From IMG/VR virus record IMGVR_UViG_3300025096_003559, positions 1 through 52,432 of that record: a stretch of 52,432 nucleotides of DNA, one strand, 5' to 3'. Position 1 is the stretch's first letter. Each line of letters starts with the position of its first letter. The position numbers and the translations under genes were made by a program. This DNA comes from a virus. Lineage: Duplodnaviria; Caudoviricetes. The notes beneath the pieces are model-generated. The model saw only the letters and a program-made list of their open reading frames with translations. It was not told the origin of the DNA and searched no databases. Shown here one piece after another: positions 1-52,432 of the stretch.

Positions 1-527
1 ACAAGTGCCAACGAGAAGCTGCCTTTTTTAACTTCGTCTTTGCCAAGAAGACGAGCAAAATTGATAAAAAACACTTCTCGCATTTTTCCAGACTCGCCCG
101 AGCCACCGGACTGGGTGCCACCAAGATTTCCATCCATATCAAAATCTTGGATGTTTCCATTTTCATCATAGCCCATGAGTACTTGAGCCATTTGAGTATA
201 GATATTAATTTTCTTTGCACGCTGATCGGATCCCTTAGAGGTAGCATAGGTTTGTCCGCCAACCGCACCTGCTCCACCTGCGACTTCGCTACCCGACAGA
301 CCTGAATTGTCTGAATAGCCGGTTGCAAGGTCAAAAATGTGGTTTGCGGAAGAACTTAAATAAGGATAATCAAAAACGCTTGTAAACATTCCATGAGAAT
401 ATGTTTTAATGTTCTCGTCAGCATATGTCCCAGAGGCGATTGTTCCAGTTAGCGGGATTGCTTCGTGAAGGATCGTCCTTGTATTTGTAATGTCGTTTGC
501 AGTTAATGTTTTAAAAGTGGTTGCCAT
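1..527 (-). CDS. Hypothetical virion-associated protein, 5' part only (runs off the window; not in the supplied ORF track)
   Basis: ATG at 527 preceded by AGGA. Manual translation gives MATTFKTLTANDITNTRTILHEAIPLTGTIASGTYADENIKTYSHGMFTSVFDYPYLSSSANHIFDLATGYS..., co-oriented with the structural genes. Confidence 0.75.
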   Translation of the reverse strand, partial: MATTFKTLTANDITNTRTILHEAIPLTGTIASGTYADENIKTYSHGMFTSVFDYPYLSSSANHIFDLATGYSDNSGLSGSEVAGGAGAVGGQTYATSKGSDQRAKKINIYTQMAQVLMGYDENGNIQDFDMDGNLGGTQSGGSGESGKMREVFFINFARLLGKDEVKKGSFSLAL

Positions 528-546
528 GTTTAAGTCCTATTGTGCT

Positions 547-1482
547 TTATATGTTCTTCACGTATCTAATGGGAAGATCGACCCTGTATCCTGTGGTGGC
601 TCCTGTAATCCGAATGGTGGTGTCGATGTGGTAAGTTCCGTCAGTATTTGATGTTATGGAATCAGCGAGGGCTTTTGTGCCTCCAATTTGCGTAAACAAA
701 TATGTGCTAGAGGCTAAATCAGTGGAGGCTCCGACAAGAAACTGGAGTCTCTCGCCACTTGGACCAGAAATGACTTCGCGGCTCATGTTTGTTCCACCGT
801 GGCCCAGATGAAAAAAGTTTGAATTTGTGGTGGTCGAAAGATAATAAGATGCAATATTGTCATCATCTATAAAGGAAGCAACTGCTGCCACTCCATCTAC
901 ATCGGTGAGATATCCAAGTCGATTATCCATTTCAATAATATATTGTGTTTCCCACAAGTCTGCATCCAAGGCAACGTCGTTTCCGTTTCCAAGAGCATTA
1001 CTTGCGATGCCCTGGTCAAAAGTTATAGAGTTTACCTGACCTGCTTGGGTTAAATAATAGCTTTGTATAACGTTCGTACCGCCATCGGCAGCGCTCTCGT
1101 TTTGCCAGTCATTGGCTGTGGCTTCATCCACCAGAATGGTTACAACGCCATTGACGCCGTTGGCAGCTATCCCCTTCGTTGTATTCTGTTTGATTTCGGG
1201 AAGATATAATAGATTTGTTCTTGATATCGAAAGAAGCTTTGACTTCAGTATAGATGTGTTGTTTGTAAAAGCTTCAAGCACTGGCGTTTGCAAAATTGCT
1301 ACATCATAATAGGCAGAGCCACTTGCGTGATTCTTGTCATACAGTGCATAGTTAATTTCATCGTCGCCAAGGGCAAATTTTGTAATATTGAATGAGCCAT
1401 CGCCCTTTGCCAGTCTCATTCTTCCCGTGTCTGTTAACACTGCGTCGAGTATAATATCACCCGAGTTGTCAAGAAACGCCAT
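547..1482 (-). CDS. Putative baseplate/tail-fibre attachment structural protein (N-terminus resembles P2 gpH/DUF3751-type tail-collar motif)
   Basis: 311 aa; N-terminal ILDAVLTDTGRMRLAKG...ITKFALGDDEINY; GGAG SD upstream; structural gene context. Confidence 0.55.
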   Translation of the reverse strand: MAFLDNSGDIILDAVLTDTGRMRLAKGDGSFNITKFALGDDEINYALYDKNHASGSAYYDVAILQTPVLEAFTNNTSILKSKLLSISRTNLLYLPEIKQNTTKGIAANGVNGVVTILVDEATANDWQNESAADGGTNVIQSYYLTQAGQVNSITFDQGIASNALGNGNDVALDADLWETQYIIEMDNRLGYLTDVDGVAAVASFIDDDNIASYYLSTTTNSNFFHLGHGGTNMSREVISGPSGERLQFLVGASTDLASSTYLFTQIGGTKALADSITSNTDGTYHIDTTIRITGATTGYRVDLPIRYVKNI

Positions 1483-1504
1483 TTATATATTCTCCGTATA
1501 GTGG

Positions 1505-1512
1505 TAATTAGT
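1505..1512 (-). promoter_or_regulatory. Candidate late-promoter motif ACTAATTA
   Basis: 22 nt upstream of the ATG at 1482; one copy of a recurring (C/A)TA-N-TTA motif. Confidence 0.5.
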
Positions 1513-1560
1513 ATTTGATTAGATTAAAATGCCAAAATTTTAGGTATTAACATTTCATAA

Positions 1561-4245
1561 TTAAGTTGGCTGAGTGCCCCTATTAAATTGAACTTTGCAT
1601 GTAAGATTTAAATCGAACTTCCTTCCAGAATTTTTAGATGTCACTCGTATTTTAAATTTCCGTTGGTTTGTAGCAGATGACCATACCGATCCTTCTGCTT
1701 GTTGCCCCAGGACCATGGTTCCGGCATCGTAAGCAGTAGCATCAGGGGTAGATGTATTCGCGAAAGTGTCTTCATAATTAATTAGCGATTGTATAAAATT
1801 CGGATTAATTTTTAAATATCTTTTTAAACTTCGGGTGGAGCTTACATTATTGTTATTGTTAAGAGGGTCATTAAGATTGTAAATGCTTGTATAGAAAAAC
1901 ATCATACCATCAAATTCTACTATTTCAACTTGATATATTTCAGTTGGGTTAGAACGATTTTGATGTACGTCAACTGCTCTAAACGTATAGTAATATTTTT
2001 GGTTAGGCGATATGTTATCAACATAAGATATAGCCGTAGCATTTTGAGAAACTTCTACTGTGAGAAGGTGTCCAGCAAAATCTTCATATGAGGATGGAGG
2101 AGTATCCATTCTGTATATTTCAAAATGTTGTACTGGATCATCTGATTTGAAGTTAATGGGTTCTCCTGGCAATAGCTGACGTGAGTTTCTAAAATTTCGG
2201 ACAAATATTGCATCTCGCTCATTTATAATAATTGGTTGTAAATCATAGTCTCCAGTATTTGAATTTAAGTTTATTAGAAACTGATCGGAAACACCCTTAT
2301 AGGGAATAAGATCTACATGTGGCCAAACAGGGGCTGCATCGAGAATTCTTGCGGCTTGTTTATATATCGGCAGTCTTGCGATTTTAAGAGACGGCTCGTA
2401 GAAAACAGTAAATTCTTTTTCGTGAACCGCCAGCGCGGGGGCGTATCCCATCGTTGGAATATAGGTTTGCCCAAGAACTCCTTCACGATACTCATATTGG
2501 GTGCCCACAATTAAGTTATGAGCAAATATTTCATAGGTATATTCTTTGTCGTATTTTACTTGTGTATCAATATAATTAAGAACATCAAGTTTGTCTGTGT
2601 TTGGTATGAATATTCTTTGCAGAGGCTCCGCTCCTGTTGTGGGTGATGTTTTAACAATTTCATATATAATAGTTTCGTTATATGCTTCTTTACCCATGAG
2701 CACTTGTTCAAATGTTCTTGAGTGGTCGTTAATAAGTTGTTGAATTTTTCCAGATAAAATAATCGCTTGTAGAGCATCCCTGAAGGCGTTACACTCGTCT
2801 GGTGCGGTGCTTTGATTTTCAGGAATTCCGAGAAAAATCATACTGTCATAGAAAGTAGAGGTTATCTGATATGATGGAGTGGTGGTTAAAAAGTCCTCCA
2901 CCCAGAGCTTGAGGTCCATTAAGGAAATATCTCTTATATCTACTTGTGTTTTAAATGTGGATGTTCCATCAGCGATATTAATAATGATTTTTTCGGTTGA
3001 CAATGCAAACGGTTTTTGAGTTGTAAGCATAGCGCCCCCTGCACTTGGGGTGCCGTTGGTGGCTCTGGCTGTGTAATATGCCTCATTCATAACGGTCTTT
3101 AATAAACTGTCTGTCATGCCTGATAATTCTACGGCATTGAAAAATTCTCCTGTTTTTTCTGTTTGTAATTCTAATGTATTGTTCATTGGGTGAACATCAT
3201 CAAACTCATATCCTTGTTGCAATGATGGAATCTGCGAGCTTGGGAAAGCTATATTATTGAAATGATTGATGTTAGCAGACCATGCAACAACACCGAGCAC
3301 GCTTTGTTCCAATAACGATTGAACATTTCTAACATACTGAGAGCCAATTCCAAGGTCTGCAAGACTGGTTTGCATTTGATTACCGTCTTTGGTCATTATT
3401 GAATATAAATTTGGTAATGCTGCTTCTGGCCATCCCTGAGTCATTGTCGCCCAGATGCTGCCTTCTATCGCATTTTCATATCCTTTTTCAAAAAAATTAT
3501 AATTAGGCTCTACATTTGCGTAAGCAGGGTTATGAACAATGTTTATATATCTTTCTAATTCTTTTTGAGAAAAAGGGATAGTAAAGTCAGTATAGTGATC
3601 GGTGAATACTTTGGTCGTGTCAATAAGGGGAGAATGTCTGAGGGGGGCCATACCATCAACGAATAGTGTCCACATAACGTCTAATTCGGCATCACTATAC
3701 AGACGCCCTTCCTGACCGCTGCCAGCGGAAGCACCGCCAGGATTATTTACAAAATGAGTGCTGCTAACTTTCCAGCTTTGGGCGTATTTCTTGAATAAAG
3801 AATCAGACGCTTGAACTTCGAGTGGGTCTGCCAGGGCAATAAGGGAGAGTGGCGAAGATGTGGCGACGGTCGTGATATTATCAGATTGCCACACGCCATA
3901 CAGATTTTCCCCGAAAGAATCATTAAGGTAAACCATGGTTCCATTATTATCTAATACAAAGAATTTTCTTGCTTCCGCTCTAAGAGGATCCTCAATACCA
4001 CTGGGTCTAGTAGCGGCTATTCGTCCGTTCCCAAATTGCGGGGCTGGCACCCAAGGCGACTCCTCCAGTGGATTAAAAAAAAGTGCATCCTCCACTGCGT
4101 CCAGGGTTTTTCCAAGAGAAGTGGGGCGACTTTCGGTTGTATATCCTCCTCCGCTGGCGGGGGTGAAACCGGCAGATTCGGGAGTGGTTTCGCCGGTTTC
4201 TACGAGAACTCCTTCTATAATTTCTTCGCATTTCTTAATTGCCAT
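1561..4245 (-). CDS. Large hypothetical virion protein with two C-terminal FN3/Ig-like repeats
   Basis: 894 aa; YEIVK...YIDTQVKYDKEYTYEIFA and FEIYR...YVDNISPNQKYYYTFRAVD...SNP fit the FN3 pattern; strong GAGGAGG SD. Confidence 0.6.
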   Translation of the reverse strand: MAIKKCEEIIEGVLVETGETTPESAGFTPASGGGYTTESRPTSLGKTLDAVEDALFFNPLEESPWVPAPQFGNGRIAATRPSGIEDPLRAEARKFFVLDNNGTMVYLNDSFGENLYGVWQSDNITTVATSSPLSLIALADPLEVQASDSLFKKYAQSWKVSSTHFVNNPGGASAGSGQEGRLYSDAELDVMWTLFVDGMAPLRHSPLIDTTKVFTDHYTDFTIPFSQKELERYINIVHNPAYANVEPNYNFFEKGYENAIEGSIWATMTQGWPEAALPNLYSIMTKDGNQMQTSLADLGIGSQYVRNVQSLLEQSVLGVVAWSANINHFNNIAFPSSQIPSLQQGYEFDDVHPMNNTLELQTEKTGEFFNAVELSGMTDSLLKTVMNEAYYTARATNGTPSAGGAMLTTQKPFALSTEKIIINIADGTSTFKTQVDIRDISLMDLKLWVEDFLTTTPSYQITSTFYDSMIFLGIPENQSTAPDECNAFRDALQAIILSGKIQQLINDHSRTFEQVLMGKEAYNETIIYEIVKTSPTTGAEPLQRIFIPNTDKLDVLNYIDTQVKYDKEYTYEIFAHNLIVGTQYEYREGVLGQTYIPTMGYAPALAVHEKEFTVFYEPSLKIARLPIYKQAARILDAAPVWPHVDLIPYKGVSDQFLINLNSNTGDYDLQPIIINERDAIFVRNFRNSRQLLPGEPINFKSDDPVQHFEIYRMDTPPSSYEDFAGHLLTVEVSQNATAISYVDNISPNQKYYYTFRAVDVHQNRSNPTEIYQVEIVEFDGMMFFYTSIYNLNDPLNNNNNVSSTRSLKRYLKINPNFIQSLINYEDTFANTSTPDATAYDAGTMVLGQQAEGSVWSSATNQRKFKIRVTSKNSGRKFDLNLTCKVQFNRGTQPT

Positions 4246-4271
4246 GGTTTAGGATCCTCCTCCCGTGTTCA

Positions 4272-4279
4272 TACATAGT
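4272..4279 (-). promoter_or_regulatory. Candidate late-promoter motif ACTATGTA (one mismatch)
   Basis: 26 nt upstream of the ATG at 4245. Confidence 0.3.
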
Positions 4280-4280
4280 T

Positions 4281-7244
4281 TTAGACAACCAACAAGAAAT
4301 ATGAATTAATTACTTCTACATCTGATCTTCTGGTTTGCCGACAAAGATAATAACCGGTTCCAGTGCTCGAAAGAGAGGCAAGAGATTTTGTCTCAAATCT
4401 CGCTATTCGCATCATTGGTGTACGATAATAAGTGCCGCCCCTGCTCGAATGACGTTCAAATACAAATCCTGTTAAAACATCAACGTTAACGTTGAGTGCT
4501 GGAGATGATTCCCTTCCAGAAGCCACAATTTGTTGTAATAATGAGGCATATACTTCTGGTGGGAGATCTGGCAGTTCTTCGTCGGCTAAGTCTTTTGGTC
4601 CTAATATATCGGAAAGGATATCTGTCGAGTTCTGTTGGAGATACCTGTCCATCGGGGAAAAACTAGGAGCACCGGAGGTGGGGAGTGTTATAGGAAACAC
4701 ATCATATGTAATGCCGAGGTTGCCGAGAAGTTCTGCGGGGGTTCGATTAAGATTAGATTCTGTATCTAAATTAACTTCGGTTTGACTGGAGAGTTGGATT
4801 TGTGAGCGAGTATACGTAGATAAGCTGTTTCCGTGGGGCGCTTGACTAACATTGTCAGCATAGGACTCATTTATAAACCTTGCCCCGATTGTATTGACAA
4901 AATATTCTTTTAGTCCCATTGTTTGAAGCTGAAAGGTGGATGTATTGTTGGACGGGTGATTGGTTAGCGTTGCTTCGATCCCCGCTCCAGGATAGCCTGC
5001 GTCCATTATATTATTAATCTGAGTTGATATTAGCAATAGAAGTTCATTGAACAAGAGGACTCCCTCTATGCCGCCCCAGTAGGGATTGATAAGATCATAT
5101 ATTTTAGCTCCATAATAATTGTATTTGGGTGTCCCGTTGATAGTGTCTGTTAAATCAATGAAATTACCAATCGCACTAAGATAGGCTTCTATTATTGGGA
5201 CAAGCCCTGACCAGTGACCATGTGCCATCACTTCTTGACCATAAACAGTAAATTTTCTACTTTTTACGTCATATACATCAGGTATTTGTGTTAAAGCAAC
5301 ATATTTTTGATATTCCATCATAGCTTGAGAAAGATTCGAAGAAACTGTGTTCATATATGTAACAAATCCATCAATAACTTCAATGTCTATAGAATATTGG
5401 CAAACCCCATCACTTTGTGAATCCATACCTTTATGTTTAAGCCAATCATAGTGAATCGGTGGGACAGAGGGGGAACCTACTGGTGGTGGTGGTGGTACCC
5501 TATGAACCCATTTGTCTGTATCTATCCCGGTAAAAAAACGCAGAGCAACCCCAGCGAAACGCCCCCCTGTTCCTGGTGCTGGCTGATCTTCCAAAATTAA
5601 ATTAATCTCATTTATATTTTCATCATCAAGAGACAATATTACAGGAGTATCAATAGTGGAATGTCCATTATCCAACAAATAATTTTTTACTGGCGAGCCC
5701 AGACTGTTGACTGCTGGTTCCTCTCTAACCTGTCGTCTGCTTACAATAAATCGAGTCATTTGGGAATTATCGACTATCTCTTGTTTAGCCGTATCAGATA
5801 ACTTAGAAATAATATTTGCGTACTTAGAACTTTCAAGACAAAATTTTCCGTAGTCAAATGCGAAAAAAAAGCGTGCATTTTTGTCAGCATCTTTTGTCAC
5901 AAATAATTCAGATAAATATGAATTCGCAGCAAAGGCTTGAGCAAGAATGTCTTGCTGCTCTGGAAATGCTAATAGTTCTGTTCTTAGCGAAGTAAACTGT
6001 GCCGTTAAAACACTAATCTCGTCTCTAATTCGAAAATCTTGGACATTATTTATAGGTATAAATTGTGCCTCTAATTCATGAGTATGTGGACCTACTCCCG
6101 GAAATCCGAAAAGACCTTCACAGCTTGTCGCTGAATACTGAGGGGGTGAGCCGGGACCGGGTGGCTCATAGCACCAACTCTGTGCCGTCTGAACGACGCC
6201 ACCTATGATCTCGTGTCTGTGTTTAATACGTGGCTCTTCCGGGTGCATAGCATACTCTGTCCAGCCGTTTCCATCGGAATTAAGGTCAGCATAATTATGA
6301 TCATGACCCTCATCAACAGTCGTGATGCCCACTGAAGCCAATTTTTTTATTGAAGAAACAACTTGAGAATTCTGAATTACAAGTTCTTGCTCCACTCTGC
6401 CAATAATATTTGTTAAAGATTCGGGGATTTCTAGATTAAAATCGGTTGCCAATGAAACTGTATCAAGTTGCACATATGCAAATATGGTTAAATGCTGTAT
6501 TACATTATAGATCGTAGCATCTAAAGCAAAAGTATAGGGTGCGATCAATTCTATATTACCGTCACTGTTTCTGTATGTGGATGTAATATCATTTAACGTT
6601 TTATATTGAGTATTAAAATCGTGACTTGGACCTCCACCTGCCCAGCCCGGTGGTGGGATTTGGTGCGGCGTTGGCTGTGTGGCAGGAACTTCCCGAAGCA
6701 TCTGTTCAAACTCTTCGGTTTTGTTTGTAGAGGTCGTCATTATGCATCGAACTTGAAAATACTCTTTTAAATTCAAGTTTGAATTGGGAATGAGTGCCTC
6801 TTCTAAAAGAGAGTATGTTCCATTTGCGCTAAGCTGATCAACTAGTTTTAAACTGATGGTTATTTTTGGCGTTTGGAGAACATCGAGCACATTGGGATCT
6901 GGATTTGTATCCATCAAAGATTCTTCCAAGAGAACCCTATCAATATAAACATCGGGAATCATGTTGCCAAATGTAGAACAGGGGCTAGGCGCAGCAAGTG
7001 TGGCTGCGGGTGGTGGTGGAGCGTACCCCGGTATGTATGGGTTTTGACCAGGGGAAGCTTCTACTTCCACGGCAGGCTGGATGGTGGGTTGCGGTGGCTG
7101 ATGCCCTGGTGCTGGTTGTGATTCTGCCCAAGGGGGCGTCTCTACTGGACCTTCTGGCATAGGTGTTGGAGTTGCTGTATCTTCCTCTTCTTGAACAGGC
7201 ATCGGCATCGGCGTCGGCGTAGGGGTTCCATTATGATAGGGCAT
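4281..7244 (-). CDS. Large hypothetical virion protein with Pro-rich N-terminus and internal His-rich (HxH x3) segment
   Basis: 987-aa ORF; TPTPTPMPMP start; GHDH...KHRH...PHTH. Confidence 0.55.
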   Translation of the reverse strand: MPYHNGTPTPTPMPMPVQEEEDTATPTPMPEGPVETPPWAESQPAPGHQPPQPTIQPAVEVEASPGQNPYIPGYAPPPPAATLAAPSPCSTFGNMIPDVYIDRVLLEESLMDTNPDPNVLDVLQTPKITISLKLVDQLSANGTYSLLEEALIPNSNLNLKEYFQVRCIMTTSTNKTEEFEQMLREVPATQPTPHQIPPPGWAGGGPSHDFNTQYKTLNDITSTYRNSDGNIELIAPYTFALDATIYNVIQHLTIFAYVQLDTVSLATDFNLEIPESLTNIIGRVEQELVIQNSQVVSSIKKLASVGITTVDEGHDHNYADLNSDGNGWTEYAMHPEEPRIKHRHEIIGGVVQTAQSWCYEPPGPGSPPQYSATSCEGLFGFPGVGPHTHELEAQFIPINNVQDFRIRDEISVLTAQFTSLRTELLAFPEQQDILAQAFAANSYLSELFVTKDADKNARFFFAFDYGKFCLESSKYANIISKLSDTAKQEIVDNSQMTRFIVSRRQVREEPAVNSLGSPVKNYLLDNGHSTIDTPVILSLDDENINEINLILEDQPAPGTGGRFAGVALRFFTGIDTDKWVHRVPPPPPVGSPSVPPIHYDWLKHKGMDSQSDGVCQYSIDIEVIDGFVTYMNTVSSNLSQAMMEYQKYVALTQIPDVYDVKSRKFTVYGQEVMAHGHWSGLVPIIEAYLSAIGNFIDLTDTINGTPKYNYYGAKIYDLINPYWGGIEGVLLFNELLLLISTQINNIMDAGYPGAGIEATLTNHPSNNTSTFQLQTMGLKEYFVNTIGARFINESYADNVSQAPHGNSLSTYTRSQIQLSSQTEVNLDTESNLNRTPAELLGNLGITYDVFPITLPTSGAPSFSPMDRYLQQNSTDILSDILGPKDLADEELPDLPPEVYASLLQQIVASGRESSPALNVNVDVLTGFVFERHSSRGGTYYRTPMMRIARFETKSLASLSSTGTGYYLCRQTRRSDVEVINSYFLLVV

Positions 7245-7249
7245 ATATC

Positions 7250-8419
7250 TTATTTACTCCCACATTCTTCGTCGTCTGACTTTACTGCATAGGGATCTAG
7301 GAACTGATAATTTGATTTTATATCAGGACATGTGAAGTCCTTTCGTGCAAATCTATATAGATCTTTATCGCCATTTTTAAGTTTATTACAAATGAGAGAT
7401 GCCTCTATCTCATCGTCTGTTTCAAAATCAAAAAAATAGTCAACAAAACTGCTATCTATTTCTGGAATTGGAGATCTTTTCATTTCCTTTTCGTCGTATA
7501 ATATATCATCTATAATAAAATCTGGTTCCACCAAAAATCTAAGCTGTTCTATCTGTCTGACGGTGGTAGTATTGGCAGCACCTTGGACAGTATTGTCGCT
7601 TATCTCATACACTTCTACTTCAAAATTATCATTTGAATATGGTACGTTTTCTTCCATGATCTGAAGTATCAAATCATCGCGATGAATATTAAAAAACGTT
7701 CCGTCGTCAAATACTTTTATATCATAGTTGATGTCATCGAATTCTGTGCCTTCTGCTAATATTTGTTCTAGAATAGATTGGGGTATCCCATCGATATCGC
7801 CTCTGCCGACTGCATCGATCAAATCTTGTGATATATTGAGAGTGCCATCTTTAATGCTAACCCTATATTTAACTTCTATCTCAATTTGAGGGATATTCAA
7901 TATAACTTTAGAACTGTCTAAAGTTAATGTAGATGTAGTACGTGGATGGTCTGTGGTGTTGTCACCAGTTAGTACCTTGCCACTTAACAACATTAAGTTC
8001 CAGGAAGGCATTTTATCGCTGCCAAAATCAGATTGTGCCAGAGGGTTAACTAAAATTTGAGACTTATCGGGTGTTTGTTGCCTGATCATTTGTAGTGATC
8101 GCATTGCATCGGGCGTAGTTGCACCTCCTCCCATTTGGGCGTGATAGGTTGCCTCGGAAGCACGTTGTAAATCATCGTCAATACTGTGAAAATTATGGAA
8201 CGGCTTTGAATTAGGTGTGTTTCCCTGAATCCGGGGTTCAGCGTTATTTTGAATTTCACCCGGCTTATCTTGAAGTCCCATAAAATTGGAATCATAAATG
8301 ATCCCATCATCATAAAATGCATAATAAACAGGCTTAAGCTTACCCAACGATAACAAATATTTGCCATATTGCGTAAGCTGTAAATCGATTACTTCTTCTT
8401 TTTTATTAAAAAATTCCAT
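7250..8419 (-). CDS. Hypothetical structural protein; N-terminus paralogous to the 547-1482 product
   Basis: 389 aa; VIDLQLTQYGKYLLSLG...YYAFYDDGIIY aligns by eye with IILDAVLTDTGRMRLAKG...KFALGDDEINY. Confidence 0.55.
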   Translation of the reverse strand: MEFFNKKEEVIDLQLTQYGKYLLSLGKLKPVYYAFYDDGIIYDSNFMGLQDKPGEIQNNAEPRIQGNTPNSKPFHNFHSIDDDLQRASEATYHAQMGGGATTPDAMRSLQMIRQQTPDKSQILVNPLAQSDFGSDKMPSWNLMLLSGKVLTGDNTTDHPRTTSTLTLDSSKVILNIPQIEIEVKYRVSIKDGTLNISQDLIDAVGRGDIDGIPQSILEQILAEGTEFDDINYDIKVFDDGTFFNIHRDDLILQIMEENVPYSNDNFEVEVYEISDNTVQGAANTTTVRQIEQLRFLVEPDFIIDDILYDEKEMKRSPIPEIDSSFVDYFFDFETDDEIEASLICNKLKNGDKDLYRFARKDFTCPDIKSNYQFLDPYAVKSDDEECGSK

Positions 8420-8437
8420 TAATGTTGATGCCTATAT

Positions 8438-8445
8438 TAAATATC
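8438..8445 (-). promoter_or_regulatory. Candidate late-promoter motif GATATTTA
   Basis: 18 nt upstream of the ATG at 8419; identical 8-mer at 22316-22323. Confidence 0.45.
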
Positions 8446-8461
8446 ATTGTATATTATTTTT

Positions 8462-11400
8462 CTATTTTAATCCGCCGCCAGATTGTCCATTGCCACCGGT
8501 GCCGCCGCCAGTGGTATAGTATCCGCCTTGACCGGCTCCTGGTCTGAAGGGCGAGTATGCCCCGCCATAGTTAGTAACATATTGTGGCTGTCCATTTGCA
8601 CCATTAGCGGTGGATGCGGGCATCACCGATGCGCCTGCTCCATGGGGTTCGGAGCCTCCTCCCTGCTGTGGGATGACAACTGGGAAAGTCCGAACTGTTG
8701 GCGTGGTCGTTTGGTATTGCGGCTGAGAGGGTATAACTAGCGGAAAGTCTCGAATTACCGCTGGTCGAGTCTCCTGTGTTGCCTGGGGTTGGGGTTGGGG
8801 GGATGGTATTTCCATTGTGATTGTTGGTGTGGCTGTTATTGTCTGAGGTTGTTGAGGTAACAGAAGTGGTGGAATGTTTGGATAACTTGGTGCTGCTGCT
8901 GCTGTTTGCGGCTGTTGTGGTATACGAATTGGTGGAAGATTAACTTGCGGTGTTGTGCCTGCGGCGGAAGGTCTGTCCGTGACCCAAGGCGATGTGTCTC
9001 CGAATGGTAACGAAACCACGGGACCATCTGAGCCTCTTTCCACACTCTCAAATACGACTTGTTCATTAATTTTGACTAATTCTACTAATGAGAAAAAATC
9101 ATACGGCCAATTATATGTTTGTTTATAAGGATCCGTTTTTGAAGATGCACCTTTGGCTGCGCCATCAGCAATTGCATCCGTGACGTTTAGCTGTGATGCC
9201 ATTGATGCCCACGCGGGAAGAGTCGTCCCTCCATTGCCCGCGACAACTTTTCTAAAATAATTTGTTTGTGCTTTTTGTTTAACCTTGAATACCATCCATT
9301 GTAGCTTTTCGTCAACTGTGGACAATAATTCGCCTGATTGCAAGGGGTGTGTTATTGTTTTTGTCTGAACTATGTCGTCAGTGTGCAAACTATCGGGCAA
9401 TACACCTCCTCCTTGTTGATCAAAAGACCTAGCAATGCGAGGTGGCAAGTTCTGCCATATATGCATTAAGTCGTCTCGGTTTAAAGTGTGCTCAAATTCA
9501 AAAATATACATTGAAATTGGGTCTACCTCATCTGAATAAGTTATGAAGTCCATACTTGGTGGAAAAACATATCTCTGCATTGCCTCAACCATGTCTACAA
9601 GGGATTGACCGGCTGCTGTTGCGGGAAAGGTAGACGTACCAGGATTCCAAATATATTCTATTTGAGCTTTATCAATGCTAAAAAATTGTTTTTGATTAGA
9701 GGTGTGGATTTTGGTGGTCCCCATTGGCCCAGGCATTGTCGTGGTAACCTCTTTTTCTACAAAGGGGACTGCGACGACTGCTTCACGAATTGTCTTTTTG
9801 CTGGCTGTGTTCCCAAGTCTTTGAGCTTTTATTCCTGAAAACCCAACTAAATCGGCTAAAGAGCCGGTAACTGTAGAAGTTCCCGCCATGGGCGCGGTTG
9901 TACGCTCTGGAAACATTTGAGACTGGTGTGCGGGCACATCTGTAATTTCTAGCCATATTCCCTCGCCGCCGACTGGTTGTCTTCCTAGTTGATGCCACAT
10001 CCCGATTGGGCGAGTATAATATCCACCGGATACTTGTGTGGTAGCAAAAGCCTCTGTTAGTTGAGATATCCCGTCTGCTGTTGAGCCATCTGATCCGCTA
10101 TTGTCAATAAAGTTTAACATTGGTGTTTCAAATTTGGTCTGAATTACCCACTGTTCTTCATTTGTATTGGGATCTACACCTGCATATTTTAGTATGTCGC
10201 TTAGACCCTTGGTTGAGCCAAATAAATTAACTGAGGCTGAGACTTGCATGGAGTTGTGATTACATTCCCATGCACCGCTCATTGGACCCGGCAACGGTAC
10301 AACCGTACTGTCTGAATTGGCTTCATACATATATCTTCCGCCAAGACCATGCATCCACAGTTGCGTTTGGTCGAGGTGCGTGGCTGCACCTTCAGCTAGT
10401 GGTCCAGCAAACCTAAGATAAGATGCTGTCAATCTTCCTAATAATGTCGTTAAGTCCGGTAGACCGGCTTCACTATGAAGACCAGGATTATATTCCAAAT
10501 CTACCCAAGCTTCACCGTCATAATAGGGAGGGGTAACATGTGGATAATAGCCAAATCTAGAATCTCCGTAAAATCCACGGTGATACATGGGAAATAAATT
10601 AGACGAATTGTTAAGACTAGCAGAGGGTCCGCCGCCTACTGGTGGTCCAAAAGCAGATGGGCGACTATACATCACCATTGTTTCAGAACCGGTTACAAGT
10701 TGTGGATATATATCCCCGCGAAGTGCAGCGGCGCGGTTGGCGGCAACGTTTACACCAGCGGTGCCCGATAGTTGCCAAGATGCCGAGAATGGCGTATTGG
10801 ACACATCCGATGATTTTTTAAGCTTAACTCTCATCTTATATGATGTATTTCGGAATTCATTTCCCATTGGAACGTTCCAGTCCCCCCTGGGCTTGGAGAT
10901 AAATGTGGTAAATGTTCCATTTTCTAAGAAAAATTCGGGAGTTTCTGCAAGGAAATTGTGCATTGCGAGTCGGTATCTATCATCGCCTCCTCCGAGCCAA
11001 AGGGCATGAGCATTCGCTGAGGCCAAGTCGCCTTGGGGAGTGCTTCCCGAAAAAGAACACGAAGGGTGAACTTCCATATCATAAATGAATTTGTTAGCAA
11101 GATGCCGTTCAGGCTCTACAAGCGTCTCAAATGGTAATCGTTCATCAAAGCCGTTCGCGGCATTGGGACCGGTGGGAGAGTAGCTAGAATTTCCCACAAT
11201 AACATAAGAGGGGTGTTTCCAAGCAGCGCTGGCTGGCATAGCACCATTTGCATTAGCTTCGATTATTGAAGCCGTGTGTGGTGGTCCCGCAGTAAATATT
11301 GGAAAGTCAACTGCGAGCCCAGATTTAATTGTATTAAACATCAATCCTGGGGCGAACATAGGAGTCAAAAAAGTCCTCCACCACGATGCTCTTGGAGGAA

Positions 11401-14400
11401 CACCCGTTGTATAGCCGTTTAACTCCACTCTGTCGCCATATGACTGTGAGAATAAGCTAGCTAATTGTGCAGTCCTGCTTGCAGGATAAAATCCATCATA
11501 AGGTAATAATTTTAACAAACCCTTGCAAGAAAGTGAGATATCTGTCGGAACACCATTTACTTTGGCGAGTGCGTCTGTTCTTACAACACCAAAATACTTC
11601 ATAAAATCTGTATGACTATAAACTTTGTAAAAATTGGGGTTTACGGGCGCACTCGAAGTAGCGCCTCCCAGTGCACCTGTTAGACTAAAAAGAGCACTGT
11701 CACTAAAGGGATCTACGCCATTAACAATATAATCTTCGATTCTCTCACTCATTCTAAATTCTGGTAATATAGAGTACTCTTTGCCGAGTCGCCTCATTTC
11801 ATCACAATAATCTTCGTAAGAATCATAAAACGGCTCTTTGCCGAATTGCCTTCCAGCATCCCATGGGGCATCGCCTGCGAAGGGCACGATGACGCCCGGT
11901 CGTACTCTTGTCTCTACAACGCCTCTTGGACCGAATGCGGAAGACCAGCCGAGAATACTAGAGCCGGTTACTAGAGTGTGCCTTCTGTTATATGTTGCAG
12001 ATGCCGTAATAGCATAGCGATGGGGGTTAGTGTGCGATGGTATTGCGGGACCGACGGCACCATAGGGAGAGTGTGCAGTTGTTAGGCTGTTTTGAAGTTC
12101 TCCTTCTCCACCTCCTGCGCGTGGGTATTGTCGCCCGAGCCCTGCACCTGGCCATGACCCTGAAGCCACATAAACCTTTGGATTTTGAGTTCCGACTTCA
12201 GGAGTCGCAGACCCCGTGGGGCTAAAATCTCTTCTTGCATCAAGCGGCCATATACTTGAAGTGGGTATAGCAATACCTTGGGAGTTCACGCTATGATTTC
12301 TACCTCCGTCAGAGTTTAGAAGATCGTCATAATCCAAACCAGTTACACCATAGACGGATCTATTTTTTCTTGCACTTCTCCAGAAATCTGACAAATATGT
12401 CACTCGCTGACGGATATGTGGGCGATAAACATTTATACGCTTAGGATATATTGTCTCATTATATTTCAAATTTATAAGTTGTGAAGTCATTTCGCCAGCG
12501 GCAAATGCATCTAGAAGAGTGTCGCCTGCTGTTTGTCCCGTGTATTCAAGAAATAATTGTTCATTTAATTTTGAATTAACAAACAATTCTTTTTGGTTTG
12601 AATAAGTGGCATTCCAATTTACTTTTCTCAAGAAAGGATACGCACTCGTACTACCAAAAGAGGTATCCATTGCCGTTGTGTCAATGTCCGCTTCGAAGGT
12701 CATTGGCATATTTAAGTTTAATACTGGCTCGTGATATGCCAGCGCCGAGGCTGTGACGGTGGCTTCATAAGTAGCAATACCAGAGCTTGGAGATTTAAAC
12801 CCATAAATGCCCGTCTTGGTGGTAATGCCCGCTGGTCCCCAATTATAGCCTAGATATCCGCGAGCCGCTCGCACTGCTGCATCTTCTGTAGCCGGATCTA
12901 TAATCGAAATCGTATTGTTTGCCCGCATTTGGCGAACTAAAGAATGTTCTGCGTTCCGTATTTGTTTCCACGAACACCAGCCATAAGCACCTCCGCGATT
13001 AAGCATAAGTGCATTAAAAGTAAGCCAACCTTCCGGTGATTCGACACGAGAATGTTCAACTGCAACTTTTTGATTGCCACCAAGAGTACGAATAGAACGA
13101 TTTCTATAAGATCTTGGATCTCCTATCCCGTAACTGTCAACGCCCAGGGCATCGTATCCTGATGCAGATAATATATTAAATGCAGATCCAGTTGGTTCAT
13201 AAATGAGAGTATTAAGTCCAACAAAGTCTACCTCAATTCCCTCATCTGGCTGGTAGGTGATCGTCCCTCGCGTTGGCCACACAGCGTTAGCTTGATCGGT
13301 GCTTGGGTTTGCCGATGCAGAATAGTCTGGTCTGCTTGATGAAAGAAAAACAATAGCTGGGATGAACCTATTGCCAGCAGTGGAAGCAGAAGAAAATCCA
13401 GATCGCGGTGCGTGACCAGCGGCATTAAAATTAGAAGCTCCCTGGCTCGAAGCCGTTAGGAAAGAAGCACTAATCCAATTATATTGGAAATCGTTTTGAG
13501 GAATGGGATGCTGCACCCACCAGTTATCATATAAAGAGCCGGTTCCGAATTCATTTAATGAATCATAAGTTGTAATTCCAGTGTTAGTTATAACTCTGCG
13601 AAGGGCGTTTTTGTTAACCTTGTGAAAGTTCGGAGACTCCACATAATCTCCATCCGATAGAACACCGTATGTGCCATCAATACCAAGTTGTCCTGCGTGA
13701 AGAGTTAAAAGGGTTCTAAGTCCTCGGGGTTTAGCTAAGTGATCCTTCACATGCATGGTTGCTGGTCTGACATCTCCAGAAGAGCCCTCTATATAAGCCT
13801 CTTCTTCGCCAGAACCAGAGCCTCTTACCATTAAGTTTCTCCAGGGCAGTGCATTATATACTGATTTCTCTGCTGCCATAATATCCAAGAACCCCAGTGA
13901 ATTAATCTCTGGTCCTCCTGGTGCGGAAAATCTTTCAACAAAAACTGTGTTCTGCTTTGTTCTATTTGGAAGTTCAAAAACCGTGATAGAACCGTCTGAA
14001 GCGCTTGTTGCAACGGCAGCTTTGGGATAATAAAGATTTGATAATCTGTGATAATTTTTATGTTGGACTCCCAAGGCTGCAAGATCTGCCGAACTACTTG
14101 GAGAAGCAATAAAGCCATTTCCGTGGCTTCGCATATTTTTGGATAGCCAATTCCCAGGAAGTCCTGCTCCTGCTGGGCGGATACCAACTAAAGTATGTAC
14201 ATTGGTTGTTTTGGGATTATTGTTAGTATATTTTTGTGGCAATAATTCTGTTTGCCCGTCATTAAACCAAGAGTTGTTTGCGCTTCTGCCAGAAGTTTGG
14301 ACTACCTGATATGCTTTTTCGTAGTTACCAATTGGTCCATGCTGTAAAACACCGGAGAGCACATTATTAACTGATGATGTGGTTTGGAGAATGTTTCTAA

Positions 14401-17400
14401 TATTAACTGGTCGCTTCGCAGTTTCTTCCCGGAAGAACCATGCTCTATACCTTGTAGGATCGGGGTATGGACCACCATAATCAGGTCCGGTTATTCCTAA
14501 TGCGCCGGTACCGAAGGGCTCTTGCCATGGAAATCGCGGACCACCGCCAAGAAGCAGTCTAAATGCCTCGGGTCTTGTGTATTGTCCGTCTAAATTATTA
14601 GTGGTAACGTTGCCATCGCCACCGACGTTAGATAAACCATATGGATCGGTAGAATTGAGCCTAATATGTCGCCCTTGATGACCACCAACATATTTCTCTG
14701 TAAACGGACCCTGCATTGGGACTTCATTGAACTCTCCATAGCCATCATTATGCAGGTTAACTAATTGAGAGCTTGATAAGAATCTAGCTTGTATTTCCTT
14801 GTTATATCCCCCAAGCCCACCTTCTGATGCGCTAACAAGGTTAAACGGCATCGCGATTTCGCCTTTAACGCCATCCGTATATCCGAATGGTATTGTGACA
14901 CGACCACTATGTGTGCGGAAGGAATATTTCTTTTTCTCATTTGGAATAAATACATCATCGCAAGATTCTAATTTATCAATATCCCCGCCGTGGGCATGTC
15001 CCGCTCCCTTTATGCTTAAAGTAACTAACACATTTTGTGGAATCCACGTACTGTCTATAGGTCCATGAGGAAAGTTAATGCCTCGATAAAAATGTGGTTT
15101 CTTGTTCTCAGAATAGTTGATCCCACCGTGAATAGCTTTGTTTTTTTCAACCGAATATTTATATGGAGTTGTATAAGTTCTCTCAAGCACTCTGTATGAA
15201 GCGCTTAAAATCATTCTCCGATCAAAGGTGGCATCTGCGTGCTGGGTTCCTGTAGCGTTTAAATTAAGGGGGTCTGTGTCTCTTTCGGCACGCTCCTTCC
15301 AATAAAAACAACTGGCTGATTGTCCACCAATTAGTGGTCGATGCCCTGTCCTCCAGTTATAAAGAAGGTGATTGATACCCATCGCACCAGTCTCAGGTGT
15401 GGGAACATTAAATTCTAGTGTGGGAAATTTGCTCCAATACTTACTGCGCTCTAAAATATGGCTTTCTACAATATTATCAATTCCATCGCTAACTTGGGCA
15501 GAAGCAGGTACAAGCTGCATTAGCATTGTCTCAAGTGTAGCGTCAATCCACTTGTAGTAATCAATAAACTTGTCTAGATCTGGCTCATTGCGAACACGTT
15601 CAAAGAAAAATTGACGTAAGTATTTAAGACTCTTATACTCTTGCCTGTATCGATTTACCGGTTCTCCTATTAAGTTATTAAATTCTACAATTGAAGCGAA
15701 ATAGTTAAGTATTTCATCGGAAATAACTTGGTACATGCTTTTTTCAAAAGCATAATATGTTTTTGTAGGACGTGTCTCTTTTGTGAAAACCTCTGTTTCT
15801 TCTTGAGACAGGACGCGAATATTATCGTCTCCGTGTACAACCTCTGGTAACTGGGTTCTCCCAGCATAAAGATATTGATTGTCTACTGAAGCCGTGGAGC
15901 TTGCTGGAAACGAAACGCCCCGACCTGTATGCTGATATTTAAGAATGTTGCCAAGCCAATTATATCGATTTGTCTCTGCTATAGAGCCAGAAGAAACATC
16001 TTGGACAGTGAATTCTCCCGATGCATCTGATCCAGTGACTGCATCAAAATCCCAATATAATGCTAAGGATTCAATCTGTGGTACTTGAACATTGGATAGA
16101 TCTGTCTCAAGCAAAAATGAATCTCTAGACGGTCTTAATTGCCCAAAGCTGCTTGGGTTAACAGCGTGATTTTGTATTGTGGTATTATCTAAATAATCGA
16201 ACCAGTATTTAAGAGTTGTAACCTTGGCATCGGAAGATTGCAGAGTTGAGCCGGTGAAATTGGTGCTATGTGCCCCGACATAGGCTCTCTTCGATGATGT
16301 CAAAAACCCCTCTGCTTGGACCTTAGAGACTGAGCTTGTAACTTCAAATTCATTTATCTTTCTATCGGCAATATAATTTACACCATAAAATTCAATCATA
16401 TAGCTTGCATCTAATGCTCCGCTGGCAAACGATTGTGGATATCCTTGGGGTTTGACTCTTACCGCAAAATTCCATTTAGTATCATTATAAACATCTTTAA
16501 AATAGCTACTTGTAATTCCGACATCATGTTCAACATGTCCAATCGTCATGCCATGGCGTCCTAATGATGATGTTAATTTAAAATATACATCATTAGACTC
16601 TCGCCTGTCTCGTATGGCGTATACTTGAAAGTTTGCGGCATCGGATTCGTGCCAAGTTACATCATTTTCAGTTCCGTCCATTGAGGAAGAAACGATGGCT
16701 GTATGCATACCAAATAGCGATGCGGTGGTGAAAGTAGCGTCTTGTGCCCATTTGTTTCCAGAATCCCAACTTAACTTTAGCGGGAAAACAACCTCTGCTT
16801 CTAATGTAACTGGGAAACTGTCTTCATATGTTTTGCTATCTGCTCCGCTGCCTGAAATGTACGAAACACTATTCGCATTTGAAGAATCCGCATATTGGTG
16901 TACGTTTGCTGTAAATCTATCAATATTATTAAAGTCTATGGCTTTGGTTTTGTACGATGTGAGTCTTCGTTTTGTATCAAATTTATATGTCTGGTTGTCT
17001 GCATAAGCATTGAGCCGAACTAAATCTTCGTCTATACCAAAACAGCTAATGAGATTTCTAAAAGCCTTTTCGGTGCCCTTCGCCTTATAAATGTTGGCTA
17101 AGTTGTTGTAAATATTATTATAGATAAAGCTCTTAACTGTTTGAATATCATCACCATATTCTTTATCTTCATTGCGGTTTCCGTAGTATTCAAGCAAATT
17201 TATATTTGAGAACAACTCAGGAGCCTCCAGTCCGTGAGATCTTACAGCCCTTGATGCATATGTATAGGGCTTAAATAATTCGCCCTGTGCACTGCTGCTG
17301 GGATAATATGCAATATTTAACTTGGAAAGTTCTCCGATTTGCATTTGTAGATTATCAAAATAAGAACCCATTATTTGGGTTAACTTCTTTAAGTCGCCCG

Positions 17401-18940
17401 TGTCTCCCCCATTACCTTCATCTTCCTCAATAATCCAAGCTGGCATCGTATAATATAGAGAAGAATTGTTTTCATAATCCCATACAGTGCCGCTAAGCTC
17501 TAGTTCAGTATCCAAATTGGAAATTTTTGGATGCTGGGGGCGTACAATTGGATCTAAGTCTTCGACTCCAGCGCTGGCAGATACTATTGCCGAACCTGTA
17601 TCGCGGGAAGTAGAAGAATATCCTGTCCAGGTTCCGTTTGTGATCCTGCCAGAATAGTCTAATACAGTATTATCAACAGAGGTATCTTCTGTTATACCCT
17701 CGTTAAACTTATAATAAACACCAAGTGTGGTGTTCGCAAAATCTGTATTTGTGCCACCACCTAAATTGCTTGTAAACCAGTATCGACCAATTTGTTCAGA
17801 ATCTCGCTTTACTTTCCAGAATCTAAATTCGTCAAGTGATCCAGAAAGCTTGCCCCATCCAAGGTTTGGCGTTGCGGCAGCATTGGCATTGATTCCAGGA
17901 GCAAACGTACCAGTTATCAGCGAACCGATATTGGCTTCTAATGGATTTATAATCTCGTTAATACTTGAACCGGTTGTTATAGTCTCGCTCAAATCGCCGT
18001 TTACATAGAGTTTCGTTGTTATGCTGCTTCCGCTGTTAATGAAACTAAACGCATAATGGTTCCAATCAGAAAAAGAATTTAAATCAAGATTGGTCCCTAT
18101 ATCCAAAGAGGATGTGCTAAGACCGATGGGAAAATAATTGGTCGAATCGCTACCGGATAATAGTGTTATTCTAAAGGGTGGTGCAGCGGTACCACCGGAT
18201 TTGCCAGCTTTTCCGTCTATTTCGATTCTAAGACGACCATATTCAGTGCCACGAACAGTTGGAGTACCGCTGGATGTTTGATTGTTCCAGAGATCGAAAA
18301 CAACTTGCTTTTCTGTAAGCGTAGTGGCTAATGAGCCCGTCTTGAGCCAGAACTCCACAGTAACGCCCGCATCTAAATCTAGTTTAAGATTTGATTCTCG
18401 GGTGCCTGATCCTGTAACATCGGAATCCCAAACATTTGCTTTTGAACCAAAAACGTCTGATAGAGATGCTGTTCCGATGTTCGCACCATAAGGAGAATTT
18501 GGTCCTCCTTGAAGATTTATATATTCATAATCAGAAACAGCGGGCGAACCATATCCGTTGGTGACGCTTCCTGTGTTGGCACCCCACCCTGCGACACTGC
18601 CGCTTGAAAAGATAGCGTATCCGGTTGATTTGGGGTAGCGATTATCAAAAATATAGAGATCTAAAAGTGTAGAACTGTTTCGCCATTCATATTTTTCTTT
18701 GAGGGAACCATCGTATGGATACTCGCCATAAATATATTTTATCGATTGGTCATAATATTCTTTTGCAGACCCATATTTTGCGAAGTTTGCAGGATCTCCA
18801 AAATCAATATGTGGATGAAGCCTTTTTTGATCTTCGGCATATGGAGCAATATATTGGGCAGACTCAATATCCCGGTTCATGTCATCTAAGGAAGAGGATG
18901 CTATAATTTGTGAGCTTCTAAAAAAGTCCTTAACAGCCAT
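8462..18940 (-). CDS. Giant baseplate wedge-like virion protein (gp7/P2 gpI-like motif) with LamG/concanavalin A-like domains
   Basis: 3492 aa; LamG signatures VTVEFWLK, WNHYAFSF, KLYVNG, GSLDEFRFW; a second LamG-like block (WNFAVRV...LKYW); IYKAKGTEKAFRNLISCFG wedge motif; lies downstream of the gp25 and gp6-like genes. Confidence 0.65.
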   Translation of the reverse strand: MAVKDFFRSSQIIASSSLDDMNRDIESAQYIAPYAEDQKRLHPHIDFGDPANFAKYGSAKEYYDQSIKYIYGEYPYDGSLKEKYEWRNSSTLLDLYIFDNRYPKSTGYAIFSSGSVAGWGANTGSVTNGYGSPAVSDYEYINLQGGPNSPYGANIGTASLSDVFGSKANVWDSDVTGSGTRESNLKLDLDAGVTVEFWLKTGSLATTLTEKQVVFDLWNNQTSSGTPTVRGTEYGRLRIEIDGKAGKSGGTAAPPFRITLLSGSDSTNYFPIGLSTSSLDIGTNLDLNSFSDWNHYAFSFINSGSSITTKLYVNGDLSETITTGSSINEIINPLEANIGSLITGTFAPGINANAAATPNLGWGKLSGSLDEFRFWKVKRDSEQIGRYWFTSNLGGGTNTDFANTTLGVYYKFNEGITEDTSVDNTVLDYSGRITNGTWTGYSSTSRDTGSAIVSASAGVEDLDPIVRPQHPKISNLDTELELSGTVWDYENNSSLYYTMPAWIIEEDEGNGGDTGDLKKLTQIMGSYFDNLQMQIGELSKLNIAYYPSSSAQGELFKPYTYASRAVRSHGLEAPELFSNINLLEYYGNRNEDKEYGDDIQTVKSFIYNNIYNNLANIYKAKGTEKAFRNLISCFGIDEDLVRLNAYADNQTYKFDTKRRLTSYKTKAIDFNNIDRFTANVHQYADSSNANSVSYISGSGADSKTYEDSFPVTLEAEVVFPLKLSWDSGNKWAQDATFTTASLFGMHTAIVSSSMDGTENDVTWHESDAANFQVYAIRDRRESNDVYFKLTSSLGRHGMTIGHVEHDVGITSSYFKDVYNDTKWNFAVRVKPQGYPQSFASGALDASYMIEFYGVNYIADRKINEFEVTSSVSKVQAEGFLTSSKRAYVGAHSTNFTGSTLQSSDAKVTTLKYWFDYLDNTTIQNHAVNPSSFGQLRPSRDSFLLETDLSNVQVPQIESLALYWDFDAVTGSDASGEFTVQDVSSGSIAETNRYNWLGNILKYQHTGRGVSFPASSTASVDNQYLYAGRTQLPEVVHGDDNIRVLSQEETEVFTKETRPTKTYYAFEKSMYQVISDEILNYFASIVEFNNLIGEPVNRYRQEYKSLKYLRQFFFERVRNEPDLDKFIDYYKWIDATLETMLMQLVPASAQVSDGIDNIVESHILERSKYWSKFPTLEFNVPTPETGAMGINHLLYNWRTGHRPLIGGQSASCFYWKERAERDTDPLNLNATGTQHADATFDRRMILSASYRVLERTYTTPYKYSVEKNKAIHGGINYSENKKPHFYRGINFPHGPIDSTWIPQNVLVTLSIKGAGHAHGGDIDKLESCDDVFIPNEKKKYSFRTHSGRVTIPFGYTDGVKGEIAMPFNLVSASEGGLGGYNKEIQARFLSSSQLVNLHNDGYGEFNEVPMQGPFTEKYVGGHQGRHIRLNSTDPYGLSNVGGDGNVTTNNLDGQYTRPEAFRLLLGGGPRFPWQEPFGTGALGITGPDYGGPYPDPTRYRAWFFREETAKRPVNIRNILQTTSSVNNVLSGVLQHGPIGNYEKAYQVVQTSGRSANNSWFNDGQTELLPQKYTNNNPKTTNVHTLVGIRPAGAGLPGNWLSKNMRSHGNGFIASPSSSADLAALGVQHKNYHRLSNLYYPKAAVATSASDGSITVFELPNRTKQNTVFVERFSAPGGPEINSLGFLDIMAAEKSVYNALPWRNLMVRGSGSGEEEAYIEGSSGDVRPATMHVKDHLAKPRGLRTLLTLHAGQLGIDGTYGVLSDGDYVESPNFHKVNKNALRRVITNTGITTYDSLNEFGTGSLYDNWWVQHPIPQNDFQYNWISASFLTASSQGASNFNAAGHAPRSGFSSASTAGNRFIPAIVFLSSSRPDYSASANPSTDQANAVWPTRGTITYQPDEGIEVDFVGLNTLIYEPTGSAFNILSASGYDALGVDSYGIGDPRSYRNRSIRTLGGNQKVAVEHSRVESPEGWLTFNALMLNRGGAYGWCSWKQIRNAEHSLVRQMRANNTISIIDPATEDAAVRAARGYLGYNWGPAGITTKTGIYGFKSPSSGIATYEATVTASALAYHEPVLNLNMPMTFEADIDTTAMDTSFGSTSAYPFLRKVNWNATYSNQKELFVNSKLNEQLFLEYTGQTAGDTLLDAFAAGEMTSQLINLKYNETIYPKRINVYRPHIRQRVTYLSDFWRSARKNRSVYGVTGLDYDDLLNSDGGRNHSVNSQGIAIPTSSIWPLDARRDFSPTGSATPEVGTQNPKVYVASGSWPGAGLGRQYPRAGGGEGELQNSLTTAHSPYGAVGPAIPSHTNPHRYAITASATYNRRHTLVTGSSILGWSSAFGPRGVVETRVRPGVIVPFAGDAPWDAGRQFGKEPFYDSYEDYCDEMRRLGKEYSILPEFRMSERIEDYIVNGVDPFSDSALFSLTGALGGATSSAPVNPNFYKVYSHTDFMKYFGVVRTDALAKVNGVPTDISLSCKGLLKLLPYDGFYPASRTAQLASLFSQSYGDRVELNGYTTGVPPRASWWRTFLTPMFAPGLMFNTIKSGLAVDFPIFTAGPPHTASIIEANANGAMPASAAWKHPSYVIVGNSSYSPTGPNAANGFDERLPFETLVEPERHLANKFIYDMEVHPSCSFSGSTPQGDLASANAHALWLGGGDDRYRLAMHNFLAETPEFFLENGTFTTFISKPRGDWNVPMGNEFRNTSYKMRVKLKKSSDVSNTPFSASWQLSGTAGVNVAANRAAALRGDIYPQLVTGSETMVMYSRPSAFGPPVGGGPSASLNNSSNLFPMYHRGFYGDSRFGYYPHVTPPYYDGEAWVDLEYNPGLHSEAGLPDLTTLLGRLTASYLRFAGPLAEGAATHLDQTQLWMHGLGGRYMYEANSDSTVVPLPGPMSGAWECNHNSMQVSASVNLFGSTKGLSDILKYAGVDPNTNEEQWVIQTKFETPMLNFIDNSGSDGSTADGISQLTEAFATTQVSGGYYTRPIGMWHQLGRQPVGGEGIWLEITDVPAHQSQMFPERTTAPMAGTSTVTGSLADLVGFSGIKAQRLGNTASKKTIREAVVAVPFVEKEVTTTMPGPMGTTKIHTSNQKQFFSIDKAQIEYIWNPGTSTFPATAAGQSLVDMVEAMQRYVFPPSMDFITYSDEVDPISMYIFEFEHTLNRDDLMHIWQNLPPRIARSFDQQGGGVLPDSLHTDDIVQTKTITHPLQSGELLSTVDEKLQWMVFKVKQKAQTNYFRKVVAGNGGTTLPAWASMASQLNVTDAIADGAAKGASSKTDPYKQTYNWPYDFFSLVELVKINEQVVFESVERGSDGPVVSLPFGDTSPWVTDRPSAAGTTPQVNLPPIRIPQQPQTAAAAPSYPNIPPLLLPQQPQTITATPTITMEIPSPQPQPQATQETRPAVIRDFPLVIPSQPQYQTTTPTVRTFPVVIPQQGGGSEPHGAGASVMPASTANGANGQPQYVTNYGGAYSPFRPGAGQGGYYTTGGGTGGNGQSGGGLK
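8660..8945 (-). repeat. Five degenerate Pro/Gln peptide repeats in the C-terminal tail of the giant protein
   Basis: NLPPIRIPQQPQT / NIPPLLLPQQPQT / TMEIPSPQPQPQ / RDFPLVIPSQPQYQT / RTFPVVIPQQ. Confidence 0.6.
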
Positions 18941-18941
18941 A

Positions 18942-20495
18942 TTATTCCTCTACTCTGAATTTAAACACATCTGAATATTCGTTCCAAGTTCCCACAGCAG
19001 AATCATAAAAAGCTACTTTTATCCCATAAGCGTATCCTGCTTGTAAAGTGGAAATGTCTAAATCAAAATAGCTACCGGAGAGATCATATGATAAATATGT
19101 ATGTCTGTCGCTACCTGTACCAAACGCAACAACATCTTTATCGTCAACTACTCTGACCACCTTAAAAGATGCGCTATCTAAATAAGTGAGTTGGGCAGTA
19201 TTGGTTGCTTTACTATATATTGTTGGATTCCAGTCTTTTTCTCTTGTATAGATTCTAAACTGCGCTGTCTCGTTTCTGTAATAAGTATCTCTTAAGTTGG
19301 TGATATTAAAGGCGTATTTTGGATATGGATTTATGACTGACGAGTCTAACGCTTTTGGTTTAATACTTCCTGTATGAAATACGGTGCTGCCAATTGCTGT
19401 TCCGGCACTGGATGTGTGCCAAACATCGAAGATTTTTGTCAAATTAACGCCTGGATAATATCCCGTGTTATTATCATTTGCAGCGGTTAATGCCAAAGAA
19501 CATGAATAGATTCCTGTTGAAACTTTACTCCCAGTGGCATTAATATGACCAGCGGTTGCAACTCCCCCCCCGACAGATAATGCAAGAGCAGAACCTGAAG
19601 TTTTTGTATTGTCGGTTGAGCCGGAAAAAAGGCTAACAAGGACTCTGTTATCACTGCCAAGACCGGGGAGATCTACTAATCTTCCTCGAACATAATTATA
19701 TAAATATAAAGTGTTTAGATTGTCTACGGCTGGTGCTAAGGAACTGCTATAATAAAAATTACCCCGATTATCCTTTTTAGTAGAATCCCAACGAGCTTCG
19801 ATTATTGGTCTTTTGAAAAAATATTCAGACCCTCTGGCAAAAAACTTTTTAGTGTAGGATGAGGAAGCCGCAGTTTCATTTAATAAAAAGATTCCCAGAC
19901 CATAATTATTTTTGCCCAAAGTAGAGCCACCGGCTCCAGCAGTTGATCCAGAAATCCATTGTTCAACCCAATCGCTAATATCGACTTCTAAGCCTTCCGT
20001 GCCATTATCAAAAGATGCAGTATATCTAGGCTCTGCGTGATAATCTCCACCGGCAGAGCCCCAATTTGTCACCCCAGCAGAATTACTATATGCAGAATTC
20101 CAATTGGCACTGCCGCTATCAGAATATGATTCCATATCAAGCCCAGTGCCTTCATCCCACGAACTTGATACTGCCGCAAGAATCATATTATAATTTCTAG
20201 GCAACGTAAAAGGGTGTTCTGCGTTAAACATACGAAGATAGAAGCTGACGCTTCCACTTGCAGGTATAACGCTATTGGTGCGATCTGTTTTTAATGAATT
20301 ACTGCCGGTTACATTAAATTTAACTAATATTCTTGAAAGCTCGACGGAGCCTGAGTCTTGTTGTCCATAAATTCTAAACACTTCGAGAGAATCGGACAAT
20401 CCCATATTTGAGCCCGTGCCACGGGCGATCAGATCGGACTTATAAGCATTTGTAATTGTTGTATCTGCAATTGCCGTATATCTTTTAATGCCCAT
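18942..20495 (-). CDS. Ser/Gly-rich beta-sandwich virion protein (DNRLRE/CBM96-like N-terminal pattern possible)
   Basis: 517 aa; SRILVKF, SWDEGTG, W..AGGD, DISDWVEQW, NYGL, RPIIE pattern; located between two baseplate genes. Confidence 0.5.
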   Translation of the reverse strand: MGIKRYTAIADTTITNAYKSDLIARGTGSNMGLSDSLEVFRIYGQQDSGSVELSRILVKFNVTGSNSLKTDRTNSVIPASGSVSFYLRMFNAEHPFTLPRNYNMILAAVSSSWDEGTGLDMESYSDSGSANWNSAYSNSAGVTNWGSAGGDYHAEPRYTASFDNGTEGLEVDISDWVEQWISGSTAGAGGSTLGKNNYGLGIFLLNETAASSSYTKKFFARGSEYFFKRPIIEARWDSTKKDNRGNFYYSSSLAPAVDNLNTLYLYNYVRGRLVDLPGLGSDNRVLVSLFSGSTDNTKTSGSALALSVGGGVATAGHINATGSKVSTGIYSCSLALTAANDNNTGYYPGVNLTKIFDVWHTSSAGTAIGSTVFHTGSIKPKALDSSVINPYPKYAFNITNLRDTYYRNETAQFRIYTREKDWNPTIYSKATNTAQLTYLDSASFKVVRVVDDKDVVAFGTGSDRHTYLSYDLSGSYFDLDISTLQAGYAYGIKVAFYDSAVGTWNEYSDVFKFRVEE

Positions 20496-22300
20496 TATTT
20501 AGCGGTACCTCGTAAGTCTGAATCGGGATATTTAATTTCAAAAATTACATTTTTTGGTGCTTTAACAAATCTTCCATCCGAAGTTGTCTGAGCTTTAACA
20601 TTAAACATTGTGGTGGCATATCCAACTCCGGTTTTCTGTACCGCAGTAACACTCATTGTATCTACTACACCAGTAATGGAGTTTAGAAGGCGATAAATAT
20701 CCGATGTGGACAAATCTTCCCCTACGTCATATAATCTATCAAAATATGCCCGTAGCGCACTGACACATCGGTCTAACACCACAGCTTTATTTGCATCCAA
20801 ACGTGCTATAATTTCAAAGTTTATCCCCAGATTAACAATCTTTGCATCTAAAATATCTACAGAGTCATTTATCATCCTTTTTGTAGAAATCCACGTTTTA
20901 ATATTTTGTTTAATGACGCTATTGGTCGTTTCTAAATAGCCGTTTGTTGAGCGGGATATTACGTATATATTAATATTTCTCAAGTTAGAATCTCGATCTT
21001 GTATTACAGCGCATTTATCAACGCTGCCAAATCTGGGGGGTATAGAATAAATAAATGCTTTGTAGTCTTCGGCAGTAACAATCCTATTTTGTGCTGAATA
21101 CACCCCCTGAATAAGTTCGCGCAATTCTTCAATATTCGGAGGAGATATATCACCTTGTATTGGTTTTTCGTTGGTCACCTCCAGTGACTGTTTAACAGTC
21201 TGCATTGTGGTTCGAACAAGATTAAGTCTATTGGGAAAATCCAATATTATGCTTCCAAGTTGCGTGACCGTTGCAGTGGCAGCATTAGACATTGCCGCTG
21301 TATTGGCACGGTAATCAACTCGGATCTCTGTGTTTGAAGGTCCAACTCCAAACTTATCCGTTTTGATAAGGACCGAAGGATCTAGAGCAATATCTGTAAC
21401 ATATGTTTTAGAATGCAGATCTAATACAATATCTCTCGTATTTGCAAGAGACACATTCGAAAGTTCAGAATCGGAACCGTATCCAAATACGATATCTGTG
21501 CCAAATCTGTTTCTTTCAACCCTGTATCTACGAGGTACAATTACTGGCTTAAGAATATTCGGAGCTTGGAGGCTGGTAGACGCATCATTGTTTGTGATAG
21601 GGACATAAATAATATTTTGTGCCAAATTTTCAACTTCAAAATAATCATGACCATCACCATCGGTTACTGCAAGGATTTCCGTTACGTTATTGCCCGGTAT
21701 TGTCAATTTCCTAAATTTAACAAAATCGCCAATATTTTCAAACAATTTTGTTCTGGTTTCCCCGGAAACCACGGGACCAGAGGCTTTAATAGCAAAATGC
21801 GTTGGATCGCCGGTTGTACTATTAGTCTTTGCGGTGACTTGTTCATTTGCGCCATCAGCAAAATTAATATCTTGCAATAATGTAAACTGTGCGCCATTGG
21901 TAGCGACAAGGGTTGAACCAGCTTTTAAAATTGGCATATAGTCTGAATCGGGACCGGTTGCGCTTGAGTTTGCAGGTACTAAAATATATGCAGTAACATG
22001 TCCATATGTTGCACGGGCTCCTTGATGAGCGTATCCCATTGTGGCACCATGTTTAATAATATTTTCATATTCTATGGCGGTTGCCAAAAAACTTTCGTTT
22101 GCCTGATAATCTAAATAAAACGATAGCATGTCTCCTATGTAAGATGTGGCATCCAACATAAGAGCACCGAAACCTGCATCCGTAAAATCTTGAAAAGTAT
22201 CTGGATAGTATCGTTTTGCATAATCTATTAAATCGGTTTTAATAGATTGAAAATCTCTACTCAAATAATTTATTTTTACATTGTCTCTGTTTAGCGCCAT
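20495..22300 (-). CDS. Baseplate wedge protein, T4 gp6 / baseplate J-like
   Basis: 601 aa; INYLSRDFQSIKTDLIDYAKRYYPDTFQDF, LSFYLDYQANESFL, AQNRIVTAEDY; directly follows the gp25-like gene. Confidence 0.85.
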   Translation of the reverse strand: MALNRDNVKINYLSRDFQSIKTDLIDYAKRYYPDTFQDFTDAGFGALMLDATSYIGDMLSFYLDYQANESFLATAIEYENIIKHGATMGYAHQGARATYGHVTAYILVPANSSATGPDSDYMPILKAGSTLVATNGAQFTLLQDINFADGANEQVTAKTNSTTGDPTHFAIKASGPVVSGETRTKLFENIGDFVKFRKLTIPGNNVTEILAVTDGDGHDYFEVENLAQNIIYVPITNNDASTSLQAPNILKPVIVPRRYRVERNRFGTDIVFGYGSDSELSNVSLANTRDIVLDLHSKTYVTDIALDPSVLIKTDKFGVGPSNTEIRVDYRANTAAMSNAATATVTQLGSIILDFPNRLNLVRTTMQTVKQSLEVTNEKPIQGDISPPNIEELRELIQGVYSAQNRIVTAEDYKAFIYSIPPRFGSVDKCAVIQDRDSNLRNINIYVISRSTNGYLETTNSVIKQNIKTWISTKRMINDSVDILDAKIVNLGINFEIIARLDANKAVVLDRCVSALRAYFDRLYDVGEDLSTSDIYRLLNSITGVVDTMSVTAVQKTGVGYATTMFNVKAQTTSDGRFVKAPKNVIFEIKYPDSDLRGTAK

Positions 22301-22315
22301 AAAATATCCTTTTAT

Positions 22316-22323
22316 TAAATATC
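22316..22323 (-). promoter_or_regulatory. Candidate late-promoter motif GATATTTA
   Basis: 15 nt upstream of the ATG at 22300, followed by an AGGA SD. Confidence 0.45.
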
Positions 22324-22324
22324 G

Positions 22325-22729
22325 CTATGATAAATTAATAGTAAGCGTTTCCGAAGTATAGTCAGAATATATTGAGTAATCTATTACTACATTAAGATAA
22401 TTTGAGGGCGAAGACGGTTCTACCGACGATCCTACACCAGCAGGATGTTCTTGCTGAAAGTGCACAGAATTTATTGTAATATATGGTACATATTTTCTGG
22501 CTTGCTCAAATATCCGGCTTCGCAAATTAAAAAATATATCTTCAGTTGCATTTTCAAATAAATATTGTCTTATGCCAACTCCGAAATCGGGAATCATAAT
22601 TCTTTCCCCTGGAGAAGTTAAAACTACCATTTTTAGATTTTGCCGAGCCACCGCTCGCAATGTTTTATTTAGAGCATACCCATCCTGGGAATCTCTATAT
22701 AGAGGTAGTTTTGGAGACTTGCCTGACAT
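22325..22729 (-). CDS. Baseplate gp25/GPW-like protein (sheath initiator)
   Basis: 134 aa; QNLKMVVLTSPGERIMIPDFGVGIRQYLFE is the GPW/gp25 signature; GGAGG SD. Confidence 0.88.
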   Translation of the reverse strand: MSGKSPKLPLYRDSQDGYALNKTLRAVARQNLKMVVLTSPGERIMIPDFGVGIRQYLFENATEDIFFNLRSRIFEQARKYVPYITINSVHFQQEHPAGVGSSVEPSSPSNYLNVVIDYSIYSDYTSETLTINLS

Positions 22730-22750
22730 TATCTATTATCCTCCAATATA

Positions 22751-22758
22751 TAAGTAGT
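22751..22758 (-). promoter_or_regulatory. Candidate late-promoter motif ACTACTTA
   Basis: 21 nt upstream of the ATG at 22729. Confidence 0.5.
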
Positions 22759-22779
22759 TTTATCTTAAAAGATCTGCAC

Positions 22780-25700
22780 CTAAGATATTCCAGATTTTTT
22801 AAGAAACGGATCTTCATAAGATAGATTCTGGAAACCATAAACAGCGCTTGTAAGGGCTTGTAATATTGAAAGTTTTGTTCTGGCAAGCATATCGTGTAAG
22901 TTGATCCCCCCAAACACTTCCTTGAATACAGCCGTATCTGACAAGGCTGCAAATTCATATAGTGACAATGCAGATACCATATCTTGTATGGGGAGCAAAT
23001 AATAAAAAAGTTCTTTATACTCTGGTAAATCCCACATCTCTTGCTTGAGATTATTCCAAATTTCTTCTGCGCGACCTGGGCTATCGCTTGGATCGAACGT
23101 TTCTGCCTGTTCGCACTCTGTTCGTAGTAATATCACTTTATCCCCCAAATTAGTTTCCACCTCCTTGAATGACCCAAAGTAGTCGGATGTGGTTCTCCGG
23201 GGGGTACCCGTGCCTTCTTCCCCTGCGCTTGTAACTGTTTGTGTAGCAGTCAGCAATGATAGCTGAAATCCCATTATGTGAGTCGTGGGGTCATAAAGTG
23301 TTTCAAATATAAATCTTGGAACGAGAGCCCCGCTAGCATCATCATCCTTTGTAACATACCGGTCTTTCCATTTTATAATGGTATCTAAATCATATAATGC
23401 GGCTTCCCACTCGTCTTCCGTCAGAGTGTCTCCCTGATTTATTACTCCGAATATCTTCTCTGTTAAAAATTCATCCCAGGATTTTCCACTGAGTGGAACG
23501 TGCAATGCCGCGCTTATCCCGCCTCTTAAGGTGTCGATCTCTTTTCTGATTATCTCTTTTAGTGCATATTTGCCGCCTGGATTCTGGGGCAACTGCGGAT
23601 CTTCTGTAATGCGCCGGAAGTCATAATATTTTAGTGCTGCCATTTTTGTCTCGTCAAACAACTTACCATGAATAGTCTCAAAATCAACTGTATATTGTTC
23701 TAGTTCATTTTTGATAGATTTATATACAGATGATACAAATAATTCACTATCCATAAAGGATAGATCAAATGCATTGCATATATGAATAGCGATCATTGCT
23801 TGTTCTACAATAAACAGACGTGTCAGTAATATGGTGGACACGATTGCGCTCGCTCTTCGTCCAGGGCTTATGTTGTCGCAAAATATTTCTTGCTCTGTAG
23901 CAGACGAAGGGTAGCTACCCAGAATAGGTCGTTGTTCTGACTCGGTTTTCGTTGTTAGAGAAAGTAGCCCTGTTGATAAATCTGTTGCAAAAGATTTAAG
24001 CTCCTCGTATCCAAGAATATCCGCAGCAGGGTAAGTAGGTGTTATTGTATCAAAGCTCGTTTCCCCCATCCCACTCTCGTTGCCCAGGGTGGTCCAGTCC
24101 TCGGTGGCGAGCGGGTCGGGATCAATGGAGTACTTTCCATCACCGATGTGTCGTGCGAATTGATCAAAGATATCTACAGTTATGTCATCTATCACATTTT
24201 CAGCAAGCTGGCGTTCCAGTCCGTAGTCTCGGGTGAAGTCGGTGCCCATGGCACCGCCGATCACTTCTGCAAACGCCGTTAGGACGGAAAAATTACTTTG
24301 AAGAACAAGTCCGCCCAGCCCGGAAAGCGTAATACCAAGAATGTCATCCGACAAGTTGTTTAAATTAATCATACGCAGCGCTGGGGTGTCACCAAGTGTA
24401 GAAAATCGCCTATATGCAAGTTTGCCGGTCGCTACTTTTCTTCCCAAAAAATTAGGGCTCGAAGAAATATTATATGCTTCGTCTTTATAATCCACCACGC
24501 TGGCTCCAGCAGATCTGCGATGGACCTTAACTAGTTTGTCACTAAACCCAGAACTGCGGACAACTGGTGTCTGCTCTCCTGCGGTCACCTCATATGTTAT
24601 TTTCTGAACTTGCATTTTAATGTATTTACCCTTATTTCCATATGTCTCCCAGCCAATGTTCCACTCTACACTCGGATCCGAGTACTGTGAGACGCGGATT
24701 CCACTTGGATAGTAGTTATAGGCGCGATCTGGGAATGTCATTTCCGTAGCATTTGACTCTAACTCCAGGTCTTCGGGGGTGAGATCCGTAACATAGCTCC
24801 CATCAATTCTGTCAATTAGCTCAACCCATTGGAGGGGGAAGTACCAATCTGATACATACGCATCGAGAAATTCGGCTCGATAATCGGGAACACCCTCCGC
24901 TTGGAAACCGGCGAAGATGGCGTCGGCATATCGATTGTACGATGGGTGTTTCTTGAGAACAACTGGCATGCCGTCATTATCAAATCCAGTGTCCTGGAGC
25001 ATTTGCTCAAATACAGAGTCGTCTTCGCCTGCTGTATTATCCGATAAAATATAAAATACCCCGTTCTCATCTATATTCATATCACCGTACTTCCTGGCGT
25101 GGTCTGAGGTCGTAGCACCCGGCGATCCGCCGACATCTACATCCTTACCAAAATCGTATTCAAAAACGTCGCCTTCAATTCTTTCTGACACGGCTGAAGC
25201 GATGGGTGGTTGGTTGTTTATTATATCATATCCGATGGTATAATCTCGATCCGAAAGATCGCCAGGATCGCCGGGGAGGTTGCATTTCGATGTTGCCTTG
25301 AACGCGGCTCCGAAAAGTTCATTGGGAGTCCACCCATACTCGTCTGCATAAAGCCTCTCATAAATATTAGGATACCGAGCCACTTCATAGTTAAAATTGC
25401 TCATTGCTACACCAAGCGGTCCTTCAATAGCTGTAGCGATTACCTCCTTCATAGCAGGTGGCAGTTCCGGTATTAAAGAGTCGCTTTGACCAAATAGAGA
25501 TGGAAAGGACGGAGCCATCGTACCATTCATAATCGTTTTTAATGTGTTATACAATGTACGAATTTTTTCTGTATTATGTTCGACTTCTTTGTTAATGATT
25601 TCGGCTATCTCGTCTTGAGTGAGTTGCGAGTCTTTTTCTGCCAGAAGCGCTTCTCGCAAAATTGTCGCGTCTGTCCCATCTCCCAAATGACAAAAATCTT

Positions 25701-27786
25701 TTGGTGGCGTTTTGGCTGGGTCTGGAGCGTATTCTAGAAACTCTGGCTTTATCATTCTGCCCATAGATGAAAACATGTCGGCAAACTCATATTTATCCTT
25801 AAACAAAGAACCAAAAGCTGGGTTTTGTGCTTTGAGACACTTGTATGCTACTGTCAACGTTTCTTCCGACGCTGTGCCCTGATATAACAATATTTGTTCA
25901 TCGGGAGAGGTTACAGCAGTGACTGCCGAGGTAGCGTTCCTTAAATCAGATAAAAATCCAGTCATTGCCTCGGGCGATACGAGGACTTCTTCGACTGCCC
26001 ACCCCTTTTCTGAAGTTGGCAAGTTAAGAGCCACGCCAGTATCTTCATATACAGCCAATCCAGATGAAATGCCCCGAGAAACCATATTGCCTACAGCGCC
26101 AATAAATCCAGTTCCACCAGCAGACGTTAATGCGTCTCCCCACGCTTTTGGATCATTTAAATCTTCGAAACTTACCCCGATGCTTTCTCCAAGCCAATCT
26201 TGAAAACCCGCTTTGACTGCTGCTGCACCGATTCCTTCGCCCAGAGCATCATCAAATATAACTTCACAAGAATTTTGTAGAATTCGCAATATTGCATCCG
26301 ATAGCGCCTTTACTAATGCGGCGTATAACTGTTCTATAGCTTTTTCAATAATCTCTGCCAAATAATCTAATGTTGGAAAATTATCTGGTATCTGTATGCC
26401 TTGGAATATTGGAAACCCAACTGATATATCAATATCTGGGGAGAAATTGCATTTTTCAAATCCGCAGCGGGCATTTACCATTTTTCCCAATGAGAGAGAA
26501 ACATCGATAAGTTCTCCTAAATCTTCGTCACCCTCAACAATGCTTTCTCCCACTAATGATATCGTTCTATCAATGTAACACTGTAACGCCTCATTAACCA
26601 TGCATGCAATATCAATTTTTGACAGTACATCGCCATACAATGTCCGTAGTGCCTCTTTTCCCACTGTGGAATCCAGCGGGACATCTCCACCTATGTTTTT
26701 GAATTTTTCCGTTAAGCTTTGGACGTTTTCAGATGATAGCGACATGTCACCTTTAAGTTTCTTAAGTTGACTTGCCGAGTCTCGCAAATTGCGCCTTGTT
26801 TCGGGATCAAGGTTAAATAGTCGATCTTCTTCAGCCAATTCTTCATCAGACTTACAAAGATTAATATCTATATCAAGCGATATTAGTTTCGCTAAATCGG
26901 CAAAACCAAAACTAATTCCCTTATCTGCGTATAAAGAAAGTCCATCAGTCCGCTTTTCTTTATCTCGTATTACCGGAGTTGGCAATGTAAAACGTGTTAA
27001 AAATGCAAAAATATTAAAAGTATTAATATCTCGTTGCATTAGGTGTTCGTGCATAGCATCAAGGTGCAATAAATAATTGGCAGTTGTTAAATGATTTATT
27101 ACATCATTGTTAATAAAACAGTCATATCCTATTGTGTGTTGTTCTCCTTCAATTAATGCATATATCCCTTTATATTCATAGGTATAACCAATTATTAATC
27201 GTCTATCAATTTCAGGCTCACAAGCTTCGAACTGGGATCGCTGTTGCATAATGCGATTTCTATTCAAATATCTATTAATTATGTTACTGGCACGCCGCAG
27301 CCTTTTTAGCTCAGCGAGAATATTAATATTTGAAATAAATTTAGAAGATCTTGCAAGAGCCGGAAGATATGATTCGATAATATCAACAACAAACTCTATT
27401 TGTGCCGCATAGTCATAAACCGATATAGATGCTTCTAGATAACCTTCTTCTGGTCTAATAATATCACAAGCGCTAACATCGTCGTCTACTTGATCAAAGA
27501 TAGATTGTGGAACCTTAACTAATACTTTCATTAAAACACAAGGCTTATAACTTACAAAATAGTCTGGTGTTTCTGAATTGTCAAAAAGTTCGGTAGTGTC
27601 TAGCACGGGAGGCGATAGCTTGCCATAAAATTGTAGCAGTTTTACGATCCCGTCGTATTTGGCTAGGTTGAGCCTATATTCTTTTTGATAGCCGGGGCTT
27701 TCATACTCGCTATCGACAACAATATAATAGCTGTCTTCCTCGCGCCAGGGGCTACATTCATCATGGTTGTGCCAGTTGTCAAGCAT
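22780..27786 (-). CDS. Large acidic hypothetical protein, probably virion-associated
   Basis: 1668-aa ORF between the spike-like and gp25 genes; start abuts the upstream stop; no motif recognised. Confidence 0.55.
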   Translation of the reverse strand: MLDNWHNHDECSPWREEDSYYIVVDSEYESPGYQKEYRLNLAKYDGIVKLLQFYGKLSPPVLDTTELFDNSETPDYFVSYKPCVLMKVLVKVPQSIFDQVDDDVSACDIIRPEEGYLEASISVYDYAAQIEFVVDIIESYLPALARSSKFISNINILAELKRLRRASNIINRYLNRNRIMQQRSQFEACEPEIDRRLIIGYTYEYKGIYALIEGEQHTIGYDCFINNDVINHLTTANYLLHLDAMHEHLMQRDINTFNIFAFLTRFTLPTPVIRDKEKRTDGLSLYADKGISFGFADLAKLISLDIDINLCKSDEELAEEDRLFNLDPETRRNLRDSASQLKKLKGDMSLSSENVQSLTEKFKNIGGDVPLDSTVGKEALRTLYGDVLSKIDIACMVNEALQCYIDRTISLVGESIVEGDEDLGELIDVSLSLGKMVNARCGFEKCNFSPDIDISVGFPIFQGIQIPDNFPTLDYLAEIIEKAIEQLYAALVKALSDAILRILQNSCEVIFDDALGEGIGAAAVKAGFQDWLGESIGVSFEDLNDPKAWGDALTSAGGTGFIGAVGNMVSRGISSGLAVYEDTGVALNLPTSEKGWAVEEVLVSPEAMTGFLSDLRNATSAVTAVTSPDEQILLYQGTASEETLTVAYKCLKAQNPAFGSLFKDKYEFADMFSSMGRMIKPEFLEYAPDPAKTPPKDFCHLGDGTDATILREALLAEKDSQLTQDEIAEIINKEVEHNTEKIRTLYNTLKTIMNGTMAPSFPSLFGQSDSLIPELPPAMKEVIATAIEGPLGVAMSNFNYEVARYPNIYERLYADEYGWTPNELFGAAFKATSKCNLPGDPGDLSDRDYTIGYDIINNQPPIASAVSERIEGDVFEYDFGKDVDVGGSPGATTSDHARKYGDMNIDENGVFYILSDNTAGEDDSVFEQMLQDTGFDNDGMPVVLKKHPSYNRYADAIFAGFQAEGVPDYRAEFLDAYVSDWYFPLQWVELIDRIDGSYVTDLTPEDLELESNATEMTFPDRAYNYYPSGIRVSQYSDPSVEWNIGWETYGNKGKYIKMQVQKITYEVTAGEQTPVVRSSGFSDKLVKVHRRSAGASVVDYKDEAYNISSSPNFLGRKVATGKLAYRRFSTLGDTPALRMINLNNLSDDILGITLSGLGGLVLQSNFSVLTAFAEVIGGAMGTDFTRDYGLERQLAENVIDDITVDIFDQFARHIGDGKYSIDPDPLATEDWTTLGNESGMGETSFDTITPTYPAADILGYEELKSFATDLSTGLLSLTTKTESEQRPILGSYPSSATEQEIFCDNISPGRRASAIVSTILLTRLFIVEQAMIAIHICNAFDLSFMDSELFVSSVYKSIKNELEQYTVDFETIHGKLFDETKMAALKYYDFRRITEDPQLPQNPGGKYALKEIIRKEIDTLRGGISAALHVPLSGKSWDEFLTEKIFGVINQGDTLTEDEWEAALYDLDTIIKWKDRYVTKDDDASGALVPRFIFETLYDPTTHIMGFQLSLLTATQTVTSAGEEGTGTPRRTTSDYFGSFKEVETNLGDKVILLRTECEQAETFDPSDSPGRAEEIWNNLKQEMWDLPEYKELFYYLLPIQDMVSALSLYEFAALSDTAVFKEVFGGINLHDMLARTKLSILQALTSAVYGFQNLSYEDPFLKKSGIS

Positions 27787-28758
27787 TTAATTCACCTTAT
27801 TGTACTTGCTTAGAATATAATTAGGAGATATCTGTGACAAGTATTGTTGGTGCCAATTAAACTGTAAATTCATTCTTTCTTTGAAGTTATCTACTAGGGC
27901 TTCGGCTTCATCCATTGCTGCATCGAGACATGCTCCAGGAAGTGATAGCGAGGGAGTAGTGGGGATGGTGGCTGGACCGATCTGGATGGCGTGGCTGTGC
28001 ATAGCAAGTCTTCCATTAACCTTTATCTGTGCAGCAAGAAACTCAAAAACAAAAGCGCTAACCGCTGCGACTCTCTCTTCCAGTTTAGAGAGCGCATCAG
28101 ATAAATTTTCGCCCTTGACCATATATTGTAATTCGCTCTCGTCATTACCAGCAACTAACTCAATACCACTAAATGCCGCTGTGCCACCGCGACTATCCTG
28201 ATTGTGCTGTCTGGTTATAAGTTTAATACCGTTTGCTCCAATAACGCGAATCGAATCTGCTTTGATACCAATTGCCGATTGATTTTCAGGATATCCAATA
28301 TCTGACCAGCCCCGAGTGCGAGACTGGCCATGACCGCTCCAGTGTTTTTCGCTTGTTTCGTTAGGAGTTATTAGATTAAAAGCGGTATCAATATCACATC
28401 TTTGAGAAATGTATATACGAGCAGCGTCTCCTTTAAAATTCGGATCTACCTTTTCGGCGGGTTCGCCTGTGCCCATTCCAACACATATGTCAATTGCGCT
28501 TGCTTGAGTTGCGCCACCGCCACCGTAGCCAGAGGATTTTCCGGCATAACGATCTCTTCCTAACCTTATCCAAGAATTTCCCTTATTGACAATCTCGTCG
28601 CCCACTGTTTTATTGAGCATTGGATAAGGCTCAAGCATGTCGTCGCAGAATAAACCTCTTCCTTGTGTGCCTTCCTGCCAACGTGGATCGCTCTTCTCCG
28701 CAACCTTTAGTGGAGCGAAGTTCTTAGGTTGATTCACATATTTTTCACTTTTCGACAT
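27787..28758 (-). CDS. Putative baseplate central spike (gp5-C / P2 gpV-like)
   Basis: 323 aa; short beta-repeat segments (WIRLGRD, ARIYISQ, AIGIKADSIRVIG, GIKLIT, GIELVAG) and a late HSH motif; preceded by peptidoglycan hydrolases. Confidence 0.5.
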   Translation of the reverse strand: MSKSEKYVNQPKNFAPLKVAEKSDPRWQEGTQGRGLFCDDMLEPYPMLNKTVGDEIVNKGNSWIRLGRDRYAGKSSGYGGGGATQASAIDICVGMGTGEPAEKVDPNFKGDAARIYISQRCDIDTAFNLITPNETSEKHWSGHGQSRTRGWSDIGYPENQSAIGIKADSIRVIGANGIKLITRQHNQDSRGGTAAFSGIELVAGNDESELQYMVKGENLSDALSKLEERVAAVSAFVFEFLAAQIKVNGRLAMHSHAIQIGPATIPTTPSLSLPGACLDAAMDEAEALVDNFKERMNLQFNWHQQYLSQISPNYILSKYNKVN

Positions 28759-28763
28759 AATAG

Positions 28764-28771
28764 TAAATAGT
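28764..28771 (-). promoter_or_regulatory. Candidate late-promoter motif ACTATTTA inside a triple ACTATT repeat
   Basis: 5 nt upstream of the ATG at 28758; no SD present. Confidence 0.45.
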
Positions 28772-28777
28772 TAATAG

Positions 28778-29596
28778 TTAAAAGTTTTGTTTGTCCCAAT
28801 AAGGACTTTCGCGATCCAACTTAACGGGCAAATATTCACCAGAAAACCCAATCCAAGAATTAGTGGCACCATCAGTCAGTGCATCCGTGTGTTTTCCAGA
28901 GGCACCGTGAGAGGTCCACCAATCGGATTCGCGCATTACAAAATTGCCACCAAACTTCCTATCCCCACAAGCATGGATCCTTGAAACTTTTGAAAACATA
29001 GATAGCTGCCTGTGTTTTAGTCTATTTGTTCCTCCAAGGGGTCCACCAGCCCAGTCTGGTCTTGTCTGCTCTGTCCAGTCTCCCCAGTATTCCCAATGCC
29101 ATCTTTCATTAGGAATAGTTCTAATAAATCCAAATCGATAAGCATTTTTTACAAGCCATTCATAAACTTTACCTTGTTTGTTATAAATATTAAAATCTAC
29201 AGCAATTCCAGTTTGATGAGAAGCAAACCCAGGCTTAGAAACTAAAACTGAGTTTGTGCCTTGGCTGTGATTAAATAATGTTTGTTGTTCTTGCATTGTG
29301 CGAAAGCCGCTAGTGACGCGCAAGTCAATGCCTTCTTCGTTTGCTGCCTCTATCATGGCAATCAAATATACAGCGACTTCTTTTACAACGCTGTGTCCGT
29401 TAATTGTGACTAGGCTATATGCAGTACCAAGTCTACCACCCTTATAATATAAAACGAAGACTCCATCTGTGATTTTATAGTCGTCTAGACTCGCTATTGA
29501 TTCGCCGCCTGCCAGTGGTCCTTCGTTTTGTGCCATGCCAACACTAGAAACTTTTGGAGTTATAGAGGGTCTTTGTAATCTTGGTATTTGTGACAT
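28778..29596 (-). CDS. M15B (VanY-like) zinc peptidase, peptidoglycan hydrolase
   Basis: 272 aa; SGFRT..Q, PGFASHQTGIAVD (SxHxxGxAxD), ERWHWEY (ExxH). Confidence 0.85.
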   Translation of the reverse strand: MSQIPRLQRPSITPKVSSVGMAQNEGPLAGGESIASLDDYKITDGVFVLYYKGGRLGTAYSLVTINGHSVVKEVAVYLIAMIEAANEEGIDLRVTSGFRTMQEQQTLFNHSQGTNSVLVSKPGFASHQTGIAVDFNIYNKQGKVYEWLVKNAYRFGFIRTIPNERWHWEYWGDWTEQTRPDWAGGPLGGTNRLKHRQLSMFSKVSRIHACGDRKFGGNFVMRESDWWTSHGASGKHTDALTDGATNSWIGFSGEYLPVKLDRESPYWDKQNF

Positions 29597-29600
29597 GATA

Positions 29601-31025
29601 TTATACTAGCTTAACACCTAACTGTTCAAGAGATAACTCAGGAGCATTGAGCGCGTATCCCCTCTTCATTAGAGCATCGATTTTTTGTTTCACAGCGTCA
29701 GAGACTACATTACTAAACTGAACATGTATTGGATCCCAGCCAGATCCTTCGATATTCCAGGATCCCCAATCTCCTCCCCACCTAAGATTCGCAATCTGCG
29801 CTATTGAAGGAATCCCGGAATTAATCCACTCTTGCTTGGAGTTGCTCACGTTGAGTCTGGAGCCGTTTGCCACTATGGGCGAAAAATCCAATGCCATACC
29901 AATGCCGTGATAACTTACTTTATCAGGGTGCGAGGCTGGCAGGCACTTGTTTTCCTCGCCCGAAACCGGGTCTACGTAGTCGCAAGACTCTGGGTCGGTT
30001 TCAGGAAGAGCCAGTTTTCGCTGATACTCATCATATAGAACTTGTTGTTGTTGGTAAGTGCGGTATGTGCTAGTTATTTCCATTTCTATTTTTGAATTAT
30101 TCCATGCCTGCCAGAAAAACGCCTTTATATAGTCTATGAAGTCAGGATGAAGTTTCTCAATGCCAGGGGCTCCACTATAGGGTTGTAGATGATGAGTTTC
30201 CTTGCCGGGAACATAGTCGGGTATATCATTATCATAATATCCCGCTAAAGTTTGAATTAATTCCGGCGATGCCGCAGCTTGGGGCCCAAACAGAGGAAGT
30301 ACATCTCCTTCTGGAACCACAATAGAGGGCTCCTCAACGCCCGCTGCGACTGCGAAATAAGTGGCGGACTCACGCTCATTTACCGTACCACCAAGTTCCC
30401 CCATGATAATCCGGCAAAAAGTGGCATCATCACAAATAACTTCTTTTAAAGTACACCCAGCACTCGTTTCTCGATTTTCATAATCGACTATAACAAGCGA
30501 ACCAGGAGGGGGTAGCGATTTTTTATATATATTACAAGTTTGATATAGATCAATATTTTTTATTTTTGGACCGAAATCCGTCTTAATAACTTGTGGCCGC
30601 CCTGGCCAACCCATTCTTAAAGGTATCCATACCCACGCTTTAACATTGTTTAAAAAATTAACTTGTGACAAGGATTCTATATACGAATCTTCTTCTTCAT
30701 ATCCAAGCTCCTTGAGGGCATTCGTGAATTCTCCCGAGATACCATCAAGAGGCGCAGCCACTGAACCAGGAGGAACCCTTTGGTTGCCGGGGCTGGTGCC
30801 GCCTGTCGTTGTATTCTGTAGTCCTGTATCTTGGTAGTCCAGAATAAATGCTCGATATCCAACGCCATTGTGGGTGAATGCCTGTTTAACATGCTCTTGA
30901 ACAGTGTTTCTTTGTAATATTCCGTCGATAGAAAGGTCTGTTATATTATAGTTTGTATAATTGCCATAAGCTTGTGAAGTGTCATCATTTAATAAAAACT
31001 CTATAAGGCTCGCGTCGGTGGTCAC
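29601..31025 (-). CDS. M15C-like (L-Ala-D-Glu type) zinc peptidase with an N-terminal extension, possibly a gp5 OB-like domain
   Basis: 474 aa; STYRT..QQ..LY, SYHGIGMALDF, LRWGGDW, WDPIHVQ; N-terminal PPPGSLVIVDY. Confidence 0.78.
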   Translation of the reverse strand: MTTDASLIEFLLNDDTSQAYGNYTNYNITDLSIDGILQRNTVQEHVKQAFTHNGVGYRAFILDYQDTGLQNTTTGGTSPGNQRVPPGSVAAPLDGISGEFTNALKELGYEEEDSYIESLSQVNFLNNVKAWVWIPLRMGWPGRPQVIKTDFGPKIKNIDLYQTCNIYKKSLPPPGSLVIVDYENRETSAGCTLKEVICDDATFCRIIMGELGGTVNERESATYFAVAAGVEEPSIVVPEGDVLPLFGPQAAASPELIQTLAGYYDNDIPDYVPGKETHHLQPYSGAPGIEKLHPDFIDYIKAFFWQAWNNSKIEMEITSTYRTYQQQQVLYDEYQRKLALPETDPESCDYVDPVSGEENKCLPASHPDKVSYHGIGMALDFSPIVANGSRLNVSNSKQEWINSGIPSIAQIANLRWGGDWGSWNIEGSGWDPIHVQFSNVVSDAVKQKIDALMKRGYALNAPELSLEQLGVKLV

Positions 31026-31312
31026 TTGTATTTCTCCTCACTAAGCAGATCGAAGATTTCTGTTTTATCCAAATCGGATAAATCTGTAGTGCCACCTTGT
31101 TTCTTTTGCAACAATGTTACAACCTTAACAAGTTGTTCATTAGACCGCTGTAAGGTTTCAACGTACTTGGCAGCTACTTGACCGACTTCTCTATGTCGTG
31201 CTTCATCAGCACTTAAATACACAATTAGATCATTAAGTAGATCTTTCGTTATCTCGCGATCCTTGCGTATGTTGTCGATTGTTTCTTCAAGATAGTTGTC
31301 TATTTTTTTCAT
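31022..31312 (-). CDS. Small helical hypothetical protein (terminase small subunit-like is possible but unverified)
   Basis: 96 aa, coiled-coil-like; GGAG SD; stop overlaps the next start. Confidence 0.5.
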   Translation of the reverse strand: MKKIDNYLEETIDNIRKDREITKDLLNDLIVYLSADEARHREVGQVAAKYVETLQRSNEQLVKVVTLLQKKQGGTTDLSDLDKTEIFDLLSEEKYK

Positions 31313-31330
31313 AATATTCGCACTCCACAG

Positions 31331-31338
31331 TAATTAGA
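31331..31338 (-). promoter_or_regulatory. Candidate late-promoter motif TCTAATTA
   Basis: 18 nt upstream of the ATG at 31312, at the head of the structural block. Confidence 0.5.
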
Positions 31339-31349
31339 AGCCCCAAGTA

Positions 31350-32036
31350 TTATATTTTTCCGTTTACCCAGTTTTTCTTAAATATGCGATATCTAATTCG
31401 TAATTTATTTAAGTTATTGACAACCTGTTTCGTATTTAGCCCAGTCAATTCTCTAAGATAGAGATATATAGCCTTTTTGTTATATATCATTTCATCTTCG
31501 TCAATAGAGTTCAAAAGTATTTTTACAGCCTCTAAAACCTTTTGTTCATTTTCTTTTAAATTGCCAGTATCCCAATTATCAATTTCAACCCAGAGTGACA
31601 TCCAAAATTCTTTTTCCTCTCTTTGCCTGTGATATTGGTTAGTAGTTACAAGACGCTCGCTCTCTATATCCTTTGGTAGTTCGTCATACAACACTTCCGT
31701 TCTAGCCCTTTTTGCGTTTTTTTTAACCTTGTGAATAAACCAATTTTTTGTAATTACACTAAAATATGAAAAAGCTTTGGAGCCCTTATTTGGATCATAC
31801 TTGTCTAATATGGTTGTCAGCCAAACTTTGCATTCGTCTTTTAACGAATCAATATTGGGCAAGTTTGTAAATTTGTATGTGTAGACAATCTTATCAACCA
31901 TCTCATTAAATGCGGGTCCAATATATTCAATATATAATTGGGTTCTTAATCTTTGATCATCTGTGGCTACATATTGAATTATAGCATTTTCATGATCTTT
32001 GGTAAAATAATGTTTACCCGATCTCTTTCTCGGCAT
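31350..32036 (-). CDS. Phage RNA polymerase sigma-like factor (T4 gp55-like / sigma70 region 2)
   Basis: 228 aa; N-terminal KHYFT; LDKYDPNKGSKAFSYFSVITKNWF matches the sigma region 2 FDP.K...F.YF pattern; possible C-terminal HTH (LRELTGLNTKQVVNNL). Confidence 0.7.
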   Translation of the reverse strand: MPRKRSGKHYFTKDHENAIIQYVATDDQRLRTQLYIEYIGPAFNEMVDKIVYTYKFTNLPNIDSLKDECKVWLTTILDKYDPNKGSKAFSYFSVITKNWFIHKVKKNAKRARTEVLYDELPKDIESERLVTTNQYHRQREEKEFWMSLWVEIDNWDTGNLKENEQKVLEAVKILLNSIDEDEMIYNKKAIYLYLRELTGLNTKQVVNNLNKLRIRYRIFKKNWVNGKI

Positions 32037-32379
32037 CTGCTTCCTCTTGTGTTTCTTCTACTGTATCTTCTTGCATACTTATTGTGCCTTCCGACAGGTC
32101 TTCTAATATTTCATTAAAAGTTTCATATTGTTCGACAATAAGTTTCGAATGTTTTATTAAATTCATGAGCGTGGGATCGCCATAATACATCTCCATGGCG
32201 TGCACGGACTCTATATGGTCTATAAAAGAACTATTGATATCCTGTAATGCGCTTATATTATCATACACATAAGACAGCTTTTGTAACACCTTGACTGCAT
32301 ACCACACCAACAAACCATTGAGCGCTAGCGAAATAAACAATGATATGATAGCTATCAACTCTATTTTTTCGGATTCCAA
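32014..32379 (-). CDS. Hypothetical protein with N-terminal transmembrane helix
   Basis: 121 aa; hydrophobic LIAIISLFISLALNGLLVWYAV; acidic tail. Confidence 0.6.
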   Translation of the reverse strand: MESEKIELIAIISLFISLALNGLLVWYAVKVLQKLSYVYDNISALQDINSSFIDHIESVHAMEMYYGDPTLMNLIKHSKLIVEQYETFNEILEDLSEGTISMQEDTVEETQEEADAEKEIG

Positions 32380-32636
32380 TTCAATACCTCTTCTTTATAA
32401 GAACTCACTTCTTTTTTAGTATTCTTAATAAATTCATCAACAACTTGTCCTACGCGAGTCTTTTTTTCTTGTTTGTTCATGAAATTAATATTCTGCGGAA
32501 TGCGAACAACCTTAGTCTGAGGATCACACTCGCAGTGTTCGTCTAATTGTGAACAAGTCTCAATCACCTCTTTAAACGAATGAGCAACTTCAAATAGCGC
32601 TTCGCAGTCCAAACATTGATAAACATATTTTGGCAT
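32361..32636 (-). CDS. FmdB-family zinc-ribbon protein
   Basis: 91 aa; MPKYVYQCLDCEALFEV...C...CEC. Confidence 0.75.
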   Translation of the reverse strand: MPKYVYQCLDCEALFEVAHSFKEVIETCSQLDEHCECDPQTKVVRIPQNINFMNKQEKKTRVGQVVDEFIKNTKKEVSSYKEEVLNWNPKK

Positions 32637-32647
32637 TATATATTAGT

Positions 32648-32902
32648 TTATTGCCAAGGTGCTTTATCGTCAATTGCGTCAATCCAGGCATCGAATACGT
32701 CGCTTTCAGATGTTTCATCATCAATATTTGCATTATGTATCACCGGAGGATTTCCTACTACCAGCCCATTTGGACTATCCGCAAGCTCCCATGCCTCTAA
32801 AACTGGCACAATATCACTTTGCTCTAAGAGGGATCTCTGTAGAGCCATCATCAAAGCTCCTATGGCTTGATTTGAAAGTTTAAATTTTTTAGTGTCAGAC
32901 AT
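32648..32902 (-). CDS. Hypothetical protein
   Basis: 84 aa; AAGGAG SD; start overlaps the upstream stop. Confidence 0.6.
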   Translation of the reverse strand: MSDTKKFKLSNQAIGALMMALQRSLLEQSDIVPVLEAWELADSPNGLVVGNPPVIHNANIDDETSESDVFDAWIDAIDDKAPWQ

Positions 32903-33297
32903 TATATCTCCTTTTGTTTTATTATATCTGTGGTTGAATAGCTTCCTATTCTATCAAAAAACAATAATTTTCCAGCATATTGTTGACCAACAACTGTTTT
33001 GTTTTTCCAGTCGGAGCCTATTACCATTATATCTGGTTTTGTCTCTTTAATCAAATTTTCTAATTCTTTTGTTGACTCAAACACCAACACTTCATCAATA
33101 GCGGATATTGATTCAAGGACATATTTTCTATCTTCAACACAATTTATAGGTCTGCCCTTTCCCTTATCCTGCTTAACTTTTTCATCAGAGTCAATACCTA
33201 TAATTAGTTTATTGCCCAAAGATTTAGCATATTTAAATAGCTCTATGTGCCCTCTATGCAAAACATCAAAACATCCATTGGTCCAAACGATTTTCAT
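32902..33297 (-). CDS. rfaE2: ADP-heptose synthase nucleotidyltransferase domain (HldE domain II / RfaE2-like)
   Basis: NGCFDVLHRGH (HxGH), KGKGRPIN, GSDW, YSTT. Start reassigned to the ATG at 33297 (MKIVWT), giving an ATGA overlap with the kinase stop. Confidence 0.8.
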   Translation of the reverse strand: MKIVWTNGCFDVLHRGHIELFKYAKSLGNKLIIGIDSDEKVKQDKGKGRPINCVEDRKYVLESISAIDEVLVFESTKELENLIKETKPDIMVIGSDWKNKTVVGQQYAGKLLFFDRIGSYSTTDIIKQKEI

Positions 33298-34040
33298 ATA
33301 ATGCTTACACCTCTTTTTTGCACAACCTTTGTGGCGCATTCGTTGGCAAAAATGATCGCTTTTTCTATAGAAGCGGATCTAGAATATTCAACTGCCAATG
33401 CTGCTAAAAAAGTATCTCCAGCGCCTGAGACATCTTTTACTTCAGTTTTTGGCACTGGATATACTACGCCCCTGTATCGGCACCCCTTGTGTCCGAGAGT
33501 CACGATTATTTTATCTTCTAGTTCGGCATTTATGTTTTGTTTAGAAGCTTGATATTCATGAATGTTTATTTTTATAGTAAAAATATCGTTGCAAAAGTCT
33601 CCTATTATCTTTTTGGTATCCAGAAAAACCAATGGATGTTGCTGTGAGATATATTTAATATTCTCTTCGGACAAAACTCCTTTATTATAATCAGATATGA
33701 CAACACAGTCATATGAATTATAATCAATATTTTTTAAAGTGTTTTTAGTAATTTTTCTATATTTGTCTTCATTGCAATCAAGTCTCATAAACATATGGTT
33801 CGTCCTTAAATCAATTAATCTTGTTTTTGTTATTGATTCCCAGCCCCTATTTGTACAGATATCTACATTACAGCCCAATGACGCAATATTGTTTTTAACA
33901 TTAGCCGCCATTCCCCCATTTTCAGTTGAACTAATTAAATTGAAAATCGGTACTGGAGCTTCGGGGCTCAAACGATTACATGTGCCATATTTAAACACAT
34001 CTTTACAAGAATCTCCAATTACAAGTATCCTGTTTGACAC
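33294..34040 (-). CDS. rfaE1: Heptose-7-phosphate kinase-like PfkB protein (HldE domain I / RfaE1-like)
   Basis: 248 aa; ILVIGD, RLSPEAPVP, GGMAANV, ISDYNKG, DVSGAGDT. Confidence 0.82.
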   Translation of the reverse strand: MSNRILVIGDSCKDVFKYGTCNRLSPEAPVPIFNLISSTENGGMAANVKNNIASLGCNVDICTNRGWESITKTRLIDLRTNHMFMRLDCNEDKYRKITKNTLKNIDYNSYDCVVISDYNKGVLSEENIKYISQQHPLVFLDTKKIIGDFCNDIFTIKINIHEYQASKQNINAELEDKIIVTLGHKGCRYRGVVYPVPKTEVKDVSGAGDTFLAALAVEYSRSASIEKAIIFANECATKVVQKRGVSII

Positions 34041-34043
34041 ACA

Positions 34044-35084
34044 TTACCTCTTTAAAAACTTTTTGCCGTTTCTAACTTGCTCTCTCCAATACTCAAGAAG
34101 ATCTTTCATAGTTGTTTCAAATGGGACTTCTGGCTTCCATCCCGTATGTTTTTCAAATTTTGATGTATCTGGTACTTGAAGATCCGCATCAATGGGTCTA
34201 AGTCGCTCAGGATCTGTGTGGATCTCTATGTTGTTAACAGTAGAAAGGCTTATAAGATATTTTAACATATCTCCGACTGTACAGGAAAAAGCACCCCCAA
34301 TATTATAATACTCACCAGCAATAGGGTTTTTTGTAACAAGCATATAATATGCTCTGACCGCATCTCTAACATCAGACCACGTTCTTAAAGAGTCTAGATT
34401 CCCAACCTCTACCACTGGTGGTAACATTTTTGCCTCAATCATGGCAATTTGTTTTGCAAAGGTAGATTCGGCAAAAACATCTCCCCTACGAGGTCCAGTA
34501 TGAGTAAACATTCTAGTTGTCATAACCGTCATTCCATACGCCTCTGCATAGAACCTTCCAATTAAATCGGTGCCCACTTTCGATATAGCATATGGAGAAG
34601 CTGGGTGGAAGCCCACCTCTTCATGAATTGGTAAATATTCTTTTGGCACTCTTCCAAAAACTTCCGACGAAGCACAAACATGAATTATAGGATCTAAATT
34701 TAATTTTTTAATGGCATCTAAAACCTTTGCTGTTCCTATAATATTGGTTTCTAATGTTTCTAAAGGTGAATCAAAGCTGGTTTTTGGATAGCTTTGAGCC
34801 GCCAAATGAAATACATAATCTGGTCTTGTTTTTTCAAATATGGATAATAGAGAACTTAAATCATTAATATCTCCATACACCAGTTCAATATTGTTTTTAT
34901 TATTAATCTGGTGCATCAAGTGTTCAATGTTATCCATACGATCATTCCATCGTACTAGCCCGTATATCTTCCAGTCAGTGTTATCAAGCAAATAATCTGC
35001 TAAATGAGAACCAACCATTCCTGTAATTCCAGTTATAAGAGCTTTTTTTTGGTTATCAGATTGCATTTTGGCACTGTTGTTCAT
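34044..35084 (-). CDS. gmd: GDP-mannose 4,6-dehydratase-family extended SDR
   Basis: 346 aa; ALITGITGMVGSHL, HLAAQS, ASSEVFG, PASPYAISK, GNLDSLR. Confidence 0.75.
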   Translation of the reverse strand: MNNSAKMQSDNQKKALITGITGMVGSHLADYLLDNTDWKIYGLVRWNDRMDNIEHLMHQINNKNNIELVYGDINDLSSLLSIFEKTRPDYVFHLAAQSYPKTSFDSPLETLETNIIGTAKVLDAIKKLNLDPIIHVCASSEVFGRVPKEYLPIHEEVGFHPASPYAISKVGTDLIGRFYAEAYGMTVMTTRMFTHTGPRRGDVFAESTFAKQIAMIEAKMLPPVVEVGNLDSLRTWSDVRDAVRAYYMLVTKNPIAGEYYNIGGAFSCTVGDMLKYLISLSTVNNIEIHTDPERLRPIDADLQVPDTSKFEKHTGWKPEVPFETTMKDLLEYWREQVRNGKKFLKR

Positions 35085-36954
35085 CTATATTATATGTTTC
35101 AACCAAATTAAATAAATTTAAAGCAGAAAATTGTTTTTTCCAATAATCGGACTCAGCTAAAAACTTCATAGCTTTGGATCTTCTAACAATCGCATCTTTT
35201 TCGTTACCTAATTTTTCTTCCACTATGCCAAGAAATAAGTTGGCAATTGGATTGTTATAAGTCATTCGATCACATATGTCTATTAATATTGCTCTTTTTT
35301 TATTTAATTTTGCCTCTTCGTTCATCTGTAATATTGGTTCATAATTAATCCAATAATCTACAAGTAACCAAATATCATGCAACTCTTCTCTTGTTGGAAC
35401 TTTGTTTAGTTCGTATACATCGAATGGGTTAACAAAATTATTAGCCTGCTTTTTCTGAGCCTTTTCTTTAATTCTTTGATTATTTGTATGTCTGACAACA
35501 AAAAGCTTGGAGCTATCCTTATCTTTATCTTTATTCCTTTTTATTGTTGAGTCTTCGATGATGCCTAGTTGTACCATCTGATCATAAATTTCTGTTGATG
35601 GTAATGGTGAAAGTAATTGTACGCCATACCAGTCTAAGCCGACTCTTTGTGACATTTTAACAGTTTCCAAAATTTGTCCCAATGTTTCATTGGGAAATCC
35701 TATTATTAAAAATCCTCTTGTAAATATTTGAGGATATTTATCCATCAGTTCCCCAACTTTGTAATAATGTCTCACTCTTGACGGCTTGTGCACTGTTTTT
35801 AATATATCATCATTGCCAGTTTCTAAGCCAAATGTAAGCCCGATACATCCAGATCTCGAAGCGGCTTCAATTAGTTCTGGATTCTTTGCGGCGGCTGATG
35901 TTATTATTCCATTCGAGGCACACCAAGTTAAGTCTAAATTTTTATCTGCCAACGTATTAAACAAGTCTAATGTTCTATTCGTTTTCCACAATAAATCGTC
36001 ATCAATCCAAGTGACGTGACCAATGTCATATTTTTGATTTAAATCAATGATTTCGTCAACAACTGTATTGACTTCTCTTGAGCGAACACTTTGTCCATTA
36101 AAGTTTCTCACACTACAAAACGAACATCTTGCTCGACATCCTCTATTCGATAATACAGAAGCTGAACGGGTGTCTTTTTGAAGCCATGATCTATAAGAAC
36201 CCACCTCGCCCAACTGACTATAATTGCCAATTTCTAATTCATCATAATCAGGTTTGGCATTAATTTGATAAGAGTTTGGGGGTGCCCTTTTAGATATAGA
36301 ATAATATTTCATATCTTTTAAAATAGCAATCTGACTAAGGGAATTAGCGCTTGACTTTCCGTTAACAACATCAATAAAGTCACAGAAACTTTCGTCTCCC
36401 TCATATAAACCAACAAAATCAATATTTGGTGCCTCTCGTAAAAAATATTCAGGCGCATTTGTAATATGAACGCCGCCCGCAATAATTGGGAGCTTTGGAC
36501 ACTCCTCTTTTATGTAATCTGATGTTCTAATAATCATTTCATGACCCATCGTGAACATACACGTAAGACCTATCAAATCTGGCTGGAAGGTTTCTATTTT
36601 TTGTTTTAGTGTAGAACGCCAAAGAGACGCTGCGATCTCTCCGCATGCCTCATCATCAATGTTTATAGTATCATTGCTCAATTTGTTTAAAATTTCATAA
36701 TTTAGATCCAAAATGTTTACGTTATAACCTCTATTTTTCAGATTAGTACATAATACAGCTAGCCCATAAGGTTGCCATGTATAATATCTTTTATTTTTAA
36801 TTTGCCTTATTTCAAGATGTTCCGTATTTAATGGCAGCGGCTGCACTAAAAGAATATTCTTGCAGCTATTTCTATCAAACAATCTATCAATTTCAGATAT
36901 AAAAATATCCTTTGTTTCATTGCTATGTTCTACATCTTGCGTAATTGTGGTCAT
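35056..36954 (-). CDS. B12-binding radical SAM protein
   Basis: 632 aa; PYGLAVL, IIAGGVH, GDES, SNRGCRARCSFC (CxxxCxxC), FGLETG, FLIIGFPNET. Confidence 0.85.
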   Translation of the reverse strand: MTTITQDVEHSNETKDIFISEIDRLFDRNSCKNILLVQPLPLNTEHLEIRQIKNKRYYTWQPYGLAVLCTNLKNRGYNVNILDLNYEILNKLSNDTINIDDEACGEIAASLWRSTLKQKIETFQPDLIGLTCMFTMGHEMIIRTSDYIKEECPKLPIIAGGVHITNAPEYFLREAPNIDFVGLYEGDESFCDFIDVVNGKSSANSLSQIAILKDMKYYSISKRAPPNSYQINAKPDYDELEIGNYSQLGEVGSYRSWLQKDTRSASVLSNRGCRARCSFCSVRNFNGQSVRSREVNTVVDEIIDLNQKYDIGHVTWIDDDLLWKTNRTLDLFNTLADKNLDLTWCASNGIITSAAAKNPELIEAASRSGCIGLTFGLETGNDDILKTVHKPSRVRHYYKVGELMDKYPQIFTRGFLIIGFPNETLGQILETVKMSQRVGLDWYGVQLLSPLPSTEIYDQMVQLGIIEDSTIKRNKDKDKDSSKLFVVRHTNNQRIKEKAQKKQANNFVNPFDVYELNKVPTREELHDIWLLVDYWINYEPILQMNEEAKLNKKRAILIDICDRMTYNNPIANLFLGIVEEKLGNEKDAIVRRSKAMKFLAESDYWKKQFSALNLFNLVETYNIDEQQCQNAI

Positions 36955-36964
36955 AGTTTATTCG

Positions 36965-38431
36965 CTAAATACTCTTTTCATGTGTGTCTAAAGTTCTGTG
37001 TCCCAAATCTTGTTGGAGCAATTTGCCTGAGTAATATGTATCGAATACTCGACACACAATATTAGTGAACCGCCGACCAAATTCGCTTAAGTGAATGGCG
37101 TCATCTGTAAAGCTTATAATACCATCTTTGTCAAGCACTTTTAAATCGCTTAATTCATCATGAAAATATTGAGCAAAAGATATATCATGCTCCAATTCCA
37201 GTCTTTTAATGTCTACTTCAAAATAATTGCGTAATTTTTGAATAACGTCTTTACGAATAAGATCGTCATTAGTCAGAGCATGTCCGCGATAAACTGGGAA
37301 AATTCCCTTTTCGACAGCGCTCACGTAATCTTCCATATCATAATAATTTTGAAAATAATTATTGGATATTGTGCTCTCACTGCTTATACCAAAACCAATT
37401 ATATTGGTATATTCTCCTGGTGTGACGCCAAGTGAATTCCAGTGCATCTTTTGTTCTTTCATAGCTTCGACCACTTTATCGGTTGACTTGGCAAAATGAT
37501 CGTATCCAGTGCGAACATAGTTCCCTGTTTGTAATACCCCAAGTGCCTCTTCAAACAATATCTTTCTTTCAGAGAAGTCAGGCAGTCTATTGGGGCGAGA
37601 GTCCTTTCCATCCATCATGAGTTTCTGGTGGGGGGCAAACTGTGGCGAATAGTGTAAGAAGTTCAAACATATGCGATCTGGACCAAGCCTTAGACACTCT
37701 TCCGCAGTCCTGCGTATCGTATCAGGAGTCTGATGTGGTAAGCCACATATAATATCAAAATTAACACCGTTTGGAAACAAGTTTTTGATTTCTGGCGTGA
37801 GTAGGTTATCAATCAGTTCTGGGGGCTGTACTCTATTTATTGCTTTCTGAACCTTTAAATCAAAGTCTTGTATTCCTAAAGAGATTCTATTTATTCCCTT
37901 TTTGTGATAATATCTTAATCGTTCCCTTTTTACTCTGCGCGGATCTACCTCAATTGCGAATTCATCCAGATCGTGTAAATTAACGAATTTGCTCAACTTA
38001 TCGCATAAAATATCAAACTCAGGCTCCTCAATAAAGGTAGGCGAGCCTCCTCCAAGATGCACTTCCTTAATAAACAAGGCTATATTATTATCATTTATAA
38101 ATTGTGCAAACAAATCAATCTCTTTATACAAAATATTTAAATAATCTTTTACCTTATTATAGCTCTTTGTAATCGACATGTGACAAGTACAAAAGTAGCA
38201 AAGTTGTTGGCAATATGGAATATGTATATACAATAGGGCACGCTGTGCATTTGACTCTTTAGCAAGTGATTTTAGCACATCTCTAGGCTCTTTGTCTTGA
38301 TGTGTAAGTGACCAAAATCTCTTATGAGGGTACTGAGTGTACATAAATGCAGAAGTGCCATATTGTTTTACCAAATCGTCCATCCGAATCTGCTCTTTAA
38401 TTTTCTGGCTTTTGTTTTTTTTAAAAATCAT
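36965..38431 (-). CDS. hemN: HemN-family radical SAM protein (coproporphyrinogen III oxidase-like, divergent)
   Basis: 488 aa; YTQYP, LYIHIPYCQQLCYFCTC, LGGGSPT, IEVDPR, NRISLGIQDF, GLPHQT, DHFA. The RNFQGY motif is replaced by WNSLGV, so the symbol denotes family only. Confidence 0.75.
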   Translation of the reverse strand: MIFKKNKSQKIKEQIRMDDLVKQYGTSAFMYTQYPHKRFWSLTHQDKEPRDVLKSLAKESNAQRALLYIHIPYCQQLCYFCTCHMSITKSYNKVKDYLNILYKEIDLFAQFINDNNIALFIKEVHLGGGSPTFIEEPEFDILCDKLSKFVNLHDLDEFAIEVDPRRVKRERLRYYHKKGINRISLGIQDFDLKVQKAINRVQPPELIDNLLTPEIKNLFPNGVNFDIICGLPHQTPDTIRRTAEECLRLGPDRICLNFLHYSPQFAPHQKLMMDGKDSRPNRLPDFSERKILFEEALGVLQTGNYVRTGYDHFAKSTDKVVEAMKEQKMHWNSLGVTPGEYTNIIGFGISSESTISNNYFQNYYDMEDYVSAVEKGIFPVYRGHALTNDDLIRKDVIQKLRNYFEVDIKRLELEHDISFAQYFHDELSDLKVLDKDGIISFTDDAIHLSEFGRRFTNIVCRVFDTYYSGKLLQQDLGHRTLDTHEKSI

Positions 38432-39243
38432 AACCGCTTATCCTTCTTTAAATGTATTTCTTTTCTTTTTGCATTTTTGCCTACAAGATAGTCCTCACCT
38501 TTGGTGATATAACAGCAAGAATACCATGGTCTAGATCTGTTGGAATTGTTTGGATAAGAGCCATGGATACAATGACCATGTAGAATCACAACAGAATTAC
38601 CCGGAATTATAACGTCTGTCTTTTTATCAAGATATTCTTCTGGAATCTCGCAGTCGCTTCCTGGGTTTGAGCCTGGATCTTCTCTAAAACTTTTTCGAGG
38701 AGATGCGTCCTGTAAGCCCACTTTATTGCTGCCAGGATATACGTATATCGTTCCATTTTCCACATCTGTATCTCTTAAAAACCAATTGATTGTAATATAT
38801 TCACCCTTTTTATCTCCTGGGTACCACCCGTCTTGATGGGGTAGCCATGCTTGGGAGGAATACGAAGAAAGGGCTTCCTTAAAAATAAATTGGCTACTTA
38901 GTCCTATAACTTCTTTTTCTTGTAAACGTTCTAATATTGCAACTATATCAGGGTGTTTCATAACATATTGTGAAAATTCAACAGTTTCTTGAATTTCTTC
39001 TATGGTTAGATCTGACTTAACTCTTTCATCTTGGGTGTGTAGATCTTCATATCGGTCTGGATTTATAATTGCCGCAAAATCTCTATTTGCATGTCTTCTT
39101 ATATATTGATTGTATGTGCGTGCTTCTTCGGCAGTGAATACATCGTTAACTATTAAATAACCATTTTCTCTATAAAATAAAATTTGTTCTTCTGTTAATG
39201 GAGAACGTTCTTTAGATGTTTTCTTTAGTGCATGTTGTGTCAT
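38428..39243 (-). CDS. PhyH-family Fe(II)/2-oxoglutarate dioxygenase
   Basis: 271 aa; LTEEQILFYRENGYL, HQD...IHGS facial triad, ENG...PGS, N.S..SR. Confidence 0.85.
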   Translation of the reverse strand: MTQHALKKTSKERSPLTEEQILFYRENGYLIVNDVFTAEEARTYNQYIRRHANRDFAAIINPDRYEDLHTQDERVKSDLTIEEIQETVEFSQYVMKHPDIVAILERLQEKEVIGLSSQFIFKEALSSYSSQAWLPHQDGWYPGDKKGEYITINWFLRDTDVENGTIYVYPGSNKVGLQDASPRKSFREDPGSNPGSDCEIPEEYLDKKTDVIIPGNSVVILHGHCIHGSYPNNSNRSRPWYSCCYITKGEDYLVGKNAKRKEIHLKKDKRL

Positions 39244-40190
39244 TTTATATTTTCCTTATACCACTGTAATGTGGCTTCAATTCCTTCTTCTAGTGTATAT
39301 AATGGTTGCCACCCTAATTTTTCTTTAGCGTAAGAGCAGTCTAAAAAAAGCGATGTTGGAATAGTTGGTTTAGATAAATCATGTACAACTTCTAATGTTT
39401 TATCTGAAAGTTCGACAATCTTGTGTACCAAGTCTTTTATCTTTACGCCTTGTCCGAGTCCTACATTAAATAGTTCAAAATTATTTTCTTGTTTTGCCAC
39501 TGTAGCATCGATAAAGTTTAACAGATCGGCAATATACAATAAGTCTCTTGCCTCTTCTCCAGAACCCCAGACTCTTACTGTACCGTCCTTGGAGGTCATG
39601 ACTTTGGTGATTGTCGCGCCAAAGACATGTGATTTTTCTAAATCATATTTATCGTGTGGACCGTAAATGTTTGAATGACGAATTGCAGTAAATTTTGTTT
39701 TACCTAGATTAGCATAAAATTTACACATATTTTCAAGATATACCTTCGTATGACCTGGACCATAGTAAAAAGGTAAAATCTCATCAGAGGGATTGAAGTC
39801 TGTTTCCTTAACAGCCGTTTCTGATTTTTGATACATGATGGTGCAACTAGGAAATATAAAATGCTCTACTTCCTGTTCAAACGCCTCTCTGAACAAAAGC
39901 GAGTTCATTACAGCATTATTGGTTACATGAATATATGGTTTTGATGTAATATCTTTTGCACCCGTGGTGGTTGCTGCGAATTGTAAAACTATATCCACAC
40001 CTCTCATGACTCTTTTTACATCGGCTTGCTCTCGTAAGTCCGCCCGTACCCACTCAACATTAAATTTATTATCTGGCTCTGATTTAAAGTGGGTGGCTCT
40101 TATTACATATTCTTTTTTGTTATAGAATCTCTCTAAAACATTCTTGCCAATAAATCCATTGGCTCCGCATATTAATATTTTCTTAGACAT
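39240..40190 (-). CDS. NAD-dependent epimerase/reductase (Fcl/ColC-like extended SDR)
   Basis: MSKKILICGANGFIG (start reassigned to the ATG at 40190), NIYGPHD, SHV, VWGSG...RD; YxxxK position reads PGHTK. Confidence 0.8.
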   Translation of the reverse strand: MSKKILICGANGFIGKNVLERFYNKKEYVIRATHFKSEPDNKFNVEWVRADLREQADVKRVMRGVDIVLQFAATTTGAKDITSKPYIHVTNNAVMNSLLFREAFEQEVEHFIFPSCTIMYQKSETAVKETDFNPSDEILPFYYGPGHTKVYLENMCKFYANLGKTKFTAIRHSNIYGPHDKYDLEKSHVFGATITKVMTSKDGTVRVWGSGEEARDLLYIADLLNFIDATVAKQENNFELFNVGLGQGVKIKDLVHKIVELSDKTLEVVHDLSKPTIPTSLFLDCSYAKEKLGWQPLYTLEEGIEATLQWYKENIK

Positions 40191-40884
40191 CACATGTCTC
40201 TTTTGGTTTAAATTCTTCTGGTCTTCCATCGATGACTAGCTCATAGTTATAAGAATTCGTTTCATATTCTTCATAAATTTTAGAGGCGACAAATGATGGC
40301 TCAAGTCCATATGTATATTCCGACACTGTTTTAATTCTAGTGGGATAAACATTAAACACCCGAATATTGTTCTCAGAAGCTTCTAATCTTAAACTTTGTG
40401 AGAATCCTCGTAAACCCCACTTAGTTGCAGAATGTATGCTTCGTAACATTTTAGGTTCTATTCCCACAATTGAATTGATATTAATAATTGCTCCAGGCGA
40501 ATTTCTAGATATTATCGGGTAAATTTTATTAGTTAAAATAATTGGAGAGATAAGGTTCACCGATAGGCTTAAATTAATCTGTTCTTCTGTCATTTCCTGA
40601 AGTGGTTGCCCATAACAGGGAATCGCAGCATTATTGACCAGAACACAAATATTGTGCAAATCTGAAGAACGTGTCAATTGCTCAATTGTATCCTGATCCC
40701 TGAGATCTCCTTTAATGGTACAAATGACATTATCAACTTTCCTTCTTGCAAGTTCAATTTTTTCTGTGTTCCTGCCGTGAATAATAACTCCATAGCCGTT
40801 TTCTGAAAATTTTTGTGCAATTGCTAATCCCAAGCCCTTGCTCGATGCAGTAACTAATATGTTTTTATTGATATCTTGCATCAT
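40183..40884 (-). CDS. Classical short-chain dehydrogenase/reductase
   Basis: 233 aa; LVTASSKGLG, LVNNAA, IININS; HSATK at the YxxxK position. Confidence 0.8.
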   Translation of the reverse strand: MMQDINKNILVTASSKGLGLAIAQKFSENGYGVIIHGRNTEKIELARRKVDNVICTIKGDLRDQDTIEQLTRSSDLHNICVLVNNAAIPCYGQPLQEMTEEQINLSLSVNLISPIILTNKIYPIISRNSPGAIININSIVGIEPKMLRSIHSATKWGLRGFSQSLRLEASENNIRVFNVYPTRIKTVSEYTYGLEPSFVASKIYEEYETNSYNYELVIDGRPEEFKPKETCDV

Positions 40885-42889
40885 TTCCGAAAGGATTTCT
40901 TTCGGACCCCTCTATATCAACTTTAATATTACTGTCACCAACCGTACACTCATATAGGTATGCACCCTTTTTATTACACCACCAGACAACCTTCTCACAC
41001 CATTCTTCCCAGGAATTCCATGTATCCACCGTTCGATCAATAAAATGAGTATAGTCTCCTTTCAACAAACGAGCTTTATTACCACTCATAATAGTATCAT
41101 ATATTTCTAAAATATTATAGTCCAATACGATTTCTAGCTTATCATTTTTATTTGGAAGTTTGATAAGAGACTTATTTAAGAGAACTGCCTGATCAATTAT
41201 TTCTTCGCTGTCTTCGACGCCGTTCTGTCTTAAAGCTTCGCACAAAATATTTTTAGCATCATTATAGAACTCTTCAATTTCTCCACCCGTTACCACTTCA
41301 ATAAAAGCTAACTCATCAGGGGGCCAATAAATATTAAGCCACTCTTTAGAAGGGCAAAATTCAGGACCGCCCAACTGCATGTCTTTTGCATGTTGATAAA
41401 ATCTTTTTTGTATCTTGCAAAGTGCAGAATCAGAATCAAAATCAAAGTTCATGAAGGCATCGAATATTACTCTGTAGTCAACATCAAAAACTGAATTTGC
41501 TATAGTGATAGGAATCTGGAATATTTTGTTAAAATACAAAAAACCGACTATTGAGGCAAAATAACGAGCCCTTACCCAATCCTCACCATTCATGGTTTTT
41601 GTTCCGACCACCATTTGTTGGGATTCAGAAACTTCTTCTGTCTCTAGAGTTCCATGGATATTTATGATGTCAGACTCAACAACTTGTATTTGATACTTTT
41701 CCATATACTCTGGGTTGGCCATTTCTGTATTAGGAAGTATTGATAGATTATTGAACTGAATCCTATTGTGCTGCCCTCTTTCAATCAAATTGACAGTTCC
41801 TTCTATAAAGCTTTCATATGTCTCTTTAGGCAGACCTAATATCAAATCGGAAAAAGTTTTGATACCGTCATGTGTAAATTTTCTTTGAAGTTCAAAAAAG
41901 TGATCTAGCTTTATGTTGTGTCGTTTAATGGCTTTTAGCGTAGGCTTGTGAACAGACTCAAACGCAATCAAAACACCCTTTGATAAGCCGGAAGTTGCTA
42001 AAAGTTTCTGCACTTCGTAAGAAGAGGCAGAGTTATTTTTTGTATTTTGCACAGATAGGGCATGTGGATATCCAAACTTCTTTTTGTTATCAGCAAATCT
42101 TTTGGTGATAGAGTAGTCGCGATCTTTATACATTCCAAAATTTGCATCACAACAGAATATAAATTCTATCTTATTTTTAGAAAACCAATCTGCTTCCAAA
42201 AATAAACGATCTTCTAAGCTGTATTTTTGAACCTTCTTTTTGAACCCTACACCCCAGTCACAATATGCACATGAAAAAGGACACCCTCGATTTGTCTCCC
42301 ATAAACCTATCCACTTTTCACTAGGATTATTTTTGATTAGATTGTCAAAATAACCTTCCAAGAAAGGCGAAGGAATTTCATTCATATCCTTAATTCTCTC
42401 ACACTGAGGGTTTGTTATGAAGTTACCCTTTTCATTTCTATAGGTTATCGATGGAACATTGCTCCATTCCTTGTTATGAAAATTATTTAAGAGATCAGCA
42501 AAAACCCTTTCGCCTTCTCCAATTGCAGCAATGTCGATAAAATCATATTTTTGAAGATATTTGTCTGTCTCGTTATCTGGAGCGTGACACCCCCCAAAAA
42601 CAATTAAGCAATTAGGATTCACGACTTTAAGTTGCTTGGCAATTGCTAAAGATAAATTGTGATTCCACACATATGTGCTAAAAGCGGCGATGTCGGCGTC
42701 TTTAAGATGCTCAACGGCATCTCGAACTTTGGTGCGCTTATAAATCGGATCTAAAAATTCAAATTTGTCAAATCCAGAAACGTGAACAGAGGCATAAGAA
42801 TATAAAAATCCCAAAGAGAGGGGCAAATAATTTTGACCAGAAAAACTATTGTTAATCTGTATCATGCCGACTTTAATATTAGTTGCCAA
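40865..42889 (-). CDS. B12-binding radical SAM protein
   Basis: 674 aa; TTG start with AAGGAG SD; YLPLSLG, FSTYVWN, GEGE, ETNRGCPFSCAYCDWG, DANFG, LILGLPKET. Confidence 0.87.
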   Translation of the reverse strand: MATNIKVGMIQINNSFSGQNYLPLSLGFLYSYASVHVSGFDKFEFLDPIYKRTKVRDAVEHLKDADIAAFSTYVWNHNLSLAIAKQLKVVNPNCLIVFGGCHAPDNETDKYLQKYDFIDIAAIGEGERVFADLLNNFHNKEWSNVPSITYRNEKGNFITNPQCERIKDMNEIPSPFLEGYFDNLIKNNPSEKWIGLWETNRGCPFSCAYCDWGVGFKKKVQKYSLEDRLFLEADWFSKNKIEFIFCCDANFGMYKDRDYSITKRFADNKKKFGYPHALSVQNTKNNSASSYEVQKLLATSGLSKGVLIAFESVHKPTLKAIKRHNIKLDHFFELQRKFTHDGIKTFSDLILGLPKETYESFIEGTVNLIERGQHNRIQFNNLSILPNTEMANPEYMEKYQIQVVESDIINIHGTLETEEVSESQQMVVGTKTMNGEDWVRARYFASIVGFLYFNKIFQIPITIANSVFDVDYRVIFDAFMNFDFDSDSALCKIQKRFYQHAKDMQLGGPEFCPSKEWLNIYWPPDELAFIEVVTGGEIEEFYNDAKNILCEALRQNGVEDSEEIIDQAVLLNKSLIKLPNKNDKLEIVLDYNILEIYDTIMSGNKARLLKGDYTHFIDRTVDTWNSWEEWCEKVVWWCNKKGAYLYECTVGDSNIKVDIEGSERNPFGNDARYQ

Positions 42890-43823
42890 GCCTATTCTCC
42901 TTATACCATTCTATTACTTCTTTTATTCCATCTTCTATAGAAATAGTTGGAGCGAATCCCATGTCCTTTGCCCTTTCTATATTAAGTATTCTCATCTTAT
43001 CGCCAGTTATTTTATCTTTATCCCAGAAAACATCGGGCGGATTATCAATATTGCTTAAAATTATTTCCACAAGCTGCTTTATTGAGTGTCCAGTACCACT
43101 ACCAAGATTTATAGGTCGAAGCGGTCCTGGTGAATTTTCCATAGCAATGATCATCCCCCTTGCAATATCGCTACTATGTATGAAATCTCTAATATTAGAA
43201 CCGTCACCCCATACAACTAAGGGGTTAATTCCACTTAAAGCCTTTTTTATAAGAGATGGCACAACCATGGCTTCATCAGAATCAAAATCATCATAAGGAC
43301 CATATGTATTTGCCGGTCTTACAATAGTGATGTCATCCCAGCCATACTCTATCTGATACGCTTCGGCTTGCAACTCACCCATTCGTTTTGCCCAGCCTGC
43401 GAATTTATCATTTTTAGATGGATAAGTTTGCCATACGTCGTCTTCGTGAGAAATTTCCGAAGGTGCGTAGACACCGAGAGTGCTTGTATAGAGATATTTT
43501 TTGACGCCGCGCTCCTTAGCTGCTCGCATTAAGTTTGTATTAAAAAGCAGCATTGGGACAAAACAACTTGCTGGGCGCTCTTTCATTGTTTTGGGAGAGC
43601 CCTTGGAACATAATAAGTTAAAAACATAGTCCATTCCATCACAAGATGCTAAACAGTTCTCATAGTTTGTAAGGTCAAGCTGTAGATTGCGAATCTGTGG
43701 GTTGTCAGAATCTTTTAAATCTGCCACTGTAACTATAGAGCCCTTTTCTAAGAGAAGATCCACCAACTGTTTACCTATAAGACCGTTGCCGCCCGCAATC
43801 AATATCTGCTTGCCCTTAAACAT
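42879..43823 (-). CDS. NAD-dependent epimerase/reductase (Fcl/ColC-like extended SDR)
   Basis: 314 aa; GGNGLIG, RPANTYGPYDDF, VWGDGSNIRDFIH, INLGSG; YxxxK position reads AGWAK. Confidence 0.82.
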   Translation of the reverse strand: MFKGKQILIAGGNGLIGKQLVDLLLEKGSIVTVADLKDSDNPQIRNLQLDLTNYENCLASCDGMDYVFNLLCSKGSPKTMKERPASCFVPMLLFNTNLMRAAKERGVKKYLYTSTLGVYAPSEISHEDDVWQTYPSKNDKFAGWAKRMGELQAEAYQIEYGWDDITIVRPANTYGPYDDFDSDEAMVVPSLIKKALSGINPLVVWGDGSNIRDFIHSSDIARGMIIAMENSPGPLRPINLGSGTGHSIKQLVEIILSNIDNPPDVFWDKDKITGDKMRILNIERAKDMGFAPTISIEDGIKEVIEWYKENRLGN

Positions 43824-45009
43824 AATTTAATTTCTCACATAGGCTTGTAATTTGTTGCTCTGTAAGGTCGGGATGGTTTCCAACATATAGTCCATTATCA
43901 TGAATATGGTTTGCAACATCAAGATTACCTATAGTTTTAAAATTATATTTTTTAAGATAGGGCTGTCTTGTCTGATTGCCGCCACCGGCTGTGCCGATTC
44001 TATGTTCAACCCCCTCTTGTTCCAAAACATCGCACACTCTTTCAATCGTAACTTGTGTAAATTTTTCAGTCGGTAAACTACCTCCTAAAGTATCAGGATT
44101 GATAATCAATGGAAGGGCAAAATTGCTGTTTCCTTCAGCCAGATAATTAGTAAAGTATTTGTCACTATTGAGGTTATCCAGCCATATTTGTAGATTTTTC
44201 TTTCTTATTTGAATATTTAAATCTAATCTTTTGATTTGTTTAAGTCCCAAAACAGCATTTAATTCTGCACTTCTCATATTATATCCTGGAACTGCAAACG
44301 TAAACAAAGGATTTAAGTCAGAAGAATAGTATTTTTGTTGTATCTTTTTCGACGCCTCTCTAGTCATGCCATGCGATCTAAACATCCTTGCCAATTGATA
44401 GATTTCTTCATTATTTGTACAAATCATACCTCCTTCAATAGTGGTCATATGATGCCCAAAATAAAAGGAAAAACATGACATGTCACCTATAGAACCAACT
44501 TTTTTTCCTTTGTATTTGGCACCATGCGCTTCACAGCAATCCTCGATTAATAATAATCCATTGTCTTTTGCTATTTTAATAATGCGTTCATTGATCCCAT
44601 TAAATCCCAAAGCATGAACCAAAACTATTGCTTTTGTATTTTCGTTAATTGCGGATTTAATATTTTCGTATGTAGCCGTCATCGTTTCCAATGCCACATC
44701 AACAAATACCGGCACAAATCCAGTATTTATTATCGAGGAAACATCTGATATCCACCCTATAGCGGGCACAATTACCTCACCGCTGGCTCCCTTTAATTCC
44801 CTGACTATGGCAGTCGTGATATAATTGGCGGACGCCCCAGAGCCAACCATAACACTATATTTGGTGCCAAGCCACTTAGACCAAACTTCTTCAAATTCGG
44901 CAACCTTTGGTCCGTTAGTAAATCGATTACTGTTTAAAATAAATTCTGCTAAGTGTTCTTTATCTTCTCGCGAGATGTTATCATTAATCAGCGGCCATTT
45001 AAAATTCAT
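43816..45009 (-). CDS. DegT/DnrJ-fold PLP enzyme, ColD/DdhC-type NDP-4-keto-6-deoxyhexose 3-dehydratase
   Basis: 397 aa; SGASAN, EDCCEAHGA, SFYFGHHMTTIEGG with His at the Schiff-base Lys position, RSHG, GYN.R. Confidence 0.8.
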   Translation of the reverse strand: MNFKWPLINDNISREDKEHLAEFILNSNRFTNGPKVAEFEEVWSKWLGTKYSVMVGSGASANYITTAIVRELKGASGEVIVPAIGWISDVSSIINTGFVPVFVDVALETMTATYENIKSAINENTKAIVLVHALGFNGINERIIKIAKDNGLLLIEDCCEAHGAKYKGKKVGSIGDMSCFSFYFGHHMTTIEGGMICTNNEEIYQLARMFRSHGMTREASKKIQQKYYSSDLNPLFTFAVPGYNMRSAELNAVLGLKQIKRLDLNIQIRKKNLQIWLDNLNSDKYFTNYLAEGNSNFALPLIINPDTLGGSLPTEKFTQVTIERVCDVLEQEGVEHRIGTAGGGNQTRQPYLKKYNFKTIGNLDVANHIHDNGLYVGNHPDLTEQQITSLCEKLNYV

Positions 45010-46352
45010 TATTTGTTCTCCTTATCGGTGTAACCAACGGGTCCATATCCATGCGCCTTAACAAGATCTTGAAGTTTTAAATAATTGTTGACAATTATTT
45101 CACTTTTCTCTCCTTCGCCCCATGGCGTATTTTCATCGTACTCAAAGGTCAAAGTTGGAATCTCTTTTTCGTACCTGCTGTGCATATGCATAGTATTATC
45201 CCATGATGTTTTAATCTCTTTAATTCCAAACTTTTTTGGATTGTTATAAACTGCGGTTCCCGGTCTAACTGTAAAAAGCGACAAATATACAGCATCTGGA
45301 TTTGTCTCTTGTATAAACGACCAAGTTTGTTCTACAATGTTCGGTGGCTCTCCAGGTAGACCAATAATCATATAGATGCGAGTTTCAATTCCTGCCTTCT
45401 TAAGAAGCTTTATACTTTCTCTTGCTCTCTCAATTTTAATTCTTTTATTAATTATGTCTAATGACTTCTGAGAAACACTTTCAACTCCCATACACATTGT
45501 AATACATCCGGCGGCTTTAGATAATCGCGCAGTTTCTGGTGTAATTCCATCAACGCGACACTGTCCTTTCCACACTACTCCTGTGCTACCAATTGCCTCT
45601 AAATAAGCAGTAGCTTTTCTTAATGTGAGAGGCATACAAATTTCATCCAATAAACTGATTCCTCTCACACCATATTCACGCTTAAGATACTCAATCTCAT
45701 CTATAATAAGGGCTGGATCTCTAAATCTTATACCAGGACTATATTGTTTTGATGAGGATAATACACAAAACGAACAACTATATGGACACCCTCGACTAAA
45801 CATCGTAGTTGTACCAATAATCTTATCATATCCTGGTGTATTTTTTAGTGTTAATAAACCTGGCCTAGCTATTGCTGATTTTGGTAAATATTTTCGAAGA
45901 GGGTATGGATAATCATTAACATCCACACTTTTAGAGGCATACTTTTGTTTTAATTTTAAATCACGAATATCATTGATCGCTTGAATAATTGATTGTTCGC
46001 CGTCGCCAAGAATAATTGAATCAAAAATCTCTAAAGATTCATCTTGAAAAGTTGTTACGTGAGGACCTCCCGCAATATGAAGTGCTTTGGGGTATTTCTG
46101 TTTCAATTGATTAACAATTGATACCTGCTCATGATAATCTAATGTATAGACAGAGTGTAAATAAACATCACACTCTGGAATATGATAAAGGGCAAAATTC
46201 TTTTTAATACCTCTTAAATCTATCAACGAGACATCAACTTCAGAACCAAAATGTTCTTCAAGAACCGTAAGAATCTGAAAATGTGTGTGAGGATCTCCTC
46301 GGAAGGGATCATGTAGGTATTCACTACTTGGAAAAATAAATCCAATCTTCAT
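45009..46352 (-). CDS. B12-binding radical SAM protein
   Basis: 447 aa; AGGPHVT, GDGE, SRGCPYSCSFC, MGVES, MIIGLPGE, PGT. Confidence 0.85.
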   Translation of the reverse strand: MKIGFIFPSSEYLHDPFRGDPHTHFQILTVLEEHFGSEVDVSLIDLRGIKKNFALYHIPECDVYLHSVYTLDYHEQVSIVNQLKQKYPKALHIAGGPHVTTFQDESLEIFDSIILGDGEQSIIQAINDIRDLKLKQKYASKSVDVNDYPYPLRKYLPKSAIARPGLLTLKNTPGYDKIIGTTTMFSRGCPYSCSFCVLSSSKQYSPGIRFRDPALIIDEIEYLKREYGVRGISLLDEICMPLTLRKATAYLEAIGSTGVVWKGQCRVDGITPETARLSKAAGCITMCMGVESVSQKSLDIINKRIKIERARESIKLLKKAGIETRIYMIIGLPGEPPNIVEQTWSFIQETNPDAVYLSLFTVRPGTAVYNNPKKFGIKEIKTSWDNTMHMHSRYEKEIPTLTFEYDENTPWGEGEKSEIIVNNYLKLQDLVKAHGYGPVGYTDKENK

Positions 46353-46355
46353 TTT

Positions 46356-47279
46356 CTATCTCTTCTTTATTGTGCGAAGTCCGCAATACTCCGCAACTTT
46401 GATAATAATTTTTTCTGCACTGGGAGGCAAATTATCAACGTCTGGATAAAATCCAGCCGATTTGGGTTCCAAACATAGAGTTCTCACTCTTTTATTTACT
46501 TTCATCATCATCGTGTGCGCGATACTACTAGCTGCTCCTTCTTCATAATCATCATCAAGAACTACACCACCAAATTTAGAATTTGCCAAGGCTATCTCCC
46601 AGTCTTCTTTAAAATTAAATGGTTTAATCCAAAGCTGATGAATAATGTTTACTTTTAGTCCTAATTTCTCTAATTCTTTTTGAGCTTCCGCTGCGGCGAA
46701 TCTTGTAATAGAAATAGGAAAAAGAGTAATATCAGCTTTGGGGTGTATAATATTAAAAAGCTCTTTGCTATTATCATAGCTTTTTCGGTGTTCCGATATA
46801 TAATAAACATCATCATCGTTCATAAAACTTTTATAAGCAAACTCATATTCTCGGGGTGTCATTGGGGATGCAATTTTTACACCCGGCATTCTGTGATAAA
46901 TTGAATGATGTGATGAGCCCGCAACTGGACCGATGCCTCCTTCCATCGCAATACCTCTTACCAATAAAGGACAAGGACGTTGCCATATTTCTTTTGATTT
47001 CATTGCATAGTTTGCAATAATAGGAGAGTTATACCACTGGAAGCCTTGATATCGCACAACATAAATTGGTCTTTTTCCTGCTAAAGCTGCTCCCACAACG
47101 ATGCCACCGCCTGCGACATCTGCCATAGAAAGCTCAATCATTCCATCTTTTTCATATAATTTGGGAAGAGTTCCCCCAACCCAGCCAACAGCAGTTAAAC
47201 ATTGTCCATAACACCTGGAACCTTGTTTCAAGTGTTGGTGCGTGATGTCTTTTATTGTTTCTCTAACTGTTTTTGCCAT
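46356..47279 (-). CDS. TPP-dependent pyruvate/2-oxoacid dehydrogenase E1 beta-like subunit
   Basis: 307 aa; GAALAGKRPI, PGVKIASP.TP, EH; transketolase C-terminal-like WIKPF; overlaps the alpha subunit gene. Confidence 0.78.
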   Translation of the reverse strand: MAKTVRETIKDITHQHLKQGSRCYGQCLTAVGWVGGTLPKLYEKDGMIELSMADVAGGGIVVGAALAGKRPIYVVRYQGFQWYNSPIIANYAMKSKEIWQRPCPLLVRGIAMEGGIGPVAGSSHHSIYHRMPGVKIASPMTPREYEFAYKSFMNDDDVYYISEHRKSYDNSKELFNIIHPKADITLFPISITRFAAAEAQKELEKLGLKVNIIHQLWIKPFNFKEDWEIALANSKFGGVVLDDDYEEGAASSIAHTMMMKVNKRVRTLCLEPKSAGFYPDVDNLPPSAEKIIIKVAEYCGLRTIKKR

Positions 47280-48085
47280 ATCTGTTCGACCATTTGTTTA
47301 GTTTGTTCATGAATTTGCGAAGCCTCGTGACCAAGGATATCCATTTGTTCTTGATATCTATCAAAAATATTTTCGTCATCAATACCAGCCCCAGAATGCC
47401 AAAATTTGCGATGAGTATTAATATTTACTAACATGGGCTTTTCAAAAACGCTTACTAAAGCCTGTTTGATTTGTGCGGGGTCATCTTCAATATCAAGCCC
47501 TTGCATATTAAATGCTTCAGCAACATTGTGCATATTCCAGTTTCTTCTTACCTTCTTTTCAGTTAGAATAGAAAGGTTATTATCCTCAACTACGAAAAGT
47601 ATGGGTAATCTCTTTGTCGAAGCCCAGCCAAGCGCCCCTAAAACATAATCTTCTTCGGCAGATGCATCTCCCATATATACTATTGTTGGATGCTGGGTTT
47701 GGTAACAGTGCCCGACCGCAATCGGTACTTGACTCCCCATCAAACCATCATGTCCAAAAATATTTTTTTCCTTTGACTGTATGGACGCAGATCCGCCCAT
47801 GCCATTAGCGCATCCACTTTTTCTACCTAATAGTTCATCTATAAGTCTTTCTATTGGCGCATCAAATGCGAGATAAGTAGAATGCCCTCTATGTTGTATA
47901 AATATATTTGGCTGCACATTTAATTCTTTCATTACCTCTGCAATTGAGGCAGAAATATATTCTTGTCCTGCTGATAAATAAATAGGAAATTTAAACATCT
48001 TGTTTGTAATTCCATCATAAACATATTGTTCAAAATTTCTACATAATGATGCTCTTTTAAACACATTTAGTCTAAAATTATTCAT
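47252..48085 (-). CDS. TPP-dependent dehydrogenase E1 alpha-like subunit
   Basis: 277 aa; YLSAGQE, HRGH, GMGGS, GDASAEE...FVVEDNN (TPP-binding motif). Confidence 0.82.
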   Translation of the reverse strand: MNNFRLNVFKRASLCRNFEQYVYDGITNKMFKFPIYLSAGQEYISASIAEVMKELNVQPNIFIQHRGHSTYLAFDAPIERLIDELLGRKSGCANGMGGSASIQSKEKNIFGHDGLMGSQVPIAVGHCYQTQHPTIVYMGDASAEEDYVLGALGWASTKRLPILFVVEDNNLSILTEKKVRRNWNMHNVAEAFNMQGLDIEDDPAQIKQALVSVFEKPMLVNINTHRKFWHSGAGIDDENIFDRYQEQMDILGHEASQIHEQTKQMVEQIWQKQLEKQ

Positions 48086-48473
48086 ATTTGTTCTTTATAT
48101 GTTGCAATGTATCTGACCAGTTTTCAAAATGATACCCTTTGTCATCAATATAAAGCTGTGCCCTTGGTTTTTCTGCTGTAACTTCTTGTATATACTGCAT
48201 AACATTGTGGCTCGTTAACCACTCGATGACTAATTCAGTGCCGGTTTTTCCATTCACAAGCGGACGATTTGGTTTTGCCTTAGCGGTAAAAATAACTATA
48301 TTATAGCTTTCTGATAATTGTTTTATCGCCTCTAAGGAGCCCTCAATAGGCTCTCCGTAACAGGTGCCATCATGAAACCCCTTGTCAAAAGTGTGTACTA
48401 CGCCATCAAAATCAATTGCAACATTTTTTAAATCATTTTCAAACCCTGGTGGTACTTCTTTATTGCTAAACAT
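48078..48473 (-). CDS. Small HAD-superfamily phosphatase
   Basis: 131 aa; AIDFDGV (DxD), IFTA, KP...YIDD. Confidence 0.75.
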   Translation of the reverse strand: MFSNKEVPPGFENDLKNVAIDFDGVVHTFDKGFHDGTCYGEPIEGSLEAIKQLSESYNIVIFTAKAKPNRPLVNGKTGTELVIEWLTSHNVMQYIQEVTAEKPRAQLYIDDKGYHFENWSDTLQHIKNKYE

Positions 48474-49137
48474 TTTTATCCATAACCATTACCATGGTAT
48501 TATTCTTAATTTTATTGAACACTTTTGTAAGATCACTAATATTATTGGCTGCCACAATATCACCAGCCCCAGCTACGTTAATGTTGTATTCAGTGACGAT
48601 ACCGCCCTGCAAAAACATAATGTTTGTGTCTTGCTTCACTTTATCAAAAAAGCTAATATCGTCTATTTTTGTTACCGTGAGTTCTGAATTTGCAATATGA
48701 TATGTCCGTGGCTCAGAGTCTGTGGAATCTTCAATCCAAAGACACGCCTCTTCTTTGGGATATTCAAAAGTAGAGTTTTCATAAGGCTTGCCTTCCCTTC
48801 CGTAACTGTCTTTAAACCTCACTAAATCATGTTTATCTACCGGGGCTTCAATTTCCAAAACCCATGCACCCCTTTCTCCGGTTGCCATGGTAGAGTGAAA
48901 AAGCCCTTTTCTAATCATGATTTTATTCAATGGATCTAATTTAAATTTATTGCTCAAAAACGATACTTCTGCATTGCCATCTAACAATATTAATCCAGTT
49001 GTTTTGTTAGGATGACAATGCATTGAAGTGTTATGTCCTTTTTGGATATACAAGCACCAAAGTGCAACCTCATCGTTTTCATATGCTAAGTATTCGTAGC
49101 CCCATGGTTTTTTGACTATATTGTGTTTATGACCCAT
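48466..49137 (-). CDS. Cupin-domain protein (mannose-6-phosphate isomerase type II-like N-terminus)
   Basis: 223 aa; KPWGYE, TSMHCH..K, FHS, D.VR..D.YGR. Confidence 0.7.
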   Translation of the reverse strand: MGHKHNIVKKPWGYEYLAYENDEVALWCLYIQKGHNTSMHCHPNKTTGLILLDGNAEVSFLSNKFKLDPLNKIMIRKGLFHSTMATGERGAWVLEIEAPVDKHDLVRFKDSYGREGKPYENSTFEYPKEEACLWIEDSTDSEPRTYHIANSELTVTKIDDISFFDKVKQDTNIMFLQGGIVTEYNINVAGAGDIVAANNISDLTKVFNKIKNNTMVMVMDKNV

Positions 49138-49140
49138 TTT

Positions 49141-49683
49141 TTATCTTCCACTAGACCACTCATTATATACATCAAACGATGTTAACATCCATTGCCCCAT
49201 CCACTTATAGTGAGGACATGTAATGATGTTATTAGATACTACTGCGGGGGCGTCTACATATGTTGCGCCAGAGTTAGCAATATCGTCTCTAATGCTATAA
49301 TATCCAGAAATTTCCCTTCCCTCTGTTACCTTGGAAGAGATTAACATCTGTGCACCATGGCATATACAAGCGATCACCTTACCTCTACTATCCCATTCAC
49401 GGATAAAATCAAGAACTTGTGTTTCTTGGCGTAGCTTTTCCAATGCCTTTACCCCGCCGGGTATAACCATTAAGTCATACTCATTCAAAAATTGTTCTGA
49501 CTTAGTATGCAACTCGTCGGCTGTTCTAGTACACTCCATATATGTTCCTAAAATTCCATGAATTCGCCCTAACTTATCGGCTAGAATATCTACTTCGAAC
49601 TCTTCTTCAAGAAGCCGATAATAAGGATATATAACTTCGTGATCTTGAAATTTGCTAAAAGTAACTATTAATGCTTTTTTCAT
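49141..49683 (-). CDS. DJ-1/PfpI family protein
   Basis: 180 aa; FQDHE..YP, IPGG, ICHG nucleophile elbow, YVDAPAVVSNNIIT. Confidence 0.85.
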   Translation of the reverse strand: MKKALIVTFSKFQDHEVIYPYYRLLEEEFEVDILADKLGRIHGILGTYMECTRTADELHTKSEQFLNEYDLMVIPGGVKALEKLRQETQVLDFIREWDSRGKVIACICHGAQMLISSKVTEGREISGYYSIRDDIANSGATYVDAPAVVSNNIITCPHYKWMGQWMLTSFDVYNEWSSGR

Positions 49684-49693
49684 TTTTTCCTCT

Positions 49694-50200
49694 TTAAGAC
49701 TTAATTGTCCTGTCTCTTAATTGTAACATAGGATTGTCAATTGGCCAAATTATATTAAGCCTTTTGTCATCCCATTTTAAAGTAAACTGATCTGACACAT
49801 CTGGGTATTCTCCTGGATAATGCCATTTGTAGTGAAATACACACTGATTACTTAAGACCAAAAACCCATTTCCAATCCCCGGTGAAAGTAACACTTGTGT
49901 CCTATTTTTATCGTTCAATATTTCCCAATCCCATTGCAAATATGTTGGAGAATCTTTGCGATTGTCAACAGTGACAAAATATATTTCTCCATGTAAACAT
50001 GTGATAAGCTTGTGTGATTTAAAATCTCCGTGAATTCCTCTTAAAACATTTTTCCGCGATGTGGACACTTTATCATGATTATATGGCAGATCATTCTCGC
50101 CAGCGCCAGCTTTCCACAGCGTCCATAGTTCTCCTCTAAAATCTGTATATATATCAGGAGAAATATAGTTTACTCCATCCGTTATTCTTCTTGTACCCAA
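49694..50200 (-). CDS. rmlC: dTDP-4-dehydrorhamnose 3,5-epimerase family (RmlC-like cupin)
   Basis: 168 aa; DFRG, SRKNVLRGIHG, VDNRKDSPTY, GNGFLVLS, YK, WDD...I.WP. Confidence 0.8.
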   Translation of the reverse strand: MGTRRITDGVNYISPDIYTDFRGELWTLWKAGAGENDLPYNHDKVSTSRKNVLRGIHGDFKSHKLITCLHGEIYFVTVDNRKDSPTYLQWDWEILNDKNRTQVLLSPGIGNGFLVLSNQCVFHYKWHYPGEYPDVSDQFTLKWDDKRLNIIWPIDNPMLQLRDRTIKS

Positions 50201-50601
50201 CTAATTTCCCAATCTTTAAACTCAGCAGCCAAACAATCAATCTTGTAGTCTTTCCTTCCGCCGACTACTTCTTGAATTTTGTTTTTAGCAACATTTCGTA
50301 TACCATTTAACCCATGTGTTAGTTCTAAATTATTTCCATTCTTAATACCTTTTCGATAATTTGATTCATTATGCCAAATATGTAAATTCATCTGTGATAA
50401 CACTATAATTGCTCTTAACACATTTGCATCTAATATAGCTGAATTTTCTTTTATTATCAAATCAATATCATATAAAATATTAGAAATTTCTTTAGAGTAC
50501 TCTTCCTTATGCTCCAATATAAACACTTCCTTAAGTTGGATAATGGAAAGTCGATCAATTAATTCTGATAATGTTGGGAGATATTTTCTTTGTTTTTGCA
50601 T
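50182..50601 (-). CDS. Helical hypothetical protein (DUF4254/DUF6165-like)
   Basis: 139 aa; TLSELIDRLSIIQLKE...N..IWH.E...R...N..RN pattern. Confidence 0.55.
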   Translation of the reverse strand: MQKQRKYLPTLSELIDRLSIIQLKEVFILEHKEEYSKEISNILYDIDLIIKENSAILDANVLRAIIVLSQMNLHIWHNESNYRKGIKNGNNLELTHGLNGIRNVAKNKIQEVVGGRKDYKIDCLAAEFKDWEISWVQEE

Positions 50602-50613
50602 TCAATTCCTCAT

Positions 50614-51588
50614 TTATAGTTTCAACGTTTTTTTGATAGTTTCAAATACACAATCATCTATGCAATTATATTTTTGTACACGCTGAAAATTATCTTGTAC
50701 GTGGTCAAACATATCATAATAAAGTTGCGGTGAAATGTTCTCTAAGATATCTACTAATTCTGGTCCGGTGTCAAAGGTTAGAATTCCTTTTTCGTTAAAG
50801 AAATCTCCGATATTCGGGCATCCCCAAAAAATAGGAATTGTGCCTGTTCTAAAACCACTCATGGGGTGATCACCAAAATAGTTTTTTTCTTTGGCGTTAA
50901 TAATGCTTATATAAAAGTAATAATCTCTTAATGCTTCAACGTGTCTATCAAAGGGTTTATATGCCCTTCCCCATACATCAACATCATATCCCTTCTTCTT
51001 TATAACATCAACAACTATGTGTCTTAGTCTGTGACCACGTATTGCATTTCCTCCGACCAATCCTCCGTGCATTGCGTCAGCGTGTAGTGTTGGGTGTCCC
51101 TTTTTTGATGCCAGTATTGATGCAAGCTTTGTTTTCTTGTATATTTGTTGTTCTTCATATTTAAATGCCGTGGACGCCCCAAGCGGAGCGGTGTGCACAT
51201 ATTTTGGACCCCGAGCTATCAACTCACTATCACAGGTAAAAATATAATCAAATTTGTGCTCGACGCGTTTTGTATGTTCTAAAATAAATGGATGAATAGT
51301 CCTACATTCTTGTATTAGAGCTATTTTATATTTTGTAGTGGTGTGATCTACAAGAGGGGATAAAAGATCTTTTTCTGTAAACATGGTAATATCGACGCCC
51401 TCTTCAGATAAAACATTTAAAGGCTTTAAAGCGCAATCGAGCAAGCCTCCTCCATATATCCATTCAACCTCCTTCGGTCGAGCATGTTCTCCCATTATAT
51501 CCGCGAACGAATAGTAATCACCCTCTTTGTTATAATTTACTGGAGAGATGACGCTACAATAAAAATTGACTTTTGTTCTTTTAGGCAT
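50614..51588 (-). CDS. Glycosyltransferase family 10-like (alpha-1,3-fucosyltransferase fold), divergent
   Basis: 324 aa; GHRLRH, D.WGR, YYFYISIINA...NYFGDH...GTIPIFWGCPNIGDFFN. Confidence 0.6.
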   Translation of the reverse strand: MPKRTKVNFYCSVISPVNYNKEGDYYSFADIMGEHARPKEVEWIYGGGLLDCALKPLNVLSEEGVDITMFTEKDLLSPLVDHTTTKYKIALIQECRTIHPFILEHTKRVEHKFDYIFTCDSELIARGPKYVHTAPLGASTAFKYEEQQIYKKTKLASILASKKGHPTLHADAMHGGLVGGNAIRGHRLRHIVVDVIKKKGYDVDVWGRAYKPFDRHVEALRDYYFYISIINAKEKNYFGDHPMSGFRTGTIPIFWGCPNIGDFFNEKGILTFDTGPELVDILENISPQLYYDMFDHVQDNFQRVQKYNCIDDCVFETIKKTLKL

Positions 51589-51892
51589 TCTGCTCCTTAA
51601 AAAATCTCTCTGAGTTTATAGCCTTATCACATATGAAAATATCATATGATGGTTTTCGCATTTTTAGTTCATTGTGTTTCGCACCCCACTTGAGTAATTG
51701 TTCTTGTGTTACATCCGTCCAGTCTATGCCAGTAGTGCCGCCTCGGGCTGTCCAATAAACAATCGTGTGTCCATCATCGTATAAGGTATTGATTTTTGTT
51801 ATTCTTTCATGATTCGGTAGTGCATCTGGATAATGCCTGTCTCCATCGTAATAACAGATTGTCTCGTCTATGTCAATATAATAAACCATCAA
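51581..51892 (-). CDS. Small HAD-like phosphatase (capsule-biosynthesis phosphatase type)
   Basis: 103 aa; YIDIDETIC, YWTARG, KP..D..ICDKA. Confidence 0.72.
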   Translation of the reverse strand: MMVYYIDIDETICYYDGDRHYPDALPNHERITKINTLYDDGHTIVYWTARGGTTGIDWTDVTQEQLLKWGAKHNELKMRKPSYDIFICDKAINSERFFKEQNA

Positions 51893-52257
51893 TCGCCTTT
51901 TTCAACTCTGTAGCTATCACTGTCAAAATGCTGGGTGGAGAATTCAAACAATTCAGAATCTTCTAATGCTATCATTCGATGTCTTAGTCCCCGATAAATA
52001 TGAAAGTTGTCGCCAGCATTTAAAACAAGTTCGTTGGCATTCTCAAGATCGTCTTCTTCGGAATATTTAATTAACATCCTTCCAGATTGCAAGTAAAATA
52101 CCTCGTCTTTCAACACATGATAATGCCAAGAGCATTTTTTGCCTTTGTTAAAAAACAAAAGCTTTCCGCAATATTCTTCATTGTTTACAATCCAGCGCTC
52201 CCACCCCCAGCCTTTGGGAACGTGCTTCATTTCTAAGGTAGCGGTATTTTCTACCAA
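51889..52257 (-). CDS. Cupin-domain protein (sugar isomerase-like)
   Basis: 122 aa; KGWG.E, CSWHYH..KDE.FY, H..., EFST. TTG start has a GGAGG SD; alternative ATG at 52230. Confidence 0.72.
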   Translation of the reverse strand: MVENTATLEMKHVPKGWGWERWIVNNEEYCGKLLFFNKGKKCSWHYHVLKDEVFYLQSGRMLIKYSEEDDLENANELVLNAGDNFHIYRGLRHRMIALEDSELFEFSTQHFDSDSYRVEKGD

Positions 52258-52432
52258 ACTGTTTTTCCTCCATCAATAACAACGTTCTCGCCGGTCATAT
52301 ACGAGCTAGCGTCAGAACAAAGGAAGACAATTGCCCCCTTGTATTCGTTTATATCCGCCATACGCCCCATTGGAATAATATTAGATAACTTATCCACGAA
52401 GTTTTCTGGGTGGTTGTTATAGACGCCTGTAG
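52251..52432 (-). CDS. SDR oxidoreductase, C-terminal fragment (gene begins beyond the window)
   Basis: Manual translation TGVYNNHPENFVDKLSNIIPMGRMADINEYKGAIVFLCSDASSYMTGENVVIDGGKTVW*; classical SDR C-terminus. Confidence 0.8.
   Translation of the reverse strand, partial: TGVYNNHPENFVDKLSNIIPMGRMADINEYKGAIVFLCSDASSYMTGENVVIDGGKTVW

What the first reader, a model, noticed from the sequence alone, without database searches (positions are those of the whole stretch)
32902..52432. About 20 kb secondary-metabolite-like nucleotide-sugar tailoring operon inside a phage
Seen: about 22 co-oriented, overlapping or nearly abutting genes directly upstream of the sigma and baseplate genes, combining deoxysugar enzymes with four radical SAMs, an Fe/2OG dioxygenase, a TPP enzyme pair, cupins and a GT10-like transferase. 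No flippase, polymerase or ABC exporter occurs in the window, and the cluster continues beyond it. Inference: the phage builds a heavily modified (deoxy, branched, methylated, hydroxylated) sugar in the cytoplasm and attaches it to virion proteins, consistent with the [ST]GS signal. Alternatives are host-surface remodelling or DNA hypermodification. This is the best candidate here for an undescribed system.
Basis: partly seen in the sequence, partly recalled or inferred. Interest (0 to 1): 0.85.

Follow-up and report, generated by a model that had tools for sequence, protein, structure and literature searches.

The report
Phage operon for branched deoxyheptose sugar
A fragment of a large marine phage carries a real 20-kb operon that most likely builds an unusual branched, methylated seven-carbon sugar. 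The operon is a viral copy of a cell-surface sugar pathway common in ocean bacteria, and what the phage attaches the sugar to is still unknown.

Summary
Window 32902-52432 carries 22 tightly packed minus-strand genes plus a truncated 23rd that runs off the contig. They lie directly upstream of a late-sigma gene and baseplate genes of a marine myovirus fragment. The contig is not chimeric: contigs from three other sequencing runs bridge position 32,902, and six or more independent viral contigs keep the same adjacency.

The precursor is a heptose, not mannose. The genes include an HldA/HldC-like kinase and nucleotidyltransferase. The 4,6-dehydratase and the 3,5-epimerase are each closest to Campylobacter GDP-heptose enzymes. 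There is also a ColD-type 3-dehydratase and a PDH-E1 alpha/beta pair of the kind that adds two-carbon branches to 4-ketosugars. Three B12-radical-SAM enzymes, one HemN-like enzyme, a PhyH dioxygenase and several reductases complete the set.

The core cassette occurs in 42 viral contigs and 80 cellular contigs (SAR11, other marine Proteobacteria, Nitrospira, CPR, DPANN). The cellular copies sit beside Wzx, Wzy and WecA genes. The viral copies never do.

The acceptor is unresolved: virion proteins about 45%, host envelope about 30%. The [ST]GS signal is not specific to this cluster. Sugar islands of this kind in marine myophages are already described, so this is a new variant of a known kind.

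The parts
52251..52430 (-). 3' end of a truncated SDR gene; the operon runs off the contig here
   Evidence: 5'-open ORF of 59 aa ending in an SDR-type C-terminus
51889..52257 (-). Small cupin (122 aa)
   Evidence: Cupin_2, E 8.8e-8; found in 20 of 42 viral loci
51581..51892 (-). Possible small HAD-like phosphatase (103 aa); GmhB candidate
   Evidence: Only a weak HAD_PNKP match, E 0.035
50614..51588 (-). GT10-like glycosyltransferase (fucosyltransferase-like, so a GDP-sugar donor is expected)
   Evidence: PF00852, 25.7 bits against a cut-off of 23.9. The nearest atlas clusters are 86-96% GT10 and 80-93% viral.
50182..50601 (-). Virus-only conserved 139-aa four-helix protein of unknown function
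   Evidence: No Pfam or PHROG family. Found in 18 of 42 viral loci and 0 of 80 cellular loci. At least 8000 clusters in metagenomes. AlphaFold2 pLDDT 90. No convincing fold match.
49694..50200 (-). Heptose-type 3,5- (or 3-/5-) epimerase, RmlC fold
   Evidence: Best solved relatives are C. jejuni GDP-D-glycero-4-keto-D-lyxo-heptose epimerases (8DCO, 164 bits), against 87 bits for dTDP RmlC
49141..49683 (-). DJ-1/PfpI protein; part of the conserved core, role unknown
   Evidence: PF01965, E 4e-34; found in 41 of 42 viral and 50 of 80 cellular loci
48466..49137 (-). 223-aa cupin (PMI C-terminal-like); part of the conserved core
   Evidence: PF01050, E 1.9e-5; found in 40 of 42 viral and 55 of 80 cellular loci; no relative among solved structures
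48078..48473 (-). Small HAD/NT5C-like protein (131 aa); GmhB candidate
   Evidence: Weak NT5C match, E 0.002
47252..48085 (-). TPP-binding E1 alpha-like subunit of the branching enzyme
   Evidence: PF00676, E 6e-20. GDA-X27-NN motif, invariant in 9 of 9 aligned homologues.
46356..47279 (-). E1 beta-like subunit
   Evidence: Transket_pyr plus Transketolase_C; found in 38 of 42 viral and 79 of 80 cellular loci
45009..46352 (-). B12-binding radical SAM enzyme (probable C-methyltransferase)
   Evidence: Radical_SAM plus B12-binding domains; CPYSCSFC motif; 81% identical copies only in L006 and L007
43816..45009 (-). ColD-type PMP-dependent sugar 3-dehydratase
   Evidence: Best solved relative is ColD/WbdK (2GMS, E 2e-58). 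In the printed alignment His-His takes the place of the catalytic Lys. That the first His matches ColD His188 follows from the H188N variant chain in the same output.
42879..43823 (-). GDP-fucose-synthase-like SDR (4-reductase or epimerase)
40865..42889 (-). KedN5-family B12 radical SAM C-methyltransferase-like enzyme
   Evidence: NF033712, 257 bits (below its cut-off of 700); CPFSCAYC motif
40183..40884 (-). Classical short-chain reductase; candidate for reducing the side-chain keto group
   Evidence: adh_short, E 1e-37
39240..40229 (-). Extended SDR (epimerase or reductase)
38428..39243 (-). PhyH-family Fe(II)/2-oxoglutarate dioxygenase
   Evidence: PF05721, E 4e-17
36965..38431 (-). HemN-like radical SAM enzyme
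   Evidence: TIGR00538, 367 bits, above its cut-off of 325; CQQLCYFC motif
35056..36954 (-). B12-binding radical SAM enzyme
   Evidence: CRARCSFC motif
34044..35084 (-). Nucleotide-heptose 4,6-dehydratase
   Evidence: Best solved relative is 7US5, GDP-D-glycero-D-manno-heptose 4,6-dehydratase (E 4e-113, 381 bits), against about 154 bits for GDP-mannose dehydratases
33294..34040 (-). HldA-like heptose-7-phosphate kinase (PfkB family)
   Evidence: TIGR02198, E 7e-40 (below cut-off). The only solved relative is HldA, 4E84. Found in 18 of 42 viral and 0 of 80 cellular loci.
32902..33339 (-). HldC-like heptose-1-phosphate nucleotidyltransferase
   Evidence: TIGR02199, E 6e-38 (below cut-off)
31350..32036 (-). 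Context: late sigma factor immediately downstream of the operon
   Evidence: phrog_234, E 2.6e-7
20495..22729 (-). Context: baseplate wedge genes
   Evidence: phrog_219, phrog_10646, phrog_261 and phrog_43

Best explanation
This is a genuine phage operon of at least 19.5 kb that encodes a self-contained cytoplasmic pathway for a nucleotide-activated, heavily tailored deoxyheptose.

Proposed route. Every step is inferred from homology; none was assayed.
1. Host heptose-7-phosphate is phosphorylated at C1 by the HldA-like kinase.
2. One of the small HAD-like proteins removes the 7-phosphate.
3. The HldC-like transferase activates the sugar as a nucleotide sugar.
4. The 4,6-dehydratase gives the 4-keto-6-deoxyheptose.
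5. The ColD-type enzyme removes the 3-hydroxyl.
6. The E1 alpha/beta TPP pair decarboxylates a 2-oxo acid (pyruvate by precedent) and adds the acyl-anion equivalent to C4, giving a C-branched tertiary alcohol.
7. The SDRs and the RmlC-like epimerase set the stereochemistry and reduce the keto groups.
8. The three B12 radical SAMs, the HemN-like enzyme and the PhyH dioxygenase add C-methyl and hydroxyl groups.
9. Soluble phage glycosyltransferases use the product. These are the GT10-like enzyme here, and GT4, GT2 and GT11 enzymes in complete relatives.

Origin. The operon is the viral form of a cassette exchanged with surface-glycan loci of planktonic bacteria.

Acceptor. I favour phage structural proteins (fibres or baseplate) glycosylated in the cytoplasm before assembly.

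My odds: sugar-pathway reading about 0.75; virion proteins as acceptor about 0.45.
For: Chemistry:
- The dehydratase matches the GDP-heptose 4,6-dehydratase 7US5 at 381 bits, against about 154 bits for GMD.
- The epimerase matches GDP-4-keto-heptose epimerases at 164 bits, against 87 bits for RmlC.
- The DegT-family enzyme matches ColD at E 2e-58 and keeps the His-for-Lys change.
- The kinase and transferase match HldE domains I and II far above any other family. HldA is the kinase's only solved relative.
- These are the same four enzyme types as the characterised C. jejuni GDP-3,6-dideoxyheptose route (PMC10440746, abstract read).
- E1 alpha/beta pairs that add a two-carbon branch from pyruvate to C4 of NDP-ketosugars are documented for Plm8/Plm9 and AviB1/B2 (PMC4802897, passages; PMC12247030, passages).
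- The TPP motif is present, and all four radical-SAM motifs are present.

Viral and intact:
- Contigs of runs X3, X5 and X8 bridge position 32,902.
- The sigma-proximal small genes and the cluster genes lie together in L002-L005, L014 and L018.
- The order cluster, then sigma, then baseplate is kept in the complete relative G001.

Cytoplasmic acceptor:
- No ORF with 6 or more membrane segments occurs in the window or in the complete genomes G001 and G002.
- None occurs in 0 of 35 viral loci of 12 kb or more, against 21 of 62 cellular loci.
- Of 10 cellular membrane ORFs sampled, 7 were Wzx, Wzy or WecA-type.
- Complete relatives add GT4, GT2 and GT11 enzymes and methyltransferases.

Position: the operon is co-oriented with and directly upstream of the late sigma and baseplate genes. 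In a second, T4-like viral clade the cassette lies about 6 kb from the major capsid gene.

Precedent: phage-encoded virion glycosylation in mycobacteriophages, as cited in PMC12619734 (passage).
Against: - No enzyme was assayed and no glycan or glycoprotein was seen.
- No GmhA isomerase is present in G000-G004, so the first step depends on the host.
- The activation genes are of the ADP-beta-heptose type, while the tailoring enzymes are closest to GDP-alpha-sugar enzymes. The nucleotide carrier and anomer are therefore unresolved.
- The kinase, the transferase and most tailoring enzymes score below NCBIfam's curated cut-offs.
- The HemN-like protein passes the cut-off for true coproporphyrinogen dehydrogenase, so it could be a heme gene.
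- On the acceptor, the only sequence hint ([ST]GS) is also found in a phage without the cluster.
- Timing of expression is unknown. No T4-type late promoter enrichment was found.
- In G002 about 30 kb of small genes separate the cluster from the baseplate.
- Published opinion for similar islands favours modification of the host surface (PMC7029224).
Confidence: 0.45

Rival explanations
1. The chemistry is the same, but the sugar is passed to the host's own lipid-carrier machinery. It remodels the host's O-antigen, capsule or glycoprotein during infection, giving superinfection exclusion or receptor masking.
For: - Homologues of the cassette lie in cellular loci with Wzx, Wzy and WecA-type genes.
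- The E1-alpha tree nests the viral clades among marine Proteobacteria.
- The island varies by gene cassettes, like an O-antigen locus.
- This is the explanation offered in print for pelagimyophage and cyanophage islands (PMC7029224; PMC12801897).
Against: - No initiating transferase, flippase, polymerase, ligase or permease occurs in any of the 35 viral loci or the two complete genomes.
- A novel multi-sugar glycan would have to be accepted by host export proteins.
- Known seroconverting phages use membrane proteins (recalled, not tested here).
- The position next to late and structural genes fits a late product better.
Confidence: 0.3
2. The sugar is attached to phage DNA as a hypermodification that protects against host nucleases.
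For: Phage glycosyltransferases that hypermodify DNA with diverse glycans are known (cited in PMC12619734, passage).
Against: - No ThyA-family hydroxymethylase was found in 0 of 5 related records, including 0 of 2 complete genomes. The same search found the family in 10 of 14 control genomes.
- The cassette's homologues sit in surface-glycan loci of cells.
- The island lies beside structural genes, not replication genes.
- The window itself is only 29% of a genome, so absence cannot be shown for this phage.
Confidence: 0.04
3. The product is a free or otherwise non-structural cytoplasmic molecule. Examples are a glycosylated small metabolite, or a modification of host proteins that serves takeover or counter-defence.
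For: - The enzyme set resembles secondary metabolism: E1-type branching, B12 radical SAMs, and TylC3-type C-methyltransferases in G002.
- All proteins are soluble.
- A virus-only protein of unknown role is embedded in the operon.
Against: - No aglycone-forming genes (PKS, NRPS, RiPP precursor) appear among the 22 ORFs.
- The cellular homologues are in glycan-export loci.
Confidence: 0.1
4. The cluster is bacterial DNA (an O-antigen or capsule locus) joined to phage DNA by misassembly, or it flanks a prophage.
For: - G+C falls from 0.40-0.46 in the structural part to about 0.35 in the cluster.
- Close homologues exist in bacteria.
Against: - Independent contigs from three other runs bridge the boundary.
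- The same adjacency is seen in six or more viral contigs and in a complete 185,927-bp relative, where phage genes lie on both sides.
- There is no wzx or wzy.
- A virus-only gene lies inside the cluster.
Confidence: 0.02

Closest known systems
Campylobacter jejuni capsule pathway to GDP-3,6-dideoxy-heptoses (4,6-dehydratase, PLP-dependent C3-dehydratase, C5 or C3/C5 epimerase, C4-reductase; PMC10440746)
   Same: All four enzyme types are present. The dehydratase and the epimerase have the C. jejuni heptose enzymes as their best solved relatives. The C3-dehydratase is ColD-like.
   Different: - Activation here is by an HldA/HldC-type kinase and transferase, not HddA/HddC.
- There is no GmhA.
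- The phage adds a TPP branching pair, four radical SAMs, a dioxygenase, DJ-1 and extra cupins.
- The genes are in a virus and have no export genes beside them.
PDH-E1 alpha/beta-like branching enzymes of antibiotic sugars (Plm8/Plm9 for paulomycose, AviB1/AviB2 for eurekanate; 'alpha-KADH2' class in PMC12247030)
   Same: A split alpha/beta TPP enzyme with no E2 or E3 partner, encoded beside enzymes that make an NDP-4-keto-deoxysugar.
   Different: - Those enzymes are reported mainly from actinomycete secondary metabolism. Here the pair is in a phage and in surface-glycan loci of SAR11, Nitrospira, CPR and DPANN genomes.
- Direct sequence comparison with Plm8 or AviB1 was not done.
Yersiniose A pathway (4,6-dehydratase, 3-deoxygenation, TPP enzyme YerE, reductase YerF)
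   Same: The same logic: a 3,6-dideoxy-4-ketosugar receives a two-carbon branch at C4 from pyruvate, and the branch is then reduced (PMC12247030, passages).
   Different: - YerE is a single-chain enzyme of the decarboxylase class acting on a CDP-hexose.
- Here the enzyme is an E1 alpha/beta pair and the sugar is most likely a heptose.
Hypervariable 'host recognition cluster' and LPS-like gene islands of marine myophages (pelagimyophages, PMC7029224; cyanophages S-SCSM2R, S-SCSM1 and P-SSM2, PMC12801897; Synechococcus phage Bellamy genes 200-228)
   Same: - A large co-oriented island next to tail or structural genes.
- It holds rfaE-like genes, UDP-glucose dehydrogenase, NadE, many glycosyltransferases and radical-SAM cassettes that differ between close relatives.
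- Its function is untested.
- Bellamy has a 53.7% identical dehydratase beside genes annotated kinase and nucleotidyl transferase.
   Different: - The window's backbone is not T4-like. Its nearest cultured baseplate relatives are Microcystis phage Mel-JY01 (31%) and Flavobacterium phage immuto (30%).
- No record in the phage collection holds a close E1-alpha homologue. The best matches are 28-29% identical over 60% of the protein.
- No record there holds the 139-aa protein.
Virion glycosylation by phage-encoded glycosyltransferases in mycobacteriophages (Freeman et al. 2023, seen only as cited in PMC12619734); glycan clusters of giant viruses (recalled)
   Same: Soluble virus-encoded transferases with no export machinery. 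In giant viruses there are also whole nucleotide-sugar pathways that vary between lineages.
   Different: No glycosylated protein has been shown for this phage group. The mycobacteriophage systems have two or so transferases and no sugar-tailoring pathway.

Membership tests
Nucleotide-heptose activation route (GmhA, HldA/HldE kinase, GmhB, HldC/HldE transferase) | PfkB-family heptose-7-phosphate kinase | tested here: met
   TIGR02198, E 6.7e-40, 137 bits (below the equivalog cut-off of 345). The next best family is ribokinase at 48 bits. The only solved relative is HldA, 4E84.
Nucleotide-heptose activation route (GmhA, HldA/HldE kinase, GmhB, HldC/HldE transferase) | Cytidylyltransferase-fold heptose-1-phosphate nucleotidyltransferase | tested here: met
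   TIGR02199, E 5.7e-38, 130 bits (cut-off 181.5)
Nucleotide-heptose activation route (GmhA, HldA/HldE kinase, GmhB, HldC/HldE transferase) | SIS-domain sedoheptulose-7-phosphate isomerase GmhA | tested here: not met
   PF13580 was found in 0 of 5 records (the window, G001-G004, including two complete genomes). The same search hit 11 of 14 control genomes. The host enzyme is presumably used.
Nucleotide-heptose activation route (GmhA, HldA/HldE kinase, GmhB, HldC/HldE transferase) | HAD-type heptose bisphosphate phosphatase GmhB | tested here: inconclusive
   Two small ORFs give only weak HAD-type matches (NT5C E 0.002; HAD_PNKP E 0.035)
GDP-6-deoxy / 3,6-dideoxy-heptose tailoring (C. jejuni type) | Heptose-specific 4,6-dehydratase | tested here: met
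   7US5, E 4e-113, 381 bits, against 154 bits or less for GDP-mannose dehydratases. Substrate not assayed.
GDP-6-deoxy / 3,6-dideoxy-heptose tailoring (C. jejuni type) | ColD-type C3-dehydratase with His replacing the Schiff-base Lys | tested here: met
   2GMS, E 2.2e-58. The query reads GHH where ColD reads SHH, and the H188N variant chain reads SNH at that place.
GDP-6-deoxy / 3,6-dideoxy-heptose tailoring (C. jejuni type) | Cupin C3/C5 epimerase of the heptose clade | tested here: met
   8DCO, E 2.2e-47, against 1.7e-23 for the best dTDP RmlC
GDP-6-deoxy / 3,6-dideoxy-heptose tailoring (C. jejuni type) | GDP-alpha-heptose as substrate (HddA/HddC activation) | tested here: not met
   The activation genes are HldA/HldC-like. 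No GHMP kinase or NTP_transferase domain appears among the 22 ORFs. The nucleotide actually used cannot be told from sequence.
PDH-E1 alpha/beta-like sugar branching enzymes (AviB1/B2, Plm8/9) | Split E1_dh alpha subunit and Transket_pyr/Transketolase_C beta subunit with a TPP-binding motif | tested here: met
   GDA-X27-NN motif, invariant in 9 of 9 homologues.
PDH-E1 alpha/beta-like sugar branching enzymes (AviB1/B2, Plm8/9) | No E2 or E3 partners; encoded beside 4-ketosugar-forming enzymes | tested here: met
   No lipoyl, acyltransferase or dihydrolipoamide dehydrogenase domain appears among the 22 ORFs. The ColD-like gene is found in 34 of 42 viral loci.
PDH-E1 alpha/beta-like sugar branching enzymes (AviB1/B2, Plm8/9) | C-C bond formation at C4 of an NDP-4-ketosugar with pyruvate as donor | not testable with these tools
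   Needs an enzyme assay
Wzx/Wzy- or ABC-dependent O-antigen/capsule locus | Polytopic initiating transferase, flippase, polymerase/ligase or permease in the locus | tested here: not met
   No ORF with 6 or more predicted membrane segments occurs in the window, G001 or G002, nor in 0 of 35 viral loci, against 21 of 62 cellular loci. The cellular ones include Wzx, Wzy_C and Glycos_transf_4. The hydropathy scan is crude.
Phage DNA sugar hypermodification | ThyA-family pyrimidine hydroxymethylase that provides the attachment point | tested here: not met
   PF00303 was found in 0 of 5 related records. The window itself is a fragment, so for this phage the test is incomplete.
Hypervariable sugar island ('host recognition cluster') of marine myophages | A large island beside tail or baseplate genes holding rfaE-like genes, sugar dehydrogenases, glycosyltransferases and radical-SAM cassettes that differ between relatives | tested here: met
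   compared with the description in PMC7029224
Phage virion glycosylation systems | Glycan demonstrably attached to capsid or tail proteins | not testable with these tools
   Needs virions. The [ST]GS enrichment is not specific to the cluster.

The most novel reading that the evidence does not exclude
An abundant, uncultured group of marine myophages coats its fibres or baseplate with a glycan built around a previously unknown higher-carbon sugar. That sugar would be a C4-branched, multiply C-methylated 3,6-dideoxyheptose made by an E1-type TPP enzyme plus B12 and HemN-like radical SAM enzymes. The same sugar would be a widespread but unrecognised component of the cell surfaces of SAR11, Nitrospira, CPR bacteria and DPANN archaea, so the virion would imitate its host's surface. 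The virus-only 139-aa protein embedded in the operon would be a new component that adapts the cellular pathway to the viral acceptor.
Probability: 0.25. Interest if true: 0.8.

Novelty: new variant of a known kind. Interest (0 to 1): 0.6.

Why it matters
Large sugar-gene islands have been reported in marine phages for years, always with the acceptor guessed. This window gives a chemically explicit, testable reading of one such island.

Three further points matter:
- E1-type sugar branching is described mainly from antibiotic pathways. Here its genes turn up in phages and in surface-glycan loci of some of the most abundant or least known microbes (SAR11, Nitrospira, CPR, DPANN).
- The viral copies consistently drop all export genes. 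That is the kind of contrast that can settle whether marine phages glycosylate their particles.
- A cultured cyanophage, Bellamy, carries a related heptose cluster and offers an experimental way in.

Tried and rejected
- Megablast of the whole cluster against the phage collection gave no match.
- T4-type late promoter TATAAATA: 5 matches against 5.4 expected, none upstream of cluster genes.
- The sigma-70 promoter and terminator scan of the cluster was uninformative. Promoter-like sites were somewhat above the shuffles (109 against 79.7) and terminator-like sites were at chance.
- No tRNA genes were found.
- Pfam on eight structural proteins, including the 3492-aa and 1668-aa proteins, gave no family. 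PHROGs on several of them also gave nothing.
- The 139-aa protein has no Pfam or PHROG family. Foldseek found no hit at E 0.001 or better. The best VIA-align match was Z 7.9, to the cytoplasmic domain of an archaeal OST1. That is below what helical bundles reach by chance, so I read nothing into it.
- Pfam on 10 longer proteins containing the 139-aa domain gave no informative partner: one weak DUF4254 match, one weak methyltransferase match, and one HNH/NUMOD3 match.
- The literature on DUF4254 and DUF6165 gave nothing useful.
- No RNA holder was listed among the sequencing runs, so timing of expression could not be examined.
- The [ST]GS motif as a glycosylation sequon is rejected as evidence after the immuto control.
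- Supplementary files of the papers were not consulted. Gene tables of the pelagimyophage and S-SCSM2R papers may list E1-like or heptose genes that I could not see.
- Complex prediction was not used, because no acceptor candidate was specific enough to justify it.

Full report
**What is there.** The window is one whole IMG/VR virus record of 52,432 bp, linear, estimated 29% complete. All plausible genes lie on the minus strand. From 32902 to 52257 there are 22 ORFs that overlap or nearly abut. A 23rd ORF, an SDR C-terminus at 52251-52430, is cut by the contig end, so the operon continues beyond the window. Downstream in the direction of transcription lie four small genes, a late sigma factor (31350-32036, phrog_234, E 2.6e-7), two VanY/M15 peptidase-domain proteins, baseplate wedge proteins and giant proteins with no known family. 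G+C is about 0.35 in the operon and 0.40-0.46 in much of the structural part.

**Enzyme content.** There are three B12-binding radical SAMs and one HemN-like radical SAM, each with a CxxxCxxC motif. There is a PhyH dioxygenase and an E1 alpha/beta TPP pair. The alpha subunit has a GDA-X27-NN motif, which is invariant in 9 of 9 aligned homologues. The rest are three cupins, three SDRs plus a 4,6-dehydratase, a DegT-family enzyme, DJ-1/PfpI, two weak HAD-like ORFs and a weak GT10-like transferase. The protein atlas places that transferase among mostly viral GT10 clusters.

**A more specific reading: a heptose, not mannose.**
- The 4,6-dehydratase matches the C. jejuni GDP-D-glycero-D-manno-heptose 4,6-dehydratase 7US5 at 381 bits (E 4e-113). 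GDP-mannose dehydratases score about 154 bits or less.
- The RmlC-like cupin matches the C. jejuni GDP-4-keto-heptose 3,5- and 3-epimerases at 157-165 bits. dTDP RmlC enzymes score at most 87 bits.
- The PfkB protein and the small transferase match the two domains of HldE far better than any other family, although below the equivalog cut-offs. The kinase's only solved relative is the heptose-7-phosphate kinase HldA.
- The DegT-family enzyme is closest to ColD/WbdK, the PMP-dependent 3-dehydratase (E 2e-58). In the printed alignment it has His-His where aminotransferases carry the catalytic Lys.

Dehydratase, C3-dehydratase, epimerase and reductase are exactly the four enzyme types shown to make GDP-3,6-dideoxyheptoses in C. 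jejuni (PMC10440746, abstract).

**The E1 alpha/beta pair.** It fits the class that attaches a pyruvate-derived two-carbon branch to C4 of NDP-4-ketosugars. Plm8/Plm9 and AviB1/B2 belong to this class (PMC4802897, passages). A review calls it alpha-KADH2 and contrasts it with YerE of the yersiniose pathway (PMC12247030, passages).

I therefore read the operon as a route to a C4-branched 3,6-dideoxyheptose-type nucleotide sugar, further C-methylated and hydroxylated by the radical SAM enzymes and PhyH. All steps are inferred from homology.

**Open points in the chemistry.**
- No GmhA isomerase was found in the window or in four relatives.
- The activation genes are of the ADP-beta type, while the tailoring enzymes resemble GDP-sugar enzymes.
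- The roles of DJ-1, the 223-aa cupin and the HemN-like protein are unknown. The HemN-like protein even passes the cut-off for genuine HemN.

**Viral origin and contig integrity.** Near-identical sequence is held by 24 listed marine runs from 21 studies. I laid the contigs of four runs that are not flagged as possible sources. In three of them a contig bridges 32,902: X3 record 6 (32795-33153), X5 record 15 (32797-33165) and X8 record 28 (32599-33150). Independently, viral contigs L002-L005, L014 and L018 carry both cluster genes and the sigma-proximal phage genes. In the complete 185,927-bp relative G001 the order is cluster, small genes, sigma, baseplate, with phage genes on both sides. The chimera and prophage-flank idea is rejected.

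**Distribution in viruses.** The E1 alpha protein has relatives of 52-80% identity in 42 viral contigs. Counts within 10 kb, among those 42 loci:
- E1 beta: 38
- the 223-aa cupin: 40
- DJ-1: 41
- the ColD-like or DegT gene: 34
- the HldA-like kinase: 18
- a dehydratase at 40% identity or more: 14

The HemN-like gene has no counterpart in the 42 loci. The 35056 and 40865 radical SAMs have none at 40% identity or more. The 45009 radical SAM has close copies only in L006 and L007. So the window is a conserved scaffold with radical-SAM genes inserted.

Complete relatives extend the island upstream:
- G001 adds GT4 (two), GT2, GT11, a further GT-like protein, FkbM and DUF268 methyltransferases, UDP-glucose dehydrogenase and NAD synthase.
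- G002 adds two GT4 enzymes and two TylC3-type SAM-dependent sugar C-methyltransferases.

A second viral clade with the cassette is T4-like. Its major capsid gene lies about 6 kb from E1 alpha.

In the collection of deposited phage genomes:
- the best E1 alpha matches are 28-29% identical over 60% of the protein;
- the baseplate's nearest relatives are Microcystis phage Mel-JY01 and Flavobacterium phage immuto, at about 30%;
- Synechococcus phages Bellamy and SynMITS9220M01 have a 53-54% identical dehydratase;
- in Bellamy that dehydratase lies in a sugar island of about 24 kb with genes annotated kinase, nucleotidyl transferase, phosphatases, five glycosyltransferases, NadE and UDP-glucose dehydrogenase.

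**Distribution in cells.** A scan of one genome per species returned 80 contigs with E1 alpha at 39-70% identity. They come from Pelagibacteraceae (including a complete genome), gammaproteobacterial single-cell genomes, SAR116, marine and freshwater Betaproteobacteria, Nitrospira, Planctomycetota, CPR bacteria and DPANN archaea.
- E1 beta accompanies E1 alpha in 79 of 80, DJ-1 in 50 and the cupin in 55.
- Relatives of the window's radical SAM, HemN-like and PhyH genes occur in subsets, for example L128, L104 and L146.
- The HldA-like kinase and the 139-aa protein occur in 0 of 80.

In a quick maximum-likelihood tree of 115 E1 alpha sequences, three loci with an in-frame stop and the short matches were left out. 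The 39 viral rows need at least 3 and most parsimoniously 5 changes of label, and they nest among marine Proteobacteria. The window sits in an 8-row all-viral clade with 99% support. This indicates repeated exchange between phages and plankton. The direction of transfer was not tested.

**The contrast that bears on function.** A hydropathy scan found no ORF with 6 or more membrane segments in the window, in G001 or in G002. It found none in 0 of 35 viral loci of 12 kb or more (653 kb in total). It found at least one in 21 of 62 cellular loci (1202 kb). I sampled 10 of the cellular membrane ORFs:
- four were WecA/MraY-type initiating transferases;
- two were Wzx flippases;
- one was a Wzy_C ligase or polymerase;
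- the other three were LPG_synthase_TM, EamA and a protein with no family.

So the cellular cassettes serve lipid-carrier-linked surface glycans, and the viral versions consistently lack the membrane steps.

**Acceptor.**
- DNA is unlikely. No ThyA-family hydroxymethylase was found in 0 of 5 related records, two of them complete.
- I favour virion proteins (about 0.45). The reasons are the missing export genes, the self-sufficient activation module that only the viral copies carry, the many soluble transferases, and the position beside late and structural genes in two unrelated backbones.
- Remodelling of the host envelope through host machinery (about 0.30) remains a serious rival. It is the explanation offered in print (PMC7029224; PMC12801897).

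The [ST]GS signal does not help to decide.
- It is strongly enriched in the 3492-aa protein (23 observed against 4.8 expected) and in the 517-aa protein (12 against 1.3). In both cases 0 of 300 shuffles reached the observed count.
- It is enriched in 7 of 138 ORFs of G001 and 12 of 126 ORFs of G002.
- It is equally enriched in fibre and spike proteins of phage immuto, for example 26 against 5.9. That phage has no E1 alpha homologue and no such cluster upstream of its baseplate.

**An unexplained component.** The 139-aa ORF at 50182-50601 is the best conserved gene of the island, at 73-83% identity in relatives.
- It is restricted to viral loci and has no family.
- It is very common in marine metagenomes. 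The search saturated at 8000 clusters, and the 120 listed are 80% identical or more. There are 521 representatives at the 50% clustering level.
- It has no match in the deposited phage collection.
- A confident model (pLDDT 90) is a four-helix bundle with no convincing structural relative.

**Novelty.** The class is described: a large hypervariable sugar island beside tail genes of marine myophages, with rfaE, UDP-glucose dehydrogenase, glycosyltransferases and radical-SAM cassettes (PMC7029224; PMC12801897). My full-text searches found none of the following:
- the branched-deoxyheptose reading;
- the E1-type branching enzyme in phages;
- its spread through surface-glycan loci of SAR11, Nitrospira, CPR and DPANN;
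- the systematic loss of export genes in the viral copies.

Supplementary tables were closed and may hold relevant gene lists. I rate this a new variant of a known kind, with moderate to high interest.

Noticed in passing
window 50182-50601 (-): Virus-only 139-aa four-helix protein inside the sugar operon. It saturates a search at 8000 metagenomic clusters, has no match in the deposited phage collection, and has no fold relative. It occurs in nearly the same viral loci as the HldA-like kinase.
   Followed up: partly
window 36965-38431 (-): The HemN-like radical SAM scores above NCBIfam's cut-off for true oxygen-independent coproporphyrinogen oxidase (367 against 325 bits), yet it sits inside a sugar operon. 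Homologues of 36-50% identity lie within 10 kb of E1 alpha in 9 of 80 cellular loci.
   Followed up: partly
window 8462-18940 and 18942-20495 (-); L154 (Flavobacterium phage immuto): [ST]GS tripeptides are 5-9 times over-represented in fibre, spike and giant structural proteins of this phage lineage, whether or not the sugar cluster is present. The sites are scattered, not tandem repeats. The cause is unknown.
   Followed up: partly
window 28778-29596 and 29601-31025 (-): Two adjacent proteins with VanY/M15 peptidase domains lie between the sigma gene and the baseplate genes. They are probably virion-associated cell-wall hydrolases.
   Followed up: no
L028, L029, L030 (E1 alpha match): Three related viral loci carry one in-frame stop codon inside the E1 alpha gene. 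This could be a pseudogene, a sequencing error shared by related assemblies, or recoding.
   Followed up: no
L078 (2.9-kb contig of a gammaproteobacterial assembly); L074 (162,964-bp contig of a 'Rickettsiales' MAG): L078 nests inside a viral E1 alpha clade. L074 has a phage-like contig length and the highest cluster identities among the 'cellular' hits. Either may be viral DNA binned with a cell genome.
   Followed up: no
L057:17265-18503 and L058:2225-3373 (G002): The complete relative G002 carries two TylC3-type SAM-dependent sugar C-methyltransferases where the window has radical SAM enzymes. C-methylation seems to be achieved by different enzyme classes in different relatives.
   Followed up: no
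L155 (Synechococcus phage Bellamy, genes 200-228): This cultured cyanophage has a sugar island of about 24 kb with a 53.7% identical heptose-type dehydratase. The island also carries genes annotated kinase, nucleotidyl transferase, phosphatases, aldolase, carbamoyltransferase, NadE, UDP-glucose dehydrogenase and five glycosyltransferases. It is a possible experimental model.
   Followed up: partly
window 31608-31808: In three of the four runs laid (X3, X6, X8), summed contig depth spikes 8- to 20-fold over a 200-bp part of the late-sigma gene. Many loose ends start near 31717-31723. This is probably a stretch conserved among many co-occurring related phages.
   Followed up: no
window 32000-52432 compared with 8000-14000 and 23000-26000: G+C is about 0.35 across the sugar operon and 0.43-0.46 in parts of the structural region. 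This is consistent with acquisition from a low-G+C donor.
   Followed up: no
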